Part shown: piece after piece, positions 1 through 64,000 of the stretch | Layout of the letters: the number at the start of each line of letters is the position of its first letter | Numbering within the stretch: the first letter of the stretch is position 1 | IMG/VR virus record: IMGVR_UViG_3300026078_000017 | Location: 186,001-250,000 of that record | Direction: 5' to 3' (one strand) | DNA: 64,000 nucleotides | Program-made: the position numbers and the translations under genes | The notes under the pieces: model-generated | Told to the model about the DNA's origin: nothing | The model's database searches: none | What the model saw: the letters and a program-made list of their open reading frames with translations, nothing else

Positions 1-3000
1 GAGAGATTCTGTCTGAAAGATTCTTGGAGAATCCAGCCGGAATACCAACGGTAAGGATTTTCACCTTTTGATCGGCACTAGTCTTGTGAGAGTATGTTGG
101 TTGTTGAAGCATCGACAGAAGAGCGTTGAACTCTGGGACTGGGATTCTGTCCGTTACCAAATAACCGCTGTTTGCCTCAAGAGAAGAGTCGTCTAGAGAC
201 GTGTCAGAGATTTTATCGTTATAGTTGTCAAACAACCAAGAACTGACTCTTACTTGAGAAGGGTTTCTGACAAGGTCAAAATCTTGAATGGTTGTTCCTG
301 TCGTTGCAAGGAAGTTTTGCAAGGAAGTCTTCGTGAAAGTGTGGATGACTGTTTCCTTGGTTGCCAAAAGACGAGAAGAAATCACACTGTAGATGTGGAG
401 GATGTTCTTGATGGTCTTGTCTTCATCATCCAACTTAGATCTGTTGCCAACAATGGTTTTTCTCAACTCCAACAACTGGGTGGATTCCTGAACATTAATC
501 AAGCCAATCGTGGTGTTTGAAAATACCTTACCAAATCCAAATTTTGGAGTATTGATGATGGTTGACAGATTTGGCAAGTTTAAAGTATTGCTCTTCACGC
601 CAGGCGAGAAAATAGGTGGAACGAGACTTGGGTTATTTACTCCAACTTGACCAGAGACATTTGGAAGTCGTGGCTTTTCATTTGACAAGTCAAAGTTAAA
701 CAAGGAGAATGGAGCTTGTGGAGCTGGTGTTGACGTTGTTAGATTTTGAATGTTTAGTCCACTAGCAACTTTGGTTGTTGCTCTTGTGGCTACAAATAGA
801 ATCTTGGCTGCCACAATATCCTTGAGTATTTTCACCACTCCATCTGACATGGAAGTATCAACCGTAAGACTACCCTCAACAAGTGAACTGTCCTTGTTGA
901 AAGAAGCAAAGGTATACCTGTTGGCAAAAGCCGACATTGTTTCAAAAATAAACAAAAGCAATGTACTTGTACTGAAGTAGTTCTGTCTTGTTCTTCCAGT
1001 GCCATCCTGAAGAGTGTAAACTGGGTTGGAACTTATAGAAGCATTCTGGTCAAGTTTGACAGCAATATCCACGAACTCCTTGCAGAGATTTGTAGACGAG
1101 GGTCCAATTGCTGCAACGTTGTTGAGTAAGGTTTCTCTGATTTCTCCACGTCTAAAAGACATGAAGTAACCATTTCTGTTCAAGGTAATTAGAATTCTGT
1201 TGGAGTTTAAAATTTGAGCTGCCACACCAACAGAACCTAAAGTCTGAGTTGGAGCAGAAATATTAGGAGAGAGAACGGTTGGTCTTAGAGAAGGAACACT
1301 CTTGGTGTATCCCTTCTTCAGCAAAGAAGTATTGAGGGTGCTTGTCAGAGAAAACACCTTGGTTTCAATTGCATCAACAACTGCCTCGATATATGGTCGA
1401 AGACCAGATTGACCACCAAAAAAGTTTGTGTTGTCGTTAGGAGAAACATTGGCAAACTTCAAAGCCTGAACTGTACCAAGTTCTGAACCGAGATTTTGAA
1501 AAATGCTCTTTTGGTCAGTTGGAGTCAAGGATGACAACCCAAGGAGCAACAGATATTCGAACAACATGTTCTTCAGGGTTGTGTCTGAGTTTGCAAGTCT
1601 CAACAAGGCTACAGAAATAGCCTGACTTCTGTTGATGCCGGAACTGTTGACAAGTCCAGCCATTGCCTCAGCTAGACCATTGAGGAAAATGTCATAAGTT
1701 GCCGTTGGAGACAAAGAAGAACCTTGGTTCAACTCCAAAAGATTTTCAATGATGTTTTTCGTGTCACTTGTAATCTGATTAAACTGACTGACGAAGGTCA
1801 CATAAGGTTGAGTGTTGAAGCCATTTGCATCTACCGTCAAAATCGTGTCAACGAAGTAGGTACTGCCAGGAACGTACACACGTCTATCGGCATCGGAGTC
1901 CACATACAGACTTTCAAATGGCAGCACAAGGTTTGTGGTGTCTACATTAAACAACGTCATGGATGCCAAGGAGTTTGGTCCACGTGGGTCATTGAAAATG
2001 GTGTCACCTACATCGCCCAAGATATTATCGAAAGGATCACCATTGTCATCCTGAGCATACTTAGCCTGAAGATTTCTGGCATTTTCTGCTCTGCCCATTT
2101 GTTTAGAAACTCTAAGTTCCTTTGACAAGAAGTGGACAAGAAGCTTGATACGGTCATCTGGGTTGGATGGCAAGGAGTTGAGAAACTGATTAAAGAAAGC
2201 TGACTCGTTTGCATTACGAGGTGTATTTGGAGATCTTACGCTTGAAGGAGTAAATGTAAATCCATTGGTTTGGGTGTATGTCTTGTCAATGTTGACAGGA
2301 CTTGTGTCTGAAGCTCTGTCAGAATCCACAAGGTCAAACAAGGACAAAGAATACCCCTCAAGGATGTTCTTGAAATCTGAGGTAAGTTGGTTGATGATTT
2401 TCGAGTCTGAGAAGTTGGCAAACTTGCTTTTTGGATACTGCATCTTGCGTTCATAGAAGTCAGCAAGGGTCAAGTAGTTTGCAGTGTCGAAGGATGTGTT
2501 TGGAATGCTCTTTGGGTCAAGAGACGTGTTCACAGCCTCGATTTTATCAATCAAAGTTCCATAGTAGTTCAAAATGGTCTTGGTTGAGTTTAGACCATTA
2601 GCAAAGCTTGACTTAATTGAGTCAAGTTGGGCTTTGAACTGAGTGTTGTTTCTCATGTCCCCAATAAGACGTTCAAGTGTAATGGCTCTAACTTCGTTCG
2701 CCTGGAATTGAGACTTTAGAAGCTGCTCTGCGGTCTCAGTTGGGTCCTTGGAACTAAGTCTACCACTTCCATCAACCGGAACGAAGTTCATTATAGACAA
2801 GATCTCTGGCCGAAACACAGAAATGCCGTTTTGTTCAACAGCCTGAAACTTACCATTAGTAAATCTAAACTGGGAGACTCTAAGGGTATCTTGCGTGTAC
2901 TGTTTGGCACGTGAAAGAATGATTGGGGGAACGAATCTCAACACAGGCGGAAGAGGAATGTTTCTAACAATAGAAGGAGAGATTGTTTGTGGGCTTATGT

Positions 3001-3166
3001 TTCTGGCTGTGACAATGGCTCCAATTGTTCCTGCGCGGGAACTTGGACCAATGACGGTTGCAGAACTTGGTGTAGTTTTAGCCGCAGCAGGAGCCGAAAC
3101 CGACTGCTGTGAAACTTGACCCATTGGAGCTGGACTGCCCCTTACACCTATGCCAAAAGTACCCAT
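1..3166 (-). CDS. Large virion structural protein, partial (at least 1055 aa, runs off left edge)
   Basis: Absent from the ORF track. Manual translation from ATG at 3166 (TAATG overlap with the upstream stop) gives MGTFGIGVRGSPAPMGQVSQQ..., open with no stop to position 2. Lies at the end of the baseplate operon. Confidence 0.8.
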   Translation of the reverse strand, partial: MGTFGIGVRGSPAPMGQVSQQSVSAPAAAKTTPSSATVIGPSSRAGTIGAIVTARNISPQTISPSIVRNIPLPPVLRFVPPIILSRAKQYTQDTLRVSQFRFTNGKFQAVEQNGISVFRPEILSIMNFVPVDGSGRLSSKDPTETAEQLLKSQFQANEVRAITLERLIGDMRNNTQFKAQLDSIKSSFANGLNSTKTILNYYGTLIDKIEAVNTSLDPKSIPNTSFDTANYLTLADFYERKMQYPKSKFANFSDSKIINQLTSDFKNILEGYSLSLFDLVDSDRASDTSPVNIDKTYTQTNGFTFTPSSVRSPNTPRNANESAFFNQFLNSLPSNPDDRIKLLVHFLSKELRVSKQMGRAENARNLQAKYAQDDNGDPFDNILGDVGDTIFNDPRGPNSLASMTLFNVDTTNLVLPFESLYVDSDADRRVYVPGSTYFVDTILTVDANGFNTQPYVTFVSQFNQITSDTKNIIENLLELNQGSSLSPTATYDIFLNGLAEAMAGLVNSSGINRSQAISVALLRLANSDTTLKNMLFEYLLLLGLSSLTPTDQKSIFQNLGSELGTVQALKFANVSPNDNTNFFGGQSGLRPYIEAVVDAIETKVFSLTSTLNTSLLKKGYTKSVPSLRPTVLSPNISAPTQTLGSVGVAAQILNSNRILITLNRNGYFMSFRRGEIRETLLNNVAAIGPSSTNLCKEFVDIAVKLDQNASISSNPVYTLQDGTGRTRQNYFSTSTLLLFIFETMSAFANRYTFASFNKDSSLVEGSLTVDTSMSDGVVKILKDIVAAKILFVATRATTKVASGLNIQNLTTSTPAPQAPFSLFNFDLSNEKPRLPNVSGQVGVNNPSLVPPIFSPGVKSNTLNLPNLSTIINTPKFGFGKVFSNTTIGLINVQESTQLLELRKTIVGNRSKLDDEDKTIKNILHIYSVISSRLLATKETVIHTFTKTSLQNFLATTGTTIQDFDLVRNPSQVRVSSWLFDNYNDKISDTSLDDSSLEANSGYLVTDRIPVPEFNALLSMLQQPTYSHKTSADQKVKILTVGIPAGFSKNLSDRIS

Positions 3167-5631
3167 TAGATAAACACTTCGTTCGTTGCTACTTCTGTTC
3201 CTCTACTAAAGTCATAGAAAACCGGAACAATGTAGTATGTCAGTTTTCCATGCTCGCCGTCTGTCAAATTATCCACAAACTGGAAATAGTTGGACTCAGA
3301 AATGTTGTGGGACTTGCCAACGACCGTTCTCATACCTACCATTTCCATGATAACTATGAAGTGGTCGATTTTTGTGACACTTCCTTGGATTCTCCACTGA
3401 ACCAAAATCGAACTTTTACCAAACTTTTGAGCAGATGCCTGGGCAATGGATGGCAAAATGTTTGCCAAGGAGACGTTTGTCGTGACAATGTTGCCAACCG
3501 AACCAAAGGAGAAGACGTTCTGGGAGTGATTTCTGGTAAGAGAGTTAGGACTTACCAAAGAACCTTTGTTGAGGGTAACAGGATGATACCACTTTGAAGG
3601 AGTAAGGTTGTAAGACTGGTTCTGAGAAGTAACAACCGTACGTGATACTGTGTTTAGGGTAGTTTCGGCACTTCTGAAATATGTCGTGACAGCGTATCGG
3701 TATTCAAATCCAGCTTCCAAAACCTTGACTCCCTGAACCTTTCCAAACTTCTTGTCTGAGAAGTCGGTTTCAGAAATTATGCCAAAGTCTTCTACCTCAC
3801 CCGTGGTAACGTTGGTACGCTTTACGTTATAGGCGATAATGTTTTGAAGTTTTTCTTTCTCGTCACCAACAGCTTTTTGGAAGAAGTCTAGGAGTCCTTG
3901 TTTTGCCAAGGTTGACTTGATTAGGTCCATGTTGGTAGGAATAAGGGAGGAGTTCAAGGTAAACTGAACGTCAATCTCTGAGTCATTTTGGACAACAAGT
4001 GGCTTAGAAAGACTTGTTTCAACAATATTCGCAGTTACTGGTTCATACTTGATGATCAGGTTGTTGGCTCCACGTTCTATTGACCCATCTGGGTACAGAA
4101 GTTGAACTTGATACTCATAGATTCGGTCTTCTTGAACGTCATTGTCTGTGAGGAACAATGGAGCAGAGGTCTCTTCGTTTGTAATAAGAGACGACTTAAC
4201 CACAAGCGAAAAATCTTCCTCGAAAATGGTAAGGTTCCTCTTTAGAAGTGACACCAAACACACTCCTGATGGAATATCGCGGATTTCGATAGAAATCGCA
4301 TTTGTGACAATTTCCCCTAACAAGGAAACGAAGTTATGTCTTCGTTGATACTTGTTTGCATTGCGAGGTCTCTGGATTCCCTTGGCTCCAGAAGAGGAGA
4401 ACTCTCCCGACTTTATGTTGTGAGAGTTATAAGGGATTGCTCTATAGAGGATTGTGTTGAAGTTGTTAACGACATCTTCCATACGTTGGAAGTCTTGTCC
4501 ATAAGTTGCATTTATGTTACCAATGAAGGTATAAGCCGCATCCACATTTGGAATGCTCTTCTTTATTTCCTTACGATATACGGCAACTCCTACGGCTGTA
4601 GGATCAAGTTGCTTAACCTGCACAACGTTCTTGCCAGGAAGTCCTGTCTGAAGAATCTGAATGCTTGGCGGAATCGTAGGAATCTGAAGATTTGCGACAT
4701 TCTTTGCGTGTGGCACAGAAATCGTAATGGTCTGGACAGGAACATTTAGGTTGTTCGTGAGTTGCAACACCAAAAAGAACTCATCAAGTTGCAACAAGCC
4801 AATTGGAATATAAAGATATTCTTGAATATCAAGGGTAGTACGAGGACTGTCTACAACCACGTTCACGTAGTCAGTAGAACGTAACTGAAGATGCGTTGAG
4901 GGATTGATTTCGTTTACCAGGTTTCCGGTCAAGGAAACCTTCTGTACGTCGCTCAAGTTCATCTGCTTGAGTACTGGGTTAGGTTGAGCTGTAACGCCTC
5001 CAGAGACCTTCTTGGCGCTCTGAATGGTCCTTGTAGGAGCACCTGAGATCTGTGCAGGATCTACACCCTTAGAAGCCAGTTGTAAGGATACATTTTTGGC
5101 AATGCTTGTGTTTCTTACCAATCCTGGAGACAGGATTGCTGTGGAGATGTTGTTCTCCAGCACAGGCATGATAATGTTTGAGTTCGTGATTTCCTGTACA
5201 GACTTCAACTTTACCAACTTGTCCTTCTTCAGGGTAACTTCCGGAACCAAGGTTTGAATGGCAGGTTTTAGGGTAAGTTGAGTTGTCTTGTCGTTTGGAA
5301 TCTTGGCACTAATATCCGAAATATAAGTGAAGAACACATTTGAAACCTGTCCTCTGGACTGGTCTTTGTTGTTCGAACTCTTTTTCAGAATATTGCTGAT
5401 TAACTGGTCTGGATTGAATGAAGTCAGAATTTTCTGTGGTTGGTTGGTAATCGGCTTTGAGGAAGCCAACATCTTTACCAATATAGACTTATTTTGGATA
5501 GCCTTACGAGGGTCTGTTCTGTAGTTCACCTCATACTTGAAGTAACCATCAGATGTGATTTCAAGCAAATGTACCGCCCCATCTTCTGGGACGTCAATGA
5601 TGTTGGTTTGCTTTTTAAGTGAGACCTTCAT
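3166..5631 (-). CDS. Virion protein with FN3/Ig-like domains (821 aa)
   Basis: Beta-rich segments with FN3-type YxYxV strands (YEYQVQLLY, YRYAVTTYF, YYIVPVF); baseplate operon context. Confidence 0.6.
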   Translation of the reverse strand: MKVSLKKQTNIIDVPEDGAVHLLEITSDGYFKYEVNYRTDPRKAIQNKSILVKMLASSKPITNQPQKILTSFNPDQLISNILKKSSNNKDQSRGQVSNVFFTYISDISAKIPNDKTTQLTLKPAIQTLVPEVTLKKDKLVKLKSVQEITNSNIIMPVLENNISTAILSPGLVRNTSIAKNVSLQLASKGVDPAQISGAPTRTIQSAKKVSGGVTAQPNPVLKQMNLSDVQKVSLTGNLVNEINPSTHLQLRSTDYVNVVVDSPRTTLDIQEYLYIPIGLLQLDEFFLVLQLTNNLNVPVQTITISVPHAKNVANLQIPTIPPSIQILQTGLPGKNVVQVKQLDPTAVGVAVYRKEIKKSIPNVDAAYTFIGNINATYGQDFQRMEDVVNNFNTILYRAIPYNSHNIKSGEFSSSGAKGIQRPRNANKYQRRHNFVSLLGEIVTNAISIEIRDIPSGVCLVSLLKRNLTIFEEDFSLVVKSSLITNEETSAPLFLTDNDVQEDRIYEYQVQLLYPDGSIERGANNLIIKYEPVTANIVETSLSKPLVVQNDSEIDVQFTLNSSLIPTNMDLIKSTLAKQGLLDFFQKAVGDEKEKLQNIIAYNVKRTNVTTGEVEDFGIISETDFSDKKFGKVQGVKVLEAGFEYRYAVTTYFRSAETTLNTVSRTVVTSQNQSYNLTPSKWYHPVTLNKGSLVSPNSLTRNHSQNVFSFGSVGNIVTTNVSLANILPSIAQASAQKFGKSSILVQWRIQGSVTKIDHFIVIMEMVGMRTVVGKSHNISESNYFQFVDNLTDGEHGKLTYYIVPVFYDFSRGTEVATNEVFI

Positions 5632-5645
5632 GTCGTATAAGTAGA

Positions 5646-6590
5646 TTATTCGAATATTAACGAAAACATGTTGACGAAAGTTGTTGTGCCAGTGTCATCA
5701 ATAAACACTTTTCCAACGAAAAACACATGTTTTGTTGGGAATTCTATATCATTTGGAACCGTAAATAGACCAAAGTCGATAACATCTAGTTTTGTTATGG
5801 CATTTCCAGCCACTTCGAACATTTGACATACCAAGTTGTTCTGTCTGGAGGTCTGAAGGAAGGTCACCGTTTGCTTAAATCCAAGTTGATCACTATACCT
5901 AAACTCATTTTCAAGGTCATCATTGGTTAGGATTGGTGCTTGACCAAGGCTTGGGAAGACGCCAAGGGAAGACGTTGTGTTGCCGATTCTAGCTTTATTC
6001 ACAGGTGGCAAATACTTGAAATTGGGCACATGCGAGAGTCTCTTGTCCATGAAAAGACTTTCAATGCTGTTCACCTTGACACTTTGAAGAGCACTTGCTG
6101 AAATAGGAAGGTTGTTGGTAACCGTAAACTTCAGATTGTCATTTCCAATAAGGAACTCGTTAAATCTCTGGTCGAAGAAGTCTGGAGAACCCAACACACG
6201 CAACCTGGAGAAGGCATCAATCGAGGCAGAAGTCAAGAGGTCCCCTGACAAACTTGCAAAGTCAGACCCGGTTACAAACTGTCCAAGACTTCCAGAAAAA
6301 AGCTGACCTGCCTGAATGGTTAGGCCAGAGCTTCTAAAAGCCATGAGTTTGCCAGAGTCATCAGCCTCGAAAGTCACCTGGTCTTGTGGCAAGGAAGTAG
6401 CCTCAAAACAAATACGATAGGTTTCGTCCAGGTGAGATCCTGTGTTGATGGTGTCTGTGTTGTAAATGGCAAATGCATCAGTAAAGCTGTAGTACTCAGC
6501 CTTCATTTTACCAGATGCGAACTGACGGCGACCTTCCTGGGTTACGAAGGTGTCGAAAATGCGAGTCTTTGCGTCGAGTATTCCAGCCAT
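5646..6590 (-). CDS. Baseplate wedge / tail-collar-like protein (314 aa)
   Basis: N-terminal DTFVTQEGRRQFASG...YYSFTD resembles the T-x-x-G-R-x-x-x-A-x-G start of tail-collar/wedge proteins; operon position. Confidence 0.5.
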   Translation of the reverse strand: MAGILDAKTRIFDTFVTQEGRRQFASGKMKAEYYSFTDAFAIYNTDTINTGSHLDETYRICFEATSLPQDQVTFEADDSGKLMAFRSSGLTIQAGQLFSGSLGQFVTGSDFASLSGDLLTSASIDAFSRLRVLGSPDFFDQRFNEFLIGNDNLKFTVTNNLPISASALQSVKVNSIESLFMDKRLSHVPNFKYLPPVNKARIGNTTSSLGVFPSLGQAPILTNDDLENEFRYSDQLGFKQTVTFLQTSRQNNLVCQMFEVAGNAITKLDVIDFGLFTVPNDIEFPTKHVFFVGKVFIDDTGTTTFVNMFSLIFE

Positions 6591-6598
6591 TTTGTTAA

Positions 6599-7801
6599 TT
6601 AGTCAACTGCTTCAATATCAAAGTATGGCTGTCCCACACGTGCATGGATGTCAAATTGACCATTATCACGTGGATTAAACGTGCTTGCTCCAGAAGCAAT
6701 TAGGTCCAGACTAGCTGAGTTGTAGACTTGTGTTCCGCTGAGGAACGAAATCATAACTGGATAGTCAAGGGTTATGTTGTCTGAGGAAATGGTTGCGCCA
6801 TAAGGTGAAGTTTCCAAAAGGTCTCGGAAGAAACCAAAGTGGGTACGTCTGAAGACGTATTTTGGATTCACTGGGTTGGCATTCAGGACGCCATACTTGA
6901 ATCCTCTTAGTCTTGGGTTTGCTATGAAGTACAGATTGTTTGAGTTGCTTTGACTGTTAAACAAGTACACGTCAAATTGAGGCATTGTATGAAAGTTTGG
7001 AAGGGCAACTCTAGATGCCGAAACTGTCAACTCGGTTCCATCTCCGGCACCAAAGAAAACTTTCTTTATAAGGTCGAAGTTGACTGTTGTGAAACCACCA
7101 TTCAAACTAATGCTGGCCGACATGCTTTGACTTATATTGACGCTTGAAAACGAGACTTCTGGATTTGAGTTACAAACCGTTTCAAACCAATAAGAGTTAT
7201 ACCAACTTGGTAGTGTGGCAGAAGCAACACTTACGAAATGTAAGCCACCAAGAACTCTTCCTCCCAAAGCACCAGTAATGTATCCAAGTTGTCTGGTCTG
7301 AAATGTTTGTCTGATGATTTGTTTGTATTTGCTTTGAAATGGAAAACTGACAGGCCAAGGAGATGATGCACTCATGTAAATGTCAATTGCATCATTGTGA
7401 CTAATGGCTTCTGCATTTACGTCTGAATTTCCAAGATAGCCTAAAAGGCTAAAGCTAGCATAGTCTCCACTACGATCTGCAATCTTGGCCATATTTGGCA
7501 TTGTACTATCAAAAAAGATAGCATCTTGATTACTGCAAAACAGGAATCTGTTGTTTCCTTTGACTATGGCTCCAGACACAAACTGAATGAAGTCGTGATA
7601 TCTCCACTTTGGAAGTGTTGTAAAAAGAGAAGATGTTATTCCTGTAGACAGGTCTCCAATAACTTGACGTTTTACGTTATAGATGGAAGCCGAAACAGCA
7701 ATGCTTGAAGTCAAGGTTGACTTGCCAACCACAAACTGTGATGTCATGGAACCGCTAAACTCGGCTTTGAGTTCAAGTCCAAACTGATCAAAAACTGTCA
7801 T
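6599..7801 (-). CDS. Putative virion protein (400 aa), Ser/Thr-rich
   Basis: Long ORF with ATGA overlap in the baseplate operon; many SAS/SGS motifs. Confidence 0.6.
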   Translation of the reverse strand: MTVFDQFGLELKAEFSGSMTSQFVVGKSTLTSSIAVSASIYNVKRQVIGDLSTGITSSLFTTLPKWRYHDFIQFVSGAIVKGNNRFLFCSNQDAIFFDSTMPNMAKIADRSGDYASFSLLGYLGNSDVNAEAISHNDAIDIYMSASSPWPVSFPFQSKYKQIIRQTFQTRQLGYITGALGGRVLGGLHFVSVASATLPSWYNSYWFETVCNSNPEVSFSSVNISQSMSASISLNGGFTTVNFDLIKKVFFGAGDGTELTVSASRVALPNFHTMPQFDVYLFNSQSNSNNLYFIANPRLRGFKYGVLNANPVNPKYVFRRTHFGFFRDLLETSPYGATISSDNITLDYPVMISFLSGTQVYNSASLDLIASGASTFNPRDNGQFDIHARVGQPYFDIEAVD

Positions 7802-9555
7802 TCGATTGCCTCATGAATTGAGTTAGAAAACATGACTTGATTAAAGCCTGAGTTGAACTCAGTTCCTTCTTGAAGGTAAGAACCATAAAGAACAACCTTT
7901 GAGAAACCAGGAGCGATCGTAAGCTGTGCTCCAAAGTTACCACTACCAGTAATGAAAATTCCATCAGGATGTTGACGATCCCAAGTATCTCCCGTGTGAG
8001 GAGATTGCCAACCAAAAATCAACTGATCATTAGGGTACAAAATATATGGATTCAAAATCCAAGAGACGCCATTGATTTGATCTACCAGGCCAGTTGTAGA
8101 GTCGAAAACGCCATGACGTTGGTTGCCAGCAGTTGAATTCAAGAAGTTTCGATTGCCTACAATGGAAGAACTTCCATTTCTAGAATTGGGGAACGTTGGG
8201 ATTGTGTCATAAGTGTCAAACAAGTTACTTCCGCTTCTAATACGAAGGACAGCACCGTTGTCTTGATCTGTGGTAAACAAAGGAGTTGGAGCACAGACCA
8301 CTCCAGAAACAACATACTTGCCTGACCACTTCAACAAGGAACCATCAGGATCATCAGATCGTTGAAATGGAAAAATGATATTTACATTGAGATTTTTCTG
8401 CAAAGCAGGAACAATAGAAATATCTCTGGTTGCTGGATCTGTGGAAAAAGCTCCGGTGCCTGGTGTAAAGATAGGAAGACAGGCAACAATGTCCATCGTA
8501 CCTGAGTTATGGGAAACGGTGTAAGAAGCTGTTGTGTTTGAGAAACTGGTTGGCCCAGGATTTAAGACTACCGTTTCATTAACACTTCCATTTTTACGTT
8601 GGTTCAAAATAAAGAAGAAACTGGTACCTGAACCCAAGGCACCACCACTCCAGTTACATACAAGGTCACCAGAATTAAAGCTTCCAGTAAACTGAACGGC
8701 TACAGCTTCTACCAAAAATGGTCTTCGAAGTTTATTACTCATCGAGTAAAGAATCGAAGAAGAAACTCCAGTGTCTGGAACGAAGTACTTGTCAGCAAAA
8801 GGAAATCCATGTTCCTTGAATGGACGTACTGCCGAAAGCAATTCCATGTTAGGAAGAGCGTTCGTGTAAATGCCAGAAAAGGCACCAAATCCAATTGCTT
8901 TTTCTTTGTACCAAGGAACAATACCGACAGAACCTGTGGCAAGTGCCTGAGAAACGTAGTAGGTTGCCACACGTGGACTTCCAACAGGCTGCCAAGAAGC
9001 AGACCCATGGTTATAATAAGCCATTGTGTATGACTCTGAAATAGCAGGACCCCAGGCATCCCCAAGTGTTCTTGAGGCTACAGCCGAAAGATTGATTTCA
9101 ATCTTTTGTTTGCTCCACAAAGGACTACCAAAACCAATAATCTGAGTTCCGCTTGAGTACAACTGCAAGTTCTGAGACTTACCATCTACAGCAAACTGAT
9201 CATTATCGATAAATGGGTTGATGTTAGAACTGGAAGTATAGTATTTTGGGATATCCAGAAACACGTCAGAGATACCAGCGGCTACATAACCTGAACCTGT
9301 AATAGAAGGCAATAGTCCAGAACTAGAAATAGCAGGAATATAACTTGACCCAGTTGGGACGTTCAAACCATAATAAACATTTCTTTTGTTAAAGACGATA
9401 GTTTCAGTTTGATCATTAAATGGGCTTACGGTGGTTGTTACACCAATGGTTTTGGAAATAACTGGAGGATAACTGCCTGTTGTGCTGTCCTGAATGGTTA
9501 GTCTTACCTTGGGTGGAAGTCCTCTAATGGTTGTTCTTTTTTCGGTTCTTGCCAT
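7798..9555 (-). CDS. Putative virion protein (585 aa), Ser/Thr/Gly-rich
   Basis: Long ORF in the baseplate operon; many TGS/SGS motifs. Confidence 0.6.
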   Translation of the reverse strand: MARTEKRTTIRGLPPKVRLTIQDSTTGSYPPVISKTIGVTTTVSPFNDQTETIVFNKRNVYYGLNVPTGSSYIPAISSSGLLPSITGSGYVAAGISDVFLDIPKYYTSSSNINPFIDNDQFAVDGKSQNLQLYSSGTQIIGFGSPLWSKQKIEINLSAVASRTLGDAWGPAISESYTMAYYNHGSASWQPVGSPRVATYYVSQALATGSVGIVPWYKEKAIGFGAFSGIYTNALPNMELLSAVRPFKEHGFPFADKYFVPDTGVSSSILYSMSNKLRRPFLVEAVAVQFTGSFNSGDLVCNWSGGALGSGTSFFFILNQRKNGSVNETVVLNPGPTSFSNTTASYTVSHNSGTMDIVACLPIFTPGTGAFSTDPATRDISIVPALQKNLNVNIIFPFQRSDDPDGSLLKWSGKYVVSGVVCAPTPLFTTDQDNGAVLRIRSGSNLFDTYDTIPTFPNSRNGSSSIVGNRNFLNSTAGNQRHGVFDSTTGLVDQINGVSWILNPYILYPNDQLIFGWQSPHTGDTWDRQHPDGIFITGSGNFGAQLTIAPGFSKVVLYGSYLQEGTEFNSGFNQVMFSNSIHEAIE

Positions 9556-9557
9556 TG

Positions 9558-10388
9558 TTAACTGCCCCTAACCGTTCCCAGAAATGTAATAGAGTCTGTG
9601 CCGTAAATTGCTGAATCTCTACCATAAACGAAAGTATTTGTGTTAGCGGACCTGGTGCGACTTGGACGCAAGTCGCCATTGAGGTTCATATCCATGTTGT
9701 TTAGAACGCTCAGGAGGTCGCTGGTGGCACTTGTGGTCTGGGGAAGGGCGTTGATGGTCGTGTCGTTAAAAGCCCGTATAAGGCGTTCCTGGCCGAACGT
9801 ATAGCCATCTATGACGATACCATTCGAGATAGGACCCCAAACAGCCTCACCTTCATCCAAGAAGAACCTTTGCTGAATAGGGTCATCATATTCCTTGAAC
9901 TGGGTGGTTCTGTTGGCATTCTTGAAGATTGTGTCAAAGTCATTGCCATCTTCAACTTGACCAGCTACCCTGTGAGCGTAAAATGGACCTTCATTGCCAT
10001 TTTTCCTGAATGGGATCGTCAAAGGCATGATAATGGTTTCCTCTTCCTCTTGAGGACCATCATTGAACACGATAGGAAGTGGGTAGTTCATTCCCAGAAC
10101 AATAAAACTAACCGGGTCGAACTCTGGCAAGTCTTGGAACAAGGGAGAGTTCTCATACTCCGTGAAAGACCTTGCCTGACCAATGGTGTGAATATCCACA
10201 ACGTGGTCAAGGTCACCAGACCAAATTTTAGGTTGAGTAGAGAAGAATCTATGACGATTTGTGGTAATTTCCACACCTTGACGGTAGGCGTCAATAGCCA
10301 AGGTATCACTTCCACCAGTGTCTGAGTCTGTTGGAATGTAAATTACCTGTTGTGAGTCGTCAAATGGTGTAAATTCGTTAGAAGACAT
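9558..10388 (-). CDS. Putative virion protein (276 aa)
   Basis: Tiles the operon with 1-2 nt gaps; acidic. Confidence 0.6.
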   Translation of the reverse strand: MSSNEFTPFDDSQQVIYIPTDSDTGGSDTLAIDAYRQGVEITTNRHRFFSTQPKIWSGDLDHVVDIHTIGQARSFTEYENSPLFQDLPEFDPVSFIVLGMNYPLPIVFNDGPQEEEETIIMPLTIPFRKNGNEGPFYAHRVAGQVEDGNDFDTIFKNANRTTQFKEYDDPIQQRFFLDEGEAVWGPISNGIVIDGYTFGQERLIRAFNDTTINALPQTTSATSDLLSVLNNMDMNLNGDLRPSRTRSANTNTFVYGRDSAIYGTDSITFLGTVRGS

Positions 10389-10389
10389 A

Positions 10390-13300
10390 TTAGTACCGCT
10401 TAAAGTCGCCCGTGATCAACTGCAACAAAATCGTATCTTTTAGACCATGACGGTTATTGTCGCCAAGGTAAATATCAGAGTACAGATATTCCAGTTTTGG
10501 TCTTTCAAGCATGTGGCTTTCAATAACGAAGTTAGTTCCAAGATACTTGGTTTTTCTTGGAATAAGTTGAGCAATGAAAGTTCCAATATTTGTGTCAAAC
10601 CACTTATAGAACTCGAAGAAGCTCTTCAGGTTCATTTTGTCTGTAAGTCTGTTGAAGTAGACTTCTCTAAGGAAGGCAAGTCGTGGGTAGTCAGGGGAGA
10701 ACAACAACTCAGGATTACCAATGATGTTATCCAGGGCATTAAGAGTTGAGAAAATGCCAACCATGTCTTGGTCAAGAGCATCTACAATCGAGAAGTCGAT
10801 GGTGAATCTTGTGTTGTCTGTTGGTTGTTCAGAAAGCTCCACACGATACAAGGGAGCAACTGCCGCATAAGAGCTGGAAAGGACATTTTGATAGTTCAAG
10901 AAGGACCTTGGACGTACCTTCTCTGTTGTGGAGGCTTCATCGAACTTTGGAGAGATGTAACTATAAAAGAATCTCTCTGGAACTACGACAGAAGATGTAG
11001 CTGGGAAAGAACTACCGGAAAAATGCGACAAGGCTCCGAGATAGTTCAAGTTTTGGGAGTAGTCGAAGAACTGAATCTGTCCAGAAGCATCCGACTGTGT
11101 AACCTGTTGATCCATGGAAACATCGAGACGAAGTCTTTCCCAAGAACCTGATGCGTTCGTCACGAAGTTGAAGTTAAGATCAGGGTTCTGAACACCAAGA
11201 GACTTGAAGTTTCTTACGTGTTCTTGCCATTCGTCACTCTCAAGATATTTTGACCAGAATCTAATCTGACCAACACGACCATCGAAATAGGTTACTCTAG
11301 AAGTCTCAGGTGCCGAACCTGTCTGGTTCAAGAAATATGGAGAGGTTGAAGAAAGACTTTGGGAACCCAAGGCCAACCAGGATGCGCTTGCATTTGCAAC
11401 GCTGCTATTGGTTCCCCAAACCGAAGTTGCTCCACCAGGAATTTCATTGAAGAAACTAGATGTAAAGTAGGCTTCAGTAATGTCACCAAAACTCTGCTTG
11501 GCTGCTCTAAGGAAATAAGAAGAAGAGACCACAGAGTTGAGGTCTGGGTGATCACTTCTTTGACGACCATAAGAGACATACCACTGACCACCATCAAAAA
11601 TGTCTGCACCCGTAAGAACAAGACTAACAATTGGACTTGCAGAAGCCGTGATGGTTGGTTGTGTGTAAAGTGTAATATTTTTGGAACCAGAAACCGCTAC
11701 AACGTTCAACAGGGCTTGTTCGCCTGGAACGCTTCCGGTGTTCATGATACGAATAAGACCTTGAGACACATGGTTAACGGTATTCTTTGGAAACCTATAT
11801 GTTCCTTCAATTGTGAAGGAACCAGAAGTAAGATAGCCGGCATCCGTTGTGAATCCAGGTGTAACGAAAGGATAGCCAGGTTCAAATCTGGTCTGGTACA
11901 AATATTCGCTTCTTAGGTATCCGCCTGACACGAAGTTGGCAAAGGAAGAAATCTCCGAACGTTTGTCTCTGACGAAAGAAAGAGGAGCCTTTGTTGGACC
12001 ACCAAACTCACGAATTCTGAAGTTGTTATCTGGGTCAATACCAACAGAACGAATGAAGGACTTCACTGAGTGAATCGTTCCCTTGGACTTTACAACGTCT
12101 TGAAGGTTGATCAAAATACGTCTCCAGATTTGATTCTGGATGTACTGAAGGCTTAGAGCATTTGTAGAAACATCGTCTTGGATGTTTTCTCGATTAATAT
12201 ACTGCTCAATAGAACTGCCAACAAACAACGGTGGCAAGTTGAAGCCCTGTTGTTTAGCCATAAACTGCAAAAATTGATCTGGGACAGTGTCTTCAGAATT
12301 ATAGTCAACCCAGTTCAAGTTAGAGAATGACTGGATGTAAAGCTTCATTTCATCGAAGTACTTTGCCCACACATAAGCAAATGACAAGAGAAGTTGAGTA
12401 CCTCCCAGTTGAGCTGACCGAGGGTCTGTACCAGAAATGATGGTATTGATGATGTTGCCTTGTTCTGTAGCAAGTCCATCTTGAACTTGACCTTCAAGAA
12501 GGTAGTGTTTTGGAACAAGTTTCGTAATGAGGTTGGGGTTGGCGTCATCAAAGTTGGATGCACTAACCATGAAGCTTTGATTGAACGTAAGAACTTGTGG
12601 GTGAGTACCGAAAAGAATTGGCGTGAACTCCAACTTCTCATAGGTCATTGGGTCTGGACCTGCAACAGAACCTGTAGGAATCTCTCTGACTCTGAGAGCA
12701 TTTCCGGCAATGTTCAACTGTCCATGAAGACCTTGACCACTAGAATCCAAGGTAAGAAGCGTGTTTGATCCTGAAGGTTCATTAAGTTTGAAGTACAACC
12801 TAAGGTCATCACTTGCAAAGACTGCCTTCTTTTGGTAGTTCAGTCTGTCATCAAGACTTCTAACCGAATGCCAAATTCTAAAGTCATCTAGGGCACCAGA
12901 AAGTGTATTTTGTGGTGCGTGAGTAAATGATCCCATGGAGAAACCGGAACCAGAACCTATGACAAGGTCAATGCCGTCCCAAAAGGTTTCTCCCAGTTCA
13001 AACGAAACGCTTGATCCAGTCAACGCCTGATTGACATAAGCGTACATTTGGTTGACATTTGGAGTTCTGTCCCAAATCAAAGCTACATTGTTCCAGGTTC
13101 CCTTTCGCAAGGAGAACGACATTGTTTGACCCAAGGATTTACTTGCAACCGTGTAGTACATCGGTGCCATGTCAGTATTTGCGGTACCGCTGACAACCAA
13201 GGAGAAACCATCAAGTCCACTAATGGACTGGGACATCTTACTGAAGACTGTTTGTGTGGTATTTGAACCTGAAGGAAGATAAACCCAAAACTCTATTGTC

Positions 13301-13836
13301 GTAGAGTCAAGACCAGGATTAAGCTTAGAGGCACCTGTGATGTCCTTGGAGACGTTTGGGAAGGCAGCACCGGCACTGTCCTTGACAGTAATCCAAGTGC
13401 CAGCATTCGTCTCTGAACCCTTAGAGCCAGAGAAGAAGGCATATCCCTTGTACTTGGGATAATTGTCAAAGACATATTTCTCAAAGCCCGTCAAGCGGTC
13501 AAAGAACATTTCATATTCTTTTTGTGAGCCGTCAAATGGGAAAGAGTCGACAATTGTTGTAAATGCAACGTTAGTCTTGACCTGAGCACTGTTGAAGAAT
13601 GTGTGATTTTCAAACTTGGACCAGTCTACATTCAACTGTTGAGTGGACTTGAGTCCTTCATTGTCAAGGTCATACTTGAAGGAAGCTGTCATGCCAATTA
13701 CAGAATCAGCCAAGTCTGCACCAATAACCTTCGTAAATGTCGAAGATTTTGCTGCATCTTCTGTTAAGCCTCTTACAAGATTTGGCGTAAACAGGGATGG
13801 TCGGTTGAACCGTAAGTTGTCATTGTTATCTGTCAT
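10390..13836 (-). CDS. Baseplate wedge subunit (gp7 / P2 gpI-like) with two LamG (concanavalin A-like) domains
   Basis: LamG signatures (TIEFWV...WNNVALIWD...GALDDFRIW; second copy GQWYVSY...GRVGQIRFW) flank a WRRILINL...KSKGT..SV helical motif typical of gpI/gp7-like proteins. Confidence 0.65.
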   Translation of the reverse strand: MTDNNDNLRFNRPSLFTPNLVRGLTEDAAKSSTFTKVIGADLADSVIGMTASFKYDLDNEGLKSTQQLNVDWSKFENHTFFNSAQVKTNVAFTTIVDSFPFDGSQKEYEMFFDRLTGFEKYVFDNYPKYKGYAFFSGSKGSETNAGTWITVKDSAGAAFPNVSKDITGASKLNPGLDSTTIEFWVYLPSGSNTTQTVFSKMSQSISGLDGFSLVVSGTANTDMAPMYYTVASKSLGQTMSFSLRKGTWNNVALIWDRTPNVNQMYAYVNQALTGSSVSFELGETFWDGIDLVIGSGSGFSMGSFTHAPQNTLSGALDDFRIWHSVRSLDDRLNYQKKAVFASDDLRLYFKLNEPSGSNTLLTLDSSGQGLHGQLNIAGNALRVREIPTGSVAGPDPMTYEKLEFTPILFGTHPQVLTFNQSFMVSASNFDDANPNLITKLVPKHYLLEGQVQDGLATEQGNIINTIISGTDPRSAQLGGTQLLLSFAYVWAKYFDEMKLYIQSFSNLNWVDYNSEDTVPDQFLQFMAKQQGFNLPPLFVGSSIEQYINRENIQDDVSTNALSLQYIQNQIWRRILINLQDVVKSKGTIHSVKSFIRSVGIDPDNNFRIREFGGPTKAPLSFVRDKRSEISSFANFVSGGYLRSEYLYQTRFEPGYPFVTPGFTTDAGYLTSGSFTIEGTYRFPKNTVNHVSQGLIRIMNTGSVPGEQALLNVVAVSGSKNITLYTQPTITASASPIVSLVLTGADIFDGGQWYVSYGRQRSDHPDLNSVVSSSYFLRAAKQSFGDITEAYFTSSFFNEIPGGATSVWGTNSSVANASASWLALGSQSLSSTSPYFLNQTGSAPETSRVTYFDGRVGQIRFWSKYLESDEWQEHVRNFKSLGVQNPDLNFNFVTNASGSWERLRLDVSMDQQVTQSDASGQIQFFDYSQNLNYLGALSHFSGSSFPATSSVVVPERFFYSYISPKFDEASTTEKVRPRSFLNYQNVLSSSYAAVAPLYRVELSEQPTDNTRFTIDFSIVDALDQDMVGIFSTLNALDNIIGNPELLFSPDYPRLAFLREVYFNRLTDKMNLKSFFEFYKWFDTNIGTFIAQLIPRKTKYLGTNFVIESHMLERPKLEYLYSDIYLGDNNRHGLKDTILLQLITGDFKRY

Positions 13837-15419
13837 TATTCAGAAACTACCTTAAATCTGAACCCTTGTTCGTAGAAGAAGTCTGTTCTACCATTTTCCT
13901 CAAGCTTGAACTCGAACTCATACACTTTACTTGCCTGAAGGTCATTGAACCAAAAATCAAAGAACATTCCTTGGCTGTCTGAAGACAACTTTGTTCCTTG
14001 GGTGTCAAACGGAACAATGATTTCTTTAGTATAGGGGTCAATAACTCTCCAGTACATATTTTTGAAAATTCTAGACACCGCTGGCTTTGGAAGGCGTTGT
14101 GTGGCGAAGTCGAACTCCCAGTCTTGAATGAACACACGAAGACGTGTGTTTTCTTTCTTTGTGTAGAACTGTTCAAGATTGGTGATGTTAACCACATAGT
14201 TTCTTTGGTCGAAAGAAACACCATCACCCATAAGCTTGGAAAACTTCACATATCCACCAGAAGCAAACAAGTAGGTTTTGTCCAAGGACTTCCACAACAA
14301 CAAGAAACTCTGGTCATAACCTGAGGCACTTACAAATGAGTTGAGTTGAATGTCCGAGAACGTGTTAAGTGACACGTCAGCATAATAAGAACCTGTTTGT
14401 TTCAGGTTGCCAAAGGAAAGCTGACTGCCAGTAAAGGAAGAACTAAAGTAAGAATTGCTGCTAGTGTAAAATGTGATTGACTGTGAGTGGCTTTGTGACC
14501 AAGAGGTTACTGGAATAATGCTGCTCTTGGAAGCAACCAACTCCAACATCAAACAGTTTGAACCTGTGATTTCCTGAGCACCCGACATGAAGTTGTGATA
14601 AATGCCTCTTGGAGACGAGTAGACAAAAAATCTATTTGGCACATCAAACATAGCCAAGTTAGAGTCATCAGAAACGACATTGCCATCATATTTGATGTAA
14701 AGTTGAGGTCTAAAAGTTGGGTTATTGGTGTTGCGTCCACCAAACCTCTTTACAAATCGAGTTGTCTGGTCAGTCTCCTGAGAGTCGATGAAGCTGAGTC
14801 TGAAGCCATTGTTTGGAAGATTTCCCCACAAGGAAGCAGACACGAGTTGTGTTACATTCATGAACAAGTCTTCATCACCACGACCAAAAGACTGTGTGAC
14901 ACTCAAACTCTGAGAACCAAAACCAATGTTGCCGCTTACGTAATAATCACAGATGTCACCGATAGCTCCCGAGGCAGCAGCACCAGAAACTGTCCACAAG
15001 GTCACAGAAGGGTTTACAGAGGCTGTAATCCAGTTAGCAGCGTCCAAGTCTCTAAAGTAAAGAACGTCAGAACCTGCTCCTTCGTTCCAGTCTTTTGCAA
15101 GAGGATGAAGTTGAAGGGTAAAATTCGATGGAACAGTTTGACCGCCATTAATGTTTTTCAAGTACAAAAAGGCACCAAAATTTGCACCAGAAGCATCTAA
15201 GATGGAACTGGTCAAGGACTGAAGAGGTGAGTAGTCAAACTTCAACAGGGCTCTTGATAGCTCGGTTGGATTGTTTGTTCCAGATAGTGTCGTTTCACCA
15301 TAAAGGTGGAACAGGTCCATGCTTGCTGCTTGACCAACGTTTGAGTACAAAGACCTAGACCCGAACAAGATTTTGTCGGTAATGTAGGAATCTTTGCTTG
15401 ATGACAAAATTCTAAACAT
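13836..15419 (-). CDS. Baseplate-associated protein with DNRLRE/CBM96-like domain
   Basis: KDSYI...RALLKFD...LHPLAKDWNEG...MNVTQLV...NNGFRL...RPQLYIKY pattern. Confidence 0.6.
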   Translation of the reverse strand: MFRILSSSKDSYITDKILFGSRSLYSNVGQAASMDLFHLYGETTLSGTNNPTELSRALLKFDYSPLQSLTSSILDASGANFGAFLYLKNINGGQTVPSNFTLQLHPLAKDWNEGAGSDVLYFRDLDAANWITASVNPSVTLWTVSGAAASGAIGDICDYYVSGNIGFGSQSLSVTQSFGRGDEDLFMNVTQLVSASLWGNLPNNGFRLSFIDSQETDQTTRFVKRFGGRNTNNPTFRPQLYIKYDGNVVSDDSNLAMFDVPNRFFVYSSPRGIYHNFMSGAQEITGSNCLMLELVASKSSIIPVTSWSQSHSQSITFYTSSNSYFSSSFTGSQLSFGNLKQTGSYYADVSLNTFSDIQLNSFVSASGYDQSFLLLWKSLDKTYLFASGGYVKFSKLMGDGVSFDQRNYVVNITNLEQFYTKKENTRLRVFIQDWEFDFATQRLPKPAVSRIFKNMYWRVIDPYTKEIIVPFDTQGTKLSSDSQGMFFDFWFNDLQASKVYEFEFKLEENGRTDFFYEQGFRFKVVSE

Positions 15420-15421
15420 GA

Positions 15422-17263
15422 TTATACCGATGTTCCTTCAATATCAAAGTCCTTGTATCGGATTTCGAAAATAGATCCTGGTGGGCCAATGATAATACCC
15501 TTGGTTGTGTTAGAAGCCACGTCGAACTGTGCTGAACTGTAAACTCTACTGTTCTGTGCACCAGTAAGGTTCTTCACAGAAACGTTCGTTACAGACACAA
15601 CACCGTTGTTATTGAAAATAAGATTCTGCAAGTCAGATAGAATGATTGGTTGGTCAATCTCAAAGTGCTTTATAGAAAAGTACTGTGTCAATCTTGACAC
15701 AATGTTTTGAAGAACGAGTTTCTTGTTCTTGGTTGGGTCGATCACCACAGAAAACTCAACCTTGAGGTTGATGATTTGAGCATCGAGAATATCGATGGCA
15801 TCAGAAATCATTCTGAAGGAATTCAAATAGGTCTGAAGGTTCTTCTTCAAGCTATCTGGAGACACAACAAGTTGACCTTGTTGATTTCTCGAAATGATGT
15901 AAAGTTGAGTTGCAAGTGGGTTGTTCTGGTTGGACCTAACAGAAGCACGATAAACTCTTCCAAAGTTGGAAGGCATCGTATACACACGGGCAAGCAAGTC
16001 TGGCTTTGTGACAATGCGACTCTGGGAGGCACGAACTGCTGGAATGCGAGTCTTTAGTTCGTCTGTGGTTGGAGCGTCATCTCCTCCTCCAGCATCTTGT
16101 TCATTTACTGCATCTACGGATTTTCTAACGAAAGATGCAACAGATGTACTTGGACCATTTGGGAAACTAATGTTGAGAGTACCAACACCTCTAATAGCTC
16201 CACCAATGACGTTGTGTTTCAAACCACCACCATATCTGTATTCTACAGACAAGGTCGAGTTTGGAGAAATAACACCAAATGTCGTGGTCTGAAGAAGATT
16301 GCCAGGATTCAAGGTAAATCTGGAGAAAGTCTTCTTTCCATAGAGTGGAACTGCAAACTCACTTGGATCTGGAATGATGTCATCATCCAAGGTAGAAGCA
16401 CCACTTCCACCAAAGGTCAAAGACGTAAGGCGTGTCTGAATGTCAGTTCTCTTGATAAAACGATATGGAGCTGGAATGATAGCCAAGTTTTCTTGAACCA
16501 GTTCATTGTCATCGTTTCGGTTAATCAGAGCCTGGAATACTGTGTCTTGGGTCAGGTACTCAACTTCATAGTACTTGTTGCCCTGTGAGTCAGAAACTGA
16601 AATGACCTCAGTAACATTTTCTTTTGAAAGGGTGAACTTCTTGAAAGCCTCGAAATTTCCGATAGAGAAAGACTCGACCTGACGATTACCAGAAAGAGCT
16701 GTGCCCTTTCGAGACATGATGAATGCTGTAGGATTGTTATTCGCATCTCTTCCAGAGATACGAACGCTCGCAACATAGTTGCCGTCAATCGTTTCAGAAA
16801 AATCTAGGTCATCCACAAGTTCGAAGGATGTACCCACGTTTGAAGGGAAGGTTGTACCTGCCTCAATAACTGGGATAGCTGCTAGAAGGGGAGCCGGAGG
16901 GTTTTGGTTTGGGTCGGCTGGGACTTCGAGAGAGATCGTAATATCCACGACAGCCGGGGACGAACCAACGATATCAACACCCGCATTTCTGAGGTGGCGT
17001 TCGATATTCCGAAGCTCAACAGACGAATTCGGGTCCAACTCATGGAACTGATGATCGAGATAGAAACTTTGTACGTCCCCAATATACGCGGCAAATTCCA
17101 AGAACATACCACCAAGCGAAGGCTCGCTAAGGTCACGAATGCGATCCGGGAAGTGTACTCTTGCATATTCAAACAAATCCTGCTTAAAACCAGAGAAATC
17201 CTTGTTTAAGTATTTTCTGGTCTTGATTTGCTTTAAAATCTGCTTTCGTGAATCAGTTGGCAT
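15422..17263 (-). CDS. Baseplate wedge protein (T4 gp6 / baseplate J-like)
   Basis: NKDF..FKQDL.EYA..HFP...D.SE...GGMFLE..AYIGD N-terminus; YRYGGG, GGGDDAPT..ELK, SRIVT..D motifs; follows gp25. Confidence 0.85.
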   Translation of the reverse strand: MPTDSRKQILKQIKTRKYLNKDFSGFKQDLFEYARVHFPDRIRDLSEPSLGGMFLEFAAYIGDVQSFYLDHQFHELDPNSSVELRNIERHLRNAGVDIVGSSPAVVDITISLEVPADPNQNPPAPLLAAIPVIEAGTTFPSNVGTSFELVDDLDFSETIDGNYVASVRISGRDANNNPTAFIMSRKGTALSGNRQVESFSIGNFEAFKKFTLSKENVTEVISVSDSQGNKYYEVEYLTQDTVFQALINRNDDNELVQENLAIIPAPYRFIKRTDIQTRLTSLTFGGSGASTLDDDIIPDPSEFAVPLYGKKTFSRFTLNPGNLLQTTTFGVISPNSTLSVEYRYGGGLKHNVIGGAIRGVGTLNISFPNGPSTSVASFVRKSVDAVNEQDAGGGDDAPTTDELKTRIPAVRASQSRIVTKPDLLARVYTMPSNFGRVYRASVRSNQNNPLATQLYIISRNQQGQLVVSPDSLKKNLQTYLNSFRMISDAIDILDAQIINLKVEFSVVIDPTKNKKLVLQNIVSRLTQYFSIKHFEIDQPIILSDLQNLIFNNNGVVSVTNVSVKNLTGAQNSRVYSSAQFDVASNTTKGIIIGPPGSIFEIRYKDFDIEGTSV

Positions 17264-17271
17264 GTGTATCC

Positions 17272-17745
17272 TTAAATAACAAACAGGGTGACTTCTAATT
17301 TGGCATTATTGATCGCAAGTGAAGCTACAGAATAAATTAGCACCAGTTTGACGATTCCGGTGTATCTATTTTCCACTTGGTCGACATATGACTCATAAGC
17401 CACAGGTGTAACGAAAGGCATCCACTTCGAAATGGCTGTGTTTATACGAATCATCGCCTCTTGATCAAAGTCTGGTTTTGATGAGAAATCAACCAAAAGT
17501 GGTCTTAAATTGGCACCAAGGAAATAGTTTCCGAGTCTTTCGCCCCAATTCGTTAAGATAAGGTTTCGAAGATTGTCAGCAACCTGAGCCTTAATGTCAG
17601 TGTTCATTAGGAACAAGCCGTTCTGAGATGGGTCAGGTTCTACTGGGGTTTTGATGCCAATTGGCGTAATGGTCTTGTTCTTATTCAAGACGTCTTGTTG
17701 CTTAAAGCCCGTTACGCCAACATCTTTGAAAGAGATTTGTGCCAT
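17272..17745 (-). CDS. Baseplate wedge protein gp25 (GPW/gp25 family)
   Basis: NLRNLILTNWGER...GANLRPLL...I..AISKWMPFV pattern; directly upstream of gp6. Confidence 0.85.
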   Translation of the reverse strand: MAQISFKDVGVTGFKQQDVLNKNKTITPIGIKTPVEPDPSQNGLFLMNTDIKAQVADNLRNLILTNWGERLGNYFLGANLRPLLVDFSSKPDFDQEAMIRINTAISKWMPFVTPVAYESYVDQVENRYTGIVKLVLIYSVASLAINNAKLEVTLFVI

Positions 17746-17769
17746 TTTGTTAAATATTTCGACAAGGGA

Positions 17770-18012
17770 TTATGCGCTAGACCCTGTTGGAAGACCTAAG
17801 GTCGTCACACGGGTACTGAGCTGGTTGATTTGGCTTTGAATGGACACAAAGCTGGCAGTTATCTGGTTTTGTATGTACAGGTCTATTTCTGTAGCAAGAT
17901 TCTGAGCAAAGGACAACTTCAGGGTTTGAGCCTGTTCAGGAGTCGTTACAGTTTGTGAGGAGTCCAAAATCCTTACGATTGCATCCCCAAGTTCTTTTTT
18001 GTTTGTTGCCAT
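17770..18012 (-). CDS. Hypothetical protein (80 aa)
   Basis: TAATG overlap with the upstream gene; tiles the operon. Confidence 0.6.
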   Translation of the reverse strand: MATNKKELGDAIVRILDSSQTVTTPEQAQTLKLSFAQNLATEIDLYIQNQITASFVSIQSQINQLSTRVTTLGLPTGSSA

Positions 18013-19601
18013 TATTCTCCGAAGATTCTTTCTGACTTGGCTTTCTCGACAATAGAGTTGTCACCACTGCCTACTAGATTTTGTTCTTTTTGAGTAATTG
18101 TTTGTTGAAGTTGACCTCTATAAAGAGTATTCGACAAAATTTGACTGGATGCAATTGCCTGAAGGGAAGCAATGTTGCTATATGGAACCGCAATGGCAGT
18201 GTTGAAAGCTGTCTCCAAGGTAGTCGTCAAACTTGAACAGAAGTCCTTCAAGGCATTTACTTGATCCTGAAGATTCTGAATGGAGTTCTTGTATTCTGAC
18301 CACTTGATGTATGGCTCAGCCTTTCCAGTTGCCTTGCCCAGGTACATCTCTGGGGCATACATCTGAAGCTTGCCATTTTTATCAATATACAGATAAGCAA
18401 GGTCATCTTCATTATCTGCTTGACGAATGATTAGGATGGTTCCATCGATTTGGTCGGTCTTTCTGGCAATCACACGAATGTGGTCTGCCTTGGCAGCAAC
18501 ATAAGACTTACCAATAGTACCATCGTTTCCATCTTGAGGTTGTTCAAACTCTAGGGTATCATCAGGAAAACTGACATCTGTCAACTTGAAGTTTTTGTCA
18601 AGTTCTGACTGCATCGTAACCATAATACGAGCAGCATCATTCTCCATGTCAGGATCACCCTCACGTGGGTTATCTTGCTTTCCTTCTTGAAGATATGGGG
18701 TTTTGTTTACCTCTTCCACATGACGAGAGTTCTCTACGACACGTGGAGCTGTCTCTTCTGGATCCGTGTTCTCATCTGGAGGGAGCTTACGAGCACGTCC
18801 TGCGACTATGTCAATAGAACCTGCCTGACCGATAGCATCTGCTTCAGCACGAACCACAGGACCCGTTCTGTCTTCTCCAAAAACAATCATGGAGTTGTTC
18901 TTGCCCTGAAGAACAAACTCACCTACGCGTTTGTTGAATCTAGGAACAGGTTCAAAGGTGAAGTTCTTTATCGAGTTGCTGCCCTCCACAATGCCATCGT
19001 AGGGGTTTTCGTTGTTTGACCCAGTAACTCTAAGGGTCAAGGTCTGAGGCGTGTCAGCACCATTTGGGAAGCTTGGAGTATGGTCCTGGTCTCGTCCACG
19101 TTCTGTGGTGGATAGGAGTTGTGGATTGTATTCCGGAAAGAATCTACGGTCATGAACGTTATAGTTCACATCCTCAATAGTTCTCTGTTCTGAGACTCTG
19201 GAAATCCAATAGCCAACCACCGTTCCACTTCGACTTGGATCTGGGAAAATAACCCAAACCTGTTCGCCAGGAACAATAGGAAGTTCAATATAGGAAGAGA
19301 ACAAAGGAAACAACACAGTAGAGATAGGGTTACCACTGTCTGCCGAGTCTGAAACCATTCTTGCCAAAATGGAGTTGACAGGAAGAATGTCTACGAGTTC
19401 AGGGTTGTTTACCTGTTCAGCAAGTGCTTGTTTCTGGTCATCTGACAAAGCACTAGGGTTATCCAAAACCTCTACTACAACAGCCCTTTGAAGGGTTGGA
19501 GCTTGACCTTGTGTTTGAACTGCCCTGATTTCCTGAGTAGGCTGACCAAGGGTCGAACCTCCCACAGCTCTTCTAGAAACCGCACTTGATATTCTTGCCA
19601 T
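18012..19601 (-). CDS. Baseplate hub/central spike protein (gp5-like OB-fold)
   Basis: N-terminal AVVVEV...PLFSSYIELPIVPGEQVWVIF...GYW OB-fold-like pattern, beta-rich C-terminus, position upstream of gp25. Confidence 0.55.
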   Translation of the reverse strand: MARISSAVSRRAVGGSTLGQPTQEIRAVQTQGQAPTLQRAVVVEVLDNPSALSDDQKQALAEQVNNPELVDILPVNSILARMVSDSADSGNPISTVLFPLFSSYIELPIVPGEQVWVIFPDPSRSGTVVGYWISRVSEQRTIEDVNYNVHDRRFFPEYNPQLLSTTERGRDQDHTPSFPNGADTPQTLTLRVTGSNNENPYDGIVEGSNSIKNFTFEPVPRFNKRVGEFVLQGKNNSMIVFGEDRTGPVVRAEADAIGQAGSIDIVAGRARKLPPDENTDPEETAPRVVENSRHVEEVNKTPYLQEGKQDNPREGDPDMENDAARIMVTMQSELDKNFKLTDVSFPDDTLEFEQPQDGNDGTIGKSYVAAKADHIRVIARKTDQIDGTILIIRQADNEDDLAYLYIDKNGKLQMYAPEMYLGKATGKAEPYIKWSEYKNSIQNLQDQVNALKDFCSSLTTTLETAFNTAIAVPYSNIASLQAIASSQILSNTLYRGQLQQTITQKEQNLVGSGDNSIVEKAKSERIFGE

Positions 19602-19638
19602 AATCGTTAAATAGTTACAGTCAAGAATTCAAAATAGT

Positions 19639-20091
19639 CTAATGTTTTGCTGAAGCTTCTATTTGGTCGTAAAGTGCGTCTTCTGTTAGTTCCGTTGTTT
19701 CCTTCTTACGGGCAGCACCAACCAGTTCAACCAGCTTCAAAAGCTGGTCATTTGCCTTTGACATACGTTCAAGGTACCTTGACAAGTTTTGTCCATGAAT
19801 AGCATGTTCTGAAGGCTTACCTTGAACTTCCATGTAAAGGTCAGTCCAAATAATATAGGCATTCATACGATCCGTAATGGAGTTCTCGTAAATCTGTCTC
19901 CACAGGGATTTTTGTTTGTCTTCTGTGCTGGCAAGAGTTTCCAACAGCTCATTGAAAGACGCTAGTTGTTCGGTGGTCTTCTCTCTTAGAGAGTCAATGT
20001 TCTCACCAACAAAATTCCCCACAGGACTGTTAGTTTCAAGTTCTTCATCGTCTGTTATCAAAGCCTGTTGTTTTTTAGAATTGGAACTCAT
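19639..20091 (+). CDS. Hypothetical helical protein (150 aa)
   Basis: Only plus-strand ORF filling the gap; convergent with the sigma gene (17-nt overlap). Confidence 0.6.
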
Positions 20092-20917
20092 CGCGTTTCT
20101 TTAGCTCCCTGTAGTGTTTCTTCAAAGAAGCCAAAACAATGCTCAGTTGCTTGGAAGAAAGACCTGTGATCTCTCTTAAATATAGTAGAATGGCTCTTTT
20201 ATTCAAGAGGTCCACTTCATCTAGATTTTCAACCAAAATCTTGATTGCCTTAACGCAATTTTGTTCGTTGTCAGTCTTTACCTTGACGCCAATTTCTCTA
20301 ATCAAGGCAGTAATCTGATTTTTAAGTTCTCTACCAGCCATAATCTCCTCACCGTCAGGAGCAATGTTGTAAGACTCAATGGTCTCCAAGTCCTGCTGAG
20401 AGATGGCATCCTTGTTGTCAATGGATATGTAGGTTTGAGTCTTCTTGGCGTTCTGTTTTGACTTTATGGTCAACCAGTGTTTCGCAACGACGTTGAAGTA
20501 GGAGAAAGCCTTAGAACCCTTTTCAGCATTGAACTTTGGAAGGGCTCCATACAAGAACTCCAAACACTCATTCTTGAGATCTGTACGACTCTCATACATA
20601 ACAGTAAAGCCATATACGTTAATGAGGTTCTCAACCAAGGAATCAAAGGCAGGGTAAATCTGCTCTAGGTAGATTTTGTTCTTACCGTTGTAGGTTGTTT
20701 CTTTCTGATAAGCAACAATGGATTTTTGGGTATTGTGGTCGAAGTAGTTGATGGTCTTTGTGCCAGGCTTTTTTCTAGAAATCTTTCTTTTTCCAGATAG
20801 CGTTAACTCTTCGGTTGGAGCAGTTGACATTTTAGTAGTGTTGTCCGATTTATCTTTCAATGGACGGCGGGAGTCTGTCTTTTCTTCCACCTTCGAGTTC
20901 TTGTTCGTCTTCTTCAT
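20075..20917 (-). CDS. Phage sigma-factor-like protein (gp55-like late sigma); probable start 20830
   Basis: Region-2-like DLKNECLEFLYGALPKFNAEKGSKAFSYFNVVAKHWL (compare KF.....PFAYF of gp55-type sigmas). Confidence 0.65.
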   Translation of the reverse strand: MKKTNKNSKVEEKTDSRRPLKDKSDNTTKMSTAPTEELTLSGKRKISRKKPGTKTINYFDHNTQKSIVAYQKETTYNGKNKIYLEQIYPAFDSLVENLINVYGFTVMYESRTDLKNECLEFLYGALPKFNAEKGSKAFSYFNVVAKHWLTIKSKQNAKKTQTYISIDNKDAISQQDLETIESYNIAPDGEEIMAGRELKNQITALIREIGVKVKTDNEQNCVKAIKILVENLDEVDLLNKRAILLYLREITGLSSKQLSIVLASLKKHYRELKKRDEFQF

Positions 20918-21233
20918 CGGACCTCACTGTTATATATCTCTCTTTACTAAGACGAGTAAAGTCGTTGATTAATGCCACAAGGGCTGTTCTACTGAGACGA
21001 ACACTGCTTAAGGCTTCCTCAACAGCGTATTTTACTTCTTTTGAATCAAAGAAAAGCTTCATTTCTAGAAGACTCTCTAGTGCTCCATATATTCCATTTA
21101 AAGTCTCAAGTGCATTTTCCAACTTGTCTTCAATTGAGAAGATAATTCTGGCAAACTTGATCAGATAGAAGGTTTCAACCCCTAAAAGACCTAACAAAAG
21201 AACAATAAGAGTAACTAGGAGAAATATCAACAT
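20850..21233 (-). CDS. Membrane-anchored coiled-coil protein
   Basis: N-terminal hydrophobic helix (LIFLLVTLIVLLLGLLGV) followed by a heptad-rich region. Confidence 0.55.
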   Translation of the reverse strand: MLIFLLVTLIVLLLGLLGVETFYLIKFARIIFSIEDKLENALETLNGIYGALESLLEMKLFFDSKEVKYAVEEALSSVRLSRTALVALINDFTRLSKERYITVRSDEEDEQELEGGRKDRLPPSIER

Positions 21234-21234
21234 T

Positions 21235-22413
21235 TTACACTACGCTTCCCAAAACCGCATCATAAGCTGTGGAAATTGCTTGAAAAGAGTGTGTTTTCAA
21301 CAATTTACCCTGAAGCTCCTCAGCCCACTGTTTTGGAATGGTCGAGTTTTCATAGAACTTGAGGACACGCTTCTTGAAGTCTTCCTCGTCAGCAATGCCC
21401 CATTGAGAGCCTGGCATCCAGATTTCATTGTCAAAACGACCTGGAGGAACTGCTCCTACCTTGGTATCAACCTTGATGTACTTGCCTTGACCCAGGAACT
21501 CTGTGTGAGCTGACCAACCAGAGGCAATCACTGGAACACCGCTTGCTGCCGCCTCTAAAATCGGTAAACCGAATCCTTCACCATGGGTGAGGGTTACTAG
21601 CGCCTTGATGGAAGGGTGCTTATAGAGCCTTACAACCTCCTCGTCGTTCATTTCCCCGTGAAGAAGATAAAGTTTTGGATTTGTGCCTTTGTTGACTTGG
21701 CTAAGAAGACCCGTCAACTGTTGCTTGCACAAGAACTCATCTGCCTTGGTGTAACGACCCATGTTGGTCTTCAGAACAATGCCAACGTCTGGCTTGTCTG
21801 CAAAGACCTCAAACAGCCACTTGAGCGTAAATGGAAGGTTCTTTCGGTCGGTAGCTGCGTCACCACCCGTGATCTGACCAAATACCAAGAAGTTAAATGC
21901 CGTGTCGGTTTTGAAGTCAAGAGGCTCAACTGTGGAAGACTCTAGAATCTTGTCAAAGAAAGCCTCGGGAACAACAACGATTGGGGTTGTGACCTTTCCA
22001 GAGTTCATGAACACAGACTTGGTAAACTCAGAAGGAACAATAACCAAGGTCATCTTGTTTACGTGTTCAATCCACTTTGGATTACAGCGGTCTGCCTCTA
22101 CGCCTGCCGTCATACCAATATTTACCTTACCAAGTTCAGGACACCACTCATTTGGGAGCTGGAGTTGGATTGTCACATCATAAAGCTTCTTTTGCTTTTG
22201 GGTGGCACTTGCCTGAAAACAACGACCAATCAGGTCATTCTGGGCATAGGTGTCAACATACCAAGGAGTACCTCCCCAGTTCAAAAGTTCTGTCGTAATG
22301 TCCAAGTTGCCATTCTTGTCGGCACGGTCAAACAACCACCTTGCAACTTGTCTTGCGTGAACTCCATAACCACTCTGTGAAAGAAGTGGCGCTCTCAGAA
22401 GAACTGTTTTCAT
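21235..22413 (-). CDS. Glycosyltransferase, GT4/GT-B fold
   Basis: SGYGVHAR N-terminus; HGEGFGLPILEAAASGVPVIASGW (EX7E) motif. Confidence 0.85.
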   Translation of the reverse strand: MKTVLLRAPLLSQSGYGVHARQVARWLFDRADKNGNLDITTELLNWGGTPWYVDTYAQNDLIGRCFQASATQKQKKLYDVTIQLQLPNEWCPELGKVNIGMTAGVEADRCNPKWIEHVNKMTLVIVPSEFTKSVFMNSGKVTTPIVVVPEAFFDKILESSTVEPLDFKTDTAFNFLVFGQITGGDAATDRKNLPFTLKWLFEVFADKPDVGIVLKTNMGRYTKADEFLCKQQLTGLLSQVNKGTNPKLYLLHGEMNDEEVVRLYKHPSIKALVTLTHGEGFGLPILEAAASGVPVIASGWSAHTEFLGQGKYIKVDTKVGAVPPGRFDNEIWMPGSQWGIADEEDFKKRVLKFYENSTIPKQWAEELQGKLLKTHSFQAISTAYDAVLGSVV

Positions 22414-23852
22414 TTTGCGCTTGCCTTTGTGATTTTGATGTTTTTCATCAAGTGAGCCGTAATGTCCATTGGAAGTTTTGCAACACTTGGGTCAATTTTA
22501 ATTTGCTTCTGTTCAAAGAGCTGTTGAGTAGCTTCCTGTTGATTCTTTGGTTGTGGATTTGGATTATCGATGAGAGAAAGACTCCAAGTCTTTGGTTTGT
22601 TTGCCTTGTACTTGAGGATTGTGTCTTCAAGGGTTCTATCCCAGTCAGCAACCATCTTCTCATAAGAGAACTCAAAGTTCGTGTACTCAAGTAGCTTCTG
22701 CTTCATAGCTACTTTCTCTTCTGGTGTGTACTCGTAAACCTTCATGAAGGCATCCACAACCTGTTGGTGATTTGTGAAGTCTTCATAAATGTATGGAACC
22801 ATCTGAGAACCAACGAGCTGTTGACTTGCTGGTGGAATGGCTACTCCGTTTTCTGAGCCGTCTCTGTGATCAATGACCTGACGAGTCAAACCACCAGTGG
22901 TAAGAGCAATGATTGGCTTACCAACCATCATCTGAATCAAGGTAGACAAACCAAAACCTTCAGCCTTGGCAATGTTGATTAGAACGTCAGACATGTTGTG
23001 AACGATGTTCATGTCACTTGGATTAAGCTTTTCTGTGGAGAACATCAGGTGCTCTCTAAGACCATAGAGATTGCTTACCTCAGCCAAGTTGCCGCCTTCG
23101 ACGTCAAATGGATCTGTGTGCATAATCATCATGGCTTTTCTGTGTCCATGCTTTTTTTCAAGAGCATCAAGGAACTCACTGAAGCATGCAATGACATCAG
23201 AGCCCATTTTACGATGAGCATTTCGGTTAACCCACAAGACCTTGAACCAGTCAGCCTTGTCTCCGAACTTGCCAGTATTGAACTCCGTCATCTTTTCTTC
23301 AGGAAGTGGATAGTAGATTTCCTTTGGAAAGCTGTGAGGAATGTAGTTCGTCTTCTCAGGGAAATGAGGCTGAACTAACTCATATGTCTTATATGCAAGA
23401 CAGTTGATGAGGTCAGTTGAGTTGTACCAAATCTCATTGAACTTTGGATATGGACCATTATCCCACACGTGCCAGTAAACAAGTGGAGCGAGTTGATGAA
23501 TTTCATCCAAGACTTCCCAGGTCCAAATGAACTGACGTGGATCAGTAAACAAGAACACAGCATCTGGACGCTCTGACAACAAGATCTGACGAAGTTGTTC
23601 CTTCGTACCAAAACCATCAACTGGTTTGATGATCATGTCAGGATGTGGTTGAGATACACGATAATCGGAGTGCTTCTGTGCACCACCCAAACAAACAAAC
23701 TTGTACTTGCCGGTATTGAGTAGACCATTGAACAATGCGCCAGCCTGGACGCCTACACCTGAGGTAGACAAAGGATGATCGCAAAGCGTTAAAATCTTGA
23801 ACTTCTTTTTGGGAAGTTGTGCCTGTATGTCGCTTGGGTTAAATCCGGTCAT
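22410..23852 (-). CDS. Glycosyltransferase, GT4/GT-B fold
   Basis: SGVG N-terminus; NRNAHRK; AEGFGLSTLIQMMVGKPII motif. Confidence 0.85.
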   Translation of the reverse strand: MTGFNPSDIQAQLPKKKFKILTLCDHPLSTSGVGVQAGALFNGLLNTGKYKFVCLGGAQKHSDYRVSQPHPDMIIKPVDGFGTKEQLRQILLSERPDAVFLFTDPRQFIWTWEVLDEIHQLAPLVYWHVWDNGPYPKFNEIWYNSTDLINCLAYKTYELVQPHFPEKTNYIPHSFPKEIYYPLPEEKMTEFNTGKFGDKADWFKVLWVNRNAHRKMGSDVIACFSEFLDALEKKHGHRKAMMIMHTDPFDVEGGNLAEVSNLYGLREHLMFSTEKLNPSDMNIVHNMSDVLINIAKAEGFGLSTLIQMMVGKPIIALTTGGLTRQVIDHRDGSENGVAIPPASQQLVGSQMVPYIYEDFTNHQQVVDAFMKVYEYTPEEKVAMKQKLLEYTNFEFSYEKMVADWDRTLEDTILKYKANKPKTWSLSLIDNPNPQPKNQQEATQQLFEQKQIKIDPSVAKLPMDITAHLMKNIKITKASAK

Positions 23853-25855
23853 TTCTTTGTTTCCATTTCAAGTAACAATGTACGCTGTCTATCGCTCGTT
23901 ACTGTGTCTTTCATTAAGTTCATCAAGTCATCTTGATACATTATTTTGGCAAGTTCCTTGAACTTTACTTTTGGTTCCCAACCAAGAATGTTTCTTGCTT
24001 TTGTTGGGTCGCTTTCAAGATGCGTAACTTCATGAGGTCTGAGTTGTTGTGGGTCGAACACTACGTATTTTTCCCAATCTAGCCCTGCTTGTTCAAAAAC
24101 TGCAATTACAAACTCTTTTACAGAGTGACTTTCTCCTGTGCCAATAACGAAGTCATCTGGAACATCATGTTGAAGCATTTTCCACATGCACTCCACGTAC
24201 TCTCTGGAGAAACCCCAGTCACGCTTGGCGTCAAGGTTACCCAGAAGAAGCTTGTCTTGTTTACCCAAGGTAATGTTTGCTACAGCCTTTGTAATCTTTC
24301 TTGTTACGAAGTTTTCGCCACGTCTTGGAGATTCATGATTATGTAAAATACCAACGGCAATGAACATTTTGTATGCCTCACGATAGTTCACACAAATATT
24401 ATGTGCAGCTACCTTGGCACAAGCATAAGGACTTGCTGGCATGAAAGCGGTCTGTTCATTCTGAGGATGTTGGGGATTGAAACCAAACTGCTCAGAAGAA
24501 CCAGCCTGATAAATACGGGTATGAGGAATCAAAACCTTTGCTGCGTTGAGAAGTCTGAGGGTTCCCATGGCAACAACATCAAATGTCTCTTCAGGACAGT
24601 CAAAGCTGACTCTTACATGAGACTGAGCTGCTAGATTGTAAATCTCATCAGGCTTGTATTCTTCCAAAATCTTCCACAGGGAACTTGAATCCTGCATGTT
24701 TCCATAAACAGAAATGAAGTTTGGATGTTCGATTATGTTCTTCATCCATGGGTGCATGCTTTGGGAGTTTCGACGAAACATACCAACAACGACGTAGTTC
24801 TTCAAAAGTAAGAACTCAGCAAGGTAGCTTCCATCTTGACCAGCCACTCCAGTGATTAAGGCGACTTTACGGTGAGTGTCTTCTTTTTTCATGTTTGGAT
24901 TTTTATTCTGGGTTTCCAAGAAGAAATCATAAGCATTTTTTAATGAATCTTCGAAGGTAATTTTAGGCTTCCAACCCAATTTTGTCTGTCTTGACACATC
25001 CGAAAGTTTTTGAAACATTCCATCAGGTCTTGAGGTGTTGAAGGCAAACTTGATTTTTTGTTCAGAACCTACCTTGGTTTCCCCAGTAAGAACCTCAACA
25101 GCCTTTTCATAGATTTCCTTGATACTCAGGTCATATCCAGTAGACACGTTCATGATGTCTGGAACTTCATCGAACTTATCCAAGGAGAAAAAGATAAAAT
25201 CTGCTAAGTCAGCAGCATCCATGAACTCTCTTCTTGGTGTGCCAGTTCCCCAAATCTCAATATAAGTGTCAGACTGTGTTTCCAGTCTTATCTTGGCCTC
25301 ATGAACCTTACGAATGATGGCTGGAAGAAGATGGCTTGCTTCAGGGTCAAAGTGATCCCATCTACCAAACAAGTTGCAAGGAATATAGGTTTTATATGAG
25401 ACACCCTTTTCTTCAGAAGCATACTGACAGGCTCTTTGAACTGCATTTTTAGCAATCGCGTAACCTTCATTGGTTGGCTCAAGAGGACCAGTGAACAGAT
25501 ACGACTCCTTCATTGGCTGTTGAGCCTCACGTGGATACATGCAGGTAGAACCAAGATTAATCATCTTGGATACCCCGAGCTGTTTTGCAGCTCTTACCAC
25601 ATTCAAACCCATGGTGATGTTATCCATCATGAAATTGAACATGTTGGTTTTGTTGGCCTGAATGCCACCAACCAAGCCAGCCGTGTGAATGATGAGGTCT
25701 GGCTTGGTAATGTCTATTGTCTCAACAACTTGAGCAAAGTTCAACAAGTCGAGGTCCTTGCGTGAGGGAGCAATGATTTCGTGTTGTTGAGCTGCTGGAT
25801 GTTCTAGGATATTTCTTCCTACCATTCCAGTGCCACCAGTTAAAAGGATCTTCAT
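23849..25855 (-). CDS. fcl-gmd: Fused GDP-L-fucose synthase (Fcl/GMER, about aa 1-315) and GDP-mannose 4,6-dehydratase (Gmd, aa 322-668)
   Basis: Two Rossmann motifs (TGGTGMVG; ITGVAGQDGSYLAE). Fcl motifs STCMYP, YAIAK, WGTGTPRREF; Gmd motifs NLAAQSHV, SSEQFG, SPYACAK, NHESPRRGENFVTRKI. Confidence 0.92.
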   Translation of the reverse strand: MKILLTGGTGMVGRNILEHPAAQQHEIIAPSRKDLDLLNFAQVVETIDITKPDLIIHTAGLVGGIQANKTNMFNFMMDNITMGLNVVRAAKQLGVSKMINLGSTCMYPREAQQPMKESYLFTGPLEPTNEGYAIAKNAVQRACQYASEEKGVSYKTYIPCNLFGRWDHFDPEASHLLPAIIRKVHEAKIRLETQSDTYIEIWGTGTPRREFMDAADLADFIFFSLDKFDEVPDIMNVSTGYDLSIKEIYEKAVEVLTGETKVGSEQKIKFAFNTSRPDGMFQKLSDVSRQTKLGWKPKITFEDSLKNAYDFFLETQNKNPNMKKEDTHRKVALITGVAGQDGSYLAEFLLLKNYVVVGMFRRNSQSMHPWMKNIIEHPNFISVYGNMQDSSSLWKILEEYKPDEIYNLAAQSHVRVSFDCPEETFDVVAMGTLRLLNAAKVLIPHTRIYQAGSSEQFGFNPQHPQNEQTAFMPASPYACAKVAAHNICVNYREAYKMFIAVGILHNHESPRRGENFVTRKITKAVANITLGKQDKLLLGNLDAKRDWGFSREYVECMWKMLQHDVPDDFVIGTGESHSVKEFVIAVFEQAGLDWEKYVVFDPQQLRPHEVTHLESDPTKARNILGWEPKVKFKELAKIMYQDDLMNLMKDTVTSDRQRTLLLEMETKK

Positions 25856-26538
25856 TTTCTTACCTTAAAGACTCCATAACTGACACAGTCATTGTAGACT
25901 GGGCTATAAAGTAATGATTTGTCTGCGTTTTGCTTCATTACAACTGCATCACATGGTTCAAACAAGTCAAAGGCATCAAGAGTAAAGTCTGTCATGCCAT
26001 ATGAGGTATTTTGATCCTCTGTCTTTAGGCCAGCTCGGTTTCTGGCTCTTTCAAGTTCATTCCATGGAAGACATGACTGGTCATAGTGATCCCAGTACTC
26101 ATCCAAGGTAATAACCATTTTTCCACCTGGACGAAGAACTCTGTGCATTTCCTTCAAAATCTTCTTGAAGAGGTCAAAGTTATCAATGTGTTCAAATGTA
26201 GAAATGGCGTAAACTAAGTCGATGGAGTTATCTGGCATCTGAAGGTTCGATGCATCCATCCACAAGACTTTATGGTTTGGAGTATTGATTTCTTCATTCT
26301 TGATTCGAGAGTCGAAGTCAAATCCAAGGTAGGATTTCGGCTTTAGGTTGTCTCTAACGAACTCATGCCAGTTGTGCTCTGAAGGTAAACCAGTTCCAAA
26401 GTCAATAACGTCCAATCCTTCTACAGGCTCTACAAAAGCAGCCCACATGTACTCATAAGGTCTGGAACCCCAGTTTCCAAAACGAATGCCAGGCAACTGT
26501 GGGTCTGAGGTTTTAAAGTATCCAAATTTTTTCATCAC
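25852..26538 (-). CDS. Class I SAM-dependent methyltransferase
   Basis: VIDFGTG motif I; DASNL..PDNSIDLVYAISTFEHI; RVLRPGGKMVIT. Confidence 0.85.
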   Translation of the reverse strand: MMKKFGYFKTSDPQLPGIRFGNWGSRPYEYMWAAFVEPVEGLDVIDFGTGLPSEHNWHEFVRDNLKPKSYLGFDFDSRIKNEEINTPNHKVLWMDASNLQMPDNSIDLVYAISTFEHIDNFDLFKKILKEMHRVLRPGGKMVITLDEYWDHYDQSCLPWNELERARNRAGLKTEDQNTSYGMTDFTLDAFDLFEPCDAVVMKQNADKSLLYSPVYNDCVSYGVFKVRK

Positions 26539-27473
26539 AACACCTTCAGGATATTATTGATTCGATTCACGAAAGTGTGTTTGTCCTTGACCTTTTGAAC
26601 CAATTCTCTTAGCGTTTGGGGATCTGGGTTTTCTTCCCACAGTTTTGCCTTAAGGTACATTTCTGCTGTGTCAGGAGAATATGGAAGCTTTTGGTCAAAC
26701 AAATCCCACACCGTCTGAGAGTTGGTTGCCGTCATACGACCAAAGGATAGGTTTTTAAAGACACGACAAGGCACATAGCCCTTGTCTACTTGCCAGGACC
26801 CCTGAAGGGCTGGGGCTATCCAGGACTCGGCTATAGCACGAGGCTGGAGGTCATTCTGGAGCTTGGCATGAATAAGTTGGACTCCATCACCCTTGGCTGC
26901 CTGAGCCAAGTCTTGAATTTTGTCATCATTCCTGTGAGGACCACCCATGATGCTACCAATCCAAAAGATTTGCTTGCGACGTTTGTGTTGCATGGCAATC
27001 GTGTGGTCTGGGTCTATTTCACTTGGAAGCAGATTTGTTGCCCATGGTTGGTAAAGAGTTCTGTTGTCACACCCGTGATCAGGTCTGGAATAATCCGGAT
27101 CTTTTTGATAATAGGCGAGCTGTTCAAGGTCAACAGGAACAACATTTCTTGTCAAACAGTCATGAGTGTAAACCTGAAGGTTCAAGACGTTCGGAAGAAT
27201 AGGGCGATACTTGTCCAGGTTGCAGTTATGAATGACGTACTTGCTTGACGCAACAATTGGAATGTTTTGATCAACCTGTCCTTCAGTGAGGAACAGGCAA
27301 TTCTCAAAAGAAAGACCAGAGACATCATCGGAGTTGTCCAGCCATAAAACCTCATATCCCATGTAGTTGAAGGTTCGATACCAGGAGTCATGAATAAAAG
27401 CAAAAGTGTTTGCCGTTCTAGCATCCAGGAGTTTATGACCCCAAACAACTACCTTGTTAAATTTTTCTGTCAT
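26535..27473 (-). CDS. Putative glycosyltransferase (CgeB-like GT-B)
   Basis: IFWIGS and YVPCRVFKNLSFG resemble CgeB-type RxFE motifs; cluster context. Confidence 0.5.
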   Translation of the reverse strand: MTEKFNKVVVWGHKLLDARTANTFAFIHDSWYRTFNYMGYEVLWLDNSDDVSGLSFENCLFLTEGQVDQNIPIVASSKYVIHNCNLDKYRPILPNVLNLQVYTHDCLTRNVVPVDLEQLAYYQKDPDYSRPDHGCDNRTLYQPWATNLLPSEIDPDHTIAMQHKRRKQIFWIGSIMGGPHRNDDKIQDLAQAAKGDGVQLIHAKLQNDLQPRAIAESWIAPALQGSWQVDKGYVPCRVFKNLSFGRMTATNSQTVWDLFDQKLPYSPDTAEMYLKAKLWEENPDPQTLRELVQKVKDKHTFVNRINNILKVL

Positions 27474-28479
27474 ACGTTTCCTTTTCTAAAAACTGATCAA
27501 GCCTTCTGGAAAGTTCTTCATAGGAGATGACAACATCTTTAGAGGAATAGTCCTTAAAAGGACCAGAAGCCTTCTGACGTGACCAGGACTCCCTGATGCA
27601 ATATGCAAAGCCATAGTCTTCCTTCTTTATGTCCTCAAGTTCGTTCATCATGATTTCATGAATCTTTTCTCCAGGACGAATACCAATGATTTTAGTAGGC
27701 TTGTTGAACTTCTTGCTAAAATATGTGGCAAGGTCTTCAACCTTGAATGAGTCGAGTTTTGGAACCCACATAGAACCTGAAGTGCCATAGGCAAGAGCCA
27801 TGTCAATAAGCTTAACCGACTCCTCCAGAAGCATCATGAACCTTGTCATGTTCGGATCTGTAATGGTAAAGGCTTCAGCCTCCTTGGCTTGCTTTAAAAA
27901 CAAGGGAACGATACTTCCTCTTGAGGAGATAACATTTCCATATCTTGTAACCATGTAGGCAACCGAACTTTTTGCAGCCGTAGCAATAACCAGTTTCTCA
28001 GAAATGCTCTTACACATGCCATATACGTTAATCGGATTGCATGCCTTGTCGGTTGACACAAAACAAACTCTGGTGATTTTATTGTCTGGACGTATGGAGT
28101 TTTCCTCAATGGCATCCAGTACGTTTCTAACGCCAATTACGTTTGTGTCGATTGACTCACTTGGTTGATTCTCGCAAGTATCTACCTGTTTCAAAGCCTG
28201 TGCAATAATGACATAAGTTGGGTTCTCTTGACGAATAACCTGACTTACACGACGTGGATCACGAACATCACAAATAATCGTGCTTATTTTCTTGCGGCTG
28301 TTTAACGGAGGAAACTTGTTCTTGAGTTCCCAGTGCTTTGCTTCATCCCTGGAAACCACAACAATGTCAGAAATATATTGCCTGTAAAAGGAAACAAGGG
28401 CTTGTCCCAAAGAACCAGCCCCTCCAAAAATCAACAACTTCTTGTCAGTTAAGTTACTTACGTGTTGCATTTGCCCCAT
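27457..28479 (-). CDS. UDP-GlcNAc 4,6-dehydratase (inverting; PseB/FnlA/CapE family)
   Basis: GGAGSLG, SRDEAK, ALKQV..CE, STDKACNPINVYG.CK, RYGNVISSRGSIVPLF, TRF, GIRPGEKIHE; no N-terminal TM domain. Confidence 0.88.
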   Translation of the reverse strand: MGQMQHVSNLTDKKLLIFGGAGSLGQALVSFYRQYISDIVVVSRDEAKHWELKNKFPPLNSRKKISTIICDVRDPRRVSQVIRQENPTYVIIAQALKQVDTCENQPSESIDTNVIGVRNVLDAIEENSIRPDNKITRVCFVSTDKACNPINVYGMCKSISEKLVIATAAKSSVAYMVTRYGNVISSRGSIVPLFLKQAKEAEAFTITDPNMTRFMMLLEESVKLIDMALAYGTSGSMWVPKLDSFKVEDLATYFSKKFNKPTKIIGIRPGEKIHEIMMNELEDIKKEDYGFAYCIRESWSRQKASGPFKDYSSKDVVISYEELSRRLDQFLEKETYDRKI

Positions 28480-29342
28480 CCGAAGTAAGTGTCTATCGGA
28501 ATCTGGAAGTTGTGTTCCTTGGCTTTTATGAATTGATCCATTTTAATTCCCCTGATTTCCTCGGGCATTATTGTCCTGGAAATGAAGTCTGCCACGAAGT
28601 CAGTCTTGGCTTGGTGATGTTGTTGACTCTGATGATCCCAGTTACTGGACCTACAATAGTGCAAGAAGGCATTTCCAAAGAACTCAAGGTTCCACTCAGG
28701 ATTGTATGAACCAACAATCTCATCAGGAAGACAATGCATGTTTTTGTTTTCTGGCTTGATATGCCAGGTGTTGTGCATGGTTCTTACTGCGGCTTTCACC
28801 TCAGGATGCTTCTCAAAATACAAGTGAAGTCCACCACCCGTGTCAAGACGAGTGTTGTTAATTCCAATACCTTCCCAGTCAATCGTCTCAGCCTCTGGCA
28901 ACAGCTCAGGATTTGCCATCACAATCACAGGTGTGAGATAGTGGTAAATGTGATCTCTCTGTTGTTTACACCCACCAAAGGTTCCTGTGTCTCCAAGAAA
29001 CTCATTGACGGAAAATGGAGCAACCATAAAGCAGTCGCCATCAAGGAACATCACATAGGAATCCTTGTGTTTACACATGTCAGAACGCCAAACCATGTTC
29101 AAGGAATCGGCATGATGTTTTCCTGCCAGGTGAAAGGGTGTATCTGAGTGAGTCTGGATTGTAAAAAGCCCAGCAGCTTCTGCTGTTGTATTAATAGCAT
29201 CTCTCAAACTCTGTTCTCTGGCATTATTGATGATGGTGAAGTCAAAAGGGTCTTTTAGGTGCTTTTGAAGGGTCATCAACTGCCATCTGATAAACTCAGG
29301 ACGATTGTAGTGAACAGCATATACATGTACAGGTTTAGTCAT
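28458..29342 (-). CDS. Putative GT-A fold glycosyltransferase
   Basis: VHYNRPEFI...TIINNA...MFLDGDCF (DxD) pattern. Confidence 0.55.
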   Translation of the reverse strand: MTKPVHVYAVHYNRPEFIRWQLMTLQKHLKDPFDFTIINNAREQSLRDAINTTAEAAGLFTIQTHSDTPFHLAGKHHADSLNMVWRSDMCKHKDSYVMFLDGDCFMVAPFSVNEFLGDTGTFGGCKQQRDHIYHYLTPVIVMANPELLPEAETIDWEGIGINNTRLDTGGGLHLYFEKHPEVKAAVRTMHNTWHIKPENKNMHCLPDEIVGSYNPEWNLEFFGNAFLHYCRSSNWDHQSQQHHQAKTDFVADFISRTIMPEEIRGIKMDQFIKAKEHNFQIPIDTYFGWGKCNT

Positions 29343-30189
29343 TTTCTTTCATCCACTCTCTCAGTTCACAAAGTTGATCACAAATGTTTGGTGCTTCTCC
29401 ATTGCTAGGCAACAGAGCACGATTGACTGCTTTTGGAGCTTTAACATTTTCAACCAAAGGATTTTTCCACTCATTACAAAACACGTTGCTAATGTTAACC
29501 AGAAGATCATATTTTGTTATTGGTGCACTTGCTAGTTGTACGAGCATTCCTGGTGGAAGAGTTAGCAATTGACTTTTGTTGAAAATAAATCTCTCAAGGT
29601 ATTGAGCCAAATATAAAGTTGTTACACCAGACCAAATATGGTTGTTAAATCCTGGAACGCTTTGTTTTGGACTGTTCCTAAACCACTCAAACAAACCATG
29701 TTCAGTGTCGGCCGGACCAATGATGCTTGTCCTTACCACGATAGTGTCTGATGGTTCTCCAAGAGCCTTAGAAATACCATAGTCATCATCTGCGTCCTTT
29801 GGTGCTGAGGCGATATATCGTTCACCTGGTTTGAGGTCGCCCTTAAACACACAGTCACTTGAAATGTGAATTAGTTTGACATTAGCCTTTTTACAAGCCA
29901 ATGCCAGCTTCCATGGAAATACAGCATTAACCTCATAAAAGTCTGAGGACTTCAATCCTTCTTTTTGCTTGATGTTTCCAATGCAGTTAATGACAAAGTC
30001 ATAACCTTCAAAACTTGGTAGCAAGTCCGACTTCACGTCAAACTTGATAACTCCCACAGCTTTTCTTGTAGGCATCCAAGAAGGAATTTTGTCTCGAACA
30101 GTAAAGGTAACATTGTGATCTTTAGAAATCAAATACCTAACAACCACACTGCCCAACATCCCTGTGCCGCCGAGTACCAATACTTTCAT
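29335..30189 (-). CDS. RmlD-like NDP-sugar 4-keto reductase (SDR)
   Basis: LGGTGMLG, VINCIG, HISSDCVF, YGISKALGE (YxxxK), RTSIIG, WSGVTT. Confidence 0.85.
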   Translation of the reverse strand: MKVLVLGGTGMLGSVVVRYLISKDHNVTFTVRDKIPSWMPTRKAVGVIKFDVKSDLLPSFEGYDFVINCIGNIKQKEGLKSSDFYEVNAVFPWKLALACKKANVKLIHISSDCVFKGDLKPGERYIASAPKDADDDYGISKALGEPSDTIVVRTSIIGPADTEHGLFEWFRNSPKQSVPGFNNHIWSGVTTLYLAQYLERFIFNKSQLLTLPPGMLVQLASAPITKYDLLVNISNVFCNEWKNPLVENVKAPKAVNRALLPSNGEAPNICDQLCELREWMKEND

Positions 30190-30875
30190 GTTCTCATTTC
30201 CTTGTGGTTTTTATCAAGAGCCAAGAGTCTCTTCTGAAATGGAAGAGACCAGGACTCAGGATAACAGTAAGAAGGCGACAAGGACAAAGTAGGAGGATTA
30301 TCGATAAAATACCTGTTCATGTGAGACTCATCATGCCAAACGGCTATGATATTTTTGGCTTTATCTTCCAAAACACGACTACCAATGGTTTCACACATCT
30401 TCAGGTATTCTTTAGCAGAACCTCCATTGAATCCACCAGCATAATACACAGTGCCCTCTGAAGGCGCTACAAAGGCTTTGGAGACACGATTGGTCTCATA
30501 GGTGAATGCCTCCCTTGGCTTGTTGAAAAAGCCCGGGTGGATGGTTCCTACGCGGTCTGAGAGCACTTCATCCCCAACCGTGTCCACAAACAACATGTCG
30601 GCATCACAATAAAAGAGATAATCCATCTCTTCTAGTTGCTTCTTTGTCGAAGGCATGGTGAACACATTATACCGAAATAAGGTTGGTCCCGGCCAAGCCA
30701 TATGGATTTGTGGGATAATAACCTGACCAGGTTCTGGTGTGATGCCATGTTTGTTTGTGAAGACAAACATAGTAACCTCATGTTTGGTCAAAAAATGCTT
30801 TTTAACCGACTCCCATAAAGGTGGTACAAAGTCATAGTATTTATTTGTGGCAATAACCAACAGTCCAATTTTCAC
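30186..30875 (-). CDS. GT6 family glycosyltransferase (ABO-like alpha-1,3-GalNAc/Gal transferase)
   Basis: IATNKY, WP..TL.RY, YLFYCDAD, HPGF, YYAGGFNGG, WHDESHMNRYF: the full GT6 motif set. Confidence 0.9.
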   Translation of the reverse strand: MKIGLLVIATNKYYDFVPPLWESVKKHFLTKHEVTMFVFTNKHGITPEPGQVIIPQIHMAWPGPTLFRYNVFTMPSTKKQLEEMDYLFYCDADMLFVDTVGDEVLSDRVGTIHPGFFNKPREAFTYETNRVSKAFVAPSEGTVYYAGGFNGGSAKEYLKMCETIGSRVLEDKAKNIIAVWHDESHMNRYFIDNPPTLSLSPSYCYPESWSLPFQKRLLALDKNHKEMRT

Positions 30876-30879
30876 AGGA

Positions 30880-31482
30880 TTACTCCTTGAGCTTCATGAA
30901 CAAGACAACTTCCTTTGGGTTCACACGAACCCAAGTAAATGAAGTGACCTTTGGGTTCTGGCTCAAGAAGTTCTCAATATCTTGCTTGTTGTAGCGGTTA
31001 TGGAAAAGTTGATCTGGCTCAAAGAAGTCAATCTTCTCTGGTTCATCTGTTGGCTCAATGAAGAAAATGTTGATGGCTTCTTTTTGTCCAATACGAATCA
31101 TCTCTCCAAGACACTCACGAAACGTAGGAAGATGTTCAAGAACGTGGCGAGAGAAAGCAACCTCAAAGGATGAGTCTGGAAGTGAAATCTCCTCAACTGG
31201 AGAATGAAGCGCAGGAACTCCTTGAGAGGTAATGTGGCTATACAAAACCCAGGAAGAGTCAACTCCCATGTAGGAGATCTCATATCCATCATTCTTGTAG
31301 CCAAAATACTCAGTGGCTGGTCCGCATCCAAGATCTACAAGAGACTTATAGCCTGCATTTTTGACATAGTTTCTTACGAAAACCTTGGACTCTGCGTTGA
31401 AGTCACCAATCCAGCTCTTAAACTCACCGAATTTCTGACCAACGTTCTTGTCCCACCATGTTTGATTAAATCTCTCAGTCAT
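30880..31482 (-). CDS. Class I SAM-dependent methyltransferase
   Basis: LVDLGCGP, MGVDSS, LPDSSFEVAFSRHVLEHL. Start moved to ATG 31482. Confidence 0.85.
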   Translation of the reverse strand: MTERFNQTWWDKNVGQKFGEFKSWIGDFNAESKVFVRNYVKNAGYKSLVDLGCGPATEYFGYKNDGYEISYMGVDSSWVLYSHITSQGVPALHSPVEEISLPDSSFEVAFSRHVLEHLPTFRECLGEMIRIGQKEAINIFFIEPTDEPEKIDFFEPDQLFHNRYNKQDIENFLSQNPKVTSFTWVRVNPKEVVLFMKLKE

Positions 31483-31882
31483 TGTCCCACATTTCCTTCT
31501 CGTAAGAATACTTCTTGGCAATCCACTCTTTGTAAAAATGATGTCCTATGTCTAGAGACACATAGTTGTCTCCTTGCATGCCTTGCTCAGAGTAGTCTAC
31601 ATCGTTACAAGCTTTCTTAGAAAATCCTTTTTTGGCTAGGAACTTATGAAACTCCTGTAGCCACAAGCCATCCGTGTAAATCAGTCCATGTTTATCTGGA
31701 TTCCAGGAACTCTTGTAAAAGTAAACCTTGAGTTCTCCCCAGGGCTTCTGTACAGGTCCATCCCAGGATTCGAAAATAAATCTGGCTCTGGCATCACGCA
31801 TCTTGACTTTTCTGTACTCATTTGACCACAACCCATTGCCGGCTGTTTGAATAAGCTTGTTTATTGCCAGATGTTTTTTCAT
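31475..31882 (-). CDS. Hypothetical phage protein (135 aa)
   Basis: GELKVYF...W...GLIYTD...YSEQGMQGDNYVS pattern that I recall from large-phage hypotheticals; not a sugar enzyme. Confidence 0.6.
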   Translation of the reverse strand: MKKHLAINKLIQTAGNGLWSNEYRKVKMRDARARFIFESWDGPVQKPWGELKVYFYKSSWNPDKHGLIYTDGLWLQEFHKFLAKKGFSKKACNDVDYSEQGMQGDNYVSLDIGHHFYKEWIAKKYSYEKEMWDND

Positions 31883-31883
31883 G

Positions 31884-32606
31884 TTACTTACCTGCTGTTT
31901 GTTGGAGGGCTGCCTTCATTGAGATACAGCAAAGTTGAGGAATCCGTGGGTCATACTTCGGATTATGAGAAACGTTATATTCAACCAGCATCTCATCCAG
32001 GTTTGCAAAATTAAACCAAGAAACACACTTAAGCCATAAGTGATAGTCTTCTGCTACTGGATAGGTGTTGTCGTATCCACCAGTTCTCAAGACAACTTCC
32101 GGGCGAAACACCACAGAAGGGTGGGCAAGGGCATTGTGACCAAGGAGTAGCGTTTTCTTTATTTCTGCATTTTCCTTGGGATAAGTCATCTGACTATTCA
32201 AAACGACTTTGGTCCCTGTGGAATAGTCGACTCTTAGGATTTGAGTACCACAAATATGAACGTCAGGATTTTCTGTCATGAACTTGACTTGTTTTTGGAG
32301 TTTGGTTGGTTCCCAAACGTCATCAGCATCAAGTCGAGCAATCAAGTCTGAACTTGCTTCCCCAAGAATCGTAAAGAGTCCTTTGTTCAAGGCAGGAACG
32401 ATTCCAGGTTCCTTGCAAGAAAGCAAGGTCCAATCTTGACCAGCCTCATCCATAAGGTCACTAACGATTTTTACGGTATTGTCCGTGCAGTTGTTGTCAA
32501 CCAACACAAGACGATAGACTCTATAAGTCTGAACTAATAAAGATCTAATTGCTCTTTCAATGGTTTTCTCACCATTGAACACAGGAAGCAAAACCGCTAC
32601 TTTCAT
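31884..32606 (-). CDS. GT2 glycosyltransferase
   Basis: LLPVFNGEKTIERAIRSL, VDNNCTD, IARLDADD, HPSVVFR, EDYHLW. Confidence 0.9.
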   Translation of the reverse strand: MKVAVLLPVFNGEKTIERAIRSLLVQTYRVYRLVLVDNNCTDNTVKIVSDLMDEAGQDWTLLSCKEPGIVPALNKGLFTILGEASSDLIARLDADDVWEPTKLQKQVKFMTENPDVHICGTQILRVDYSTGTKVVLNSQMTYPKENAEIKKTLLLGHNALAHPSVVFRPEVVLRTGGYDNTYPVAEDYHLWLKCVSWFNFANLDEMLVEYNVSHNPKYDPRIPQLCCISMKAALQQTAGK

Positions 32607-32609
32607 AAA

Positions 32610-33416
32610 TCACCTCTTTACAAAAGTCAAAGGTACTAGTTGATGAGCCGACTTGTTCTTGATTCTTTGGAATGTTTTAATGTCAATCTTCTTGCCTTCA
32701 TTCCACAAGCTAAGCAAGTCTCCTTCAGAACCTCCACCAAACACGTTCTTTACTTCAGACTGCACACGGTTATGGGGAACGTTGAAAACTCTCGATACCG
32801 TGAAACAAGCCATCTGTGGATGAGGAATCTGATTGTGAAGGTGAGACATGTTTCCTTCAAAGGTATTTGGGGATTTCCAGTCACCACTGTTGTTCATGGC
32901 AAACAAGGCGTCTGTCCTACGAAACACGTGCCCATCTACGGACAAAGGGTAATTCCAGTCCCAGTCTGTACCCTTCCAGTTCCACACAAAGAATGGTTCT
33001 TTGGTTACGCCTGCATGTGGAACACTCTGTCTTGATTGTGTGGAATAACAAAAATCTAGGTGCTTGCCAAGTCTGAGACTAAAGCAAAACACTGGAAGGT
33101 TGCCTCCAAGAAATCTTGTTATCAGGTCAAAATCCACATTATCCTTAAACACGTCATCGTCTGTGAAGTACACGACATGTTCCTTGGCTCCATTCACAAG
33201 ACCCATGGTTTGTGTGCGAAAGTCAAACTCAGGATGAAAGTTCACTTTTGGGAAAGCCTGTTTCGCCTGTTCCATAGGCCAAATATACTCGTGGTCAGCC
33301 TTGTAAAGGACATTCACATCTGTAGGATCCATGTTCGAGTTATAAAACATGGACTCCAACAGAGCAAACAACTGCATTGGTCTGTTTTTAGAAAACACAA
33401 TTGCGGTAATGTTCAT
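32610..33416 (-). CDS. Putative GT-A fold glycosyltransferase
   Basis: FSKNRPMQL, YFTDDD, YPLSVDGHVFR; cluster context. Confidence 0.55.
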   Translation of the reverse strand: MNITAIVFSKNRPMQLFALLESMFYNSNMDPTDVNVLYKADHEYIWPMEQAKQAFPKVNFHPEFDFRTQTMGLVNGAKEHVVYFTDDDVFKDNVDFDLITRFLGGNLPVFCFSLRLGKHLDFCYSTQSRQSVPHAGVTKEPFFVWNWKGTDWDWNYPLSVDGHVFRRTDALFAMNNSGDWKSPNTFEGNMSHLHNQIPHPQMACFTVSRVFNVPHNRVQSEVKNVFGGGSEGDLLSLWNEGKKIDIKTFQRIKNKSAHQLVPLTFVKR

Positions 33417-34414
33417 AGTGGATGTTTCTCGCACCAGTCTTTCATGATTTCAGGTGCGTTTCTCAAAATCTTGACAGAAGGAGTTGTGGAACCATCCCAA
33501 GGACTGTGGAAAATCCATCCGCCAGTCTTGTCGCGAAGTTCCTTTGCCTTGGCTTCAATCATCTCATCCGTAACCTGTTCCCAGGGAACATCAAAGAAGA
33601 CATTCGAGGAACGATTGATGTCATTATACATTGACTTCCAGAAATCCCCAAAGAAGTGCTTATACTTCTCAATCTTGCCCTTGATGCTGTACCAGGAATA
33701 GTGATACACCGTTGGCAAACCAAAACTCATTTGATTATACCATTTTTCATAGGCTTCAAGAGCCTTAGGATCTTTTAGGGCTGCCATTCTCAAGGACTCA
33801 AGTTGACTATTCATGAAGTTCAAACTTGGAACCGGAAGTCCTTGTTCTTTATTGATATAGTCACAGGTGTCCGTTCCTGGCTTTGCATAAACTAGTCCGT
33901 TGACAACCTGACGATGTGTAACCGGCATACCATGAGTAATGCCTGGGTGATTGCGACTTACACGCCACTTCCATGGGTTGATGTCCACACGAACTTTGTC
34001 TGGACCGCCCCAAAACTCCACAACTGGCAAGCACAACAGAGGAACATCCTCAAGGTTTTTTGCTTGAACAATCAAGTTATCCAAAATAGGTCTGTCAGAG
34101 GCATGAACGACTTCATCACAGTCCATCTGCCAAAGATAGTCGCCTGTACACTTCTCACGAGCTGCTTGCTTGAGCACACCATCATACACTCCGTGGTTTG
34201 GAGCATTCCAGTCCATGTCGGCATAATAAACAAAGAGCTTACCTTTGTTGGCTGCCATCATGTCTGCGAGAACTTTTCTCGTGTCATCGGTTCCGTCCGA
34301 GGAGTCCATTACAACGACTTCATCACAGAAGTCGATAAGAGACTGAATGGACTCCCTAAAAGGGTAATCCATGGCAATGCAGTTACGAGTGGTTGTATAT
34401 CCAGATAGTTTCAT
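33413..34414 (-). CDS. GT2-like glycosyltransferase
   Basis: YPFRESIQSL..FCDEVVVMD...DDT, KQAAREKC, WQMDCDEV (DxD). Confidence 0.75.
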   Translation of the reverse strand: MKLSGYTTTRNCIAMDYPFRESIQSLIDFCDEVVVMDSSDGTDDTRKVLADMMAANKGKLFVYYADMDWNAPNHGVYDGVLKQAAREKCTGDYLWQMDCDEVVHASDRPILDNLIVQAKNLEDVPLLCLPVVEFWGGPDKVRVDINPWKWRVSRNHPGITHGMPVTHRQVVNGLVYAKPGTDTCDYINKEQGLPVPSLNFMNSQLESLRMAALKDPKALEAYEKWYNQMSFGLPTVYHYSWYSIKGKIEKYKHFFGDFWKSMYNDINRSSNVFFDVPWEQVTDEMIEAKAKELRDKTGGWIFHSPWDGSTTPSVKILRNAPEIMKDWCEKHPL

Positions 34415-34422
34415 TTGATTCC

Positions 34423-35286
34423 TTACTTGCAATGTTCAGTCATGTAATATGGACAATACTTGCATGAGTTTCTATTTTTGGTGAAAATCTTCTTTTCGAC
34501 AGACCCAACCATTCTGTAGATGTTCTCCATTGCCTTTTCGATTGCCTTCTCACCAACCGACACAGGCACGAACTCGATGTGCTCACCTGGCTTTGCTGTT
34601 CTCTTGAGAAGAACCCAGGCACATCTAACCTTTTCGATTGGAACATTATTCTTGGCACACCAGAAGTGCTTGTAAAGCACAAGCTGCATCTGTTTCATTT
34701 GGTCACGCTTCTTGTCCCCAGTCCAACCCCAGTCGGTTGTCTTCCAGTCAATAATCCAATATTGCTGTTCAATCTCTGGTTCCTTCTTACGCTTGTCGAC
34801 CTTCTCACACTCAAGGACACAGTCAATAAAGCCCTTGAAGTAGCGGTTCTTCTTTTTTTCTAGACTTTCGAACAAGTCGTACTCAGCAGCAATGATCTTG
34901 TAGTTCTGAAAGTTCTCCTGAAGAAATCCTGGAAGTTCCTCAAAAATAGGCTTGACTGTGGCAGCCCACACAGCAGGGTCATCCTTGAACTCAGGGATTG
35001 CCTTGAGAACCTCAATGACCTTCTCGCCTGTGACAACAGGGTCTAGTGGAGCCTTGCCAAGCAAATACTGCTCAATGGCATCATGGAGCGTTCCACCAAA
35101 CTCTGTGTGTTGGGTTGGCTTGTCCTCCCCAAGTTTATCGATGTGCTTCAACTTGTGACGAAAGGAACACTCGAACCAATCTGTGAACTCGGAATAGGAC
35201 ACATGCCACTTCAACGTTGGAAGTGGGTTGCCCTCAAAGATCATTGGTAACTTGATTTTTTCTTGTTCTTCTGTTATTTCAGACAT
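34423..35286 (-). CDS. PD-(D/E)XK exonuclease (RecB/Cas4-like, probable Fe-S)
   Basis: SYSEF...C, G..LH..IE, E..L, GFID, IIDWKT, Q...Y, C-terminal CKYCPY...C. Confidence 0.85.
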   Translation of the reverse strand: MSEITEEQEKIKLPMIFEGNPLPTLKWHVSYSEFTDWFECSFRHKLKHIDKLGEDKPTQHTEFGGTLHDAIEQYLLGKAPLDPVVTGEKVIEVLKAIPEFKDDPAVWAATVKPIFEELPGFLQENFQNYKIIAAEYDLFESLEKKKNRYFKGFIDCVLECEKVDKRKKEPEIEQQYWIIDWKTTDWGWTGDKKRDQMKQMQLVLYKHFWCAKNNVPIEKVRCAWVLLKRTAKPGEHIEFVPVSVGEKAIEKAMENIYRMVGSVEKKIFTKNRNSCKYCPYYMTEHCK

Positions 35287-35334
35287 TACAAGAGTAAGTC
35301 TGCGTTACAAAGAACCGAAAGGATTATGTGAGTC

Positions 35335-35586
35335 TTATTCTTCAATTCCTGCTTCAATTTTTTCTTTCTTTGTCATTGGTGCCAAACAATATTTTGTTGA
35401 TCGCTTTATTGTTCTACCCAATGGGGTTTCAATAGATGTTTCATCAATGAAACATTCATTAACATCTATAGAATCTTTTTCTTCACCTTCTCCTAAGAGA
35501 CTTTTCACGAAATTCATCGCAAGTTTCTTAGTAGAAAAATAATGTGTATTAGAAGTCGAATAAATATAGACAGAATAAATCTTCAT
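35335..35586 (-). CDS. Hypothetical AT-rich protein (83 aa)
   Basis: ORF overlapping the IMPDH stop (ATGA); markedly AT-rich. Confidence 0.5.
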   Translation of the reverse strand: MKIYSVYIYSTSNTHYFSTKKLAMNFVKSLLGEGEEKDSIDVNECFIDETSIETPLGRTIKRSTKYCLAPMTKKEKIEAGIEE

Positions 35587-36632
35587 TTTCTAACTCCAAA
35601 TGACACGTTCTTACGGAACTCTTCAAGGTTTCTTGCGTTAGAGTAACTCATAGAACTCTGAAGTCCACCCTTAATGTGTTTAACCACATCTCCAACCGTC
35701 TCACCCGAGATATCCAACACTGTGGAAATACCTTCTGGTGTAGGTAGCACTGCGGCGTCCTTGATGGTCAACATGGCATCTTTGGAAGCCATACCACGAT
35801 AGACCTTCATTCCATTGATACGCGGTCCTGGAGCCTCCTGGCAGCTCGCAAAAAGCCTTCCGGACATAACCAGGTCAGCACCCAAGCCAAGAGCCTTGGC
35901 AATGTCGCCAATTTCCTGGATACCACCATCAGCAACAAGTAGGGGCTTTTCCAACATGTGATTATGGGCTTGTTTATACTTGTCCAGGTAAATTCTTTGG
36001 TTAATATCACGAGCACAATCCATTACGGCCGAAAACTGAGGGACAGTTACGCCTGTGATATTCTTGGTTGTACACACAGCACCTGGACCAATGCCAATTT
36101 TAACAGCATCTGCACCCCAGGAAATCAAGTCAAGACAACCTTCCGGAGTTGCCACGTTTCCTGCCATGATGAACGTGTACACGCCAAACTTTTGACGCAT
36201 GAACTTAATCATGTCCTTCATCATCAAGGAGTGACCATGAGCAATGTCAATAATGAAGTTTCTGGCTCCTGCCTTGAAAAGAGCTTCTGCTCTTTCTTTT
36301 GAGTCAGAGTTTACTCCGACAGAAACAAAACATTGTCCATCTTCATTCTGAACACGTTCAAACTGTGCTACATTTTCCTCGATTGACATAAAACGATGAA
36401 CAGCACCAATACCACCAGCTCTCCAAATAGCTAGAGCCATGTTCCCATCAGTAACTGTATCCATGTTTGCTGACATGACCGGAACGTCCAGTTTAAAATC
36501 CGGAGAACCCAACAAGCCCTCTTTCAACACAAGACTTGTGTCTACTTGCGTCCTGGACGTAATGTCGCTGTACTGTGGATAAATGAACACGTTCTTGTAG
36601 TCCAGGTTTTCTACCTCTTTATGTATTTTCAC
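35583..36632 (-). CDS. IMP dehydrogenase / GMP reductase family protein (no CBS domains)
   Basis: [39 protein letters not shown] (catalytic Cys), ADGGI, YRGMAS, PEGIS. Confidence 0.92.
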
Positions 36633-37071
36633 TATTAAGTTCCTTTACAACATCCGAATATTCAATCAAGTCATCTGCAAAATAGAAGTCTGTCTCGTCT
36701 TTAGACTTGTCGCACAGGTAACCAATGCTACCTTTTTCCGACAGCACGTAAAACTCAGAGGTTACAACAACAGTTTCTGTGGTGGGGTTACCCTTGTCGT
36801 CATAATACCCATCAGCATGGATAATACGACCCACATCAACATGAACAATGGACCCGATTGGGTACTTCTTTTGAAGCAAGTCCCAAATCTGGAACAACAT
36901 GTTGAGTTCCTTCTGGCTAGTAACTGGACGACGTCTTCCATAAAGAGTTTGAAGTCCAAACAAGATACCCGAAGGCAAAGTCATTGGTTGAACCGAAACA
37001 ATCTGTTGAGATATTAGTTGTGGCAAAACTGTCCTGACAGTGGGAAATCTAACTTTTTTTGGTGGTGCCAT
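36619..37071 (-). CDS. Small protein with N-terminal major-capsid (gp23 Gol-region)-like peptide and unrelated C-terminal beta domain
   Basis: ATG 37071 overlaps the upstream stop (TGATG). FPTVRTVLPQLISQQIVSVQPMTLPSGILFGLQTLYG matches the gp23-family VRR..P.LI...I..VQPM..P.G..F motif. Confidence 0.75.
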   Translation of the reverse strand: MAPPKKVRFPTVRTVLPQLISQQIVSVQPMTLPSGILFGLQTLYGRRRPVTSQKELNMLFQIWDLLQKKYPIGSIVHVDVGRIIHADGYYDDKGNPTTETVVVTSEFYVLSEKGSIGYLCDKSKDETDFYFADDLIEYSDVVKELNSENT

Positions 37072-37976
37072 CAGAGAACTATTTGATCCCAAAATGCTTT
37101 GCCACGACCACGAAGATATTGTACCGTGTCTTCAACAGTTCCAGCAAACCAAGGCTCATCCTTGTGCTGAACATTTTCATTGAGGTCAAGAGCACAACCA
37201 ATAATCTTCGCCTCAATAACAACTCTTGGACAGGTGTCAAAATCCAAAGGATGGAAAACTAGTCCATCGCACTTTGCAAGTTCTTGAAGGAAATCGTTGG
37301 CAGCCAAGTTAGAAAGGATCTTGACAGGCATTCTCTTTTCCGTACACCACTTTATGGTTTCCTGTGTACCCTTAATCCAGTTGCTGGACCCCTGAACAGC
37401 CCAAATCTTAATTGGAAGCTTACCAGCCACTTGCTCATGAACTTGACGAAGTTCCAAAAGCTTGTCAATTGTCTCATCTGAGAAAACTGAACTCAAAACA
37501 ACATGCTTGCTTTCTTCCACGAAGAGAAGAGCAGGCATTCTTGACAGGAAATGTTCCTTCTGTTTTTCTGACATCCAGAAAATATGCTGGGCTGCTGAGT
37601 ACAACTTCTCCACGACCATCCCATGAGGACGAAGAGGACAGTCACAAGGACTATTTGTCTGCTTCACGTGTGCCACCTCAGACCTAAACATGCAGTACTT
37701 GTAGTCATATTCGATTACTGAGTACTTGATGTTGTTCTGAATCATGTAGGCAAGACTTGCTACGTCACACTGTGTATAGTTGCCAAGGATCCAATATACG
37801 TCCTTGTATTTCTCCAACATGTCAATCGTGAGACTTGAGGAATGAACCTTGAAAATCTTATGAGGGGACTTCTGGATTATCGCCTCTGAGGTAGCCTCGG
37901 CTCCTCCTGCATAATCCTCTAAAAACATGTCACCGACAAAAACAACACGGGTCCCTGATGGAACTACAAATTCCAT
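37071..37976 (-). CDS. Putative GT-B fold glycosyltransferase (alternative start 38054)
   Basis: YAGGAE N-terminal motif; LVFHPLDFDTCPRVVIEAKIIGC (DxxPxxxxEA) motif. Confidence 0.6.
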   Translation of the reverse strand: MEFVVPSGTRVVFVGDMFLEDYAGGAEATSEAIIQKSPHKIFKVHSSSLTIDMLEKYKDVYWILGNYTQCDVASLAYMIQNNIKYSVIEYDYKYCMFRSEVAHVKQTNSPCDCPLRPHGMVVEKLYSAAQHIFWMSEKQKEHFLSRMPALLFVEESKHVVLSSVFSDETIDKLLELRQVHEQVAGKLPIKIWAVQGSSNWIKGTQETIKWCTEKRMPVKILSNLAANDFLQELAKCDGLVFHPLDFDTCPRVVIEAKIIGCALDLNENVQHKDEPWFAGTVEDTVQYLRGRGKAFWDQIVL

Positions 37977-38019
37977 AGGAACCCCCGTGAAGTGATTATT
38001 TGCTGTGGCTGCGCCTAAG

Positions 38020-40008
38020 TTACGCAGAGTCTTTTCCTGTGGTTGCTGTGTCATTCTTACTCTCGGGTTGTGTGTGCTTGACAACCTCGCGTCCACCCTT
38101 GAACACGTAGGTTCGGCCAACGCTATCAGCATACACCTTAACAATCACCTTGTACGTCATTTCGTCATCCAAACCGAAAGGCTTGTCGTTTCGATAAAGA
38201 ATCTGACCGAAACCCATCGTCAGGGCATTGTCAAGGTCAACCAGGCTGATGGTCTCTTCCTCGGTATCAAAGTGATACTTGCGGTCGTACTTGTTGTACC
38301 CACGAGGACAACCAATCATACTGTCAGCGTCAATCTTCTTGATGCTATACATGGTGTTCTTGATTCCAACAATGTCACCCACCTGGATGGCATCCATGAA
38401 ATCACGAGTACGTTCCTCGTCATAAACCAACGTTCCAGCCTCATAGTCCGCTTCCTGCTCAGGCGAAAGCTTCTCGAAAAGCTTGATCTGTGCCATGAGC
38501 AAATCCTGGCTGGACTGCTGCATCCCGTTATACTTGAAGTCATCCGGGTTGTACTTGCGATCGGTCGTGATAATGTCCTCACGAGTCTCAATCAAGGTCA
38601 ACGGAAGACCATCAGGTCCAATAGGACCATTTCCAGAAGCTGCCGCAGTATCTTCCTCGGTACTTCCCTCGACAGGCGTGGCAACAGGAGCTGCCTCAAC
38701 CACAGGCTCAGAAACCGCGACCTCTTCAACCGACTTAGACTTTTTCTTGGTAGCCATTGTATCTCTCCGATTGCTTACATCTTCGCACGTTTCTTCAGCT
38801 TGTGCAAGGACATTCTCGTTTGTATCTATATTCCATAGATTTGCCTTGGATGTTCTTGTCCGTGTAAATCCAAGAGACCGCAACTTCTCAGCCAAAAGCT
38901 GAGACTTGTAGGTTGCAAAATCCTTGATGTCATGACTTTGATACCACGACTTACGCTTCTCTGCAACCCATGCCAAGGAAACCAAAGTTTTTCCAGGTTT
39001 AAGACTGGAGAAAAATAAGGAGTCAACCTGTTCAACCATCTCCAGGTCATTTTTGATCCCTTTCTTCTCCAACCACTTACAGTAATTCTTGTTTACATTT
39101 TCTGAACTGGAGTTGTACACGGGATATCTCATGACTGATACCACGATTCCACGAAGCTCCTTGTCATCAAAGGTTTCAGGATTTTCCAGACAAGCCTTGT
39201 AGTGAACTGCCAAAGCCATCAAGTCTTCATAGGTCGCTACTCCCTTTGCCCTGTGAGAAGACAACATTCGATGGATGGTGATGTTGCGAACACCTGAAGG
39301 GATTTTAACTCCTTCATCTATTTTAGCCTTAACGTCAGCAATGGGATTTTTGTGCCAGGATTCGAATATTGGGTCTGCCACCTGAACGTCAGCACTGAAA
39401 AGGTTTTTCTTCTTGGGCTTTCTTGGACGTCGACTCTTTTGCATCTCGTCATGAGATTTCTTGGTCATGTCCAAGATATGTTTTGGAAGGTCAACAATAG
39501 GTTCATTTAATCCATAAATGAGTTCATAGAATTTTCCTGACTTATGTTTGCTTGGAGGAACAATAACATAACCTGAGGAACCCTTGATGTCGACCTTGCT
39601 GGCAACACCAGAATATGAACAACTTACTGGAACATCACTCCAGTACCAAAAGTGATATCCACCAGATCCAGTACGATAACTGAAGGTTCTTGGAAGAGAC
39701 TTGATTATCTCGTGTTCTACTTGATCAACGTCTACAACAACCAGGTATTTGCCTGTCTTTGAGGATTTCTGACCTGTGATGACAGCGTAATTAACACTAC
39801 GTTTTCCAGCCATCTTGTTGAATTTCTCAAGGTTGTTGGTGGCAAGCTTTTTCCATCCGAAGTTGAGAAATGGATGTTTTCCTGGTGTACGACAAGTCTC
39901 CTTGTTTCGACAGGTACATTTACAGTTTTCATCAACTGAGTGAACTGGGAATATTTGTAAATCGCAGTCTTCTACGAAGTATTTGAGTATGTCTTCGACA
40001 GGGAACAT
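38020..40008 (-). CDS. Bifunctional primase/polymerase (Prim-Pol + PriCT-1-like) with an unrelated acidic C-terminal module
   Basis: C.C....C..PGKHP, NYAVITG, LVVVDVD, RTGSGGYH.WY, DIKG..GYV.VPPS.H.SG; GVRN PriCT motif. Internal ATG 38757 with GGAG RBS. Confidence 0.85.
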   Translation of the reverse strand: MFPVEDILKYFVEDCDLQIFPVHSVDENCKCTCRNKETCRTPGKHPFLNFGWKKLATNNLEKFNKMAGKRSVNYAVITGQKSSKTGKYLVVVDVDQVEHEIIKSLPRTFSYRTGSGGYHFWYWSDVPVSCSYSGVASKVDIKGSSGYVIVPPSKHKSGKFYELIYGLNEPIVDLPKHILDMTKKSHDEMQKSRRPRKPKKKNLFSADVQVADPIFESWHKNPIADVKAKIDEGVKIPSGVRNITIHRMLSSHRAKGVATYEDLMALAVHYKACLENPETFDDKELRGIVVSVMRYPVYNSSSENVNKNYCKWLEKKGIKNDLEMVEQVDSLFFSSLKPGKTLVSLAWVAEKRKSWYQSHDIKDFATYKSQLLAEKLRSLGFTRTRTSKANLWNIDTNENVLAQAEETCEDVSNRRDTMATKKKSKSVEEVAVSEPVVEAAPVATPVEGSTEEDTAAASGNGPIGPDGLPLTLIETREDIITTDRKYNPDDFKYNGMQQSSQDLLMAQIKLFEKLSPEQEADYEAGTLVYDEERTRDFMDAIQVGDIVGIKNTMYSIKKIDADSMIGCPRGYNKYDRKYHFDTEEETISLVDLDNALTMGFGQILYRNDKPFGLDDEMTYKVIVKVYADSVGRTYVFKGGREVVKHTQPESKNDTATTGKDSA

Positions 40009-40104
40009 GTGTCCCTTAGGTCTAAGTCATATGATTTGGTATGTATCTATCACTCTAATTGGTTATGTTCCACTGTGTTTAATTTGACACACACAATCTA
40101 AACA

Positions 40105-40821
40105 TCAGCTTCCAAATGAAGTGATATATGTTTCTGCACTTGCAAGTTGAGTAGTCACATCATTTCCATGAAGAATCATAAAAGCTTTAACGTCCATGGT
40201 AGCTGGTAAACCACCAGTAGCTCTGTTGCCAAGACACAAGAGAGCTGTGGTGAAATTGGCAACTAAACATCCAGTTGAACCACCAGACAAGGTTTGTGAT
40301 ACACCATCAATTCTAATATCCGAACAACCTCTAGTATTACTAGTGTCAATAATTTGAGTTATCGTATGCCATTGATTTTGAGGTCCTGCTGCGGACGTTT
40401 CATTATAACCGAATGTTCCACCCGAACCCCATGCACCACCATTTAATTTGTTATTGGCTGCTGTGAAAGATTGTCCAACACCAAAAGTGTTTGGATTTCC
40501 AGAAAATGCATTACCTAGTTCAAGCCAAATTTCAGCAGCAGTATTTGAACCATGTCTAACTCTCCAAATAATAGCAATTTTTGAATCTGACGTAAATGCA
40601 TTAGTTGAAGGTGTTGCAGTTGGATTGCAATTAGCAAATGAAATATAATCCGAAGTTTTGGTTGGTTTTGTGCCAGAGGTTGCAAAACTTAGAACAGATT
40701 TTCTTCCAGTCCAAGCATTTACTGTTCCAGCAGAAACGTCTCCTGCTACCAATAAATCAATGGTATAAGAACCAACTGGATTCCAAGTACTGTGTCCTGT
40801 TGCTAAAATTACGGCTGTCAT
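40105..40821 (-). CDS. LamG/lectin-like protein, putative receptor-binding or fibre-tip protein
   Basis: QWHTITQII...IRIDGV...LCLGNR LamG-like pattern; downstream of the fibre gene; AT-rich. Confidence 0.5.
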   Translation of the reverse strand: MTAVILATGHSTWNPVGSYTIDLLVAGDVSAGTVNAWTGRKSVLSFATSGTKPTKTSDYISFANCNPTATPSTNAFTSDSKIAIIWRVRHGSNTAAEIWLELGNAFSGNPNTFGVGQSFTAANNKLNGGAWGSGGTFGYNETSAAGPQNQWHTITQIIDTSNTRGCSDIRIDGVSQTLSGGSTGCLVANFTTALLCLGNRATGGLPATMDVKAFMILHGNDVTTQLASAETYITSFGS

Positions 40822-40836
40822 CAGCTAGTAAATATA

Positions 40837-42987
40837 TTAGCGGAACCAATTCAAACCATTACGTGAACTGATGGACAACAAACCACAACCAAGAGATCCA
40901 GTATATGGAGTTGACAACATGTTTAGAGTTGTGCCGCCAGAGCAGGAAATGATTGGAAGCGAAGCACTGTGTTCAAGTTGCAACAAAATAATGCCAGCAT
41001 TTCCTGTTGGGAAACTTGCCGTCAAAGAACTGTTGAGTTGGATGACAATTGAACTGCTTAGGGTATAAGCCACAACCTTACCGAAATCGGTTGCCAAGAG
41101 AGTGTCGGTTGAACCTGTTACAACTCTGACGCTTGGAGTATCCACATATTGTTTATTCGTTGCGGCAGATCCTGTTGTAGGAGTCGGAACGATAACTGTG
41201 CTGCTAAAGGATGCCGTGTTTAATCCATAAAAAACACCAGAAACCACAGCATCGCCTCTGAACAAGGACACGTTACCATTTGAGGTGTCTTTTCCACCGA
41301 TATTACCGGAGACTACAAAAAGGATATCCTTTTCATTGATGCCTGCGTTGGCATTGGCAAGTCCTGTAATTTGGATTGCGCTTACACTACCCGCAGACGT
41401 ATTTCCATTTGCATGAAGATTGATCAAGGATCCACTAAATCCAATACCGCCATCACTATTACCATTTATGATGAAGTTTGAAGTGTTGGCTGAAGACGAA
41501 ACCATTTGAATGGTGCCAGACATATACATGTCACAACCAAAGACAGCAACTCTTTGAACAGAGCCGCCCGGAATAGAGTTTACAGTTCCACTAGCAAGAA
41601 AAATATATTTTGGGTTAGGAGTACTGGTAATGTTGTCGCCAATGTTAATGCTTCTGGAAGTGTAGAAGTTTCCAGAAACAAGAGTGTCTCCAGCAAACAC
41701 TGCTATTGAACCAGAACTGTTAACAGTGTTTGCATTCTTTACACCAAGACCACCAGAGACATAAAAGAAAATGTCCTTACCTGGGTAACCTGCTGTACCT
41801 ATAATTGGGTTGCCATTGAAAAATGCCTTGGCAACTAAGTTCTTGTTTGGAAGATCTCCAACGATGAAGAAGGACCCAGACTCAGAAAACCAAGAAGGAC
41901 GGCTTGCACCAAAGTTACTTCCACCAAAAAGAATGTTGCCAGCTTTGCTTACATAAATGCTTCCACTAAAGGCAGAATAACCTGCTTGTAGGGTTATGGT
42001 ACCTCCAGTACCATGACTACCAGTTGTTGTAAGAACAGGACCAGCAGCACCACCAGCAATGAAAATACCACCACCATCACCACCAATTCCACGATAAGCT
42101 GAAGCACCTGATCCGGCAGAAAGTCCAACAGAACCTCCCGCTCCACCACTACCTGTATTTTCTGAAAGTCCAAAACCTTGAGAATCGCCAGCCGTGATGT
42201 TAACGCTACCACCAGTTCCAGAACTTCCGGTTAAGACATTTGCAAAACCGCCAAAGCCTGCCAGAATAACAACTGTTCCACCACCTCCAGCAGAAGTATT
42301 TTCAATGTTCGCATCACCACCAGCACCTCCTTCAACGAAGGATGATCCACCACTTCCAGCAACCGTTCCTGCTTGAATGGTTGATCCGCCAACACCAGCA
42401 AATAATTGAATGGTACCTCCACCAAGTCCACCGACGGTATTTATGCCAGCATTTCCGCCTTGCAAAATGAGATCACCACCACCACCTGAAACAACAGCAG
42501 TGCCTGCAACAATTTGCATAGAACGTCCTGCTTGAGGAAATCCTGTTGCGTCATTCATGCCCTCAACAGTAATCGTTCGTGGTGTGGTGCTGCCAGCTTC
42601 TACCTTAAAGACAACATCGGACTTGTAGAGTTCAACAGAACCGGTGGTGTAGATAACGTTTGAGGAAGTAGAGAACCAATAACTTGTTCCGCCTCCACCA
42701 GTTCCACCAATTGTGAGATTTCCAGACACATGAAGATCACCACCGAACACAGAAATGGCATGAGTGTTGGCTGTTCCTTTTTGACCAACACCACCTGAGA
42801 CATACAAGAAGACATCTGTACCAATGGAACTTGTACCAAACACTGCCGCATTTATGTTGCCGATGTTTGGAGTCGAAGGATTATCGGCTGCAATCGGATA
42901 AAACAAAAGGGAAGCACCAGTTCCAGTTGAACCTGAACTGATGAACTTCGCACCTCTAAGTTGACTTGCTCTAAAATCTAGTGTCAA
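40837..42987 (-). CDS. Glycine-rich tail fibre-like protein (716 aa)
   Basis: G-rich GG.GG.V.I.AG repeats, four F.VSG...F.GD..VSG repeats, AATNKQYVD fibre motif. Confidence 0.65.
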   Translation of the reverse strand: MTLDFRASQLRGAKFISSGSTGTGASLLFYPIAADNPSTPNIGNINAAVFGTSSIGTDVFLYVSGGVGQKGTANTHAISVFGGDLHVSGNLTIGGTGGGGTSYWFSTSSNVIYTTGSVELYKSDVVFKVEAGSTTPRTITVEGMNDATGFPQAGRSMQIVAGTAVVSGGGGDLILQGGNAGINTVGGLGGGTIQLFAGVGGSTIQAGTVAGSGGSSFVEGGAGGDANIENTSAGGGGTVVILAGFGGFANVLTGSSGTGGSVNITAGDSQGFGLSENTGSGGAGGSVGLSAGSGASAYRGIGGDGGGIFIAGGAAGPVLTTTGSHGTGGTITLQAGYSAFSGSIYVSKAGNILFGGSNFGASRPSWFSESGSFFIVGDLPNKNLVAKAFFNGNPIIGTAGYPGKDIFFYVSGGLGVKNANTVNSSGSIAVFAGDTLVSGNFYTSRSINIGDNITSTPNPKYIFLASGTVNSIPGGSVQRVAVFGCDMYMSGTIQMVSSSANTSNFIINGNSDGGIGFSGSLINLHANGNTSAGSVSAIQITGLANANAGINEKDILFVVSGNIGGKDTSNGNVSLFRGDAVVSGVFYGLNTASFSSTVIVPTPTTGSAATNKQYVDTPSVRVVTGSTDTLLATDFGKVVAYTLSSSIVIQLNSSLTASFPTGNAGIILLQLEHSASLPIISCSGGTTLNMLSTPYTGSLGCGLLSISSRNGLNWFR

Positions 42988-43145
42988 AATTGCACCTTAT
43001 ATTTCCATTGAAGTTTGCCTGCGGTCTTATTTCTGCCACTTGAGCATTCACTAATTGTTGTACGTTTAATTGAGGTTTTTTCAGAAGAACCAACATACAA
43101 CTTTCCATTATATCTGTTTTTGATGATGTAAATGCCTAGTGTCAT
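42984..43145 (-). pseudogene. Internally deleted GIY-YIG homing endonuclease remnant (GIY-YIG N-terminus joined in frame to a NUMOD1 C-terminus; 53 aa)
   Basis: Manual translation: MTLGIYIIKNRYNGKLYVGSSEKTSIKRTTISECSSGRNKTAGKLQWKYKVQF*; below the ORF-track cutoff. Confidence 0.75.
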
Positions 43146-43179
43146 TGTGGTTTATCCTGAGTTCTAAATATCTCAATTG

Positions 43180-43914
43180 TTAATAAAATGCGATGAAATC
43201 AATGGTGGTGTTTGTTGGTGCAGAGATTTCAACAGTTTCAGAGTTGCTTGAGGAAGTCTGATGACTAAAGGCAACGTCTGCACTTCCATCATTTATACCA
43301 ACGTTTGCCCAGGCAGTGTCATAGTAGAACTTTGGAAGACCCGGTAGGGTCGCGAAGGATGCCGTGTAAAAGCTTTTCCCACCAGGAGCGACAGAACCTG
43401 CCGAGGCTGTAATGGATGCCGTATAGGCGCTTGTAGCGACCGCAGGATAGGTTGGAGAGTAGATGGCTCTCCAACGAATACTTCCCGAGAATGGTGCCGA
43501 GAAGTCAAATGTAAATCCTGTGGTTGTTATGTTTCCACCATAAAGATTTAGGTTTCCGCCATAAATCGATGCAGATTCAACAGAAAGGACCACATATGGT
43601 TGATGACTGAAGGTAAAACCAAAGGAACCTGTACCAGAAGTTCCAAGACTTGGAAGTGTGAAAATACCTTCAGAGTACTCTGCCGTGGCAAAAGCAAAAC
43701 TGCTGGTGATAATAACCTGAGATCCTGAGTTGACACCGTTGATTATAAAGAAATCTCGATGACGTAGGGTTTTGTTTAAGTCTAGGGAGTAGGTGACCTG
43801 CGTTTGAGGGTCAACAATACTAACGACCTGAGGTTTGTTGTTGTGGTAGCCATAAACCTTTCTCCAAAGGTTTCGGGCATTACCACCATATTTGTTATTC
43901 TGGTCGTTGCTCAT
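43180..43914 (-). CDS. Virion/fibre protein with tandem H-type lectin-like beta domains
   Basis: F..QPYVVLS...ITTTGF...IRWRAI pattern plus a degenerate second copy; S/T-rich. Confidence 0.45.
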   Translation of the reverse strand: MSNDQNNKYGGNARNLWRKVYGYHNNKPQVVSIVDPQTQVTYSLDLNKTLRHRDFFIINGVNSGSQVIITSSFAFATAEYSEGIFTLPSLGTSGTGSFGFTFSHQPYVVLSVESASIYGGNLNLYGGNITTTGFTFDFSAPFSGSIRWRAIYSPTYPAVATSAYTASITASAGSVAPGGKSFYTASFATLPGLPKFYYDTAWANVGINDGSADVAFSHQTSSSNSETVEISAPTNTTIDFIAFY

Positions 43915-43952
43915 GAGGGTAAATAGGATTTACCCTCCTAAACACACCCGAC

Positions 43953-45311
43953 TCAAAGAATCTTAGCAGCCAAGGTTGCCAACTCAGAACGTTCACCCTT
44001 TGTAAGTGTGACGTGACCTGAGATCTGTTCTTTTTTGAACTTCTCAATAGCCACCGTCAAACCGTTAGAAAGACTGTCCACGTAGGTGTTGTCGATCTGC
44101 TCAATGTCACCTGTGAGAACGATCTTGGTGTTTTCGCCAACTCTCGTAAGAATCGTCTTCAACTCATGGGCATTGAGGTTCTGAGCTTCATCGATAATCA
44201 TGAAAGCATTGGAGATACTTCTGCCACGAATGAAGGTCATTGCCTCAACTTCAATCGTACCTTCCTCGAAGTACATGTTCAAGGTCTCTTCAATGTTTCT
44301 GGATTTTTTACCAGAAGCACTCAACAAGAAACGCAAGTTGTCCTTGATAGGAGCAACCCATGGTTCCATTTTCTCTTCAATGGTACCTGGAAGGAAACCA
44401 ATGTCTTTACCCATTGGCTGAACTGGACGACAAACCACAAGACTCTTGTACTTCTTCTTTTCAAGAACAAGCTCCAAGCCTGCTGCGATTGACAACAAGG
44501 TTTTACCACAACCAGCCAAGCCTGCAAGAGTTACGAGTTTGACATCTGGGTCAAGAAGCAACTGAAGGGCGAATCTCTGTTCTTTGTTCTTTGCTTCCAA
44601 CTTACCAAGTTTCATTACATCATCTACCAAGTAGAGAGGTTCATCCTTGGAAACGAAACGTACAAGTCCAATAGACTCTTCATCAGACTCCGTGTCTTCT
44701 AAAACAAGGAACTGATTTGGAAGCAAGCCCCACTCATCTACCTTACCTGGGTGGATTTCAAGACACTTATCAGCGTAAAGTTTGTCAATGTCAAAATCTC
44801 CCTTAAGAGTCTTGACACCCGAGTACAAACTAGAAACTGATGTGGTTGCTTGAGCCTTTTTATAGTCTTCACACTCAAGACCAAGAATATCTGCCTTGAG
44901 TCTAAGGAGTGTGTCTCTTGTTACCAAAACAAGTTTTTCCTCTGTCTTAGCAGCGACGATTGTCTGACACAAGGTAAGGATGGAGTTGTCTCCAGACTGT
45001 TTGCCTGCAAGTTCGACTGGGAGAGCTTGTGGAGCTGCATTCACAATGTCATCAACAGACAAGATTCTAAGGGTGCCACCATTATTGAGAGCAATGCCGG
45101 TTTTAAGTGCCTTGTCATTTTTGGTAATATCTGCCAACTTACGAACAGTCTCACGGGCATTTCTACCAACTTCGTCTTGACGGTCCTTGTGACGATCGAG
45201 TTCCTCAATAACAATCAAAGGCAAAATGACGTAATTGTCTTCAAATGAAAAAAGTGCTTCTGGATCGGAAAGTAGAACGTTCGTGTCAATAACAAAAGTT
45301 TTCTTGGCCAT
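43953..45311 (-). CDS. phoH: PIN-PhoH (PhoH2/YlaK-type) ATPase
   Basis: N-terminal PIN (VIDTNVLL, EELD, D..IL, VTRD..LR.KA); Walker A GLAGCGKT; RGRS; IIDEAQN; LTRVGENTKIVLTGDIEQID; ERSELA. Confidence 0.93.
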   Translation of the reverse strand: MAKKTFVIDTNVLLSDPEALFSFEDNYVILPLIVIEELDRHKDRQDEVGRNARETVRKLADITKNDKALKTGIALNNGGTLRILSVDDIVNAAPQALPVELAGKQSGDNSILTLCQTIVAAKTEEKLVLVTRDTLLRLKADILGLECEDYKKAQATTSVSSLYSGVKTLKGDFDIDKLYADKCLEIHPGKVDEWGLLPNQFLVLEDTESDEESIGLVRFVSKDEPLYLVDDVMKLGKLEAKNKEQRFALQLLLDPDVKLVTLAGLAGCGKTLLSIAAGLELVLEKKKYKSLVVCRPVQPMGKDIGFLPGTIEEKMEPWVAPIKDNLRFLLSASGKKSRNIEETLNMYFEEGTIEVEAMTFIRGRSISNAFMIIDEAQNLNAHELKTILTRVGENTKIVLTGDIEQIDNTYVDSLSNGLTVAIEKFKKEQISGHVTLTKGERSELATLAAKIL

Positions 45312-45376
45312 TTAAATACACTTATCCCTTCGTACCAAAGAGGTACTAGATACACGGTCACCACTCACTCAACCAG

Positions 45377-45613
45377 CTACTCAGACTTAGGTTTTCTTTT
45401 CACTTTTGCGCTTTTGTCATCCGCATTATTTGCTTCAATGTCAATAAGTTGCGTAGGTTCACTAAAGTGCACAAGTGCATTTTTATGAACTTTCTCTTCG
45501 GTTGTATCACTAATGGGTTTTGTTTTCTCAACAAATGTTCCACTTGGGCCAACTTCGACATTGAGCGGATCTAAGCCTCTTATAAGAAGGTCACGTTTTA
45601 TCGTTCCTAGCAT
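45377..45613 (-). CDS. Hypothetical protein (78 aa)
   Basis: ATG preceded by TATTTAAGGAC. Confidence 0.55.
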   Translation of the reverse strand: MLGTIKRDLLIRGLDPLNVEVGPSGTFVEKTKPISDTTEEKVHKNALVHFSEPTQLIDIEANNADDKSAKVKRKPKSE

Positions 45614-45629
45614 GTCCTTAAATAGAGCC

Positions 45630-46154
45630 TCAACCTACAAAAAGATCCCACAAGAACTTACCAATTGCTGATAATAGGCCAGTTAGGACAAAACCGCCAA
45701 ACCACCAAGCACCCTTGCTAAGTTTGACTGCCTTCTGCAAATCCTTGTTGTCTTCTCCAGCAACCTTTTGGATTTGTTTAATCTTGCTGTCTGTGTCGTC
45801 AGTTCTCTTTTCAACCGAGGAAACTCTAATGTGCATCTTTTCATCAAAGTTAGAAAGGGCATCTACCTTATTGGTAAGGTTTGCAATCATTCCTTCAGAC
45901 TTGTGAAGCTTGGAGTAAATGCCATCTTCAGGGTCATAGAGACGATCAAGCTTTTCCTCAATGCGGCTGTCGTTCTGTTTGTGAGATTCAAAGTCGACGT
46001 TCAACTTGGCTTGCATACTCTTGATTTGAGACACCTCAGCCTCAAGTCTATCAAAGCCTCCGTTTAACACTTTGGCCGATCCAATCTTCTGATTGATTTG
46101 AGTTAGAAGTGCCTTGATTTGCTGGTCGTTTTCGTTGTCGTCAATTTTGGCCAT
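45630..46154 (-). CDS. Coiled-coil protein with C-terminal membrane anchor
   Basis: Long heptad region ending in AWWFGGFVLTGLLSAIGKFLW. Confidence 0.55.
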   Translation of the reverse strand: MAKIDDNENDQQIKALLTQINQKIGSAKVLNGGFDRLEAEVSQIKSMQAKLNVDFESHKQNDSRIEEKLDRLYDPEDGIYSKLHKSEGMIANLTNKVDALSNFDEKMHIRVSSVEKRTDDTDSKIKQIQKVAGEDNKDLQKAVKLSKGAWWFGGFVLTGLLSAIGKFLWDLFVG

Positions 46155-46208
46155 TACATCCCCCAAGTGAATACAACGATAAATATAAACAACAGACTGA
46201 TAAATAAG

Positions 46209-47612
46209 ATGACATCAACAACAACCTTCGTTGACAGAGAAGACTATCAGAAACAAATTCGCCTGTTATCTGAGGAGATTTTAACCAAATACAATGGAAT
46301 TTCTTCACTTTTAACAGAGGACTTGACCGCACTAGATTCTAATACTCTCCATCTTATTGGTAAAGTTTTACGCTCGAATTCACCTCTGGGGGTGAGTTTT
46401 TGTAAGCTCCTTGGTAACTCTTTGTTACAGGCTGAGTCACTAGCTGGCAACTCTGCCAACATTGGACTCATCTATTGCCTGAGCCTCCTTAAGAACGTTT
46501 TGGCATCAGATACCCTAAAAGGCATGTCAGATGTTGCACTTCTGTCTCAATATGAGACAATTCTCCTCAAGCTAAAAGAAGCCATCGAAAACAGCTATCA
46601 AGTTCCTAACTTGGAAGACCTGGAGCAGATTATCGAAAAGGTGTGTGAGGATCGTCTGTTGGCACAGGTTGTCGTTGGAGCAATGAAGGTTGCCGGACTT
46701 CAAGGAAAGATCTACTTTGAAAACGGCAGACAGCACAACTTTGTCGTAGAACGTAGAACTGGGTACAACTTCAAAACAAAACCCTACAAGTTCTTCTTGG
46801 ACTCAAGTGGAGTCTGGGAAAGACAGAATGTAAGGGTTCTGTTGATTGATGGTGTTCTTGAGCAGGTATCTGAGATTGATCAGATTTTGAATGCCGCTCT
46901 TACAAACAAACAGTCAGGTATGATTGTGTGCAGAGGTTTCTCTGAAGAAGTTATTGCCACTCTCAAGGCCAACTTTGACAGAGGACTAATCGACGTCATG
47001 CCCGTCAGAATCAACTCTGACCTGGAGTCCATTAATATTCTCAATGACATGGCAAGTGTGTGCGGCTGTGATATTGTTTCTTCCCTTAAGGGCGATTTGA
47101 TTTCTTGTGTAAAGTGGGATAGTCTTCCTGTTATCAACAAGGTTAGATGTCTTCTTGACAAGACAACCATTGAGGAAGAGAAAACCAGAAATAGTGTCAA
47201 TGCCCAAATCAAACACTTGTTGGCTAAAAGATTTGACAACCAAAACTTGGAAGACGTTGTGAACCTGATTGACGAGAGAATCAAGGCTCTAACCTCTGAG
47301 TCTGTTATTGTTAGACTTCCAGTTATGACCCATCTTCAAAACCAAACAGCAAAAGGGAAGTTCGATACTTCCCTTCGTACAGTCAAGGCAGTTTTGAATA
47401 ATGGCCTAATGACCTTTGGTGACCTGAGAAACAATTTTAAACCAAATAATACTCCACTCGACAGAGCAGTACTTCAAAGCCTAGAAGAAACCCTAAAACA
47501 TTTTGAGAATGTCAAGGTTTCTTCCTTGTCAGCTTACTTGGCCTTCAATGTTTGTGGTAAACAAACGTTGATGATTGCCTCAACTAACGGTGCTATTGTT
47601 GAGGAGGACTGA
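46209..47612 (+). CDS. GroEL/Cpn60-like chaperonin with degenerate ATP-binding motifs
   Basis: G..F apical entry, LLIDG.L..VSEI..IL, IVCRGFSEEVIATL.AN..RG, LNDMA..CG, ERI..L, C-terminal LMIASTNGAIVE; GDGTTT replaced by GNSANI. Confidence 0.75.
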   Translation: MTSTTTFVDREDYQKQIRLLSEEILTKYNGISSLLTEDLTALDSNTLHLIGKVLRSNSPLGVSFCKLLGNSLLQAESLAGNSANIGLIYCLSLLKNVLASDTLKGMSDVALLSQYETILLKLKEAIENSYQVPNLEDLEQIIEKVCEDRLLAQVVVGAMKVAGLQGKIYFENGRQHNFVVERRTGYNFKTKPYKFFLDSSGVWERQNVRVLLIDGVLEQVSEIDQILNAALTNKQSGMIVCRGFSEEVIATLKANFDRGLIDVMPVRINSDLESINILNDMASVCGCDIVSSLKGDLISCVKWDSLPVINKVRCLLDKTTIEEEKTRNSVNAQIKHLLAKRFDNQNLEDVVNLIDERIKALTSESVIVRLPVMTHLQNQTAKGKFDTSLRTVKAVLNNGLMTFGDLRNNFKPNNTPLDRAVLQSLEETLKHFENVKVSSLSAYLAFNVCGKQTLMIASTNGAIVEED

Positions 47613-49272
47613 TCTTCCAACCAGCCTTTAGAAGTGCACTGAGAACTTGCTTGTTGTTTTGGATTGGACCACCAGCAATCTGTGTAACCTTCGCAGCCAT
47701 GTCATCGACGTTTGGAGCGTTTGGCTGACCTGGAGGAGTTTGTTGCTGTCCTGCTTGTGGAGTAGGACTTGCTGTGTTTTGTTGATTTGTCTGTTGAACT
47801 TGGGATGCTCCATTTGGCGGTGGAGGTGCCGCACCCGCTGTTCTCTGAGCCTGATTAGAAGGCTGAGAGCTTTGGGTTGGAGCTGCCTGTCCCGCTGGAG
47901 TTGTACCAGAAGCCTGTTGGGTTCCTTGGGATGCGTTTTGACCTGGGGTGATCGGGTGACCTCCCTTGTCCATGCCTGGAGGAAGTTTTAGACCATTGAG
48001 CCTGGTGAAGAAGTTCTCAAGGTGTTGAACTGTTGCCTGGTCATTTGCAGCAGTTCCTTGTTTCAAGACATTTATCAAGTCTGTCGTGATGGCTTCTGGA
48101 CGAAGAGCAGGATCAGTTGTGCCGGACTTAAAGAAGTTAGAAATTCTCTTGAATAGATTTTGACCAACACCCTTGTTGATGAGAGCTTCCAGTTGTTGAA
48201 GTTCTTGATCATTTAGTGGTCTGTTATCAGGCAGCAACTGATTGATTTTTGGCCAAAGTTCAGCAAGCTTCTCGAAGTAGTTGTAGACGATGTTTGCAGT
48301 TGCAGCCACACCCTTGATAGATGGATCAAGGAAGTTCTTTTTGCCTGAGGCAGCAGCCAAGGCTTGACCACGAAGCTTTTCGAGAGCAGCACCAGTTGCC
48401 TGGAGTTCTGGAAATTGCTTGATGATGGTAGAAATCTTCTGGAGTCCCTGATTGACTCTTTGAAGCTGCATAGCAGGATCTTCGCCTGCTTCCTTGAGGA
48501 AGGCTTCTTCCTCTTCTGTCAGAACATCGCCTCCCTCAGGTGCTTTTGGGTTTGTGCCTGTCGCTGCCTCCATCGCAGGAGCTGCCATTGGAGCTGCTTC
48601 TGCCTTTTCTGGAGTAGCTACAAGCGGAACCTTGTCAACAGACATAAGTTGCTTGAAGTCTCCGGCACTCAGGTTCAAAAGTTCATCTGCGATTTTCTCA
48701 TAGTCCAAGGTTGGAAGTTCCATGGACTTGTACATCCTCTTGAGGATTTCTTGGACTTCATGACCTGGAACCAAGGCATGAAGAATCGCCTTCTTCATTC
48801 TTTCAGCCTCTGCAAGATCCTTGAGAGGTGTGGTTGGGTTCTCGATAGCCTTTCTGAAAATAGGGAACTCCAACATGGACTTCATGTCTCTGTTGAAGAA
48901 CCTCGAAAGGTTGTTGTAAAGCAAGGACATGTACTTTACCATGTAGGTTGCTGGTTCCTTGATTGACTCTTTTTCCTCATCTGTCAAACGAAGACGACCA
49001 TCCGCACGGGTGATCTTCTCGCCCATGGTAATACGGTTCATGAGTTCAACAGCATCGTCAAGGCTTTTCTTGACTTCTGGAACTCTTGCTGCAAACGGAG
49101 CAAATACTGAGTCAAACTTCGAAATTGAACTCTGGAGTCTCTGGAGCGCCTCACGATTAAAAGTCTCGTTGAGCAACAAAACGTTTTCCATTACCCAAGA
49201 AACAGCGGCTTCGTTTATCGCTTTATTCTTTTGGACTTTAAACTTGCCATACTCTTCTCTAAGTGTTACCAT
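47593..49272 (-). CDS. Helical protein with Q/P/A-rich tail, possible internal head protein
   Basis: 559-aa ORF with upstream TATTTA motif and several [LI]xE motifs. Confidence 0.55.
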   Translation of the reverse strand: MVTLREEYGKFKVQKNKAINEAAVSWVMENVLLLNETFNREALQRLQSSISKFDSVFAPFAARVPEVKKSLDDAVELMNRITMGEKITRADGRLRLTDEEKESIKEPATYMVKYMSLLYNNLSRFFNRDMKSMLEFPIFRKAIENPTTPLKDLAEAERMKKAILHALVPGHEVQEILKRMYKSMELPTLDYEKIADELLNLSAGDFKQLMSVDKVPLVATPEKAEAAPMAAPAMEAATGTNPKAPEGGDVLTEEEEAFLKEAGEDPAMQLQRVNQGLQKISTIIKQFPELQATGAALEKLRGQALAAASGKKNFLDPSIKGVAATANIVYNYFEKLAELWPKINQLLPDNRPLNDQELQQLEALINKGVGQNLFKRISNFFKSGTTDPALRPEAITTDLINVLKQGTAANDQATVQHLENFFTRLNGLKLPPGMDKGGHPITPGQNASQGTQQASGTTPAGQAAPTQSSQPSNQAQRTAGAAPPPPNGASQVQQTNQQNTASPTPQAGQQQTPPGQPNAPNVDDMAAKVTQIAGGPIQNNKQVLSALLKAGWKISPPQQ

Positions 49273-49329
49273 GAGATTTCCTCTTGAAAGTGCATCTAAG
49301 CATAAGTAAATAGGTAAGAATACCCCAAT

Positions 49330-50010
49330 ATGCCCATCGATATAAAACCAACCGGAAAAACAATTTCCCTAGAAGAGCTTCTTCGAAAGGAAAATGCTGT
49401 TTATTTGCCCAAGCCTATGATTTCCCGACCAAATTCCCCAAGTGTGGAAAATGAGGAAGACAAGGTTCCAAGCAAGTTTTACTTGCCAGTCCTGAGGATT
49501 AATGACCCAACACAGTGGGAATCGAAACCCCTGAGCGAACGAGTACACTTCACAGATGAGGTGGCAAAGAAGACCTGTCTAGGAAACTGTTGTGGTGTCA
49601 AGGACTTGCGTGCCGGGTGTTGTCAGCTCGACGTGGACGAGGGAGACATGGAGCACGTTCTAGGTCCGGTGGATGAGGACTGGATCAAGAAAACAATCCA
49701 CTGGATGAAAAAGAAGGGATTGAACGTGACAAGACACGATCTTGTGATAGACTACGATGAAGGTAAACTAATCGGGCAACAGTTCTTTCACGATCACGAG
49801 GTCTTCAAACAGAAGGACACCTATCCAATCTTACGCATCCAGGCCAACGGAAAACGCTTTGCCTGCAAATTCCTAAATGTTCATAATGGTATGTGTACCA
49901 TTTACGAACAAAGACCGAACATGTGTAGAGACTATTTATGTGAGTATGTGAAGTCGAACTTCCTTGCAAGGACCAAGGAACACCCGAATACGTATAAAAA
50001 GCTAAGGTAG
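49330..50010 (+). CDS. YkgJ-family Cys-cluster (Zn/Fe-chelating) protein
   Basis: CLGNCC....AGCC; CKFL....GMCTIYEQRP.MCRDYLC. Confidence 0.8.
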   Translation: MPIDIKPTGKTISLEELLRKENAVYLPKPMISRPNSPSVENEEDKVPSKFYLPVLRINDPTQWESKPLSERVHFTDEVAKKTCLGNCCGVKDLRAGCCQLDVDEGDMEHVLGPVDEDWIKKTIHWMKKKGLNVTRHDLVIDYDEGKLIGQQFFHDHEVFKQKDTYPILRIQANGKRFACKFLNVHNGMCTIYEQRPNMCRDYLCEYVKSNFLARTKEHPNTYKKLR

Positions 50011-50013
50011 AAT

Positions 50014-50586
50014 ATGATAACGAAAACCGCAAAACCGATGCCAGTGACCGTTGACACGTGGACGCAGGGAAACGATCCAAAGCAGTATGCTATGGACGAG
50101 ATGCTCGATATTGTACGTCAGAAGTACAATAACCCTGACACCATTACTCACGTGATGGTTGGAACCGACAGTCACTCTGCCGGCGCGAACTACCATTTCG
50201 TTACCGTGCTTTGTGTGTGGGACGAGGGTAAGGGCGGCACGTACTTCTACAAGTCGACCTATGAGCCTAGGAAGACCTTCCAGGGCTCTCAGAAAATGAG
50301 ACTTCAAGACGAGGTTACCAAGAGCCTTGCCTTGGCTTTTGAACTTGAGGAAAAAACCAAGATCAAGCCAGAGGTCCATATTGATGCCTCTCCAGCGGAC
50401 AAAAAGGAATTCTCTTCCTCCTTCAGTGATTTTCTGAAGGGCTATGTACTTTCTTCGGGTTATGATGCAATACTGAAGCCAGAAAGCTTCGTCTCAAATT
50501 GTATTGCAGACAAGCACACCCGTAAAAGAGTACGGGCACGAAGAGGAAACAAAAATGGATCGCAAACAATTGGAAACAGCAATTGA
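50014..50586 (+). CDS. Ribonuclease H-like YkuK family protein
   Basis: VGTDS, FVTVL, GKGG.YFY, RL..EV.KSL..A, EVHID, KP.S...N..ADK. Confidence 0.82.
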   Translation: MITKTAKPMPVTVDTWTQGNDPKQYAMDEMLDIVRQKYNNPDTITHVMVGTDSHSAGANYHFVTVLCVWDEGKGGTYFYKSTYEPRKTFQGSQKMRLQDEVTKSLALAFELEEKTKIKPEVHIDASPADKKEFSSSFSDFLKGYVLSSGYDAILKPESFVSNCIADKHTRKRVRARRGNKNGSQTIGNSN

Positions 50587-50863
50587 ACGTCAAACCTTCA
50601 AATTTCTCACAATGATAAAGGAGTCTGCCTCAGACACCGTAATGTTGTGGGCAAATAGAAACAGGGTTGATGTTGACGTTGCTCTTCTACAAAGAATCCT
50701 TGACCAGTACAAGGCAGCAATTGAGAACGAGTATCTTGGCAAAGTCGATTACTTCATGAAGAACTTAGATGGGGAACTTGAAAAGTTTTCTGAGGTGTCA
50801 AACCCTTTGCCACTTACCGACGAGTTGAAGCCCAAGAGAAAAAACTCCAAAAAGAGCGCCTGA
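50555..50863 (+). CDS. Hypothetical protein
   Basis: ATG 50555 with AGAGGA RBS; in frame with the tracked ORF. Confidence 0.6.
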   Translation: MDRKQLETAIERQTFKFLTMIKESASDTVMLWANRNRVDVDVALLQRILDQYKAAIENEYLGKVDYFMKNLDGELEKFSEVSNPLPLTDELKPKRKNSKKSA

Positions 50864-50889
50864 GTACCAAGCTTAGGATCGCTCTTTTT
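50849..50889. terminator. Intrinsic terminator (possibly bidirectional)
   Basis: AAAAAGAGCG-CCTGAG-taccaag-CTTAGG-at-CGCTCTTTTT hairpin over the 50863 stop. Confidence 0.65.
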
Positions 50890-50945
50890 GTACTTGGTGG
50901 TATAGGCTTGGTCGGTATAGGTTTTCTTTCCGCCTTGTTATTGCT

Positions 50946-51419
50946 ATGAGAGACTACGTAAAGCACCTTATTCAATGCAAGTGCATTCTGATGCAGTTTC
51001 GTCAGATGCCAGATCCTCCTTTTCACAAGTTCATTGTGTTCTCGGAAATCGAACCCCCGGGCATTATAGTAAAATCTATTGTCCAGTGCCCGAACTGTGG
51101 TGCGGTTCACCGAGTAAAAGAAGTCGGAGTCAGTGAAGTCCTTCGTAAGGAAGATGCCCCAAGCATTCTGACAATCGAGGAAATCAAATCCTCCCTGCCA
51201 GAGAAACTGGTTGCAGGATTTTCAGGGTATGACCTTGAACTCCACCAGTGGATGGAAATCAAGTGGATCCTAGACAATGAACAGTGGGGCAGAAACGTCA
51301 TTCTCACAAAAGACTCTGCCGATGGTCTTGTCACAGGAAAGTATGTCCAAATCATATCCAAGGACATTTGGCGATTTAACAACTTCTCCCGTGAGGAGAT
51401 GATTGCAGAGAAGACATGA
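50946..51419 (+). CDS. Zinc-ribbon hypothetical protein
   Basis: QCKC and CPNCGAVH motifs. Confidence 0.65.
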   Translation: MRDYVKHLIQCKCILMQFRQMPDPPFHKFIVFSEIEPPGIIVKSIVQCPNCGAVHRVKEVGVSEVLRKEDAPSILTIEEIKSSLPEKLVAGFSGYDLELHQWMEIKWILDNEQWGRNVILTKDSADGLVTGKYVQIISKDIWRFNNFSREEMIAEKT

Positions 51420-51724
51420 CAGACACCAAAGAACAAACCCCAGCAGAGTTTTGGGAAGAAGAACAACCAGATCAGGTTTACATCAAACCACGTCTAGAGA
51501 TGAATCTTTCCCCAAAGCAGAAACAAGACTGTAGAGACATTGCCCTGGAGATTCGTAAGTTCGGAATCAACTACAGACAGAGATTGTTTCTGTTGGAACT
51601 CCTTGCCCTTGAGTGCGAAGATAATAACCTCATCCGAGATATCAAGGCTGCCATTGAGAAGTCCAGGGAGACTTTCGGCAAGCAACAGGAATCCGGGTTG
51701 ATTATTCCTGGGTCAAACGACTGA
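51416..51724 (+). CDS. Hypothetical protein (102 aa)
   Basis: ATGA overlap with the upstream gene. Confidence 0.65.
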   Translation: MTDTKEQTPAEFWEEEQPDQVYIKPRLEMNLSPKQKQDCRDIALEIRKFGINYRQRLFLLELLALECEDNNLIRDIKAAIEKSRETFGKQQESGLIIPGSND

Positions 51725-52112
51725 CCCGACACAAGTTGTGGTAGGCGTTTCTGATAAATGTCATCTGATAAATACCAACCGTCACAACCTGATTTTTGTA
51801 TAAGCAGCGATAGTACTCGCCATTTATCTGATCTGCTGACCTTGGCACAAACTCAAGAATAAGCAACCAACCCGGAAACATCAGGTTTGTTGGTCTACGA
51901 TAGTGACCATATTCATGCTTCTCTGAAAGCACTGACAAAGAAAAGTCAGCCCCTATAATGAGAAGGTCACCAGGCTCAAAGACGTCCGTTTGGAAGAGCG
52001 ATAATCCTTCGGGTGACTCCGTCTTCTGGGAACGTGTAGGTGTACTCGCCATATAGACTGTGTTCGTTTGGACCCGCTTCTCGATAGTAGTACCCTGGAG
52101 TACTCTTGTCAA
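51702..52112 (-). CDS. Small protein with FEPGDLL...LLILE pattern (same family as the right-arm array); start uncertain
   Basis: ORF track; motif similarity to array proteins. Confidence 0.5.
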   Translation of the reverse strand: MTRVLQGTTIEKRVQTNTVYMASTPTRSQKTESPEGLSLFQTDVFEPGDLLIIGADFSLSVLSEKHEYGHYRRPTNLMFPGWLLILEFVPRSADQINGEYYRCLYKNQVVTVGIYQMTFIRNAYHNLCRVSRLTQE

Positions 52113-52278
52113 GCTTAGTCTTTAACTTCGTACCATCCGTGTCCATCCAGTGAATAAAGTGTAACATGAACTCCTGGTAAATAACCGGATTGACACCAGG
52201 AGGAGATACCCTGCGGAAAATCCTCTCCATGCCAGTTGTCATCTTTGGAGTTGGAAGTGTTGGTTTTGGTGGTTGCAT
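51976..52278 (-). CDS. Hypothetical protein
   Basis: ATG 52278 follows the upstream TAA (TAATATG). Confidence 0.5.
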   Translation of the reverse strand: MQPPKPTLPTPKMTTGMERIFRRVSPPGVNPVIYQEFMLHFIHWMDTDGTKLKTKLDKSTPGYYYREAGPNEHSLYGEYTYTFPEDGVTRRIIALPNGRL

Positions 52279-52279
52279 A

Positions 52280-52441
52280 TTATCTGTACCTTGGGTAAGT
52301 CGCATGTCTTCGACAACACTTTTGGAAGTCTTCCTCAGCCTTACGTAAAACTTCTCGAAACTGTTCAGGCGTGGGAACTTCTACCTTCTCATAGTCTTCC
52401 TCAGAAAGAGTCTTGAAAATATCTGGTCTGTTGTCAGTCAT
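52280..52441 (-). CDS. Small acidic protein (53 aa)
   Basis: Manual translation MTDNRPDIFKTLSEEDYEKVEVPTPEQFREVLRKAEEDFQKCCRRHATYPRYR*; GGGGAG RBS. Confidence 0.55.
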   Translation of the reverse strand: MTDNRPDIFKTLSEEDYEKVEVPTPEQFREVLRKAEEDFQKCCRRHATYPRYR

Positions 52442-52455
52442 AGCACTCCCCTAGT

Positions 52456-53397
52456 TTATGGGATTGGTAATAAAATGGGCAAAGACAAGGGATCTGGACA
52501 AGCCCACACAGGAGCATCAACCCATACCGGAATCCTACCAGAAAACCAAATCTTGTAGAAAATGGTCTTGTAGTCATTCCCACCAACATATTGACCGTCA
52601 GCCGTAAGAGAGTGAGTTACTACCCTGTAGTCCATCAAGGTCCCAACCAACCCACACAAAGGAAACTTCACATAAGTCTCCCCTGTCAAGTCACTAGAAC
52701 TCTGATGTATGTTGTTATTGGTGTTGTTGAAAAACCAGTGCTTCTGTCTTCTGGTCTCAACTACTCCAGGAATACCAGTTATCATGTCCGTGTCCAACCA
52801 GGCAATCTGGTGGAAGTTCACACTGTCCCCAGCAGAGAACCCTATCGACTGTCCATCTCCATTAAGAATCTTTGACCTTTTTGTCACATAGTCCCTTAAC
52901 CGAAGTCCCCCATGCTCCCGCATGTCCCAACGTTTCGTGTCCGTCATGGACTCCTCATAGTCATAACCAGTCAACTCCAACATTCCGTCCACATCCAAAA
53001 AACAATTCAATGTCAAAGTCGGTATGTACTTCGTCTCCTCAGGACTTCCCTTTGTGGTGTGATTTACAATATCTACCATAATGAACTTGTCCTTTAGGGC
53101 AGGAGGTAAGAAGTAGTGGTTAGGATAAGAGAAGGCGGTGCTTACAAACTGTAGGTCACACTTAACAGCCACCAGGTCACCTATCGTCGGAAGATAGTCC
53201 TCAAGCCCTCCTAGAGCCGGCAATAATACATTCTTGGGCGGTACATCCGGAAGATGTGTCACAACAAGTCTCCGACCATCAAAATATCTCCAAGAGGCAT
53301 GATATATCGACATGTACAATCTACCAGAACCATACTCATTAACCCGCGCACGAGTAAACCACTTGTCCATGATAAATGCATTCCGACACCCCCGCAT
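52456..53397 (-). CDS. Hypothetical protein with LPTIGDLV-type beta modules
   Basis: Tracked ORF 52456..53508; start moved to ATG 53397, 6 nt after a TATTTA motif. Confidence 0.55.
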   Translation of the reverse strand: MRGCRNAFIMDKWFTRARVNEYGSGRLYMSIYHASWRYFDGRRLVVTHLPDVPPKNVLLPALGGLEDYLPTIGDLVAVKCDLQFVSTAFSYPNHYFLPPALKDKFIMVDIVNHTTKGSPEETKYIPTLTLNCFLDVDGMLELTGYDYEESMTDTKRWDMREHGGLRLRDYVTKRSKILNGDGQSIGFSAGDSVNFHQIAWLDTDMITGIPGVVETRRQKHWFFNNTNNNIHQSSSDLTGETYVKFPLCGLVGTLMDYRVVTHSLTADGQYVGGNDYKTIFYKIWFSGRIPVWVDAPVWACPDPLSLPILLPIP

Positions 53398-53531
53398 ACC
53401 ATTTAAATAGATGACCACAAATACCCAAATCAACTTATTCCCAAATATCCACTTATTGCCAATATGAACAAATGCCAATATCAATAAAACAAATATCCAT
53501 ATAACCAATAATCAACCCACCATAATAAAAC

Positions 53532-53633
53532 ATGCTCATCATCCCAGGATCCCTAGAAGCACTCGCCATCCTCATAGTCACCCTCACTATGGCATATACC
53601 CTCTTCTACCTCCTCTCAGATAATGACCACTAA
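53532..53633 (+). CDS. Putative 33-aa single-pass membrane peptide
   Basis: MLIIPGSLEALAILIVTLTMAYTLFYLLSDNDH*; manual translation. Confidence 0.35.
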   Translation: MLIIPGSLEALAILIVTLTMAYTLFYLLSDNDH

Positions 53634-53799
53634 CCCATAAAGACACTGAGTGGCGAGAGTGAGAGATACAGAGAGAGAGAACACACCCACGTCCTCCCCT
53701 AAGATTTTCTGAGATTTATCAGGCGTTTTTCTTCGCAAAGTTTCAGAAGTTGACAAAAGGGTGAGACCCAACCCCTAATTTACACCTCCACCCTCTTTT

Positions 53800-53895
53800 G
53801 GAATTCCCAGGTTTCCCCTTAGTTCTCAGACACTTACAAAGATTTCCCTAAAGAGTGTGGTTTTGGGTGTGTTTAGAATTCCCTAAGGAATTCCA
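53800..53895. repeat. Cluster of AATTCCC-type imperfect repeats
   Basis: GGAATTCCCAGG, AGATTTCCCTAAAG, AGAATTCCCTAAGGAATTCC. Confidence 0.5.
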
Positions 53896-53965
53896 TATGT
53901 GGCGGCAGTTCTGGTTTCTCTTTTGGGGATTACACAAGATTTGAGGTTGATACCAAAATATCCTT

Positions 53966-55375
53966 ATGCGAAATTCCTCCTCCAAGTCCAAGTCCCCGGT
54001 TTCTAAGAAAACCAAACAGCCAAGGAAACACCTGGCAAAACAGCAGGCCAAAAACAACAAGAAGATGTCTTCCAAAAAGCAGCAGACTCAGAAGGAGAGT
54101 CTGTTAAGCCTGAAGTCTGGTGGGACATTTCCTAGAAGTGTAAGTTCTTCTTCTGCTGGTACCTGGAGTGTTCAACCAGTTTCCTCCACCGGAATACCTT
54201 CCACAAGCAACAGCACCACATTTGAACTAAAGAAGGCAATGTCCTCTCGACTCTTACACAAGGTCAAGGCATTTACTCCTGGGGAGATGGTTTTGAAAAA
54301 GCTAGCTGTGATGGAGTACATCGACCTGTACCTGAGGATTCTGAAAAAGGTGAACTCCACAAACACGCCATCCCTTGGAGGTTTAGGGGGAAGTCCAAAT
54401 GTGGTTATTGCCACTTCTGGGTACTCGGTGTCTCTCAGTCCAATCACCACTTCCACGCCAATGTCCACAAGCACCTCAGTGTCTGTTGGTGGTAGTAAAC
54501 CAATAAACCTGGGTTCGGCTTTTACACACATTGGTGGGTCGTCTTCTCCTTCCTCAGGTGCCTCGGTTGAACTTACCATTCTCCCACAACCCCAGTTTTC
54601 TAAAATAGACATGGAAGTCACCTTCGACGGGTCAGAGCTTGAAGAGGTAGTTTACAAAACCAAAAGCAAGCAAGCCGAGCCAGCCAAGTCAACCGCAAAG
54701 AAGGCAACCAAAAAGCTGGCCCAGGAGAAGGAAGGACCAATAACCAAGTCCTTGAGAGAAGCCACAGAAGGGTTGCCATCCTTTGCCAATATGTCCCCGG
54801 CAGGCATCCTGGGAACCTTGATTTCCGATAACCTAAACCCTGGGTTGAAGGATGCTGGAAATCTGGAAAGAGACATCACCAAGTCAACCTCTGCCACGGA
54901 CGTGATCTTTGCCGAAATGCTCCTGTGTGTGTCCAAGCCTTTTTTGAAAAAGAGGGACATCGAAAAGGAACAGGAAGAAGTCGAAAAACAACTCACCTTC
55001 AAGTTTCATGGACAAGGAGACAGGTCAGACTCTTCTTCCTCCATTACACCAGAACACCTCAGGGACTACGACCTGTCGAAACTGGAAAACCTGGAAGTCA
55101 CCACAGACCACACAGAAGACAGCGATGAAGAAGACCCAAAAGGGCTTTGGTCCAAGTCACTCGACACCGGCGGATTCACCTTTTCTGGAAGTTCTGCTGG
55201 GTATTTCGGAGAAGCCAACACGATCTTTCAGGAGTTCTGGAACCTTGAGAAAAACTGCAAGGTCGAGGTTGCCCTGAGTGCCTTTGAACCAAAACACCTG
55301 GAGGTCTATGACCCACAGGGGATTCACAAAAACTGGAAGTCCCTGTCAACCTTGAAGAAAGACCTTGGCGAGTAG
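53966..55375 (+). CDS. Low-complexity K/S/T-rich, largely disordered protein (469 aa)
   Basis: Long ORF; basic N-terminus, S/T tracts, acidic C-terminus. Confidence 0.65.
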   Translation: MRNSSSKSKSPVSKKTKQPRKHLAKQQAKNNKKMSSKKQQTQKESLLSLKSGGTFPRSVSSSSAGTWSVQPVSSTGIPSTSNSTTFELKKAMSSRLLHKVKAFTPGEMVLKKLAVMEYIDLYLRILKKVNSTNTPSLGGLGGSPNVVIATSGYSVSLSPITTSTPMSTSTSVSVGGSKPINLGSAFTHIGGSSSPSSGASVELTILPQPQFSKIDMEVTFDGSELEEVVYKTKSKQAEPAKSTAKKATKKLAQEKEGPITKSLREATEGLPSFANMSPAGILGTLISDNLNPGLKDAGNLERDITKSTSATDVIFAEMLLCVSKPFLKKRDIEKEQEEVEKQLTFKFHGQGDRSDSSSSITPEHLRDYDLSKLENLEVTTDHTEDSDEEDPKGLWSKSLDTGGFTFSGSSAGYFGEANTIFQEFWNLEKNCKVEVALSAFEPKHLEVYDPQGIHKNWKSLSTLKKDLGE

Positions 55376-55380
55376 TTCCC

Positions 55381-55956
55381 GTGAGTTCCTCAATCGCCAA
55401 GTTCCAAAAAGTCCTAAGAGACGCAGCTCGGTATCAAATCATCAAAAGGATGAACGAGATCGAGGCCGAAACAGACTTTGAGTCCAGTTGTTACCTTGCT
55501 GAGTCTACAAATAGTGTTGACATAACCCCCGAGATAACCAAAATGGCAAACCCAAGTTCTGACGATGAGAAACCCCTGGATGCAGACCTTCACGAAACCC
55601 TTAGGGCCAAGTATGGGACCTATGCTATTCCAAAATACATGTATGGTCAAGCTTTGGCACAAGGCAGTCTTTACAAAAGAAACGACAAGGGTGTTCCGGA
55701 CTGGGACAGAGGCAGAGTTACTTCCTCTTCTGGTATAGGAGACCCAAACCAGTATCTCTTCACCCAAAGTAACACAACGATTCCCTTGAACTACGCCTTC
55801 AAGACTGGTGACATCATTCTGATAACTTCAAGCCCACAGGCAGAACAGCCCTGGCAAAACGTCCTGGTGCTCCACAATAACGCCAGAGCCAGACTTTACA
55901 CAAACCCCGAGATTCTGTTGTACTGGGACCTTGTGAGCGAACCTGAGGTCAAGTAA
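55381..55956 (+). CDS. Hypothetical protein with C-terminal FKTGDIIL array-type domain
   Basis: ORF track; C-terminal motif similarity to array proteins. Confidence 0.6.
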   Translation: MSSSIAKFQKVLRDAARYQIIKRMNEIEAETDFESSCYLAESTNSVDITPEITKMANPSSDDEKPLDADLHETLRAKYGTYAIPKYMYGQALAQGSLYKRNDKGVPDWDRGRVTSSSGIGDPNQYLFTQSNTTIPLNYAFKTGDIILITSSPQAEQPWQNVLVLHNNARARLYTNPEILLYWDLVSEPEVK

Positions 55957-56236
55957 GGGATTTCAAAGTCCAAAATTCTCCCGGGAATTTTTTCCACAGG
56001 GAAATTCCCCAGGAAATTTTTTCCAAAATTGAAATTGGAATTTGAAAATTGACTTGCGCCAAAAAGTACAGGGGTCAAGCCTATTAACACAATAGGAACC
56101 CCCGGTCATTATGGACGTGGGGGGGTGGGGTCAATTTGATACCCCTGGTAGGGGTGGGGGTCAATACCCCCAATTGACGGGTATCAAGTTCGATACAGTG
56201 TCAAGTGTAGGTATCAAACGAGATACCTTGACAAGG
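55957..56236. repeat. Repeat/palindrome-rich non-coding element (origin or terminus candidate)
   Basis: GG[GA]AATTTTTTCC at 55983 and 56012; GGGAAATTCCCC at 55999; GGGGTCAA at 56071, 56127, 56157; GTATCAA at 56181, 56211; four G-tracts 56119-56160. Confidence 0.7.
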
Positions 56237-56256
56237 CATGTGATGTATGCTAGGGT
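56228..56256 (+). promoter_or_regulatory. Sigma70-type early promoter
   Basis: TTGACA-N17-TAGGGT with TGC just before -10; ATG at 56262. Confidence 0.7.
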
Positions 56257-56261
56257 GTATC

Positions 56262-56471
56262 ATGTCTGAGTGGCATCACAACTGGCAGCCTGGGTATCTA
56301 TATAGGTGCATACATCATCATGGCACATGGATTGCACCTGGCGACTTAGTTTTGTTATTGAATGAAGGTGGTGATGGTCGGTATGAGGTGTATCACTTCC
56401 GTCTTGGACAGAAGGCATTGGTATTGCATCATGATGCGGTGTGGCATTTTAAGTTAGAAGCCAAGCTTTGA
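56262..56471 (+). CDS. Small SH3/KOW-like array protein
   Basis: WQPGYLY...APGDLVLLL...YEVYHF. Confidence 0.6.
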   Translation: MSEWHHNWQPGYLYRCIHHHGTWIAPGDLVLLLNEGGDGRYEVYHFRLGQKALVLHHDAVWHFKLEAKL

Positions 56472-56752
56472 GGGTCAACATGGAAAATTGTTCTACTGAG
56501 GAGAAGGAGCATTTGTCTTTAACCAACATGCCTAGGGTTGGCGACTTGGTTTGGTTACCGAATTACTACACTCCGCACTTATATCTTGTGATACAAAATC
56601 CGGTAGTATCATGGTTGAACTCTACTGATGGATATTTGGTGGAGTTTTTGTGTGTTGACATGGTGACGCAGAGAAAAGGACTTCAGTGTTTCGAGCAGTA
56701 TCCCGATATTTGTATCGATAGCGATTATCGGATCATGTCGAGGTTTTGTTGA
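56468..56752 (+). CDS. Small SH3/KOW-like array protein
   Basis: MPRVGDLVW...LYLVI. Confidence 0.6.
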   Translation: MRVNMENCSTEEKEHLSLTNMPRVGDLVWLPNYYTPHLYLVIQNPVVSWLNSTDGYLVEFLCVDMVTQRKGLQCFEQYPDICIDSDYRIMSRFC

Positions 56753-56777
56753 CATGTTGTCATGGGTCTGCTAGTGT
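56749..56777 (+). promoter_or_regulatory. Sigma70-type early promoter
   Basis: TTGACA-N17-TAGTGT with TGC; GTG start at 56784. Confidence 0.7.
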
Positions 56778-56783
56778 GAGAGG

Positions 56784-57017
56784 GTGGAAGAGAACGTTGG
56801 AAAGTTATTGAGGGCGAAGGGATCCTGTCGAGCCTGGGCTTTGGTCTCAGTTGGGGAAGTGATTTGTCTTATCCATCCTTCGGATATCATTTTGGTCTTG
56901 AGGTGGCATAACTCACATTTTATTGTGTGGGACTTGACACAGCAATGCATGTACGAGGTTTTCTTTCTAGATTTTGCGCGTATGGACTGGGAAGAGGTAA
57001 CGAGTGAAGGATTCTGA
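56784..57017 (+). CDS. Small SH3/KOW-like array protein
   Basis: VGKLL...HPSDIILVL...FIVWDL. Confidence 0.55.
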   Translation: MEENVGKLLRAKGSCRAWALVSVGEVICLIHPSDIILVLRWHNSHFIVWDLTQQCMYEVFFLDFARMDWEEVTSEGF

Positions 57018-57312
57018 CTTTGGTGGGCTTTATAAGCCTTTGAGACGTGTTCCTAGGGCTGGGGATATTCTCTTGCAGGATTTTCCTCGGTGGGCTAGTG
57101 GCGAGCTTGGAATCTACATGGTAACCTCAGAGCCTGCATATCACACCACCAAGAGTCCATATTTGCCGCCAGGGACTTTAATTTGGCACATTGACTTGTG
57201 GAACTTGGTTGACTATGGATTTACGTGGTGGGAGCCGCAGGGTTTGGAAGATGGTAAGTTGACTTCTGAGAGTGTGCAAGGGTGGTATTTGGCGACTTAT
57301 GACAAAGTCTAG
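57004..57312 (+). CDS. Small SH3/KOW-like array protein
   Basis: VPRAGDIL...IYMVTSEP...LWNL. Confidence 0.6.
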   Translation: MKDSDFGGLYKPLRRVPRAGDILLQDFPRWASGELGIYMVTSEPAYHTTKSPYLPPGTLIWHIDLWNLVDYGFTWWEPQGLEDGKLTSESVQGWYLATYDKV

Positions 57313-57616
57313 CAAAAATCTTGTGCCGGCAACCTTTGTGCCAGAGGTTGGGGAGATTTATAGGATTAAGGGAAATTATGGCCGTGGCAATAGCAGCGTG
57401 CCATTTTACACAATCAATGACCGTTTGTCAGGGGATTTTAGTTTCTTGCACACGGGTGATCTTGTTCTTTTTCTTTGTGAGGAGGAGAATTCTCACTGGA
57501 AAGGCACGCCTTATGCTTGTAAGTGGTGGAAGGTCTTTGACTTGAAGAATCTTTTGGTTGGACATATCATGGATGACACCAGGACGATTGAGAGCTTGTC
57601 TAAGGACTTGGCATGA
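57299..57616 (+). CDS. Small SH3/KOW-like array protein
   Basis: VPEVGEIY...LHTGDLVLFL...WKVFDL...GHI. Confidence 0.6.
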   Translation: MTKSSKNLVPATFVPEVGEIYRIKGNYGRGNSSVPFYTINDRLSGDFSFLHTGDLVLFLCEEENSHWKGTPYACKWWKVFDLKNLLVGHIMDDTRTIESLSKDLA

Positions 57617-57879
57617 AAATTGACTTACAGGTTGGCGACGTGTTTCAGACCAAAGCCACAAGTCACGCGTGGATTGGGCCAAAGTATTTGTTACTTGACA
57701 AATGTCCGATTGAACCAAAATACGGCAATTTTGAGTCGGCGTTTGCACTTGACCTTGACAAGTGTGAATGTTTCAGGTTTGCTATTGCGAGCGACAGCAC
57801 ACAGTTGACCATGGGTTATGAGTTAACGGTTTGGTCTATGTCAGGCAAGATGAAAATCTATACCAGTGAAATGTTATGA
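57613..57879 (+). CDS. Small SH3/KOW-like array protein
   Basis: LQVGDVF...YLLL...ALDL; ATGA overlap. Confidence 0.6.
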   Translation: MKIDLQVGDVFQTKATSHAWIGPKYLLLDKCPIEPKYGNFESAFALDLDKCECFRFAIASDSTQLTMGYELTVWSMSGKMKIYTSEML

Positions 57880-58169
57880 CGTGTGAGTGCAAAAACTGTT
57901 GTTTCGTCCGCAAGCAAGAATTGCCTATGTGGACCTTTGGTGAACGTCCACCGAGGGTTGGTGACCATATCTTTCTTGACACGCCATCCAACATTTTCAG
58001 ACGACACAAGGCATCACACTTGATACTTTCGATTGACGAGCATGAAGATGAGTGGAAAATGTTCAAGTATTTTACACAGACGATTCAATACATGGACGGC
58101 AAGGATTCTAGGTCGCCATTGAATCTCAAAGTCACAGACAGTTATTGGTTGCTTGGAAGTGTGGATTGA
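57876..58169 (+). CDS. Small SH3/KOW-like array protein
   Basis: PPRVGDHI...HLIL; ATGA overlap. Confidence 0.6.
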   Translation: MTCECKNCCFVRKQELPMWTFGERPPRVGDHIFLDTPSNIFRRHKASHLILSIDEHEDEWKMFKYFTQTIQYMDGKDSRSPLNLKVTDSYWLLGSVD

Positions 58170-58177
58170 GGTATACT
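58149..58177 (+). promoter_or_regulatory. Sigma70-type promoter
   Basis: TTGCTT-N17-TATACT; ATG at 58189. Confidence 0.55.
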
Positions 58178-58188
58178 AGGTAATTGCG

Positions 58189-58461
58189 ATGTTTGAGAGA
58201 CCTTTATTTCCTCCTGTGTGTGAGTCTGGCATGTTATATGTGGTAACACACGCCATGCCATTTTACAAAAATTGTTTTGTAAATGTTCCACCTGACCTAT
58301 TGCCAACGATGTTGACTGGTCACAAGGTTTTGCCTCTTGGACCGATTCATGCACTTGAGTACAACTTCCAGCAAATATGGAATTTGACGTCAGGACATAT
58401 TGGGTTTGTGTTTGGTCCAACCACTTATCACTTTAGGAAGCTTGAGGAAGATGGCTTATAA
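58189..58461 (+). CDS. Small SH3/KOW-like array protein
   Basis: ESGMLY...IWNL.SGHIGFV. Confidence 0.55.
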   Translation: MFERPLFPPVCESGMLYVVTHAMPFYKNCFVNVPPDLLPTMLTGHKVLPLGPIHALEYNFQQIWNLTSGHIGFVFGPTTYHFRKLEEDGL

Positions 58462-58711
58462 CGAGCAAAAGCCTGAGGCTGGTGATGTGTGGATTGTCAC
58501 AAAGACAAGTGGCACTTATGTAAGTGTACCTGCCAGCATTTTCGGTTCCAACGAACATCGTGTAGCAAAACATATACCATATGGCACGTATGTTTTGTTT
58601 CTTGAGAATGCACAATTTAAGAATGCAAATGGCACTGCCATTATGGTAAATGGAGAAAAATGTTGGGTATCTCCGTATTATCTTCACGGAATAAGCCCGA
58701 TTCGAGGATGA
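58451..58711 (+). CDS. Small SH3/KOW-like array protein (paralogue of 58715)
   Basis: PEAGDVWIV...IPYGTYVLFLE...KCWV; GAGGA RBS. Confidence 0.65.
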   Translation: MAYNEQKPEAGDVWIVTKTSGTYVSVPASIFGSNEHRVAKHIPYGTYVLFLENAQFKNANGTAIMVNGEKCWVSPYYLHGISPIRG

Positions 58712-58714
58712 CTT

Positions 58715-58978
58715 ATGAGAGGCGCAAAGTTACCAAAAAAGGGTGACATCTGGATTGTCAAGTCACATTCGGTTTATGTGAGGGTTCCAGGCGCGTCACC
58801 TTATGCGGATATCACTACTCGATACGCAATTCCTGTGCCATACGGGTCATACCTCTTATTTCTTGAAGATATGCGGGATTTTCCAGAGCAGGTTGAAGTT
58901 TTGTGGAAAAATCAAAAGTGTTGGATAACATTTAGTTATGTGACTCAACACATGCAAGACATGGAGAGATTGAAGTGA
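58715..58978 (+). CDS. Small SH3/KOW-like array protein (paralogue of 58451)
   Basis: PKKGDIWIV...VPYGSYLLFLE...KCWI. Confidence 0.65.
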   Translation: MRGAKLPKKGDIWIVKSHSVYVRVPGASPYADITTRYAIPVPYGSYLLFLEDMRDFPEQVEVLWKNQKCWITFSYVTQHMQDMERLK

Positions 58979-59289
58979 CGATGACACCAGAAGAAAAAGA
59001 CAACTTGACAAGCGTTTTCTACCTGCTCATGCGGGATTATGTTCCAACTGGCACAATTGCAAAGCTCGTGCAGGACTTGGAGAAACATCCAGGTCCGCAC
59101 GAGTTTACGAGCAAGTATCTTGCGGCTTACGCTGGCGAGCTTGTAGAACGCATCGCTAAGGTGCCGCAAAGCCCTTCTTCCAATAAACCTTCGCCTTCCT
59201 TGGAAAGTCTACGGAAGGAGATTGAGGTTTTGCGGCAGAAGATTGCCGAGATGGGTCCGATTCGGAATGACGGTTTCCAGGACCCGTAA
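58975..59289 (+). CDS. Hypothetical helical protein
   Basis: GTGA overlap; helical, does not carry the array motif. Confidence 0.6.
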   Translation: MTMTPEEKDNLTSVFYLLMRDYVPTGTIAKLVQDLEKHPGPHEFTSKYLAAYAGELVERIAKVPQSPSSNKPSPSLESLRKEIEVLRQKIAEMGPIRNDGFQDP

Positions 59290-59293
59290 ACAC

Positions 59294-59518
59294 TCAGATC
59301 TTATCATGTTGCCAATATTTGGCAATGAGAGAAATAATTTCTTCTTTCTCAACCTGCCCTGTCTTGAGGTTGAGTTTAGTTAGTGTGTAATAATTCCGGC
59401 CATCGGGCTTTTCCACACGTAACACTAAGTGAATGGATTTGGTCTCAAGGTGGGTGATTAGGTCGCCTGGGGACAGGTCAGTGACCAGAATCTCTTTGTA
59501 GTGGGAAAGCCTAGTCAC
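59294..59518 (-). CDS. Small SH3/KOW-like array protein (opposite strand)
   Basis: LSPGDLI...IHLVL...LNL..G. Confidence 0.6.
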   Translation of the reverse strand: MTRLSHYKEILVTDLSPGDLITHLETKSIHLVLRVEKPDGRNYYTLTKLNLKTGQVEKEEIISLIAKYWQHDKI

Positions 59519-59688
59519 GTTGCCGATTCTGCCAGAAGAGCGTGAGCCCTTGCCTGAGAGTCTTCCTGGTACTGACGCTCACGTGAGGAGCTGAACCAGG
59601 TGAGGGATTTCAATCGACTCTGAATCAGGTCATCCTGAGACTTTTCGACGTTGGACTTCTTGCGCTTGGGGTTCTTGTTGGTCGGCAT
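59515..59688 (-). CDS. Small basic protein (57 aa)
   Basis: Manual translation MPTNKNPKRKKSNVEKSQDDLIQSRLKSLTWFSSSRERQYQEDSQARAHALLAESAT*; GTGA overlap; upstream TTGCTC-N16-TAATAT promoter. Confidence 0.6.
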   Translation of the reverse strand: MPTNKNPKRKKSNVEKSQDDLIQSRLKSLTWFSSSRERQYQEDSQARAHALLAESAT

Positions 59689-59712
59689 AAGGAGATATTA
59701 GCAGAAACGACA

Positions 59713-59745
59713 AAGGGAGCAACCTATTTTTGTAGGTGCTCCCTT
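59713..59745. terminator. Intrinsic terminator hairpin
   Basis: AAGGGAGC-a-ACCTAT-tttt-GTAGGT-GCTCCCTT just downstream of the 59751 stop. Confidence 0.7.
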
Positions 59746-59750
59746 CTTAT

Positions 59751-60341
59751 TCAGCGTCGGCAAATCGTTGGTTGTTTCACACGAACCCAATCCTCGTGAG
59801 GATCCAAGGCAAGCAAGGTATCTAGATTCTTGGAACAAACGAACATGGACACCGGCCCAGCCCCTTCACTTTCGCTCAGAAAGTCGTTGTACTCACTTGC
59901 AACCATCCGAGTCCATACGAAACATGCCGGACTATCGAACATGCGTGAAGGCTTGGGCAAGTGATTGAAATTTCGTCCGTTACTGAACGATTGAGTGTGA
60001 GAGAAAAGGGCATTTGCCAGATTCTCCATTTTCCAATCGTCGAACAAATTTGAGAAAAGACGAAAGCCATCCAAAGCATATCGTGATTTCTTGGCGTTTT
60101 CGCTTTTGCCAGTCCAGTAGATTCGATTGACTAGAACCTTACAGATCCGCGTCTGATGAGGCTTAGTGTGAGCTTCTCGAATCAACGATTCGGCTTCTTT
60201 GGCAGAATGGGCAGTAGTATAGTGCTCGTAAATGATCGCATCACGGTGGTTCGTGAAAGACTTCTCGCCACGATGCGAGCCCATGAGATCTTTGCGGGTA
60301 TCATTGCCACGGGCCAAAACCAAAACCTGATAGTCAGCCAT
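59751..60341 (-). CDS. Hypothetical protein (196 aa)
   Basis: GAGGA RBS; followed by a terminator. Confidence 0.65.
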   Translation of the reverse strand: MADYQVLVLARGNDTRKDLMGSHRGEKSFTNHRDAIIYEHYTTAHSAKEAESLIREAHTKPHQTRICKVLVNRIYWTGKSENAKKSRYALDGFRLFSNLFDDWKMENLANALFSHTQSFSNGRNFNHLPKPSRMFDSPACFVWTRMVASEYNDFLSESEGAGPVSMFVCSKNLDTLLALDPHEDWVRVKQPTICRR

Positions 60342-60425
60342 TTTATATCCTCGGTGTTTGTCAGTCGCCCTGTGCTGTTGACAAAGAACGTTTTACCAGA
60401 ATCTCAGAGACGTGCAAGGATTATT

Positions 60426-60752
60426 TTAGCGTCCAACCACTGACACAGGACAACCATGCGTCAAAAGAAAATCTTGACGACGAAGTGGAGAAGTGTGCCA
60501 AAATTCTGTTCGCAATCGAACGATGCAGGAAATCCGGGAAATTGGTTCACGTGAACATAACATTGGCACAACAATTGGCAGACATTGATCAAGCATACGA
60601 TAGCCGTGTGACTGCACGCGGTCTTCACCAGCACCATAAATAGGACCTGACGCAAAAGATCCACGATCAAGTCGAGTCACGTAAACACGCGGTCCACAAC
60701 CGCTTCCAAGACTGCTGAATAGAACCAACAGAACTAACAGAAAACTTTTCAT
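60426..60752 (-). CDS. Putative lipoprotein / secreted Cys-rich small protein
   Basis: MKSFLLVLLVLFSSLGSG-C signal with lipobox-like Cys; upstream TTGACT-N16-TAAAGT promoter. Confidence 0.5.
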   Translation of the reverse strand: MKSFLLVLLVLFSSLGSGCGPRVYVTRLDRGSFASGPIYGAGEDRVQSHGYRMLDQCLPIVVPMLCSREPISRISCIVRLRTEFWHTSPLRRQDFLLTHGCPVSVVGR

Positions 60753-60757
60753 CCTAC

Positions 60758-60816
60758 ACTTTATCACACCTTCCCAATGAGTCAAGGATTGACATTGGCT
60801 TTCTTTCTGCTACTCT
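60758..60816. promoter_or_regulatory. Back-to-back divergent sigma70 promoters
   Basis: GTCAA-gga-TTGAC inverted repeat (60781-60793) supplies both -35 boxes; minus TTGACT-N16-TAAAGT, plus TTGACA-N16-TACTCT. Confidence 0.6.
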
Positions 60817-60825
60817 TCCCAGGTC

Positions 60826-61137
60826 ATGCCTCAGATTTGTGATTTCTCTAGAGAACGTCTTCTGCGTCCACCTCCAATTGGCGCACTTATTGCGTGCGAA
60901 AGAGGTACGAATGCAAATGTAAACCGACCGAGAAAACTCGGTGGACCACACGAGGAATTCTTTTTGGTCCTCAGTGTCAAGATGGACACATACAGCAATA
61001 CCTCGGAGATAGTCAAGAAGTGGTTGATTGACGTCTTGGACTTACAAACCCTAACAACCACATGGATTTGGCCGCGTGAGGACGAGGAAGGAAATCTCAA
61101 GTTCATGAATGCTGATTGGTGGTTGCTGCATGAGTGA
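60826..61137 (+). CDS. Small SH3/KOW-like array protein
   Basis: PPPIGALI...FFLVL...VLDL...W. Confidence 0.6.
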   Translation: MPQICDFSRERLLRPPPIGALIACERGTNANVNRPRKLGGPHEEFFLVLSVKMDTYSNTSEIVKKWLIDVLDLQTLTTTWIWPREDEEGNLKFMNADWWLLHE

Positions 61138-61399
61138 AAAATTCCTTGATTGGGTTGACCTTGACTACACCGACATAACATATCCGCCAAAGGTCGGAGA
61201 CTTCATTTCTCCTAATGAATTTGGGCGTGATGACATTTATATGGTCATCAGAACCGAAAGAATTGACCCTGACTGTTTGCTTGTTGTTTTGTGGGACCTG
61301 AGAAAAAATTGCAAGGCTTTCAATGTTTGGCACTTAATGCCGGACACCAAGAAAGTGCGTTGGCCTTATTCTAGATGGGCGGTTGTTACGCTTCCATGA
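61130..61399 (+). CDS. Small SH3/KOW-like array protein
   Basis: PPKVGDFI...IYMVI...LWDL. Confidence 0.6.
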   Translation: MSEKFLDWVDLDYTDITYPPKVGDFISPNEFGRDDIYMVIRTERIDPDCLLVVLWDLRKNCKAFNVWHLMPDTKKVRWPYSRWAVVTLP

Positions 61400-61626
61400 G
61401 TGAAAAACATTACGACTTTGTTGGAAAATCATATTTGATACCCTTTGGTGTGTCAGTGTTCGGATTTGGCGTTACGAATCCTGGACACAATGAGTGGTTA
61501 AAGCCTGGCACAACATTTCTGGTGCTGAGTGACAGCCAAACAACAGGGGAATATTTTACTGTCTTGCATCTTGGTCTCAGGTATGACATAAGCTATAGTC
61601 GCCTTATGGACTGTCGTGAACTATGA
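61396..61626 (+). CDS. Small SH3/KOW-like array protein
   Basis: FVGKSY...LKPGTTFLVL...FTVLH. Confidence 0.6.
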   Translation: MSEKHYDFVGKSYLIPFGVSVFGFGVTNPGHNEWLKPGTTFLVLSDSQTTGEYFTVLHLGLRYDISYSRLMDCREL

Positions 61627-61952
61627 CTTTCATCAACCTGAAAAATCTTGTGGATGTTCAGCCTGGAACGTTGCTGAAAGCTCGGGGGTGTGAGGGAAGC
61701 TTTGCCTTGGTTCTTGAGCCACCCACACTAAACACAACACAAACAAACAGTGATACTTCTTTTCACCTAAATTGTAACTGTTGGCATATTTCTGAGAAGA
61801 GTCTTTACGGTACGAAAAGACAACCAACCGATTTACCAAAGCCAGATTTTCTCACCATAAAAATGCACTTCTTTCCACATCAGGGATTAAGTCTGGCGAC
61901 ATGTGTCGGATGGGAAATATACGACGGTGAGGACATAAATCATGGAACTTGA
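61623..61952 (+). CDS. Small SH3/KOW-like array protein
   Basis: VQPGTLL...FALVLEPP...CW. Confidence 0.6.
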   Translation: MTFINLKNLVDVQPGTLLKARGCEGSFALVLEPPTLNTTQTNSDTSFHLNCNCWHISEKSLYGTKRQPTDLPKPDFLTIKMHFFPHQGLSLATCVGWEIYDGEDINHGT

Positions 61953-62175
61953 TCGACTACCACAAATCGGCGAGACATGGACGGTCAAGGAAGATCACCA
62001 AGCTTTCGCCATTGACCAAAACTACAAGCCGTGGCGATTTGTACCAGGTATGTATATTCTCTTCCTTGATACAGTCAGGTCACTAGACATAACAGATGAA
62101 TCAACACCCATTCTGTGTCAAGGTGTACGTTATCACATCATGCGACTCTATATCAGGGCCTTAGTACCTCTGTGA
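61942..62175 (+). CDS. Small SH3/KOW-like array protein
   Basis: LPQIGETWTV...VPGMYILFLD. Confidence 0.6.
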   Translation: MELDRLPQIGETWTVKEDHQAFAIDQNYKPWRFVPGMYILFLDTVRSLDITDESTPILCQGVRYHIMRLYIRALVPL

Positions 62176-62182
62176 GACACAA

Positions 62183-62512
62183 ATGGAATTTCATAAATCA
62201 AAAATGATAGAAGTCAAAGTTGGTCAGGTGTATCAAATTCGAGAAGAGACAGATCCGGATCTGTGGTGTCACCTAATGATTTTTCAAGACGAAAGAGATA
62301 GTCAAGGCAACTATCCCCACAAGCACTTGGAATACCCTTCTAAGGTCGTAATAACCCGTGAGAAGCATATTTCAAACGGACGTTGGGTGATTGAGGTTCA
62401 GGTGGCAAATGTCATCTCACCGCTTCTGAGTGACCTGGAAAAACGTTGGATTTGTCGAGAAGGAGATCTCAGAGAAGATACAATTCAACTGGTAGATCAT
62501 GGAACCCCATAA
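62183..62512 (+). CDS. Small SH3/KOW-like array protein
   Basis: VKVGQVYQI...VVIT...WVIEV. Confidence 0.55.
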   Translation: MEFHKSKMIEVKVGQVYQIREETDPDLWCHLMIFQDERDSQGNYPHKHLEYPSKVVITREKHISNGRWVIEVQVANVISPLLSDLEKRWICREGDLREDTIQLVDHGTP

Positions 62513-62789
62513 AAATCATAGACACTATGTGTCAAGGAAAAATCTCCCTAGTGTTGGTGACATAATCCAGTGGGGCGAATGTAAGCCCGGTGAGCATTAT
62601 TTGCTGGTTTTGGAAGAGCCAAAGTTGATACAAGAAGCCAAAGATTTTTCCAGTCCCCTATTAAATGCCATAATAGACACACATTGGCAACTTTTGTGTC
62701 TCGACATTGATTCTGGAACCCTGGCACACAATTGGTTTTGGGATGATGTTATCAGCGACTATGTGTTCATTAGTCGACTTGACCCATGA
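62499..62789 (+). CDS. Small SH3/KOW-like array protein
   Basis: LPSVGDII...YLLVLEEP...LDI.SG. Confidence 0.6.
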   Translation: MEPHKNHRHYVSRKNLPSVGDIIQWGECKPGEHYLLVLEEPKLIQEAKDFSSPLLNAIIDTHWQLLCLDIDSGTLAHNWFWDDVISDYVFISRLDP

Positions 62790-62807
62790 CCAAAGCCATG
62801 CTAGACT
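62779..62807 (+). promoter_or_regulatory. Sigma70-type early promoter
   Basis: TTGACC-N17-TAGACT with TGC; ATG at 62818. Confidence 0.65.
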
Positions 62808-62817
62808 ATTTGGTTCT

Positions 62818-63111
62818 ATGTTTCACAAAGGTACAGTAAAAAAACTGAAACTGCTTAAAGAAGTTCCCAAGAATGGCACGCTTCTTGTTCAGCAGCACAA
62901 CAATGGCAATAATGTGTCGCTTGATTTTTCTCTCTATCTGGTCTTGGATTCTGAGTATATCGCGACTCGACGTGACTGGCGCTTAAATCTATGGTGTATC
63001 ACAGCAGGATATAACACAAGGTGGAATCCTCCGGGCTTTCCAAATGGAAAGCTAAATCTTGACTGGACAACAGGACCCGTTAAGTGGTATGTGTTTAGTG
63101 AGCCCGAATGA
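62818..63111 (+). CDS. Small SH3/KOW-like array protein
   Basis: VPKNGTLL...LYLVL...LWCI; start moved to the ATG after the promoter. Confidence 0.6.
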   Translation: MFHKGTVKKLKLLKEVPKNGTLLVQQHNNGNNVSLDFSLYLVLDSEYIATRRDWRLNLWCITAGYNTRWNPPGFPNGKLNLDWTTGPVKWYVFSEPE

Positions 63112-63413
63112 CACGTCAGAAGAAAGTCAAGCATTTACCTGGCAAGATTCTTGAAATGCGTGCCAATGGATGTGTGATGTATTTTTTCTCAGATGAAGAC
63201 AATAATACTTCCAACCTCAAACACCTTCACAAGGGAAATCTCTTTATGATACTTGACACGGTCAAGTCAGAGGATGTTCCAGGCGAAGCCTGGCAAAAAA
63301 GCAACCCTCAAGAAAAGTGGTGTCGAGTTTGGCACTTCAAGTCTAATCTGATTGGATACATTGCCCTAGAGGACATAATCGTCTTCACAGAAGAAACTCG
63401 GTGGTTGACATGA
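63108..63413 (+). CDS. Small SH3/KOW-like array protein
   Basis: LPGKIL...LHKGNLFMILD...RVWHF...IGYI. Confidence 0.6.
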   Translation: MTRQKKVKHLPGKILEMRANGCVMYFFSDEDNNTSNLKHLHKGNLFMILDTVKSEDVPGEAWQKSNPQEKWCRVWHFKSNLIGYIALEDIIVFTEETRWLT

Positions 63414-63622
63414 GCACTATTCTGCGAACAGGAGACATTATCCGTTATCGGCCAGCAGCCCTTGGTACAGTATCCTTGGTTTTGACAGAACCAATTTTGG
63501 TAAACAGTCGTTGTTGGCGTGTTAAAACGTGGGACCTAACCCGAAATGAACTGTCGGGTGCAGTCTTTTACACAATCAAGAACAATGCCGATCCCAACTG
63601 GGAAGTTATTTACCACATATGA
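63410..63622 (+). CDS. Small SH3/KOW-like array protein (paralogue of 63619)
   Basis: LRTGDIIRYR...LVLTEP...TWDL...DPNWEVI. Confidence 0.65.
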   Translation: MSTILRTGDIIRYRPAALGTVSLVLTEPILVNSRCWRVKTWDLTRNELSGAVFYTIKNNADPNWEVIYHI

Positions 63623-63978
63623 CCAAAGGTGACAACAGGTATTTGCCAGAAGTAGGTGACTTGATCCGTTACCGTCGTCAGGAGTTTATCGAAGGTTTGC
63701 ACCTGGTTCTTTCTACTCCAGAAAAAGCCAGAAATTCAGCTTATGCCATGTATGTGGGTGGCGTGCCTGTGCATATGGACTCTTGGGTTGTGTCAGTTTG
63801 GGAATTGACTGGAATGTGTGAAAGCGGTGCAAGCTTTCAGAAGATCAACAGTCCAGATCCCAATTGGGAAATCGTCCTCAAGTTCAAGCCATCACACACG
63901 AGTCACCAGACACAGGTGCAAGGTGCAAGTATTCCGGAATGTCCTGATTGCTCAGGAAGTACACCAGACCGTCTGTAA
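63619..63978 (+). CDS. Small SH3/KOW-like array protein (paralogue of 63410)
   Basis: LPEVGDLIRYR...LVLSTP...VWEL...DPNWEIV; C-terminal CPDC. Confidence 0.65.
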   Translation: MTKGDNRYLPEVGDLIRYRRQEFIEGLHLVLSTPEKARNSAYAMYVGGVPVHMDSWVVSVWELTGMCESGASFQKINSPDPNWEIVLKFKPSHTSHQTQVQGASIPECPDCSGSTPDRL

Positions 63979-64000
63979 GGGCGTTGCGAATCTCTTCCAC

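Follow-up and report, generated by a model that had tools for sequence, protein, structure and literature searches.

The window analysed here is a stretch of 64,000 nucleotides (IMGVR_UViG_3300026078_000017:186001-250000) from the 320-kb record of an uncultured phage. It carries a tightly packed, same-strand array in which genes for baseplate proteins lie together with a cluster of glycosyltransferase (GT) and nucleotide-sugar genes, followed by genes for fibre proteins (Table 1). The outer baseplate and fibre proteins contain four to six times too many Ser/Thr-Gly/Ala-Ser triplets ([ST][GA]S), whereas the roughly 20 ORFs of the enzyme block at 19.6-38.1 kb hold a single site in all.

Table 1. 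Features of the window, with [ST][GA]S sites observed and, in brackets, expected from composition-preserving shuffles
Position	Strand	Feature	Sites (expected)	Supporting observations
5646..6590	-	314-aa baseplate protein	5 (0.65)	Family total 62 vs 16.4 expected
6599..7801	-	400-aa baseplate protein	6 (1.31)	5 of the 6 sites are SAS; family total 47 vs 12.5
7798..9555	-	585-aa baseplate protein	9 (2.10)	Family total 143 vs 43.5
10390..13836	-	1148-aa distal baseplate protein with two predicted LamG/ConA-like jelly-roll domains	17 (2.97)	Sites start at residues 50, 136, 189, 273, 295, 355, 388, 425, 671, 700, 716, 730, 732, 817, 839, 896 and 940; Foldseek hits are LamG-type domains
13836..15419	-	527-aa predicted multi-beta-sandwich baseplate protein	6 (1.59)	Highest family enrichment among relatives, 414 vs 69 in 49 relatives; Foldseek hits are Ig/CBM-like sandwiches
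21235..22413	-	Core GT4 glycosyltransferase, 392 aa		Pfam GT4; complete EX7E motif (E279, E287); syntenic upstream of the baseplate genes in every relative whose contig reaches that far (30 of 33 records, the 3 misses being contig ends)
22410..23852	-	Core GT4-like protein, 480 aa		Pfam; stop overlaps the start of the 392-aa gene; lacks the second Glu of EX7E; predicted heterodimer with the 392-aa GT4
23849..33434	-	Variable sugar cassette		Pfam; fusion of an N-terminal epimerase/reductase-type domain with a C-terminal GDP-mannose 4,6-dehydratase domain, two methyltransferases, a GT-like 312-aa protein, a PseB/CapD-like dehydratase, an epimerase/reductase, a GT6, a GT2 and four unknown ORFs; content differs between relatives
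33413..34432	-	GT2-like core protein at the far edge of the cassette, 339 aa		Weak Pfam GT2 hit; found in 19 of 24 relatives' records; also present, fused to the 357-aa protein, in a motif-poor relative
34423..35286	-	PD-(D/E)XK nuclease, conserved anchor gene of the module		Pfam; directly next to the GT4 pair in motif-poor clades and in phages immuto and LR756508; in Mel-JY01 an IMPDH/GuaB gene lies between it and the first GT
40105..40821		238-aa ORF	0 (1.25)	Not enriched
40837..42987	-	716-aa Gly-rich fibre protein	15 (5.57)	Sites partly inside internal repeats (TGS-x-G-x-GG-S-[VI])
43180..43914	-	244-aa fibre-associated protein	7 (1.33)	Weak H-type lectin hit

A protein-level excess confined to distal virion proteins

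The first-pass annotation had counted 12 [ST]GS triplets in the 1148-aa protein against one to two expected, and had noted the recurrence of TGS, SGS and SAS in the other baseplate and fibre proteins and their rarity in the enzymes. This observation is confirmed. The 1148-aa protein has exactly 12 [ST]GS against 1.67 expected from 2000 composition-preserving shuffles (z 8.1, reached in 0 of 2000). Apart from the 238-aa ORF at the start of the fibre region, the 821-aa, gp6-like 613-aa and 276-aa proteins are likewise not enriched, each having no site. In an unbiased scan of all tripeptides in the structural block TGS ranks first (29 vs 6.3, z 8.7), and SGS (25 vs 8.3) and SAS (20 vs 6.4) are also among the most over-represented. 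Genome-wide, over 465 ORFs, the strongly enriched long proteins all lie at genome positions 179-201 kb and 226-230 kb. The major capsid protein is not enriched (4 vs 1.67), unlike in the known mycobacteriophage case.

The enriched proteins are richer in Ser and Gly than the enzymes, but several controls reject a chance or compositional artefact. Shuffling only inside blocks of 6, 10 or 20 residues still gives 81 observed sites against 20-23 (z 13-14). Permutations of the same residues are not enriched, with SGS at 25 against GSS 8 and SSG 8, TGS at 28 against TSG 3, GTS 3 and STG 1, and SAS at 19 against ASS 1 and SSA 3. All serine codons are used, TCN and AGY in background proportions, so the signal arises at the protein level. 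In addition, the excess replicates in hundreds of diverged homologues, and we consider this explanation refuted.

To place the sites structurally, we examined AlphaFold2 models. In the model of the 1148-aa protein (pLDDT 69), 10 of 16 confident sites are predicted in coil, 2 at strand edges, 2 in strands and 2 in helices, and many lie within 2 residues of a strand end. In the model of the 527-aa protein (pLDDT 85) the sites are found in loop, coil, strand and helix, with two inside strands and about two in helices. Many sites appear to be Gly-centred tight turns flanked by hydrophobic strand residues. Hydrophobic residues flank the motif at 1.5x, whereas Pro and charged residues are excluded, the latter occurring at 0.28x and 0.39x at positions -1 and +1.

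Conservation, concerted loss and the sugar module

The motif is maintained in all 63 IMG/VR relatives and in 129 full-length representatives of 50%-identity clusters (1511 vs 378, median 4.1x). It is conserved in more than 110 relatives whose GC content ranges from 28 to 57%, with no correlation to GC (rho 0.10). Several motif serines in loops are as invariant as core residues; S295, G296, S671 and G672 of the 1148-aa protein are invariant in 34 homologues. Sporadic, lineage-specific sites, in contrast, are about as frequent as chance, so there is no sign of ongoing gain of new sites.

Loss of the motif is concerted. At 12 conserved columns most representatives keep 9-11 sites and a minority keep 0-3, although both groups lie at 32-40% identity to the window protein. 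The poor ones form two to three separate clades nested among rich ones, which lost nearly all sites together. At those columns they carry D/N/E/K-G-x, so the fold tolerates other residues, which points to a trans-acting partner. Gly is kept at many of the same columns with Asp or Asn at position 1, and DGS is enriched in these relatives (17 vs 5.4).

Across very deep phylogeny the motif co-occurs with a conserved glycosyltransferase module plus a nucleotide-sugar cassette. All motif-rich phages carry the nuclease, two GT4 genes and a variable cassette, and about 6-21 kb of cassette separate the GT4 pair from the GT2-like gene in 19 of 19 records, as calculated from the gene coordinates. The two clean motif-poor clades have the nuclease directly against the GT4 pair and no nucleotide-sugar genes. 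Yet they retain an apparently intact GT4 pair, with the catalytic residues and 48-59 of 60 and 70-80 of 85 invariant residues (56-59 of 60 in four of the five homologues of the 392-aa protein), so the pair has a function that does not need the motif and cannot by itself explain it. No initiating transferase specific to motif-rich phages was identified; homologues of the GT2-like 339-aa protein and of GT2-240 also occur in one motif-poor relative. A third, intermediate clade has motif excess in its 527-aa homologue (6 vs 1.4) but no cassette within 9 kb. No relative lacking all GTs exists.

The same combination of motif excess in proteins downstream of the gp6-like gene, nuclease, two GT4 genes and sugar cassette recurs in two cultured distant relatives, Flavobacterium phage vB_FspM_immuto (98 vs 27) and Microcystis phage Mel-JY01 (52 vs 11.6). 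In contrast, T4 (12 vs 20) and Flavobacterium phage FCL-2 (8 vs 5.9) show no excess; FCL-2 has no annotated GT, and no sugar module like this one is known in T4. The 484-kb phage LR756508, which has GMD/GMER genes, shows only weak excess. No thymidylate-synthase-family hydroxymethylase was found in the 320-kb record, so there is no sign of the usual route to glycosylated DNA.

Interpretation and comparison with known systems

The first-pass annotation had proposed that the triplets are acceptor sites of a phage-encoded virion O-glycosylation system with its own sequon, served by the adjacent 13-kb cluster. Our results support this interpretation in part. In our best explanation Phi-[S/T]-[G/A]-S-Phi (Phi = hydrophobic) is a selected recognition element on loops and turns of the host-facing parts of the virion, namely the distal baseplate proteins and fibres, but not the capsid, the gp6/gp25-like inner wedge or the enzymes. 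The most likely mechanism would be cytoplasmic O-glycosylation of a motif hydroxyl by soluble phage-encoded glycosyltransferases late in infection, before or during tail assembly. The cassette would supply unusual nucleotide sugars (GDP-6-deoxyhexose from the dehydratase/reductase fusion and a 6-deoxy-HexNAc from the PseB-like enzyme), O-methylation, and extending transferases (GT2, GT6), giving a glycan whose composition varies between strains on a conserved set of attachment sites. The analysis itself establishes the motif, its selection, its distribution and conservation, its concerted loss and its co-occurrence with the glyco module. In the absence of any observed glycan, it remains an inference that the trans-acting partner is a glycosyltransferase, as do the identity of the modified residue, the enzyme that starts the chain and the role of the glycan, possibly shielding or adsorption control. 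We therefore regard this reading as the best but unproven one, with a probability of about 0.4.

The main rival, which we consider somewhat less likely, is that [S/T]-G-S-Phi is a structural idiom, this phage group's preferred way of building tight turns and strand ends in beta-sandwich and fibre proteins. It would be the ST-turn equivalent of the Asx-turn, inherited from a common ancestor, replaced by D/N-G-x in a few lineages and not modified, while the glycosyltransferases act on something else such as host envelope polysaccharide, lipid carriers or another acceptor. The exchange of Ser/Thr for Asp/Asn with retention of Gly, the hydrophobic flanks, the proximity to strand ends, the chance level of sporadic sites and the conservation of the GT4 pair without the motif all fit this view, as does the immuto spike, where the motif recurs every 5-9 residues followed by Phe/Tyr, like a solenoid rung. 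However, turn geometry does not explain why position 3 is specifically Ser and position 2 accepts Ala, with SAS and TAS enriched also in helices (residue 425 of the 1148-aa protein and residue 194 of the 527-aa protein), nor does it account for the strand sites. An intrinsic fold constraint should also not disappear at some ten sites in several proteins at once in particular clades while more than 50 equally diverged lineages keep it. Moreover, the motif is enriched in unrelated folds (LamG-like, Ig/CBM-like and Gly-rich fibre), and the likewise beta-rich tail proteins of T4 and FCL-2 show none.

Alternatively, the motif could be recognized by a different trans-acting factor, be it another modification (phosphorylation, acylation, ADP-ribosylation), a tail or fibre assembly chaperone, or selection imposed from outside, such as the avoidance of charged, protease-sensitive or defence-recognized surface loops, so that its link with the sugar cassette would be only indirect. 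The all-or-none behaviour across proteins, the exclusion of charged residues around the motif, the charged or amide residues swapped in by motif-poor clades and the core GTs that do not track the motif are compatible with this idea. Nevertheless we judge it unlikely, because no kinase, acyltransferase or ADP-ribosyltransferase was seen among the window's annotated genes, the glyco module provides the only trans-acting genes that recur with the motif over deep phylogeny, and charge avoidance does not predict the order-specific [ST]-[GA]-S arrangement.

A more far-reaching form of the main reading, not excluded by the evidence but tentative, is that a widespread, sequon-directed cytoplasmic O-glycosylation system coats the host-recognition apparatus (distal baseplate, spikes, fibres) of a very large group of aquatic myoviruses, from 300-kb uncultured jumbo phages to cultured Flavobacterium and Microcystis phages. 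Conserved attachment sites would be combined with a swappable nucleotide-sugar/GT cassette, in effect an O-antigen-like serotype system for virions. Virion glycosylation by phage-encoded enzymes is established only for mycobacteriophages, and no phage O-glycosylation sequon is known. If the motif marks sugar-attachment sites, it offers a sequence rule that predicts glycosylated virion proteins directly from metagenomes, the 1148-aa family alone having more than 1300 clusters at 50% identity. It would also explain the GT and nucleotide-sugar 'islands' that are common in aquatic phage genomes and usually attributed to host-surface remodelling, and reveal a new variable layer on the very proteins that decide host range. 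If it is instead a structural idiom, it is still a useful marker of a deep phage lineage and an unusual case of clade-wide concerted replacement of turn residues.

Among aquatic jumbo phages, the 'Moraphage' lineage is characterized by heat-shock (DnaK/DnaJ) genes in all members and four core GT orthogroups (PMC12619734). Several core GTs are present here, but no HSP70 family match was found in the 320-kb record, which is 81% complete. The general O-glycosylation of Bacteroidota also uses a three-residue sequon, D-[S/T]-[A/I/L/V/M/T], in the likely host phylum of at least one motif-bearing phage, since immuto infects Flavobacterium. That system, however, acts in the periplasm on exported proteins and requires Asp before the acceptor, whereas here acidic residues occur at 0.28x of background at position -1 in 2932 unique contexts and virions assemble in the cytoplasm. 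Chloroviruses and giant viruses likewise carry their own nucleotide-sugar enzymes (GMD/GMER-type), methyltransferases and GTs and use non-canonical sequons for their capsid proteins (PMC9614988). The closest solved relative of the 480-aa protein is the chlorovirus NY-2A GT B736L (E 1.4e-9), although this similarity is distant, and chlorovirus glycans are N-linked on the major capsid protein of a eukaryotic virus, while the candidate sites here are O-type and lie on tail proteins of a bacterial virus.

Another parallel is the GtfA/GtfB O-GlcNAcylation of serine-rich repeat adhesins in Gram-positive bacteria, in which two GT-B proteins act together in the cytoplasm on Ser in an S-A-S / S-x-S context. 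Similarly, the two adjacent GT-B/GT4-type proteins, one lacking part of the catalytic motif, are predicted to form a complex (ipSAE 0.88 against a best control of 0.01). That mark was reached by 58 of 80 solved complexes and 2 of 110 mismatched pairs; the runs agree in at least 97% of contacts and the partner pLDDT is at least 84. The immuto spike is, in addition, a dense array of SAS/TAS/SGS units. Yet neither single-sequence nor profile searches of the PDB returned GtfA or GtfB, the best hits being generic GT4 enzymes and B736L, the candidate acceptors in the window are isolated turns in folded domains rather than long disordered repeats, and the pair persists where the motif is lost. Finally, in mycobacteriophages soluble phage-encoded glycosyltransferases are also proposed to decorate virion proteins in the cytoplasm, with a glycan thought to shield the particle (Freeman et al. 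2023, Cell Host Microbe; cited in PMC12619734). There the glycans were shown by mass spectrometry and sit on C-terminal, Ser/Thr-rich tails of the capsid and tail-tube subunits. In this phage, whose genome encodes GT4, GT2, GT6 and GT-like proteins and whose tail tube protein was not identified, the candidate sites are inferred from sequence alone and are internal tripeptides dispersed over distal baseplate and fibre proteins.

The tripeptide excess and its controls

The window is bases 186001-250000 of a 320,479-bp IMG/VR virus record, estimated to be 81% complete, which belongs to a jumbo myovirus. It encodes a gp6-like baseplate wedge protein (PHROG 219), two adjacent tail-sheath paralogues of about 1000 aa each and a gp23-type major capsid protein at genome 121.5-123.5 kb, and nearly all genes from 3.2 to 45.3 kb of the window lie on the minus strand in a tightly packed array. 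To evaluate the motif, we translated 47 ORFs and compared the counts in each protein with 2000 composition-preserving shuffles. The observation made in the first-pass annotation was confirmed, as its count of 12 [ST]GS triplets in the 1148-aa protein is exact against 1.67 expected (z 8.1), and [ST][GA]S occurs 17 times against 2.97. The 585-, 527-, 400- and 314-aa proteins and the 716- and 244-aa fibre proteins are also enriched. In contrast, the 238-aa ORF in the fibre region and the 821-, 613- (gp6-like) and 276-aa proteins have no site, and the whole enzyme block has one. Over 465 ORFs of the genome the enriched long proteins cluster at genome 179-201 kb and 226-230 kb, and two more lie just upstream of the window, with 12 vs 2.2 in a 786-aa and 6 vs 1.2 in a 384-aa protein. 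Both tail-sheath paralogues have a mild excess (5 vs 2.05 and 6 vs 1.96).

Several controls were used to exclude trivial origins of this signal. An unbiased scan of every tripeptide puts TGS first (29 vs 6.3), with SGS and SAS close behind. The specificity is sharp: at position 1 only S and T are enriched before GS, while D, N and G are not, and at position 3 S is favoured, with T and A weaker. Shuffling only within blocks of 6-20 residues leaves 81 observed against 20-23 (z 13-14), and permutations of the same residues (GSS, SSG, TSG, GTS, STG, ASS, SSA) are at expectation, so that local Ser/Thr/Gly-rich patches cannot explain the signal. A motif at the DNA level was rejected as well, since the nine-base strings are diverse and the serine codon classes match background. 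A search for the T4-type late promoter TATAAATA gave 0 hits. PHROGs and Pfam returned nothing for the target proteins except the gp6-like wedge and LamG, and INPHARED held no match to the 1148-aa protein or to 20 kb of window DNA.

Conservation, predicted structure and concerted loss

In IMG/VR, 63 contigs encode homologues of the 1148-aa protein at 37-75% identity, and all show the excess. About ten sites are conserved in at least half of 41 non-redundant sequences (residues 232, 295, 355, 425, 647, 671, 700, 817, 896 and 940), some fifteen more are semi-conserved, and sporadic sites occur at about the chance rate. S295, G296, S671 and G672 are among only 72 invariant columns. By family, the 314-, 400-, 585-, 1148-, 527- and 244-aa proteins are enriched 3.3-6.0x in relatives, whereas the 821-, 613- and 157-aa families are at 0-0.6x. 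Some families thus look depleted (0.4-0.6x), but T4 virion proteins sit at 0.6x too, and we do not claim avoidance of the motif in non-target proteins. A profile search of 1.84 billion cluster representatives revealed a very large family, with 1303 representatives at E below 1e-30. The 129 full-length ones among the best 150 sum to 1511 sites against 378 expected, with a median ratio of 4.1. GC content of the motif-rich loci runs from 28 to 57% and does not correlate with the ratio (rho 0.10, p 0.29), and a 29%-GC relative with a full cassette is motif-rich, which led us to reject GC or mutational drift (N/K/D to S/T) as a source.

The AF2 model of the 1148-aa protein (pLDDT 69) has two LamG/ConA-like jelly rolls. 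Of its 16 sites in confident regions, 10 are in coil, 2 at strand edges, 2 in strands and 2 in helices, compared with 38-46% coil among all windows. The 527-aa protein (pLDDT 85) is predicted to be a chain of beta-sandwiches, with its sites in a loop, a coil, two strands and two helix positions. Across 2932 unique contexts the extended motif is Phi-Phi-[ST]-[GA]-S-Phi (Phi, hydrophobic). Hydrophobic residues are 1.4-1.55x at positions -2, -1 and +1, acidic residues 0.28x at -1 and 0.39x at +1, and Pro 0.17x at +1.

A few cluster representatives have no excess, among them P0121 (0 vs 1.3), P0109 (2 vs 1.6), P0114 (2 vs 1.6) and P0081 (3 vs 1.8). At the conserved motif columns of the window protein they carry NGQ, DGS, NGL, DGT, KGN, NGA, PGS and, at the helix site, EAV/DAI/EAE, and DGS is one of their enriched tripeptides. 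Gly-centred turns are therefore shared, but Ser/Thr at position 1 and Ser at position 3 are not required by the fold. The distribution over 12 conserved columns is close to bimodal, with a main mode at 9-11 and a minor mode at 0-3. Both groups lie at 32-40% identity to the window protein, and among 77 representatives below 42% identity, 52 keep at least 7 columns and 11 keep at most 3. In a midpoint-rooted FastTree the poor sequences form three separate clades nested among rich ones. The motif-poor clades are P0121, P0109/P0114/P0081 and P0131. Concerted loss at many sites, also seen in the 527-aa homologues of the same contigs, is what one expects when a trans-acting partner is lost and not what an intrinsic fold constraint predicts. 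Three motif-poor relatives (L089, L090 and L094) have an extra gene of about 200 aa between the 529-aa homologue and the gp25-like gene, without a counterpart there in the window.

The glycosyltransferase module and its surroundings

In the window, a 392-aa GT4 with a complete EX7E motif and a 480-aa GT4-like protein, in which the second Glu is missing, are encoded by genes overlapping by 4 nt. They are predicted to form a tight heterodimer, with an ipSAE of 0.88 against a best control of 0.01, a mark reached by 58 of 80 solved complexes and 2 of 110 mismatched pairs. The runs agree in at least 97% of contacts, the partner pLDDT is at least 84, and the predicted interface includes strand pairing of residues 247-255 with 422-428. 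The pair is syntenic in every relative whose contig reaches it (30 of 33 records) and is conserved from jumbo phages to Flavobacterium phage vB_FspM_immuto and Microcystis phage Mel-JY01. Beyond it lies a cassette whose content differs between relatives. In the window it holds a fusion of an N-terminal epimerase/reductase-type domain with a C-terminal GDP-mannose 4,6-dehydratase domain, two methyltransferases, a PseB-like dehydratase, an epimerase/reductase, a GT6, a GT2 and unknown ORFs. GT6, here a strong Pfam match (E 1.6e-50), is the family of the histo-blood-group A/B transferases, so a fucosylated, blood-group-like glycan is conceivable. The cassette is bounded by a GT2-like 339-aa gene and a PD-(D/E)XK nuclease, and in 19 motif-rich records the coordinates place the GT4 pair and the 339-aa gene about 6-21 kb apart.

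In the two clean motif-poor clades the nuclease abuts the GT4 pair, only one small GT2 is nearby and no nucleotide-sugar gene is seen. However, the GT4 pair there keeps 48-59 of 60 and 70-80 of 85 invariant residues, and one such relative also has the 339-aa homologue. A third clade is intermediate, as its 527-aa homologue has 6 vs 1.4 but there is no cassette within 9 kb, and the 484-kb phage LR756508 gives a weak, ambiguous signal.

Searches with the gp6-like and 480-aa proteins identified the cultured phages immuto and Mel-JY01 at about 30% identity. In both phages proteins downstream of the gp6-like gene are strongly and order-specifically enriched, with 98 vs 27 in immuto and 52 vs 11.6 in Mel-JY01. 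The immuto total includes the annotated 1053-aa tail spike (gp101), with 53 vs 12 copies arranged as [ST][GA]S-[FY] every 5-9 residues; nearly all are followed by Phe, Tyr, Ile or Leu (for example SGSF-SGSF-xGDGS and TASY-x-x-TASY), and no Pfam repeat family covers the array. Both phages have a PD-(D/E)XK nuclease and two GT4 genes followed by a sugar cassette (GT2, aminotransferases, methyltransferases, mannosyltransferase), although the module is not adjacent to the baseplate genes there. In immuto only a small hypothetical ORF separates the nuclease from the GT pair, whereas in Mel-JY01 an IMPDH/GuaB gene lies between them. The nuclease and an IMPDH/GMP-reductase gene also sit side by side next to the GT module in the window, a synteny conserved over very deep divergence and as yet unexplained. 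T4 (12 vs 20) and Flavobacterium phage FCL-2, which has no annotated GT (8 vs 5.9), show no excess, and this rejects a generic property of myovirus tails or of phages infecting this host genus.

Coordinates of the module and of neighbouring features (positions in the window unless another record is named)
Position	Strand	Feature
21235-23852	-	Overlapping 392-aa GT4 and 480-aa GT4-like genes
23849-25855 and 30186-30875	-	Epimerase/reductase-type and GDP-mannose 4,6-dehydratase fusion, in the same cassette as the GT6-family match
34423-36632; 4932-6925 of L242 (Mel-JY01)	- (window)	PD-(D/E)XK nuclease and IMPDH/GMP-reductase gene
36619-37092	-	157-aa ORF matching only the first ~45 positions of the Gp23 major-capsid profile; not found in 11 relatives' contigs
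Genome 121539-123455		Full-length major capsid gene, about 100 kb away from the 157-aa ORF
43953-45311 and 38020-40008	-	PIN-PhoH fusion protein and Prim-Pol protein flanking the fibre genes
56100-59300	+	Run of about a dozen small ORFs (50-115 aa) coinciding with the strongest positive GC skew in the window; looks like an early-gene block (no tRNA genes anywhere in the window)
4253-10349 of L088 (genome 104253-110349)	-	Two tail-sheath paralogues
35314-38475 of L239 (immuto)		Tail spike gp101
5540-6148 of L089, 5472-6071 of L090, 5495-6073 of L094		Extra gene of about 200 aa in motif-poor relatives

Possible meaning of the motif and known systems

The analysis establishes that the motif is real, selected at the protein level, ancient and limited to the host-facing tail parts. 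That it depends on a trans-acting partner is argued from its clade-wide concerted loss, and that this partner glycosylates the motif is inferred from its recurrence with the glyco module over deep phylogeny, which makes glycosylation the best candidate. The proposal of the first-pass annotation, that the triplets are acceptor sites of a phage-encoded O-glycosylation system, is partly supported. We place this reading at about 0.4, since it rests on sequence and prediction without any measurement, the core GT4 pair does not track the motif, no motif-specific initiating enzyme was found, and there is a credible structural alternative. The GT4 pair is not supported as the motif-specific enzyme because it persists intact in motif-poor clades. 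The same holds for the GT2-like 339-aa protein, which is present in the motif-poor relative L093 and was not found in three motif-rich records.

The turn positions and the Asx/ST interchange offer a credible structural alternative, which we consider somewhat less likely. Another trans-acting factor or an external selection on surface loops remains possible, although it appears more doubtful still. With respect to DNA glycosylation, no thymidylate-synthase-family enzyme was found in the record, while a Tet/JBP search gave no match anywhere, including its controls, and is therefore uninformative.

In full-text searches no phage O-glycosylation sequon was found, and virion glycosylation by phage enzymes was found only for mycobacteriophages. 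Immuto has been studied for DNA modification, not for virion glycans. Membership of the 'moraphage' lineage was rejected because no match to HSP70, whose gene marks it, was found in the 320-kb record, which is 81% complete, although the paper describing that other aquatic jumbo lineage notes four core GT groups (PMC12619734).

What the first reader, a model, noticed from the sequence alone, without database searches (positions are those of the whole stretch)
21235..34414. 13-kb self-contained glycan synthesis cluster directly beside the baseplate module
Seen: 2 GT4, a GT2, 3 further GT-A/GT2-like genes, a GT6, a CgeB-like GT, two nucleotide-sugar pathways and two methyltransferases, all tightly coupled; another GT-like gene sits at 37 kb. 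No flippase, polymerase or membrane-anchored initiating transferase was recognised. Inference: cytoplasmic glycosylation of virion proteins with methylated deoxysugars, reminiscent of giant-virus fibre glycosylation, rather than host O-antigen conversion.
Basis: partly seen in the sequence, partly recalled or inferred. Interest (0 to 1): 0.65.

Follow-up and report, generated by a model that had tools for sequence, protein, structure and literature searches.

The report
Variable sugar-coat island in jumbo phage
A 320-kb phage carries two glycosyltransferases shared by hundreds of related phages, next to a fast-changing block of sugar-making genes that most likely decorates a phage-made target, probably virion proteins, with strain-specific glycans.

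Summary
The gene inventory is real. Window 21235-34432 holds 14 co-directional, overlapping minus-strand genes: 8 glycosyltransferases, a fused GDP-fucose synthase/GDP-mannose dehydratase, a UDP-GlcNAc dehydratase plus reductase, two methyltransferases and one unknown.

It is not one unit. The two GT4 genes (21235-23852) are core genes. They were adjacent in all 80 fetched relatives, out of at least 576 IMG/VR matches. They also occur in cultured Flavobacterium, Microcystis and Rhodothermus phages, and are predicted to form a heterodimer. The other 12 genes (23849-34432) are a hypervariable island between GT4b and a conserved nuclease. In relatives this slot is empty or holds different sugar genes.

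No cluster protein has a membrane segment. The genome record (about 81% complete) shows no priming transferase, flippase or polymerase, no thymidylate-synthase-like base hydroxylase and no integrase. Published LC-MS of a relative's DNA shows no glycosyl-nucleoside.

Best reading (about 0.5): stepwise cytoplasmic glycosylation of a phage-encoded protein, probably a virion protein. The main rival is remodelling of host envelope glycans. No data show the acceptor.

Glycan clusters in large phages are known, so this is a new variant of a known kind.

The parts
21235..22413 (-). GT4a: core GT4 (GT-B) glycosyltransferase, 392 aa, with an invariant EX7E motif (E279, E287)
   Evidence: Pfam Glycos_transf_1 E 1.5e-8; phrog_2170. 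Directly downstream of GT4b in 80/80 fetched loci. 31% identical to Flavobacterium phage immuto gp91 (E 3e-55) and to a Mel-JY01 protein (E 2e-50). Invariant columns in A8.
22410..23852 (-). GT4b: core GT4 glycosyltransferase, 480 aa, predicted partner of GT4a
   Evidence: Pfam E 1.9e-7. Profile A1 confirms at least 576 IMG/VR stretches. Homologues in immuto, Mel-JY01, RM378 and LR756508. PDB profile hits are GT4 enzymes, including chlorovirus B736L. Predicted complex ipSAE 0.89 against best control 0.16.
23849..25855 (-). Island gene 1: fused GDP-L-fucose synthase (residues 1-320) and GDP-mannose 4,6-dehydratase (residues 330-645)
   Evidence: Pfam GDP_Man_Dehyd E 6e-136. NCBIfam gmd 412.8 bits (cut-off 415) and Fcl 298 bits (cut-off 500). 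Separate Fcl and Gmd genes occupy the same position in many relatives.
25852..26538 (-). Island gene 2: class I SAM methyltransferase
   Evidence: Methyltransf_11 E 7e-13.
26535..27473 (-). Island gene 3: unnamed family, weakly CgeB-like (GT-B C-terminal domain)
   Evidence: Glyco_trans_1_2 E 0.0019, below cut-off. 381 homologues, almost all unnamed; 2 of the 120 listed carry PF13524. The AF2 model was too poor to use (pLDDT 51).
27457..28479 (-). Island gene 4: UDP-GlcNAc 4,6-dehydratase of the Mg534/CapE/FnlA/PseB type
   Evidence: Polysacc_synt_2 E 4.5e-76. Best solved relative is 4TQG, Megavirus Mg534 (E 2.5e-75), ahead of CapE at E 2e-51.
28458..29342 (-). Island gene 5: orphan GT-A-fold glycosyltransferase with an invariant D101-x-D103
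   Evidence: No Pfam, NCBIfam or PHROG hit. 75 unnamed homologues, several on contigs of roughly 290-375 kb. AF2 pLDDT 95.9. Every listed Foldseek PDB match is a GT-A transferase, prob 1.0, TMq 0.29-0.44.
29335..30189 (-). Island gene 6: RmlD-like SDR, probably the 4-keto reductase of the acetamido-sugar route
   Evidence: Epimerase E 5.5e-19 and RmlD_sub_bind E 2e-14. PDB RmlD E 1.5e-5. Homologues are named dTDP-4-dehydrorhamnose reductase.
30186..30875 (-). Island gene 7: GT6-family glycosyltransferase with a DXD (D-A-D) motif
   Evidence: PF03414 E 1.6e-50. Closest solved relative is Bacteroides ovatus BoGT6a, E 2.4e-57. The alignment puts D-A-D where BoGT6a has N-A-N.
30880..31521 (-). Island gene 8: class I SAM methyltransferase (probable ATG start at 31482)
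   Evidence: Methyltransf_11 E 1e-8; alternative start.
31475..31882 (-). Island gene 9: 135-aa protein of unknown function
   Evidence: No hit in Pfam, NCBIfam or PHROGs. Conserved at 57% in the closest relative.
31884..32606 (-). Island gene 10: GT2 glycosyltransferase without membrane segments
   Evidence: Glycos_transf_2 E 4e-25; maximum hydropathy 0.79.
32610..33434 (-). Island gene 11: GT-A-like protein with invariant D92-D93 (probable ATG start at 33416)
   Evidence: Atlas: virus-dominated glycosyltransferase clusters; structural TM 0.62 to GT2 models and 0.91 to one domain of a GT-D bifunctional transferase. Invariant residues in A3. Lead-level evidence.
33413..34432 (-).
   Evidence: Glycos_transf_2 E 4e-4, below cut-off. 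Profile A5 against the heparosan synthase GT2 domain E 0.006.
34423..35286 (-). PD-(D/E)XK nuclease: conserved far boundary of the island
   Evidence: PDDEXK_1 E 1.6e-16. It abuts GT4b (gap 46-99 nt) in 17 distant relatives and lies 1.3-8.5 kb away in 10 others. Same order in immuto and Mel-JY01.
37071..38144 (-). Possible further GT-B-like protein (real start probably near residue 31)
   Evidence: No Pfam hit. Atlas: viral clusters, some carrying Glycos_transf_1; structurally like a domain fused to GT2, GT1 or GT9 proteins. Conserved beside IMPDH and the nuclease in relatives. Lead only.
20850..21233 (-). 127-aa protein with one N-terminal membrane helix, between GT4a and the baseplate genes
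   Evidence: Hydropathy 3.11 at residue 1. Conserved in position across most of the clade. No counterpart in immuto. Its role and link to the glycan genes are unknown.
15422..17745 (-). Baseplate genes: Baseplate_J/gp6-like wedge (15422-17263) and gp25-like protein (17272-17745)
   Evidence: Baseplate_J E 1.5e-5; phrog_219. 31% identical to the immuto baseplate wedge protein. The gp25-like protein matches the immuto 'baseplate assembly protein', E 6e-9.

Best explanation
The region has two layers.

Layer 1 is a pair of distinct GT4-family (GT-B, retaining-type) glycosyltransferases, GT4b and GT4a. They are core genes of a very large clade of T4-like phages and probably act as a heterodimer.

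Layer 2 is a 10.6-kb hypervariable island of 12 genes, inserted between GT4b and a conserved PD-(D/E)XK nuclease gene. The island converts host GDP-mannose to GDP-L-fucose through a fused Fcl-Gmd protein. It also converts host UDP-GlcNAc to a UDP-2-acetamido-2,6-dideoxy-L-hexose, most simply L-RhaNAc, through a Mg534-like dehydratase/epimerase and an RmlD-like reductase. It supplies six more soluble glycosyltransferases (a GT6 with DXD, a GT2, three divergent GT-A proteins and one CgeB-like protein) and two SAM methyltransferases.

Nothing in the genome record can prime a lipid carrier or flip or polymerise a repeat unit. The sugars are therefore most likely added one by one in the cytoplasm to a soluble acceptor. 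The GT4 pair would make the conserved inner step and the island enzymes would build a strain-specific outer glycan.

The pair is retained in phages of Bacteroidota, Cyanobacteria and Rhodothermus, so the acceptor is most likely phage-encoded. DNA looks unlikely, so a phage protein, probably on the virion surface, is the best candidate.

Shown: the gene content, the solubility of the proteins, the core-plus-island architecture and purifying selection. Inferred: the sugar products, the order of action, the heterodimer and the acceptor.
For: - Gene identities.
- No TM segment in any cluster protein. No ORF in the genome has more than 5 predicted TM segments. No Bac_transf match.
- Of 493 island ORFs from relatives, only one has 2 or more TM segments.
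- Core status of the pair: 80/80 fetched loci have GT4a next to GT4b, out of at least 576 confirmed IMG/VR matches. All 30 wedge-anchored loci with at least 9 kb upstream show the pair: both genes in 29, and in one GT4a only, at the cut end of the fetched flank.
- The pair is present and adjacent in Flavobacterium phage immuto, Microcystis phage Mel-JY01 and Rhodothermus phage RM378. RM378 has no visible island.
- Island variability: the slot is 46-99 nt in 17 loci and 1.3-8.5 kb in 10 nuclease-bounded loci. In many other loci no nuclease gene appears within the 10 kb fetched, which is consistent with still larger islands. The 493 ORFs fall into 222 clusters at 40% identity, dominated by sugar dehydratases/epimerases, methyltransferases, aminotransferases, UDP-glucose dehydrogenases and GTs.
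- The same island type occurs with added PIG-L deacetylase plus formyltransferase, or an FkbM methyltransferase, in other samples.
- All 14 genes are intact at 57-79% identity in the closest relative, with pN 0.14-0.28 against pS 0.71-0.92.
- Heterodimer prediction: ipSAE 0.89, best of 3 controls 0.16. That mark was reached by 58 of 80 solved complexes and 2 of 110 mismatched pairs. The runs share at least 96% of contacts and partner pLDDT is at least 84.
- Against DNA as target: no ThyA-family gene. LC-UV-MS/MS of immuto DNA shows only dA, dC, dT and fdPreQ1 (bioRxiv 10.1101/2023.04.13.536721).
- Precedents: glycans on mycobacteriophage capsid and tail-tube proteins (Freeman 2023, as cited in PMC12619734). 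Megavirus fibrils carry L-RhaNAc and 4-OMe-L-RhaNAc made by Mg534/Mg535 (PMC9614988).
Against: - No direct evidence identifies the acceptor. No virion proteome, glycoproteome or lectin data exist for any member.
- Peripheral O-antigen and capsule GTs also lack TM segments and could act on host lipid-linked intermediates, using the host's own priming enzyme, flippase and polymerase.
- In the cultured distant relatives the GT pair lies with replication and nucleotide-metabolism genes, not structural genes. Baseplate adjacency is therefore clade-specific.
- A small membrane-anchored protein is conserved next to GT4a in this clade.
- The genome record is only about 81% complete, so absences are provisional.
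- No Ser/Thr-rich acceptor tail stands out in structural proteins.
- Sugar identities rest on homology below the NCBIfam equivalog cut-offs.
- The heterodimer is a model, not a measurement.
Confidence: 0.5

Rival explanations
1. Remodelling of host envelope glycans. The soluble GTs and sugar pathways act during infection on host lipid-linked O-antigen, capsule or S-layer glycan intermediates. The host supplies the priming transferase, flippase and polymerase. The changed cell surface would block superinfection, or stop progeny from adsorbing to debris. This is the usual reading of the 'LPS / cell-wall modification' clusters in large cyanomyoviruses.
For: - The enzyme families are those of O-antigen and capsule loci.
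- The GT6's closest solved relative is a Bacteroides enzyme.
- Hypervariability mirrors surface-polysaccharide loci.
- Comparable clusters in P-SSM2, S-SCSM1 and S-SCSM2R are interpreted this way (PMC12801897).
- A membrane-anchored 127-aa protein is conserved beside GT4a.
- Peripheral GTs need no TM segment.
Against: - The GT4 pair is conserved in phages whose hosts span Bacteroidota, Cyanobacteria and Rhodothermus, with very different envelopes.
- RM378 keeps the pair with no island.
- The genome record has no integrase, Gtr-type or other multi-pass membrane protein.
- A lytic jumbo phage has little time to renew the surface polysaccharide.
Confidence: 0.25
2. DNA hypermodification. The GTs glycosylate modified bases of phage DNA to evade restriction, as in T-even phages, RB69 and DLP3.
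For: - GT-B enzymes glucosylate T4 DNA (general knowledge).
- In distant relatives the GT pair sits next to a nuclease and nucleotide-metabolism genes.
- Diverse DNA glycans made by phage GTs are documented (PMC13326640; Pyle 2024, as cited).
Against: - Known routes need a thymidylate-synthase homologue to make hmC, hmU or 5hoC (PMC13326640). None is in the genome, and no TGT/DpdA either.
- The Tet/JBP search was blank, but its control was uninformative.
- Immuto carries the same GT pair and a glycan island, and its DNA contains only dA, dC, dT and fdPreQ1 by LC-UV-MS/MS.
- Eight GTs, fucose and acetamido-deoxyhexose pathways and O-methylation are far beyond any known DNA glycan.
Confidence: 0.05
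3. A non-virion soluble target. The GT4 pair glycosylates a host protein or a small molecule, for example for host takeover, anti-defence or a protective solute. The island then diversifies that product.
For: - GT4 includes small-molecule enzymes such as BshA, MshA and trehalose synthase, which are among the best PDB and NCBIfam matches.
- There is a weak, sub-threshold match of GT4a to the 'GT4 in conflict systems' family.
- PHROGs file these GTs under moron/AMG/host takeover.
Against: - Those matches are generic, covering only the nucleotide-binding domain.
- An island with six extra GTs and two rare-sugar pathways implies an oligosaccharide, which is unusual for a signalling or anti-defence small molecule.
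- Hypervariable outer structures fit an exposed surface under diversifying selection.
Confidence: 0.12

Closest known systems
Mycobacteriophage virion glycosylation (Che8, Corndog, Myrna; Freeman et al. 2023, as cited in PMC12619734)
   Same: Phage-encoded soluble glycosyltransferases, with methyltransferases (the latter from my own recollection), are proposed or shown to decorate virion proteins. There is no lipid-carrier machinery.
   Different: Those phages are small siphoviruses of Actinobacteria, with two to a few GTs and no nucleotide-sugar pathways that I know of. Here the phage is a 320-kb T4-like myovirus with 8-9 GTs and two sugar pathways, organised as a deeply conserved GT4 pair plus a hypervariable island. 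Homology to the mycobacteriophage GTs was not tested, and virion glycans are not demonstrated here.
Giant-virus glycosylation clusters (Megavirus chilensis mg534-mg539; chlorovirus PBCV-1)
   Same: Clade-specific clusters combine nucleotide-sugar synthesis, GTs and methylation to glycosylate virion structures in the cytoplasm. The dehydratase here is closest to Mg534 (E 2.5e-75) and lies one gene away from an RmlD-like reductase, recalling Mg534/Mg535. PBCV-1 also encodes GMD and a GDP-fucose synthase (my knowledge).
   Different: This is a bacterial virus. No 2-epimerase (Mg536-like) or pyruvyltransferase is present. A GT6 and a fused Fcl-Gmd protein are present. The acceptor is unknown. The similarity is at the level of single enzymes and logic, not a shared cluster.
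'LPS / cell-wall synthesis and modification' clusters of large cyanomyoviruses (P-SSM2, S-SCSM1, S-SCSM2R)
   Same: Large T4-like phages with many GTs and NDP-sugar epimerases. Gmd and Fcl homologues occur in many Synechococcus phages. Function is experimentally unresolved.
   Different: The core GT4 pair found here gave no tblastn match in Kyanoviridae records (one search lists only immuto, Mel-JY01, RM378, TJE1 and LR756508). The core-plus-island architecture at a fixed genomic slot is not described for them.
Bacterial cytoplasmic protein O-glycosylation islands (flagellin glycosylation islands; the GtfA/GtfB-initiated serine-rich-repeat adhesin pathway)
   Same: The logic is the same: soluble enzymes act stepwise on a folded or nascent protein before export or assembly. 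A two-protein GT-B initiating complex is followed by strain-variable accessory GTs. PseB-family dehydratases and methyltransferases occur in flagellin islands (established knowledge).
   Different: Not a member. No NCBIfam GtfA/GtfB or flagellin-pathway equivalog matched. There is no Pse/Leg aminotransferase or synthase. The resemblance is functional analogy only.
Wzx/Wzy-dependent O-antigen or capsule gene clusters, and Gtr-type seroconversion cassettes
   Same: Nucleotide-sugar genes plus several GTs in one co-directional block, with high inter-strain variability.
   Different: The priming phosphoglycosyltransferase, flippase, polymerase, chain-length regulator and GtrA/GtrC-type membrane proteins are all absent from the genome record.
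'Moraphages' (Perez-Hernandez et al. 2025, PMC12619734)
   Same: Metagenomic 200-307-kb jumbo phages with predicted Bacteroidota hosts. Their MCP is related to the Rhodothermus phage, and four core orthogroups are annotated as glycosyltransferases. This resembles the present clade.
   Different: Membership could not be verified because no sequences were to hand. The Hc1 histone-like marker reported in the four complete moraphages was not found here. The paper treats the GTs only generically and does not describe the island.

Membership tests
Wzx/Wzy-dependent O-antigen/capsule cluster | Initiating phosphoglycosyltransferase (Bac_transf/WbaP or WecA type) | tested here: not met
   PF02397 has no match in the genome, while the control rang in 10 of 14 genomes. 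No ORF has more than 5 TM segments. The record is about 81% complete.
Wzx/Wzy-dependent O-antigen/capsule cluster | Multi-pass flippase (Wzx) and polymerase (Wzy), or an ABC exporter | tested here: not met
   Hydropathy scan of all ORFs of 60 aa or more: the maximum is 5 TM segments, in a 1525-aa protein elsewhere in the genome. None lies in the cluster. Only 1 of 493 island ORFs from relatives has 2 or more TM segments.
Wzx/Wzy-dependent O-antigen/capsule cluster | Nucleotide-sugar synthesis genes with several GTs in one block | tested here: met
Phage DNA glycosylation (T-even, RB69/DLP3 type) | ThyA-family enzyme that makes hmC, hmU or 5hoC nucleotides | tested here: not met
   PF00303 has no match; the control rang in 10 of 14 genomes. 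The requirement is taken from PMC13326640.
Phage DNA glycosylation (T-even, RB69/DLP3 type) | Glycosylated nucleosides in virion DNA | not testable with these tools
   Indirect only. Immuto carries the homologous GT pair, and its DNA shows dA, dC, dT and fdPreQ1 and no glycosyl-nucleoside.
Phage DNA glycosylation via TET/JBP oxidation | Tet_JBP dioxygenase | tested here: inconclusive
   PF12851 has no match, but nothing rang in the control genomes either.
CAZy GT6 | Match to the GT6 catalytic domain above the curated threshold | tested here: met
   PF03414 at 172 bits against a cut-off of 25. BoGT6a E 2.4e-57 and human GTA/GTB about E 5e-45. The NCBIfam Gltr_6 subfamily scores 214 bits, below its cut-off of 250.
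CAZy GT6 | DXD metal-binding motif (NXN in the Bacteroides enzyme) | tested here: met
   D-A-D aligns with the N-A-N of BoGT6a.
GDP-L-fucose de novo pathway (Gmd + Fcl) | Both enzyme domains present and full length | tested here: met
   Gmd covers profile positions 1-340 of 342 at 412.8 bits (cut-off 415). Fcl covers 4-306 of 308 at 298 bits (cut-off 500). Pfam GDP_Man_Dehyd scores 453.8 bits. Both are just under or under the equivalog cut-offs, so product identity is inferred.
Mg534/Mg535-type UDP-L-RhaNAc pathway | Inverting UDP-GlcNAc 4,6-dehydratase/5-epimerase | tested here: met
   Best solved relative is Mg534 (4TQG), E 2.5e-75 over residues 9-329. Its identity and activity come from PMC9614988. 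The PseB and FnlA equivalog cut-offs are not reached.
Mg534/Mg535-type UDP-L-RhaNAc pathway | Mg535-like 3-epimerase/4-reductase | tested here: inconclusive
   An RmlD-like SDR lies one gene away. No Mg535 sequence was available for comparison, and 3-epimerase residues were not checked.
Virion-protein glycosylation system (mycobacteriophage or giant-virus type) | Glycans covalently attached to virion proteins | not testable with these tools
   Needs purified virions. No cultured member of the immediate clade is known.
Virion-protein glycosylation system (mycobacteriophage or giant-virus type) | Virus-encoded soluble GTs, with or without methyltransferases, and no lipid-carrier machinery | tested here: met
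GtfA/GtfB-type two-protein O-glycosyltransferase | Membership of the GtfA/GtfB sequence families | tested here: not met
   No accessory-Sec GtfA/GtfB model appears among the NCBIfam hits at E 0.01 or better.
GtfA/GtfB-type two-protein O-glycosyltransferase | Two adjacent GT-B proteins that form a complex | tested here: met
   Prediction only. ipSAE 0.89 against best control 0.16; the mark was reached by 58 of 80 solved complexes and 2 of 110 mismatched pairs.

The most novel reading that the evidence does not exclude
A very large and widespread clade of T4-like phages has a dedicated, ancient two-subunit glycosyltransferase that primes a virion protein. The clade includes at least 576 IMG/VR matches and cultured phages of Flavobacterium, Microcystis and Rhodothermus. 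At a fixed genomic slot beside that enzyme sits an 'O-antigen-like' hypervariable island that writes strain-specific outer glycans (fucose, acetamido-deoxyhexoses, N-formyl and O-methyl variants) onto the virion. In effect this would be a serotype locus for phage particles, evolving under an arms race with host defences, grazers or receptors. It would be the first such system for phages of diderm bacteria.
Probability: 0.35. Interest if true: 0.8.

Novelty: new variant of a known kind. Interest (0 to 1): 0.6.

Why it matters
Virion glycosylation is experimentally established only for some mycobacteriophages and for giant viruses of eukaryotes. Large phage glycan clusters, as in cyanomyoviruses, remain functionally unassigned.

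This locus offers a clean handle on that question. It combines a conserved, probably heterodimeric GT4 pair that also exists in cultivable phages (immuto, Mel-JY01, RM378) with a slot whose content turns over rapidly. If the target is the virion, phage particles in soil and water would carry strain-specific glycan coats. That would affect adsorption, immune or defence recognition, particle stability, and how phage diversity is read from metagenomes.

The locus also supplies several unannotated glycosyltransferase families, including a confidently modelled orphan GT-A, and a natural Fcl-Gmd fusion that could be useful for glycoengineering.

Tried and rejected
- Near-identity DNA search of the 13 kb against 50,697 phage records found no match.
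- A single-protein pattern scan with GT4b found only one close relative. A profile was needed.
- PDB sequence and profile searches for the orphan 294-aa, 274-aa and 312-aa proteins were blank.
- The AF2 model of the 312-aa CgeB-like protein, from a 5-sequence alignment, was unusable (pLDDT 51). Its fold remains unverified.
- The T4 late-promoter motif TATAAATA is absent from the window. Sigma-70-like promoter matches did not exceed shuffled expectation, and the terminator-like matches (24 found against 15.9 expected) were not interpretable. No statement on expression timing is possible.
- The sequencing-run search found only the probable source sample (a rhizosphere metagenome, DNA) and no RNA run.
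- A scan for Ser/Thr-rich acceptor tails in genome ORFs gave nothing convincing.
- The Hc1 'moraphage' marker was not found, so membership of that named lineage is left open.
- Freeman et al. 2023 is not held in the library and is cited only through other papers.
- The 127-aa membrane-anchored protein has no counterpart next to the immuto GT pair, so it was rejected as part of the deep core.
- Host O-antigen conversion of the classical Gtr or Wzy type was rejected for lack of any membrane component.
- No alternative genetic code was needed.

Full report
**Context.** The window is bases 186001-250000 of a single 320,479-bp IMG/VR viral contig. The record is linear and CheckV estimates it to be about 81% complete. 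It encodes a T4 gp23-like major capsid protein elsewhere in the genome and a Baseplate_J wedge protein in the window. The only run holding the sequence is a rhizosphere metagenome, which is probably the source sample. The nearest cultured relatives are distant, with about 31% identity in the wedge protein. They are Flavobacterium phage vB_FspM_immuto and Microcystis phage Mel-JY01, alongside an uncultured 484-kb phage, LR756508. The 'moraphage' lineage of 200-307-kb jumbo phages, with predicted Bacteroidota hosts and four core glycosyltransferase orthogroups (PMC12619734), resembles this clade. I could not verify membership, and its Hc1 marker is absent here.

**The observation.** From 10 kb to 45 kb every credible ORF is on the minus strand. 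Between 21235 and 34432 there are 14 genes joined by overlaps of 4-47 nt or gaps of 1-4 nt with the longest ORFs; internal ATG starts reduce the overlaps to 22 nt or less and leave gaps of at most 8 nt. Family scans confirm the following:
- two GT4 enzymes;
- a single 668-aa fusion of GDP-L-fucose synthase and GDP-mannose 4,6-dehydratase;
- two class I SAM methyltransferases;
- a Polysacc_synt_2 UDP-GlcNAc 4,6-dehydratase;
- an RmlD-like reductase;
- a GT6 (E 1.6e-50);
- a GT2.

**The genes without clear family hits.** Four proteins needed extra work.
- The 294-aa protein has 75 unnamed homologues, several on contigs of roughly 290-375 kb, and an invariant DxD. It gives a very confident AF2 model (pLDDT 95.9). 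Every listed Foldseek PDB match to that model is a GT-A glycosyltransferase.
- The 274-aa protein is GT-A-like by Atlas features and structure, and has an invariant DD motif.
- The 339-aa protein is weakly GT2-like.
- The 312-aa protein is only weakly CgeB-like, and its model failed.

The ORF at 37 kb is GT-B-like at lead level. No other GT1 or GT2 match exists in the genome.

**Two layers, not one cluster.** I fetched relatives through the wedge protein and mapped the window's proteins onto them. This showed that GT4a and GT4b travel with the baseplate-proximal genes throughout the clade. Genes 3-14 recur as a complete set only in the closest IMG/VR relative. A profile of GT4b confirmed at least 576 IMG/VR stretches. 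In all 80 loci fetched, GT4a follows GT4b directly. All 30 wedge-anchored loci with enough upstream sequence show the pair: both genes in 29, and in one GT4a only, at the cut end of the fetched flank.

Upstream of GT4b the distance to the PD-(D/E)XK nuclease gene varies:
- 46-99 nt in 17 distant relatives;
- 1.3-8.5 kb in 10 others;
- in many loci no nuclease gene appears within the 10 kb fetched, which is consistent with still larger islands;
- 10.6 kb in the window.

The 493 ORFs found in this slot fall into 222 clusters at 40% identity. Their Pfam tally is dominated by GDP-mannose dehydratase and epimerase families, methyltransferases, UDP-glucose dehydrogenases, DegT aminotransferases, GT2, FkbM, WbqC and GT47, plus homing endonucleases. 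Two further genomes from other samples carry the window's island type with small edits. One adds a PIG-L deacetylase and a formyltransferase. The other adds an FkbM methyltransferase and inteins. So the slot behaves like a glycan serotype locus.

**The genes are under selection.** Against the closest relative all 14 genes are intact. Non-synonymous differences are 0.14-0.28 per site, while synonymous sites are saturated at 0.71-0.92. Core genes show the same pattern.

**The pair is ancient and probably a complex.** GT4a and GT4b are not recent paralogues. They share only the EGFGL region. Both have adjacent homologues in immuto (GT4a E 3e-55) and Mel-JY01 (E 2e-50), each preceded by a PD-(D/E)XK nuclease and followed by different glycan genes. 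Rhodothermus phage RM378 has the GT4b homologue followed by a protein whose N-terminus matches GT4a (E 6e-10), and it has no island. GT4a keeps an invariant EX7E motif. In GT4b the second glutamate is kept only in part of the clade.

A complex prediction passed its controls. The ipSAE was 0.89 and the best of 3 controls was 0.16. That mark was reached by 58 of 80 solved complexes and by 2 of 110 mismatched pairs. The runs agreed in at least 96% of contacts, and partner pLDDT was at least 84. A conserved C-terminal segment of GT4b (residues 422-436) lies against GT4a residues 247-255. This supports binding but does not demonstrate it.

**What the island makes.** Fcl-Gmd implies GDP-L-fucose from GDP-mannose. 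The dehydratase's best solved relative is 4TQG (E 2.5e-75). That entry is Megavirus chilensis Mg534, a UDP-GlcNAc 4,6-dehydratase/5-epimerase. Together with the RmlD-like Mg535 it makes UDP-L-RhaNAc, and Megavirus fibrils contain L-RhaNAc and its 4-O-methyl form (PMC9614988). With only a reductase nearby, and no aminotransferase or 2-epimerase, a two-enzyme route to a 2-acetamido-2,6-dideoxy-L-hexose is the simplest reading. This is inferred, because the equivalog cut-offs are not reached.

The GT6 is closest to Bacteroides ovatus BoGT6a but has D-A-D where that enzyme has N-A-N. No sugar nucleotidyltransferase is encoded. The system therefore starts from host GDP-mannose and UDP-GlcNAc.

**The target.**
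- No cluster protein has a membrane segment.
- No ORF in the genome has more than 5 predicted TM segments, and there is no Bac_transf match. Lipid-linked assembly would need host machinery throughout.
- There is no integrase.
- Known DNA glycosylation starts from a ThyA-family enzyme (PMC13326640). None is present.
- Immuto DNA, analysed by LC-UV-MS/MS, contains only dA, dC, dT and fdPreQ1.
- Retention of the GT4 pair across phages of hosts with unrelated envelopes argues for a phage-encoded acceptor.

Precedents for virion glycosylation exist in mycobacteriophages (cited) and in giant viruses. I therefore favour cytoplasmic, stepwise glycosylation of a phage protein, probably on the virion, at about 0.5.

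The main rival is action on host lipid-linked glycans, the usual reading of cyanophage clusters (PMC12801897). It stays at about 0.25, for four reasons. Peripheral O-antigen GTs are also soluble. A small membrane-anchored protein is conserved next to GT4a within this clade, although it is absent from immuto. The baseplate adjacency is not conserved in the distant relatives. The genome record is incomplete.

**Verdict.** Glycan clusters in large phages are known. What is new here is the architecture: a deeply conserved, probably heterodimeric GT4 pair with a hypervariable glycan island at a fixed slot. The presence of the pair in cultivable phages makes the target question directly testable.

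Noticed in passing
window 36619-37092 (-): A 157-aa ORF whose residues 13-57 match the N-terminus of the T4 Gp23 major head protein (Pfam E 9e-8; phrog_138 E 2e-7). The real 654-aa MCP lies 100 kb away. It may be a prohead-core or internal protein with an MCP-like propeptide.
   Followed up: partly
G000:C1:121572-123227 (outside the window; loci L163/L164): The gp23-like major capsid ORF is 654 aa. About 200 residues are inserted between Gp23 profile positions 80 and 113. This could be an extra surface domain, and so a conceivable glycan acceptor.
   Followed up: no
window 35583-36632 (-); L174:1-1547: An IMPDH/GMP-reductase-like gene sits beside the PD-(D/E)XK nuclease here and in Microcystis phage Mel-JY01. 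In one relative the IMPDH gene and the Gmd gene carry intein/LAGLIDADG insertions.
   Followed up: no
window 10390-13836 (-): A 1148-aa tail-module protein has a concanavalin-A-like lectin/glucanase domain (Laminin_G_3, E 5e-13). It is a likely receptor-binding or glycan-binding fibre component.
   Followed up: no
window 20850-21233 (-): A 127-aa protein with a single N-terminal membrane helix and a helical, acidic C-terminus. It is conserved between GT4a and the baseplate genes in most of the clade and has no counterpart in immuto. Function unknown.
   Followed up: partly
L145:24-3605 (+): In one distant relative a 1193-aa ORF with 9 predicted membrane segments and no Pfam match lies just upstream of GT4b. 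It is the only multi-pass protein among 493 ORFs in this slot.
   Followed up: partly
L173:8585-10011: A 326-kb relative has a PIG-L deacetylase and a formyltransferase inserted between the reductase and the orphan GT-A. This predicts an N-formylated instead of an N-acetylated deoxy-amino sugar in that strain.
   Followed up: no
relatives' islands (alignment A7; loci L084-L162): GIY-YIG, NUMOD3 and LAGLIDADG homing-endonuclease domains recur inside the variable slot. They may promote its turnover.
   Followed up: no
window 30186-30875 (-): The phage GT6 carries D-A-D, like the vertebrate enzymes, where its closest solved relative, BoGT6a, has the metal-independent N-A-N. The YYAGGFNGG segment has the small residues associated with GalNAc donors in the human A transferase (my recollection, not tested).
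   Followed up: partly
window 56000-58000: There is a sharp GC-skew excursion (+0.23) next to a block of higher G+C (0.45-0.48) at 52-60 kb. Few long ORFs lie at 56-59.7 kb, and there are no tRNAs in the window.
   Followed up: no

What the first reader, a model, noticed from the sequence alone, without database searches (positions are those of the whole stretch)
23849..25855. Single-chain Fcl-Gmd fusion (complete GDP-mannose to GDP-L-fucose pathway)
Seen: an intact Fcl domain joined in frame through ETQNKNPN to a Gmd domain that still starts with Met322 (ATG 24892). Known: Gmd and Fcl are normally separate genes; here the second-step enzyme is N-terminal. Inference: a recent stop-loss fusion or a selected channelling enzyme, possibly with internal initiation. 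The related GDP-colitose reductase cannot be excluded by eye.
Basis: partly seen in the sequence, partly recalled or inferred. Interest (0 to 1): 0.6.

Follow-up and report, generated by a model that had tools for sequence, protein, structure and literature searches.

The report
Fused sugar-nucleotide enzyme in jumbo phage
A 320-kb phage carries one gene that joins the two enzymes turning GDP-mannose into a 6-deoxy sugar donor (most likely GDP-L-fucose). The fusion is real and old within this phage family, but such fusions are common in sequence databases, and the first domain is closer to a colitose enzyme than to textbook fucose synthase.

Summary
There is one uninterrupted 668-aa ORF at 23849-25855 on the minus strand. 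An Fcl/ColC-type epimerase-reductase domain (residues 1-318) is joined by a disordered linker of about 10 residues, containing Met322, to a Gmd domain (330-645). All catalytic residues are present in both domains.

The window lies in a 320,479-bp IMG/VR jumbo-phage record. The fusion is neither an artefact nor recent. 28 fused homologues (57-83% identical) form one clade in both domain trees and sit in syntenic phage glycan clusters. Their sister is a split fcl->gmd pair separated by 54 nt. Other Fcl-Gmd and Gmd-Fcl fusions arose independently.

The N-domain is not a canonical Fcl. It is 43.6% identical to E. coli O55 ColC and 35.9% identical to E. coli Fcl, and it scores far below NCBIfam's Fcl cut-off. 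However, it lies outside the ColD-linked ColC clade, and the record has no ColD. GDP-L-fucose is therefore the likeliest product, but this is not shown.

A start-type codon before the Gmd core is kept across the clade, often with an SD-like motif, so internal initiation is plausible. Interest is moderate.

The parts
23849..25855 (-). Fused ORF, 668 aa plus stop (P0001)
   Evidence: single ORF. Logan contig identical over the region. ATGA start/stop overlaps with both neighbouring genes.
24902..25855 (-). N-terminal Fcl/ColC-type GDP-4-keto-6-deoxyhexose epimerase/4-reductase domain (residues 1-318)
   Evidence: NF047922 scores 286-298 bits against a cut-off of 500. Best PDB hit is GDP-L-fucose synthase 7ll6, E 1e-67. 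S103/C105/Y132/K136/H175 correspond to E. coli S107/C109/Y136/K140/H179. 43.6% identical to E. coli O55 ColC and 35.9% to E. coli Fcl.
24869..24901 (-). Linker (residues 319-329, TQNKNPNMKKE...), variable in length and sequence among homologues
   Evidence: AF2 pLDDT is below 50 for residues 319-326. Alignment of 24 homologues.
24890..24892 (-). ATG of Met322, 8 codons before the Gmd core (KVALITG); a possible internal start
   Evidence: 21 of 28 clade members have Met 3-11 residues before the core. In sequenced members without Met, the codon is GTG (3), TTG (1) or ATT (1). The window itself has no SD-like motif upstream.
23921..24868 (-). GDP-mannose 4,6-dehydratase domain (residues 330-645)
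   Evidence: PF16363 E 5.7e-136. TIGR01472 scores 412.8 bits against a cut-off of 415. Arabidopsis MUR1 1n7g E 5.6e-104, with the GxxGxxG, SSE, YxxxK and NHESPRRG motifs aligned.
23852..23920 (-). C-terminal helical tail (residues 646-668), present in only part of the clade
   Evidence: helix 632-667.
22410..23852 (-). GT4-type glycosyltransferase (480 aa), start overlaps the fusion's stop; conserved next to the fusion in all clade loci examined
21235..22413 (-). Second GT4-type glycosyltransferase (392 aa), conserved
25852..26538 (-). SAM-dependent methyltransferase (228 aa) directly upstream; its stop overlaps the fusion's start
   Evidence: Conserved in L006, L014, L016-L019.
26535..27473 (-). 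312-aa GT-B-fold glycosyltransferase of a family without a Pfam model, mostly viral
27457..28479 (-). PseB/FnlA-like UDP-GlcNAc 4,6-dehydratase (Polysacc_synt_2)
29335..30189 (-). RmlD-like SDR reductase
30186..30875 (-). GT6 glycosyltransferase (blood-group A/B transferase family), DAD motif, acceptor residues of the 2'-fucosyl-Gal type
   Evidence: PMC3516806.
31884..32606 (-). GT2 glycosyltransferase
15422..17263 (-). Baseplate wedge protein. It marks the structural module that follows the glycan cluster in every clade locus long enough to show it.

Best explanation
The gene encodes a single-chain, two-domain enzyme of a jumbo phage. [quoted passage not shown] The N-terminal Fcl/ColC-type domain epimerises and reduces that intermediate with NADPH to a GDP-6-deoxy-L-hexose, most likely GDP-L-fucose. 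This sugar donor feeds the neighbouring phage-encoded glycosyltransferases: two GT4, one GT-B orphan, GT6 and GT2. Together they build a fucosylated, methylated glycan, possibly with a blood-group-like Fuc-Gal core extended by GT6.

The fusion arose once, at the base of this phage family, from adjacent fcl->gmd genes by loss of the stop and spacer. It fixes 1:1 stoichiometry and proximity of two enzymes that are known to interact and stabilise each other when separate.

Shown: the architecture, the intact catalytic residues, the conservation, the single origin, the synteny, and the absence of ColD and ManC. Inferred: the product's identity, the use of host GDP-mannose, the glycan, and its target.
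For: - Domain calls and catalytic residues. In an alignment of 36 diverse Fcl-Gmd fusions, C105, Y132, K136, H175, S454, E455, Y477 and K481 are invariant.
- AF2 model: two confident domains (mean pLDDT 90.7) and a disordered linker at 319-326.
- Phylogeny: the 28 fused homologues are monophyletic in the Gmd tree (SH-aLRT 100) and the Fcl tree (92). The sister is the split pair L009 (support 92 and 94), and stand-alone genes lie outside.
- Synteny of MTase / fusion / GT4 / GT4 / ... / baseplate wedge in L006, L014-L018.
- No ColD/DegT homologue in the 320-kb record (Pfam search; tblastn with E. coli O55 ColD at E<=10 gives only noise). None in the clade loci either.
- No NTP_transferase/ManC, so GDP-mannose must come from the host, as for chlorovirus PBCV-1 (PMC9614988).
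- The window clade lies outside the ColD-linked ColC clade (95*).
- The cluster's GT6 has His/Gly/Ala at the positions that in BoGT6a and GTA/GTB accommodate a 2'-fucosyl acceptor (PMC3516806).
- Separate plant GMD and GMER form a complex that stabilises GMD (Nakayama 2003, as cited in PMC11501016).
Against: - The N-domain scores 286-298 bits on NCBIfam's Fcl equivalog model (cut-off 500). That is the same level as genuine E. coli O55 ColC (304 bits), while canonical phage Fcl proteins score 444-461.
- It is more similar to ColC than to E. coli Fcl. It shares 7 of 10 ColC-versus-Fcl discriminating positions with ColC.
- No GT11/GT10-type fucosyltransferase was found, and no neighbour resembles WcaI or the O55 transferase. 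The enzyme that uses the GDP-sugar is therefore unidentified.
- The record is only about 81% complete, so a ColD gene could lie in the missing part.
- No expression or protein data exist: no RNA run holds the sequence.
Confidence: 0.6

Rival explanations
1. The N-domain is a ColC-type GDP-L-colitose synthase. The fusion supplies steps 1 and 3 of a colitose pathway, and the ColD 3-dehydratase comes from the unassembled 19% of the genome or from the host.
For: - 43.6% identity to E. coli O55 ColC against 35.9% to E. coli Fcl.
- Same NCBIfam score level as ColC.
- 72 of the 80 nearest stand-alone relatives in JGI metagenomes are followed by a ColD-like gene (median 64% identical to O55 ColD).
- ColC-type residues at 7 of 10 discriminating positions.
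Against: - The window clade is outside the clade that holds O55 ColC and all the ColD-linked genes (95*).
- No DegT/ColD in the record, nor in seven related loci or in the split sister L009.
- Fusing enzymes 1 and 3 while leaving enzyme 2 elsewhere makes little kinetic sense.
Confidence: 0.1
2. The fusion makes a different GDP-6-deoxyhexose, for example a 5-epimerised-only or differently reduced product such as GDP-6-deoxy-L-gulose or GDP-6-deoxy-L-talose. The N-domain would then belong to a third, uncharacterised lineage beside Fcl and ColC.
For: - The clade is separate from both canonical Fcl and the ColC clade.
- At the position of E. coli Asn172, in the loop after the substrate-binding Asn165, Fcl has N, ColC has K and the window clade has H.
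- The cluster holds two methyltransferases and orphan glycosyltransferases, which suggests an unusual glycan.
Against: - The Cys/His acid-base pair needed for both epimerisations is conserved, along with the Ser-Tyr-Lys triad.
- The GT6 acceptor residues fit a fucosylated galactose.
- Other clearly Gmd-fused lineages are equally divergent from the Fcl model (P0037 N-domain scores 302 bits), so divergence alone does not imply a new product.
Confidence: 0.15
3. The gene works mainly as two proteins. A retained internal ribosome-binding site and start codon in the linker produce free Gmd in addition to, or instead of, the fusion.
For: - 21 of 28 clade members keep a Met 3-11 residues before the Gmd core although the linker is otherwise unconserved. 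Only 7 of 35 do in other, independently fused lineages.
- In the 8 junctions with DNA in hand, the codon is ATG x3 (P0001, P0019, P0022), GTG x3, TTG x1 and ATT x1. Six have AGGA/GGAG/AAGG 6-11 nt upstream. The same motifs precede 13.7% of internal ATGs and 41.9% of real starts in this genome.
Against: - The window's own junction has no SD-like motif.
- Lys/Glu/Gly-rich linkers make AAGGA-like strings by composition.
- The sequences are phylogenetically related, so the counts are not independent.
- The full-length frame is maintained in every member, which shows selection on the fused product.
Confidence: 0.35
4. The fusion is an assembly or sequencing artefact, or a very recent stop-loss in this one genome.
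For: The linker DNA is A-rich with homopolymer runs. Only one public run, probably the source, holds the sequence.
Against: - An independent assembler gives the identical sequence at depth about 29.
- 27 other fused homologues with different linker sequences come from other samples.
- Both domain trees are congruent.
Confidence: 0.02

Closest known systems
E. coli K-12 Gmd (b2053) and Fcl/WcaG (b2052), colanic acid cluster
   Same: Same two SDR-family enzymes and the same catalytic residues. Same pathway logic: GDP-mannose to the 4-keto-6-deoxy intermediate to GDP-L-fucose.
   Different: In E. coli they are separate genes in the order gmd->fcl. Here they form one chain in the order fcl->gmd. 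The N-domain is only 35.9% identical to E. coli Fcl and scores far below the equivalog cut-off.
Virus-encoded GMD and GMER: chlorovirus PBCV-1 A118R/A295L; cyanophage gmd/fcl pairs (S-CAM7, ACG-2014f, DSL-LC02/03)
   Same: The virus supplies both de novo enzymes and relies on host GDP-mannose. The genes sit beside glycosyltransferases, and in DSL-LC03 beside an annotated alpha-1,2-fucosyltransferase.
   Different: These are always two genes. The cyanophage Fcl proteins are canonical (444 bits on NF047922). PBCV-1 GMD has an extra reductase activity, for which there is no evidence here.
E. coli O55 ColC (GDP-L-colitose synthase) with ColD
   Same: The closest characterised relative of the N-domain by sequence (43.6%). 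The Cys/His/Ser/Tyr/Lys set is conserved.
   Different: ColC is always followed by ColD. The phage clade has no ColD and branches outside the ColC clade.
Fcl-Gmd and Gmd-Fcl fusions in bacterial metagenome-assembled genomes (e.g. a Pirellulaceae MAG protein of 722 aa and a Candidatus Magasanikbacteria protein of 676 aa, both auto-named 'GDP-mannose 4,6-dehydratase')
   Same: Same two domains in one chain; 100 of the 120 best hits are such fusions.
   Different: They have independent origins: at least 6 changes are forced by well-supported branches in each domain tree. Linkers are longer (40-70 aa) and mostly have no Met before the Gmd core. I found no paper that characterises any of them.
Bacteroides Fkp (bifunctional L-fucokinase / GDP-fucose pyrophosphorylase)
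   Same: A single-chain enzyme that delivers GDP-L-fucose in two steps (from my own knowledge, not tested here).
   Different: It belongs to the salvage pathway, with unrelated folds and substrates.

Membership tests
[quoted passage not shown] | Full-length match to the family profile at or above the curated cut-off | tested here: inconclusive
   PF16363 scores 453.8 bits (cut-off 27), covering profile positions 1-332 of 332. TIGR01472 scores 412.8 bits against a cut-off of 415, i.e. 2 bits short; the domain alone scores 406.9. The split sister L009 gmd scores 400.3.
[quoted passage not shown] | NADP-binding GxxGxxG, the Ser/Thr-x-Glu and YxxxK catalytic residues, and the NHESPRRG substrate loop | tested here: met
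   ITGVAGQDGSYL, QAGSSEQFG, SPYACAK and NHESPRRGENFVTRKIT align with Arabidopsis MUR1 1n7g. They are invariant in 36 fusions.
[quoted passage not shown] | Dehydratase activity on GDP-mannose | not testable with these tools
   Needs an enzyme assay.
GDP-L-fucose synthase (Fcl/GMER; NF047922) | Score at or above the equivalog cut-off | tested here: not met
   298 bits (286.5 for the domain alone) against a cut-off of 500. Canonical phage Fcl proteins score 444-461 and E. coli O55 ColC scores 304.
GDP-L-fucose synthase (Fcl/GMER; NF047922) | Ser107-Tyr136-Lys140 triad and the Cys109/His179 epimerisation pair (E. coli numbering) | tested here: met
   S103, Y132, K136, C105 and H175. This feature does not discriminate, because ColC has them too.
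GDP-L-fucose synthase (Fcl/GMER; NF047922) | Phylogenetic placement among canonical Fcl proteins | tested here: not met
   It lies in a well-supported superclade (98*) with ColC and its relatives, apart from E. coli, cyanophage and L013 Fcl.
GDP-L-fucose synthase (Fcl/GMER; NF047922) | Genomic coupling to Gmd without an intervening 3-dehydratase | tested here: met
   It is fused to Gmd, and there is no DegT/ColD in the record or in related loci.
GDP-L-colitose synthase (ColC) | Adjacent or linked ColD (PLP-dependent GDP-4-keto-6-deoxymannose 3-dehydratase) | tested here: not met
   None at tblastn E<=10 in 320 kb; the Pfam DegT search is negative. The record is about 81% complete.
GDP-L-colitose synthase (ColC) | Membership of the clade that holds E. 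coli O55 ColC | tested here: not met
   The ColC clade (44 rows, SH-aLRT 95) excludes the window clade.
Natural Fcl-Gmd fusion proteins | Both domains in one open frame, conserved in relatives | tested here: met
GT6 glycosyltransferase (neighbouring gene 30186-30875) | Family profile, DXD motif, conserved catalytic Glu and acceptor Trp | tested here: met
   PF03414 E 1.6e-50. NF041524 scores 214 bits against a cut-off of 250, so the NCBIfam subfamily cut-off is not reached. DAD, WHDES and H/G/A at BoGT6a positions 122/124/228.

The most novel reading that the evidence does not exclude
A whole family of soil and freshwater jumbo phages carries a conserved module: methyltransferase / Fcl-like-Gmd fusion / two GT4 enzymes, next to the baseplate genes, plus a variable O-antigen-like cassette that here includes a GT6. 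In this reading the fused gene yields two products (the fusion and free Gmd, from a conserved internal start). Its N-domain represents a third functional lineage beside Fcl and ColC. The resulting 6-deoxy-L-hexose decorates the virion (tail or baseplate) with a blood-group-like glycan.
Probability: 0.15. Interest if true: 0.7.

Novelty: new variant of a known kind. Interest (0 to 1): 0.4.

Why it matters
[quoted passage not shown] What the case adds:
- A dated example of gene fusion in a phage lineage, with the split sister state still extant.
- Evidence that Gmd and Fcl-type enzymes have been fused repeatedly and in both orders. This fits the reported physical interaction of the separate enzymes, and such fusions are ready-made one-gene cassettes for GDP-fucose supply in glyco-engineering.
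- A warning for annotation: the 'Fcl' half belongs to the ColC-related branch, so the product should be determined experimentally.
- A pointer to a conserved, diversifying glycan-synthesis module next to structural genes in an uncultured jumbo-phage family. It includes a blood-group-transferase homologue. Its target (virion or host surface) is unknown.

Tried and rejected
- Plus-strand reading of the coordinates: full of stops.
- tRNA scan of the window: none found.
- PHROGs on ten large neighbours: only baseplate wedge and primase hits.
- IMG/VR scan with the whole protein: no close fused relative. It returned only gmd->fcl split loci or Gmd-only loci. I first mislabelled L002 as fcl->gmd and corrected this.
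- Sequencing runs: one DNA run, held only as contigs and probably the source sample; no RNA run. Expression and internal starts could therefore not be read from reads.
- JGI metagenome scan with the clade's N-domain alignment: it returned no clade members, only relatives at 46-52% identity. These turned out to be ColC/ColD loci, which was useful for the colitose question but not for adding junctions.
- Pfam GT11 search: no hit.
- BLAST of the cluster's glycosyltransferases against WcaI and the O55 transferases: only GT2-to-GT2 similarity.
- Foldseek of the 312-aa protein: a generic GT-B fold (Gtf3/GtfC, T4 AGT/BGT, weak FUT9), which gives no donor specificity.
- Promoter and terminator scans: no excess over shuffles, so operon limits are not defined.
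- Literature: five searches found no description of a natural Gmd-Fcl fusion. The library lacks most subscription journals, so this is not proof of absence.
- Not run: complex prediction on the two domains. I do not claim that they dock, and the monomer pTM of 0.55 already shows no confident mutual orientation.
- Only genetic code 11 was used.
Full report
**1. The observation**

The coordinates 23849-25855 hold a single open reading frame of 668 codons plus a stop, on the minus strand. The plus strand is closed by many stops.

Pfam places an Epimerase/RmlD-type SDR domain at the N-terminus and GDP_Man_Dehyd at residues 333-639 (E 5.7e-136). NCBIfam aligns the Gmd equivalog model to residues 330-645 and the Fcl equivalog model to residues 2-317.

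The junction reads ...FFLETQNKNPN-M322-KKEDTHRKVALITG. The gene's start and stop overlap its neighbours' stop and start as ATGA.

**2. Where it is**

The window is bases 186001-250000 of a 320,479-bp IMG/VR virus record, linear, with a CheckV completeness of about 81%. It is a jumbo phage:
- A baseplate-wedge protein (15422-17263) is about 31% identical to those of Flavobacterium phage immuto, Microcystis phage Mel-JY01 and a 484-kb uncultured phage.
- A primase lies at 38020-40008.
- GC content around the gene is unremarkable.

**3. Is the fusion real?**

Only one public run holds the sequence. It is a rhizosphere metagenome and probably the source. Logan's independent assembly of that run gives a 320,363-nt contig identical over 23000-26800 at word depth 29.4, without variants.

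Homologues give better evidence. The protein search returned 27 further distinct fused homologues at 57-83% identity, on contigs up to 331 kb. Their linkers differ in sequence and length but are always open.

Seven such loci were fetched (L006, L014-L019). They share the order methyltransferase / fusion / GT4 (~479 aa) / GT4 (~390 aa). Where the contig is long enough, the same run of small genes follows, down to the 613-aa baseplate wedge. The cassette upstream varies. The fusion is therefore a conserved feature of a phage family, not an artefact and not recent.

**4. Origin**

Among the 120 best database hits, 65 are Fcl-Gmd fusions, 35 are Gmd-Fcl fusions and 15 are Gmd only. I built maximum-likelihood trees of each domain separately. 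They give these results:
- The window's 28 fused sequences form one clade (SH-aLRT 100 for Gmd, 92 for Fcl).
- The sister of that clade in both trees is the split pair of locus L009 (support 92 and 94).
- Stand-alone genes lie outside that pair.
- The other fusions fall elsewhere. Well-supported branches force at least six changes of architecture in each tree.

In L009 the genes lie in the order fcl->gmd, in the same frame, separated by a 54-nt AT-rich spacer with three stops. They sit in a related cluster that also has GT6, an RmlD-like gene, a Polysacc_synt_2 gene and methyltransferases.

A 484-kb uncultured phage also has split fcl->gmd, 11 nt apart. E. coli and cyanophages have gmd->fcl.

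The simplest history is one loss of the stop and spacer on the stem of this phage clade.

**5. What the domains are**

The Gmd half is orthodox. It hits Arabidopsis MUR1 at E 5.6e-104 with all motifs in place. It falls 2 bits below NCBIfam's equivalog cut-off.

The N-terminal half has the full catalytic set of E. coli GMER: S103, C105, Y132, K136 and H175 correspond to S107, C109, Y136, K140 and H179. Its best solved relatives are GDP-L-fucose synthases.

However, it scores only 286-298 bits on the Fcl equivalog model, whose cut-off is 500. To calibrate this I fetched genuine references:
- E. coli O55:H7 ColC, the 'GDP-L-fucose synthase family protein' that is followed by a DegT gene (ColD), scores 304 bits.
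- Canonical phage Fcl proteins score 444-461 bits.

The window's domain is 43.6% identical to O55 ColC and 35.9% identical to E. coli Fcl.

The 80 nearest stand-alone relatives in JGI metagenomes are 46-52% identical. Of these, 72 are followed directly by a ColD-like gene (median 64% identity to O55 ColD), and most are preceded by gmd. They form one clade with O55 ColC and a ColC-DegT fusion, P0126 (SH-aLRT 95).

The window's clade, together with L009 and P0127, lies outside that ColC clade. It does fall inside a wider, well-supported group (98) that is distinct from canonical Fcl. Of ten positions that separate ColC from Fcl, the window clade has the ColC residue at seven, the Fcl residue at two and its own residue (His168) at one. 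The Cys/His pair does not discriminate, because ColC has it too.

**6. Fucose or colitose?**

Colitose needs ColD between the two steps. Several results argue against it:
- The 320-kb record has no DegT-family gene (Pfam search). tblastn with O55 ColD finds nothing even at E 10.
- The related loci and the split sister have none either.
- Fusing enzymes 1 and 3 of a three-step route would be odd.

The record also lacks an NTP_transferase/ManC. GDP-mannose must therefore come from the host, as in chlorovirus PBCV-1 (PMC9614988).

The cluster's GT6 (30186-30875) provides indirect support for fucose. It has the metal-binding DAD motif of the phage/Parachlamydia type. At the positions that in BoGT6a, GTA and GTB make room for the acceptor's 2'-fucose, it has His, Gly and a small residue (Ala219). 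The alpha-3GT enzyme, which takes non-fucosylated acceptors, has Gln, Trp and Trp there (PMC3516806).

I therefore rate GDP-L-fucose as the most likely product (about 0.6), another 6-deoxy-L-hexose at about 0.15 and colitose at about 0.1. The transferase that uses the donor is not identified:
- There is no GT11 hit.
- No neighbour resembles WcaI or the O55 transferase.
- The conserved 312-aa neighbour is a GT-B enzyme of an unnamed, largely viral family.

**7. How the fusion may work**

AlphaFold2, run with a 36-sequence alignment, gives two confident domains (mean pLDDT 90.7). The linker at 319-326 has pLDDT below 50, and pTM is 0.55. This means a flexible tether and no confident fixed orientation.

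Separate plant GMD and GMER form a complex that stabilises GMD (Nakayama 2003, as cited in PMC11501016). Repeated fusion in both orders fits selection for co-expression, proximity and stability. Channelling in the strict sense is not shown.

**8. Internal initiation**

In 21 of 28 clade members a Met lies 3-11 residues before the Gmd core, at varying distances and in an otherwise unconserved linker. In the independently fused lineages only 7 of 35 have one.

For the eight junctions with DNA in hand, the codon at that place is ATG in three (P0001, P0019, P0022), GTG in three, TTG in one and ATT in one. Six have AGGA, GGAG or AAGG 6-11 nt upstream. In this genome such motifs precede 13.7% of internal ATGs and 41.9% of real starts.

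There are caveats. The window's own junction lacks the motif, the sequences are related, and the linker is Lys/Glu/Gly-rich. I rate functional internal initiation at about 0.35. The maintained full-length frame shows that the fused product is itself under selection.

**9. Comparison and novelty**

The enzymes, the pathway and virus-encoded versions of both are known. Fused proteins of both orders are already in nr, auto-named 'GDP-mannose 4,6-dehydratase'.

I found no paper describing a natural fusion. The searchable library is incomplete, so this is not proof of absence.

The case is a new variant of a known kind. It is an independently arisen, phage-borne Fcl-like-Gmd fusion whose reductase half belongs to the ColC-related branch. 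It is embedded in a conserved glycan module beside the baseplate genes.

**10. Limits**

- There are no expression data, no raw reads and no enzyme assay.
- The record is incomplete.
- The trees used a quick search with SH-aLRT support only.
- The host is unknown.
- Only genetic code 11 was used.

Noticed in passing
window 30186-30875 (-): A GT6 glycosyltransferase (histo-blood-group A/B transferase family) in a soil jumbo phage. It has a DAD metal motif and acceptor-site residues of the fucosyl-galactose type. It is 47-55% identical to GT6 genes of Prochlorococcus phage P-SSM2 and of two uncultured phages over 600 kb.
   Followed up: partly
window 26535-27473 (-): A 312-aa protein of a large family (381 hits), mostly viral, with no Pfam model. 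The AF2 model is confident (pLDDT 94.4) and has a GT-B fold nearest to the protein O-glycosyltransferases Gtf3/GtfC and the T4 DNA glucosyltransferases (TM about 0.5). It is conserved beside the fusion throughout the clade.
   Followed up: partly
window 27457-30189 (-): A PseB/FnlA-like UDP-GlcNAc 4,6-dehydratase, an unknown 294-aa ORF and an RmlD-like reductase. This looks like a second nucleotide-sugar route (a 6-deoxy-HexNAc), with no aminotransferase present.
   Followed up: no
window 35583-36632 (-): An IMPDH/GMP-reductase-family gene (349 aa, PF00478 E 3e-83) in the phage, next to a PD-(D/E)XK nuclease. It is also present in the related locus L015. A link to guanine-nucleotide supply for GDP-sugars is possible but untested.
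   Followed up: no
L014:3139-4323: A RuBisCO-large-subunit-like gene (394 aa) lies inside the variable glycan cassette of a related phage contig, beside PIG-L, Formyl_trans_N and methyltransferase genes.
   Followed up: no
L010:5698-7518: A bacterial 606-aa protein that fuses a ColC-like domain (58% identical to E. coli O55 ColC) to a DegT-family part. It lies downstream of manC and gmd, so it looks like a colitose-pathway counterpart of the fusion studied here.
   Followed up: partly
L009:6001-8001: The split fcl and gmd genes of the sister lineage are in the same reading frame, separated by 54 AT-rich bases with three stops. This is the likely pre-fusion state.
   Followed up: yes
window 19600-34432 (-): About 17 consecutive minus-strand genes, many with 4-nt ATGA-type overlaps. 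They form one tightly packed block between the baseplate module and the replication genes. Promoter and terminator scans show no excess over shuffles.
   Followed up: partly
window 36619-37092 (-): A 157-aa ORF whose first 55 residues match the N-terminal part of the T4 Gp23 major-capsid profile (E 9e-8). It may be a prohead or scaffold-type protein rather than a capsid gene.
   Followed up: no
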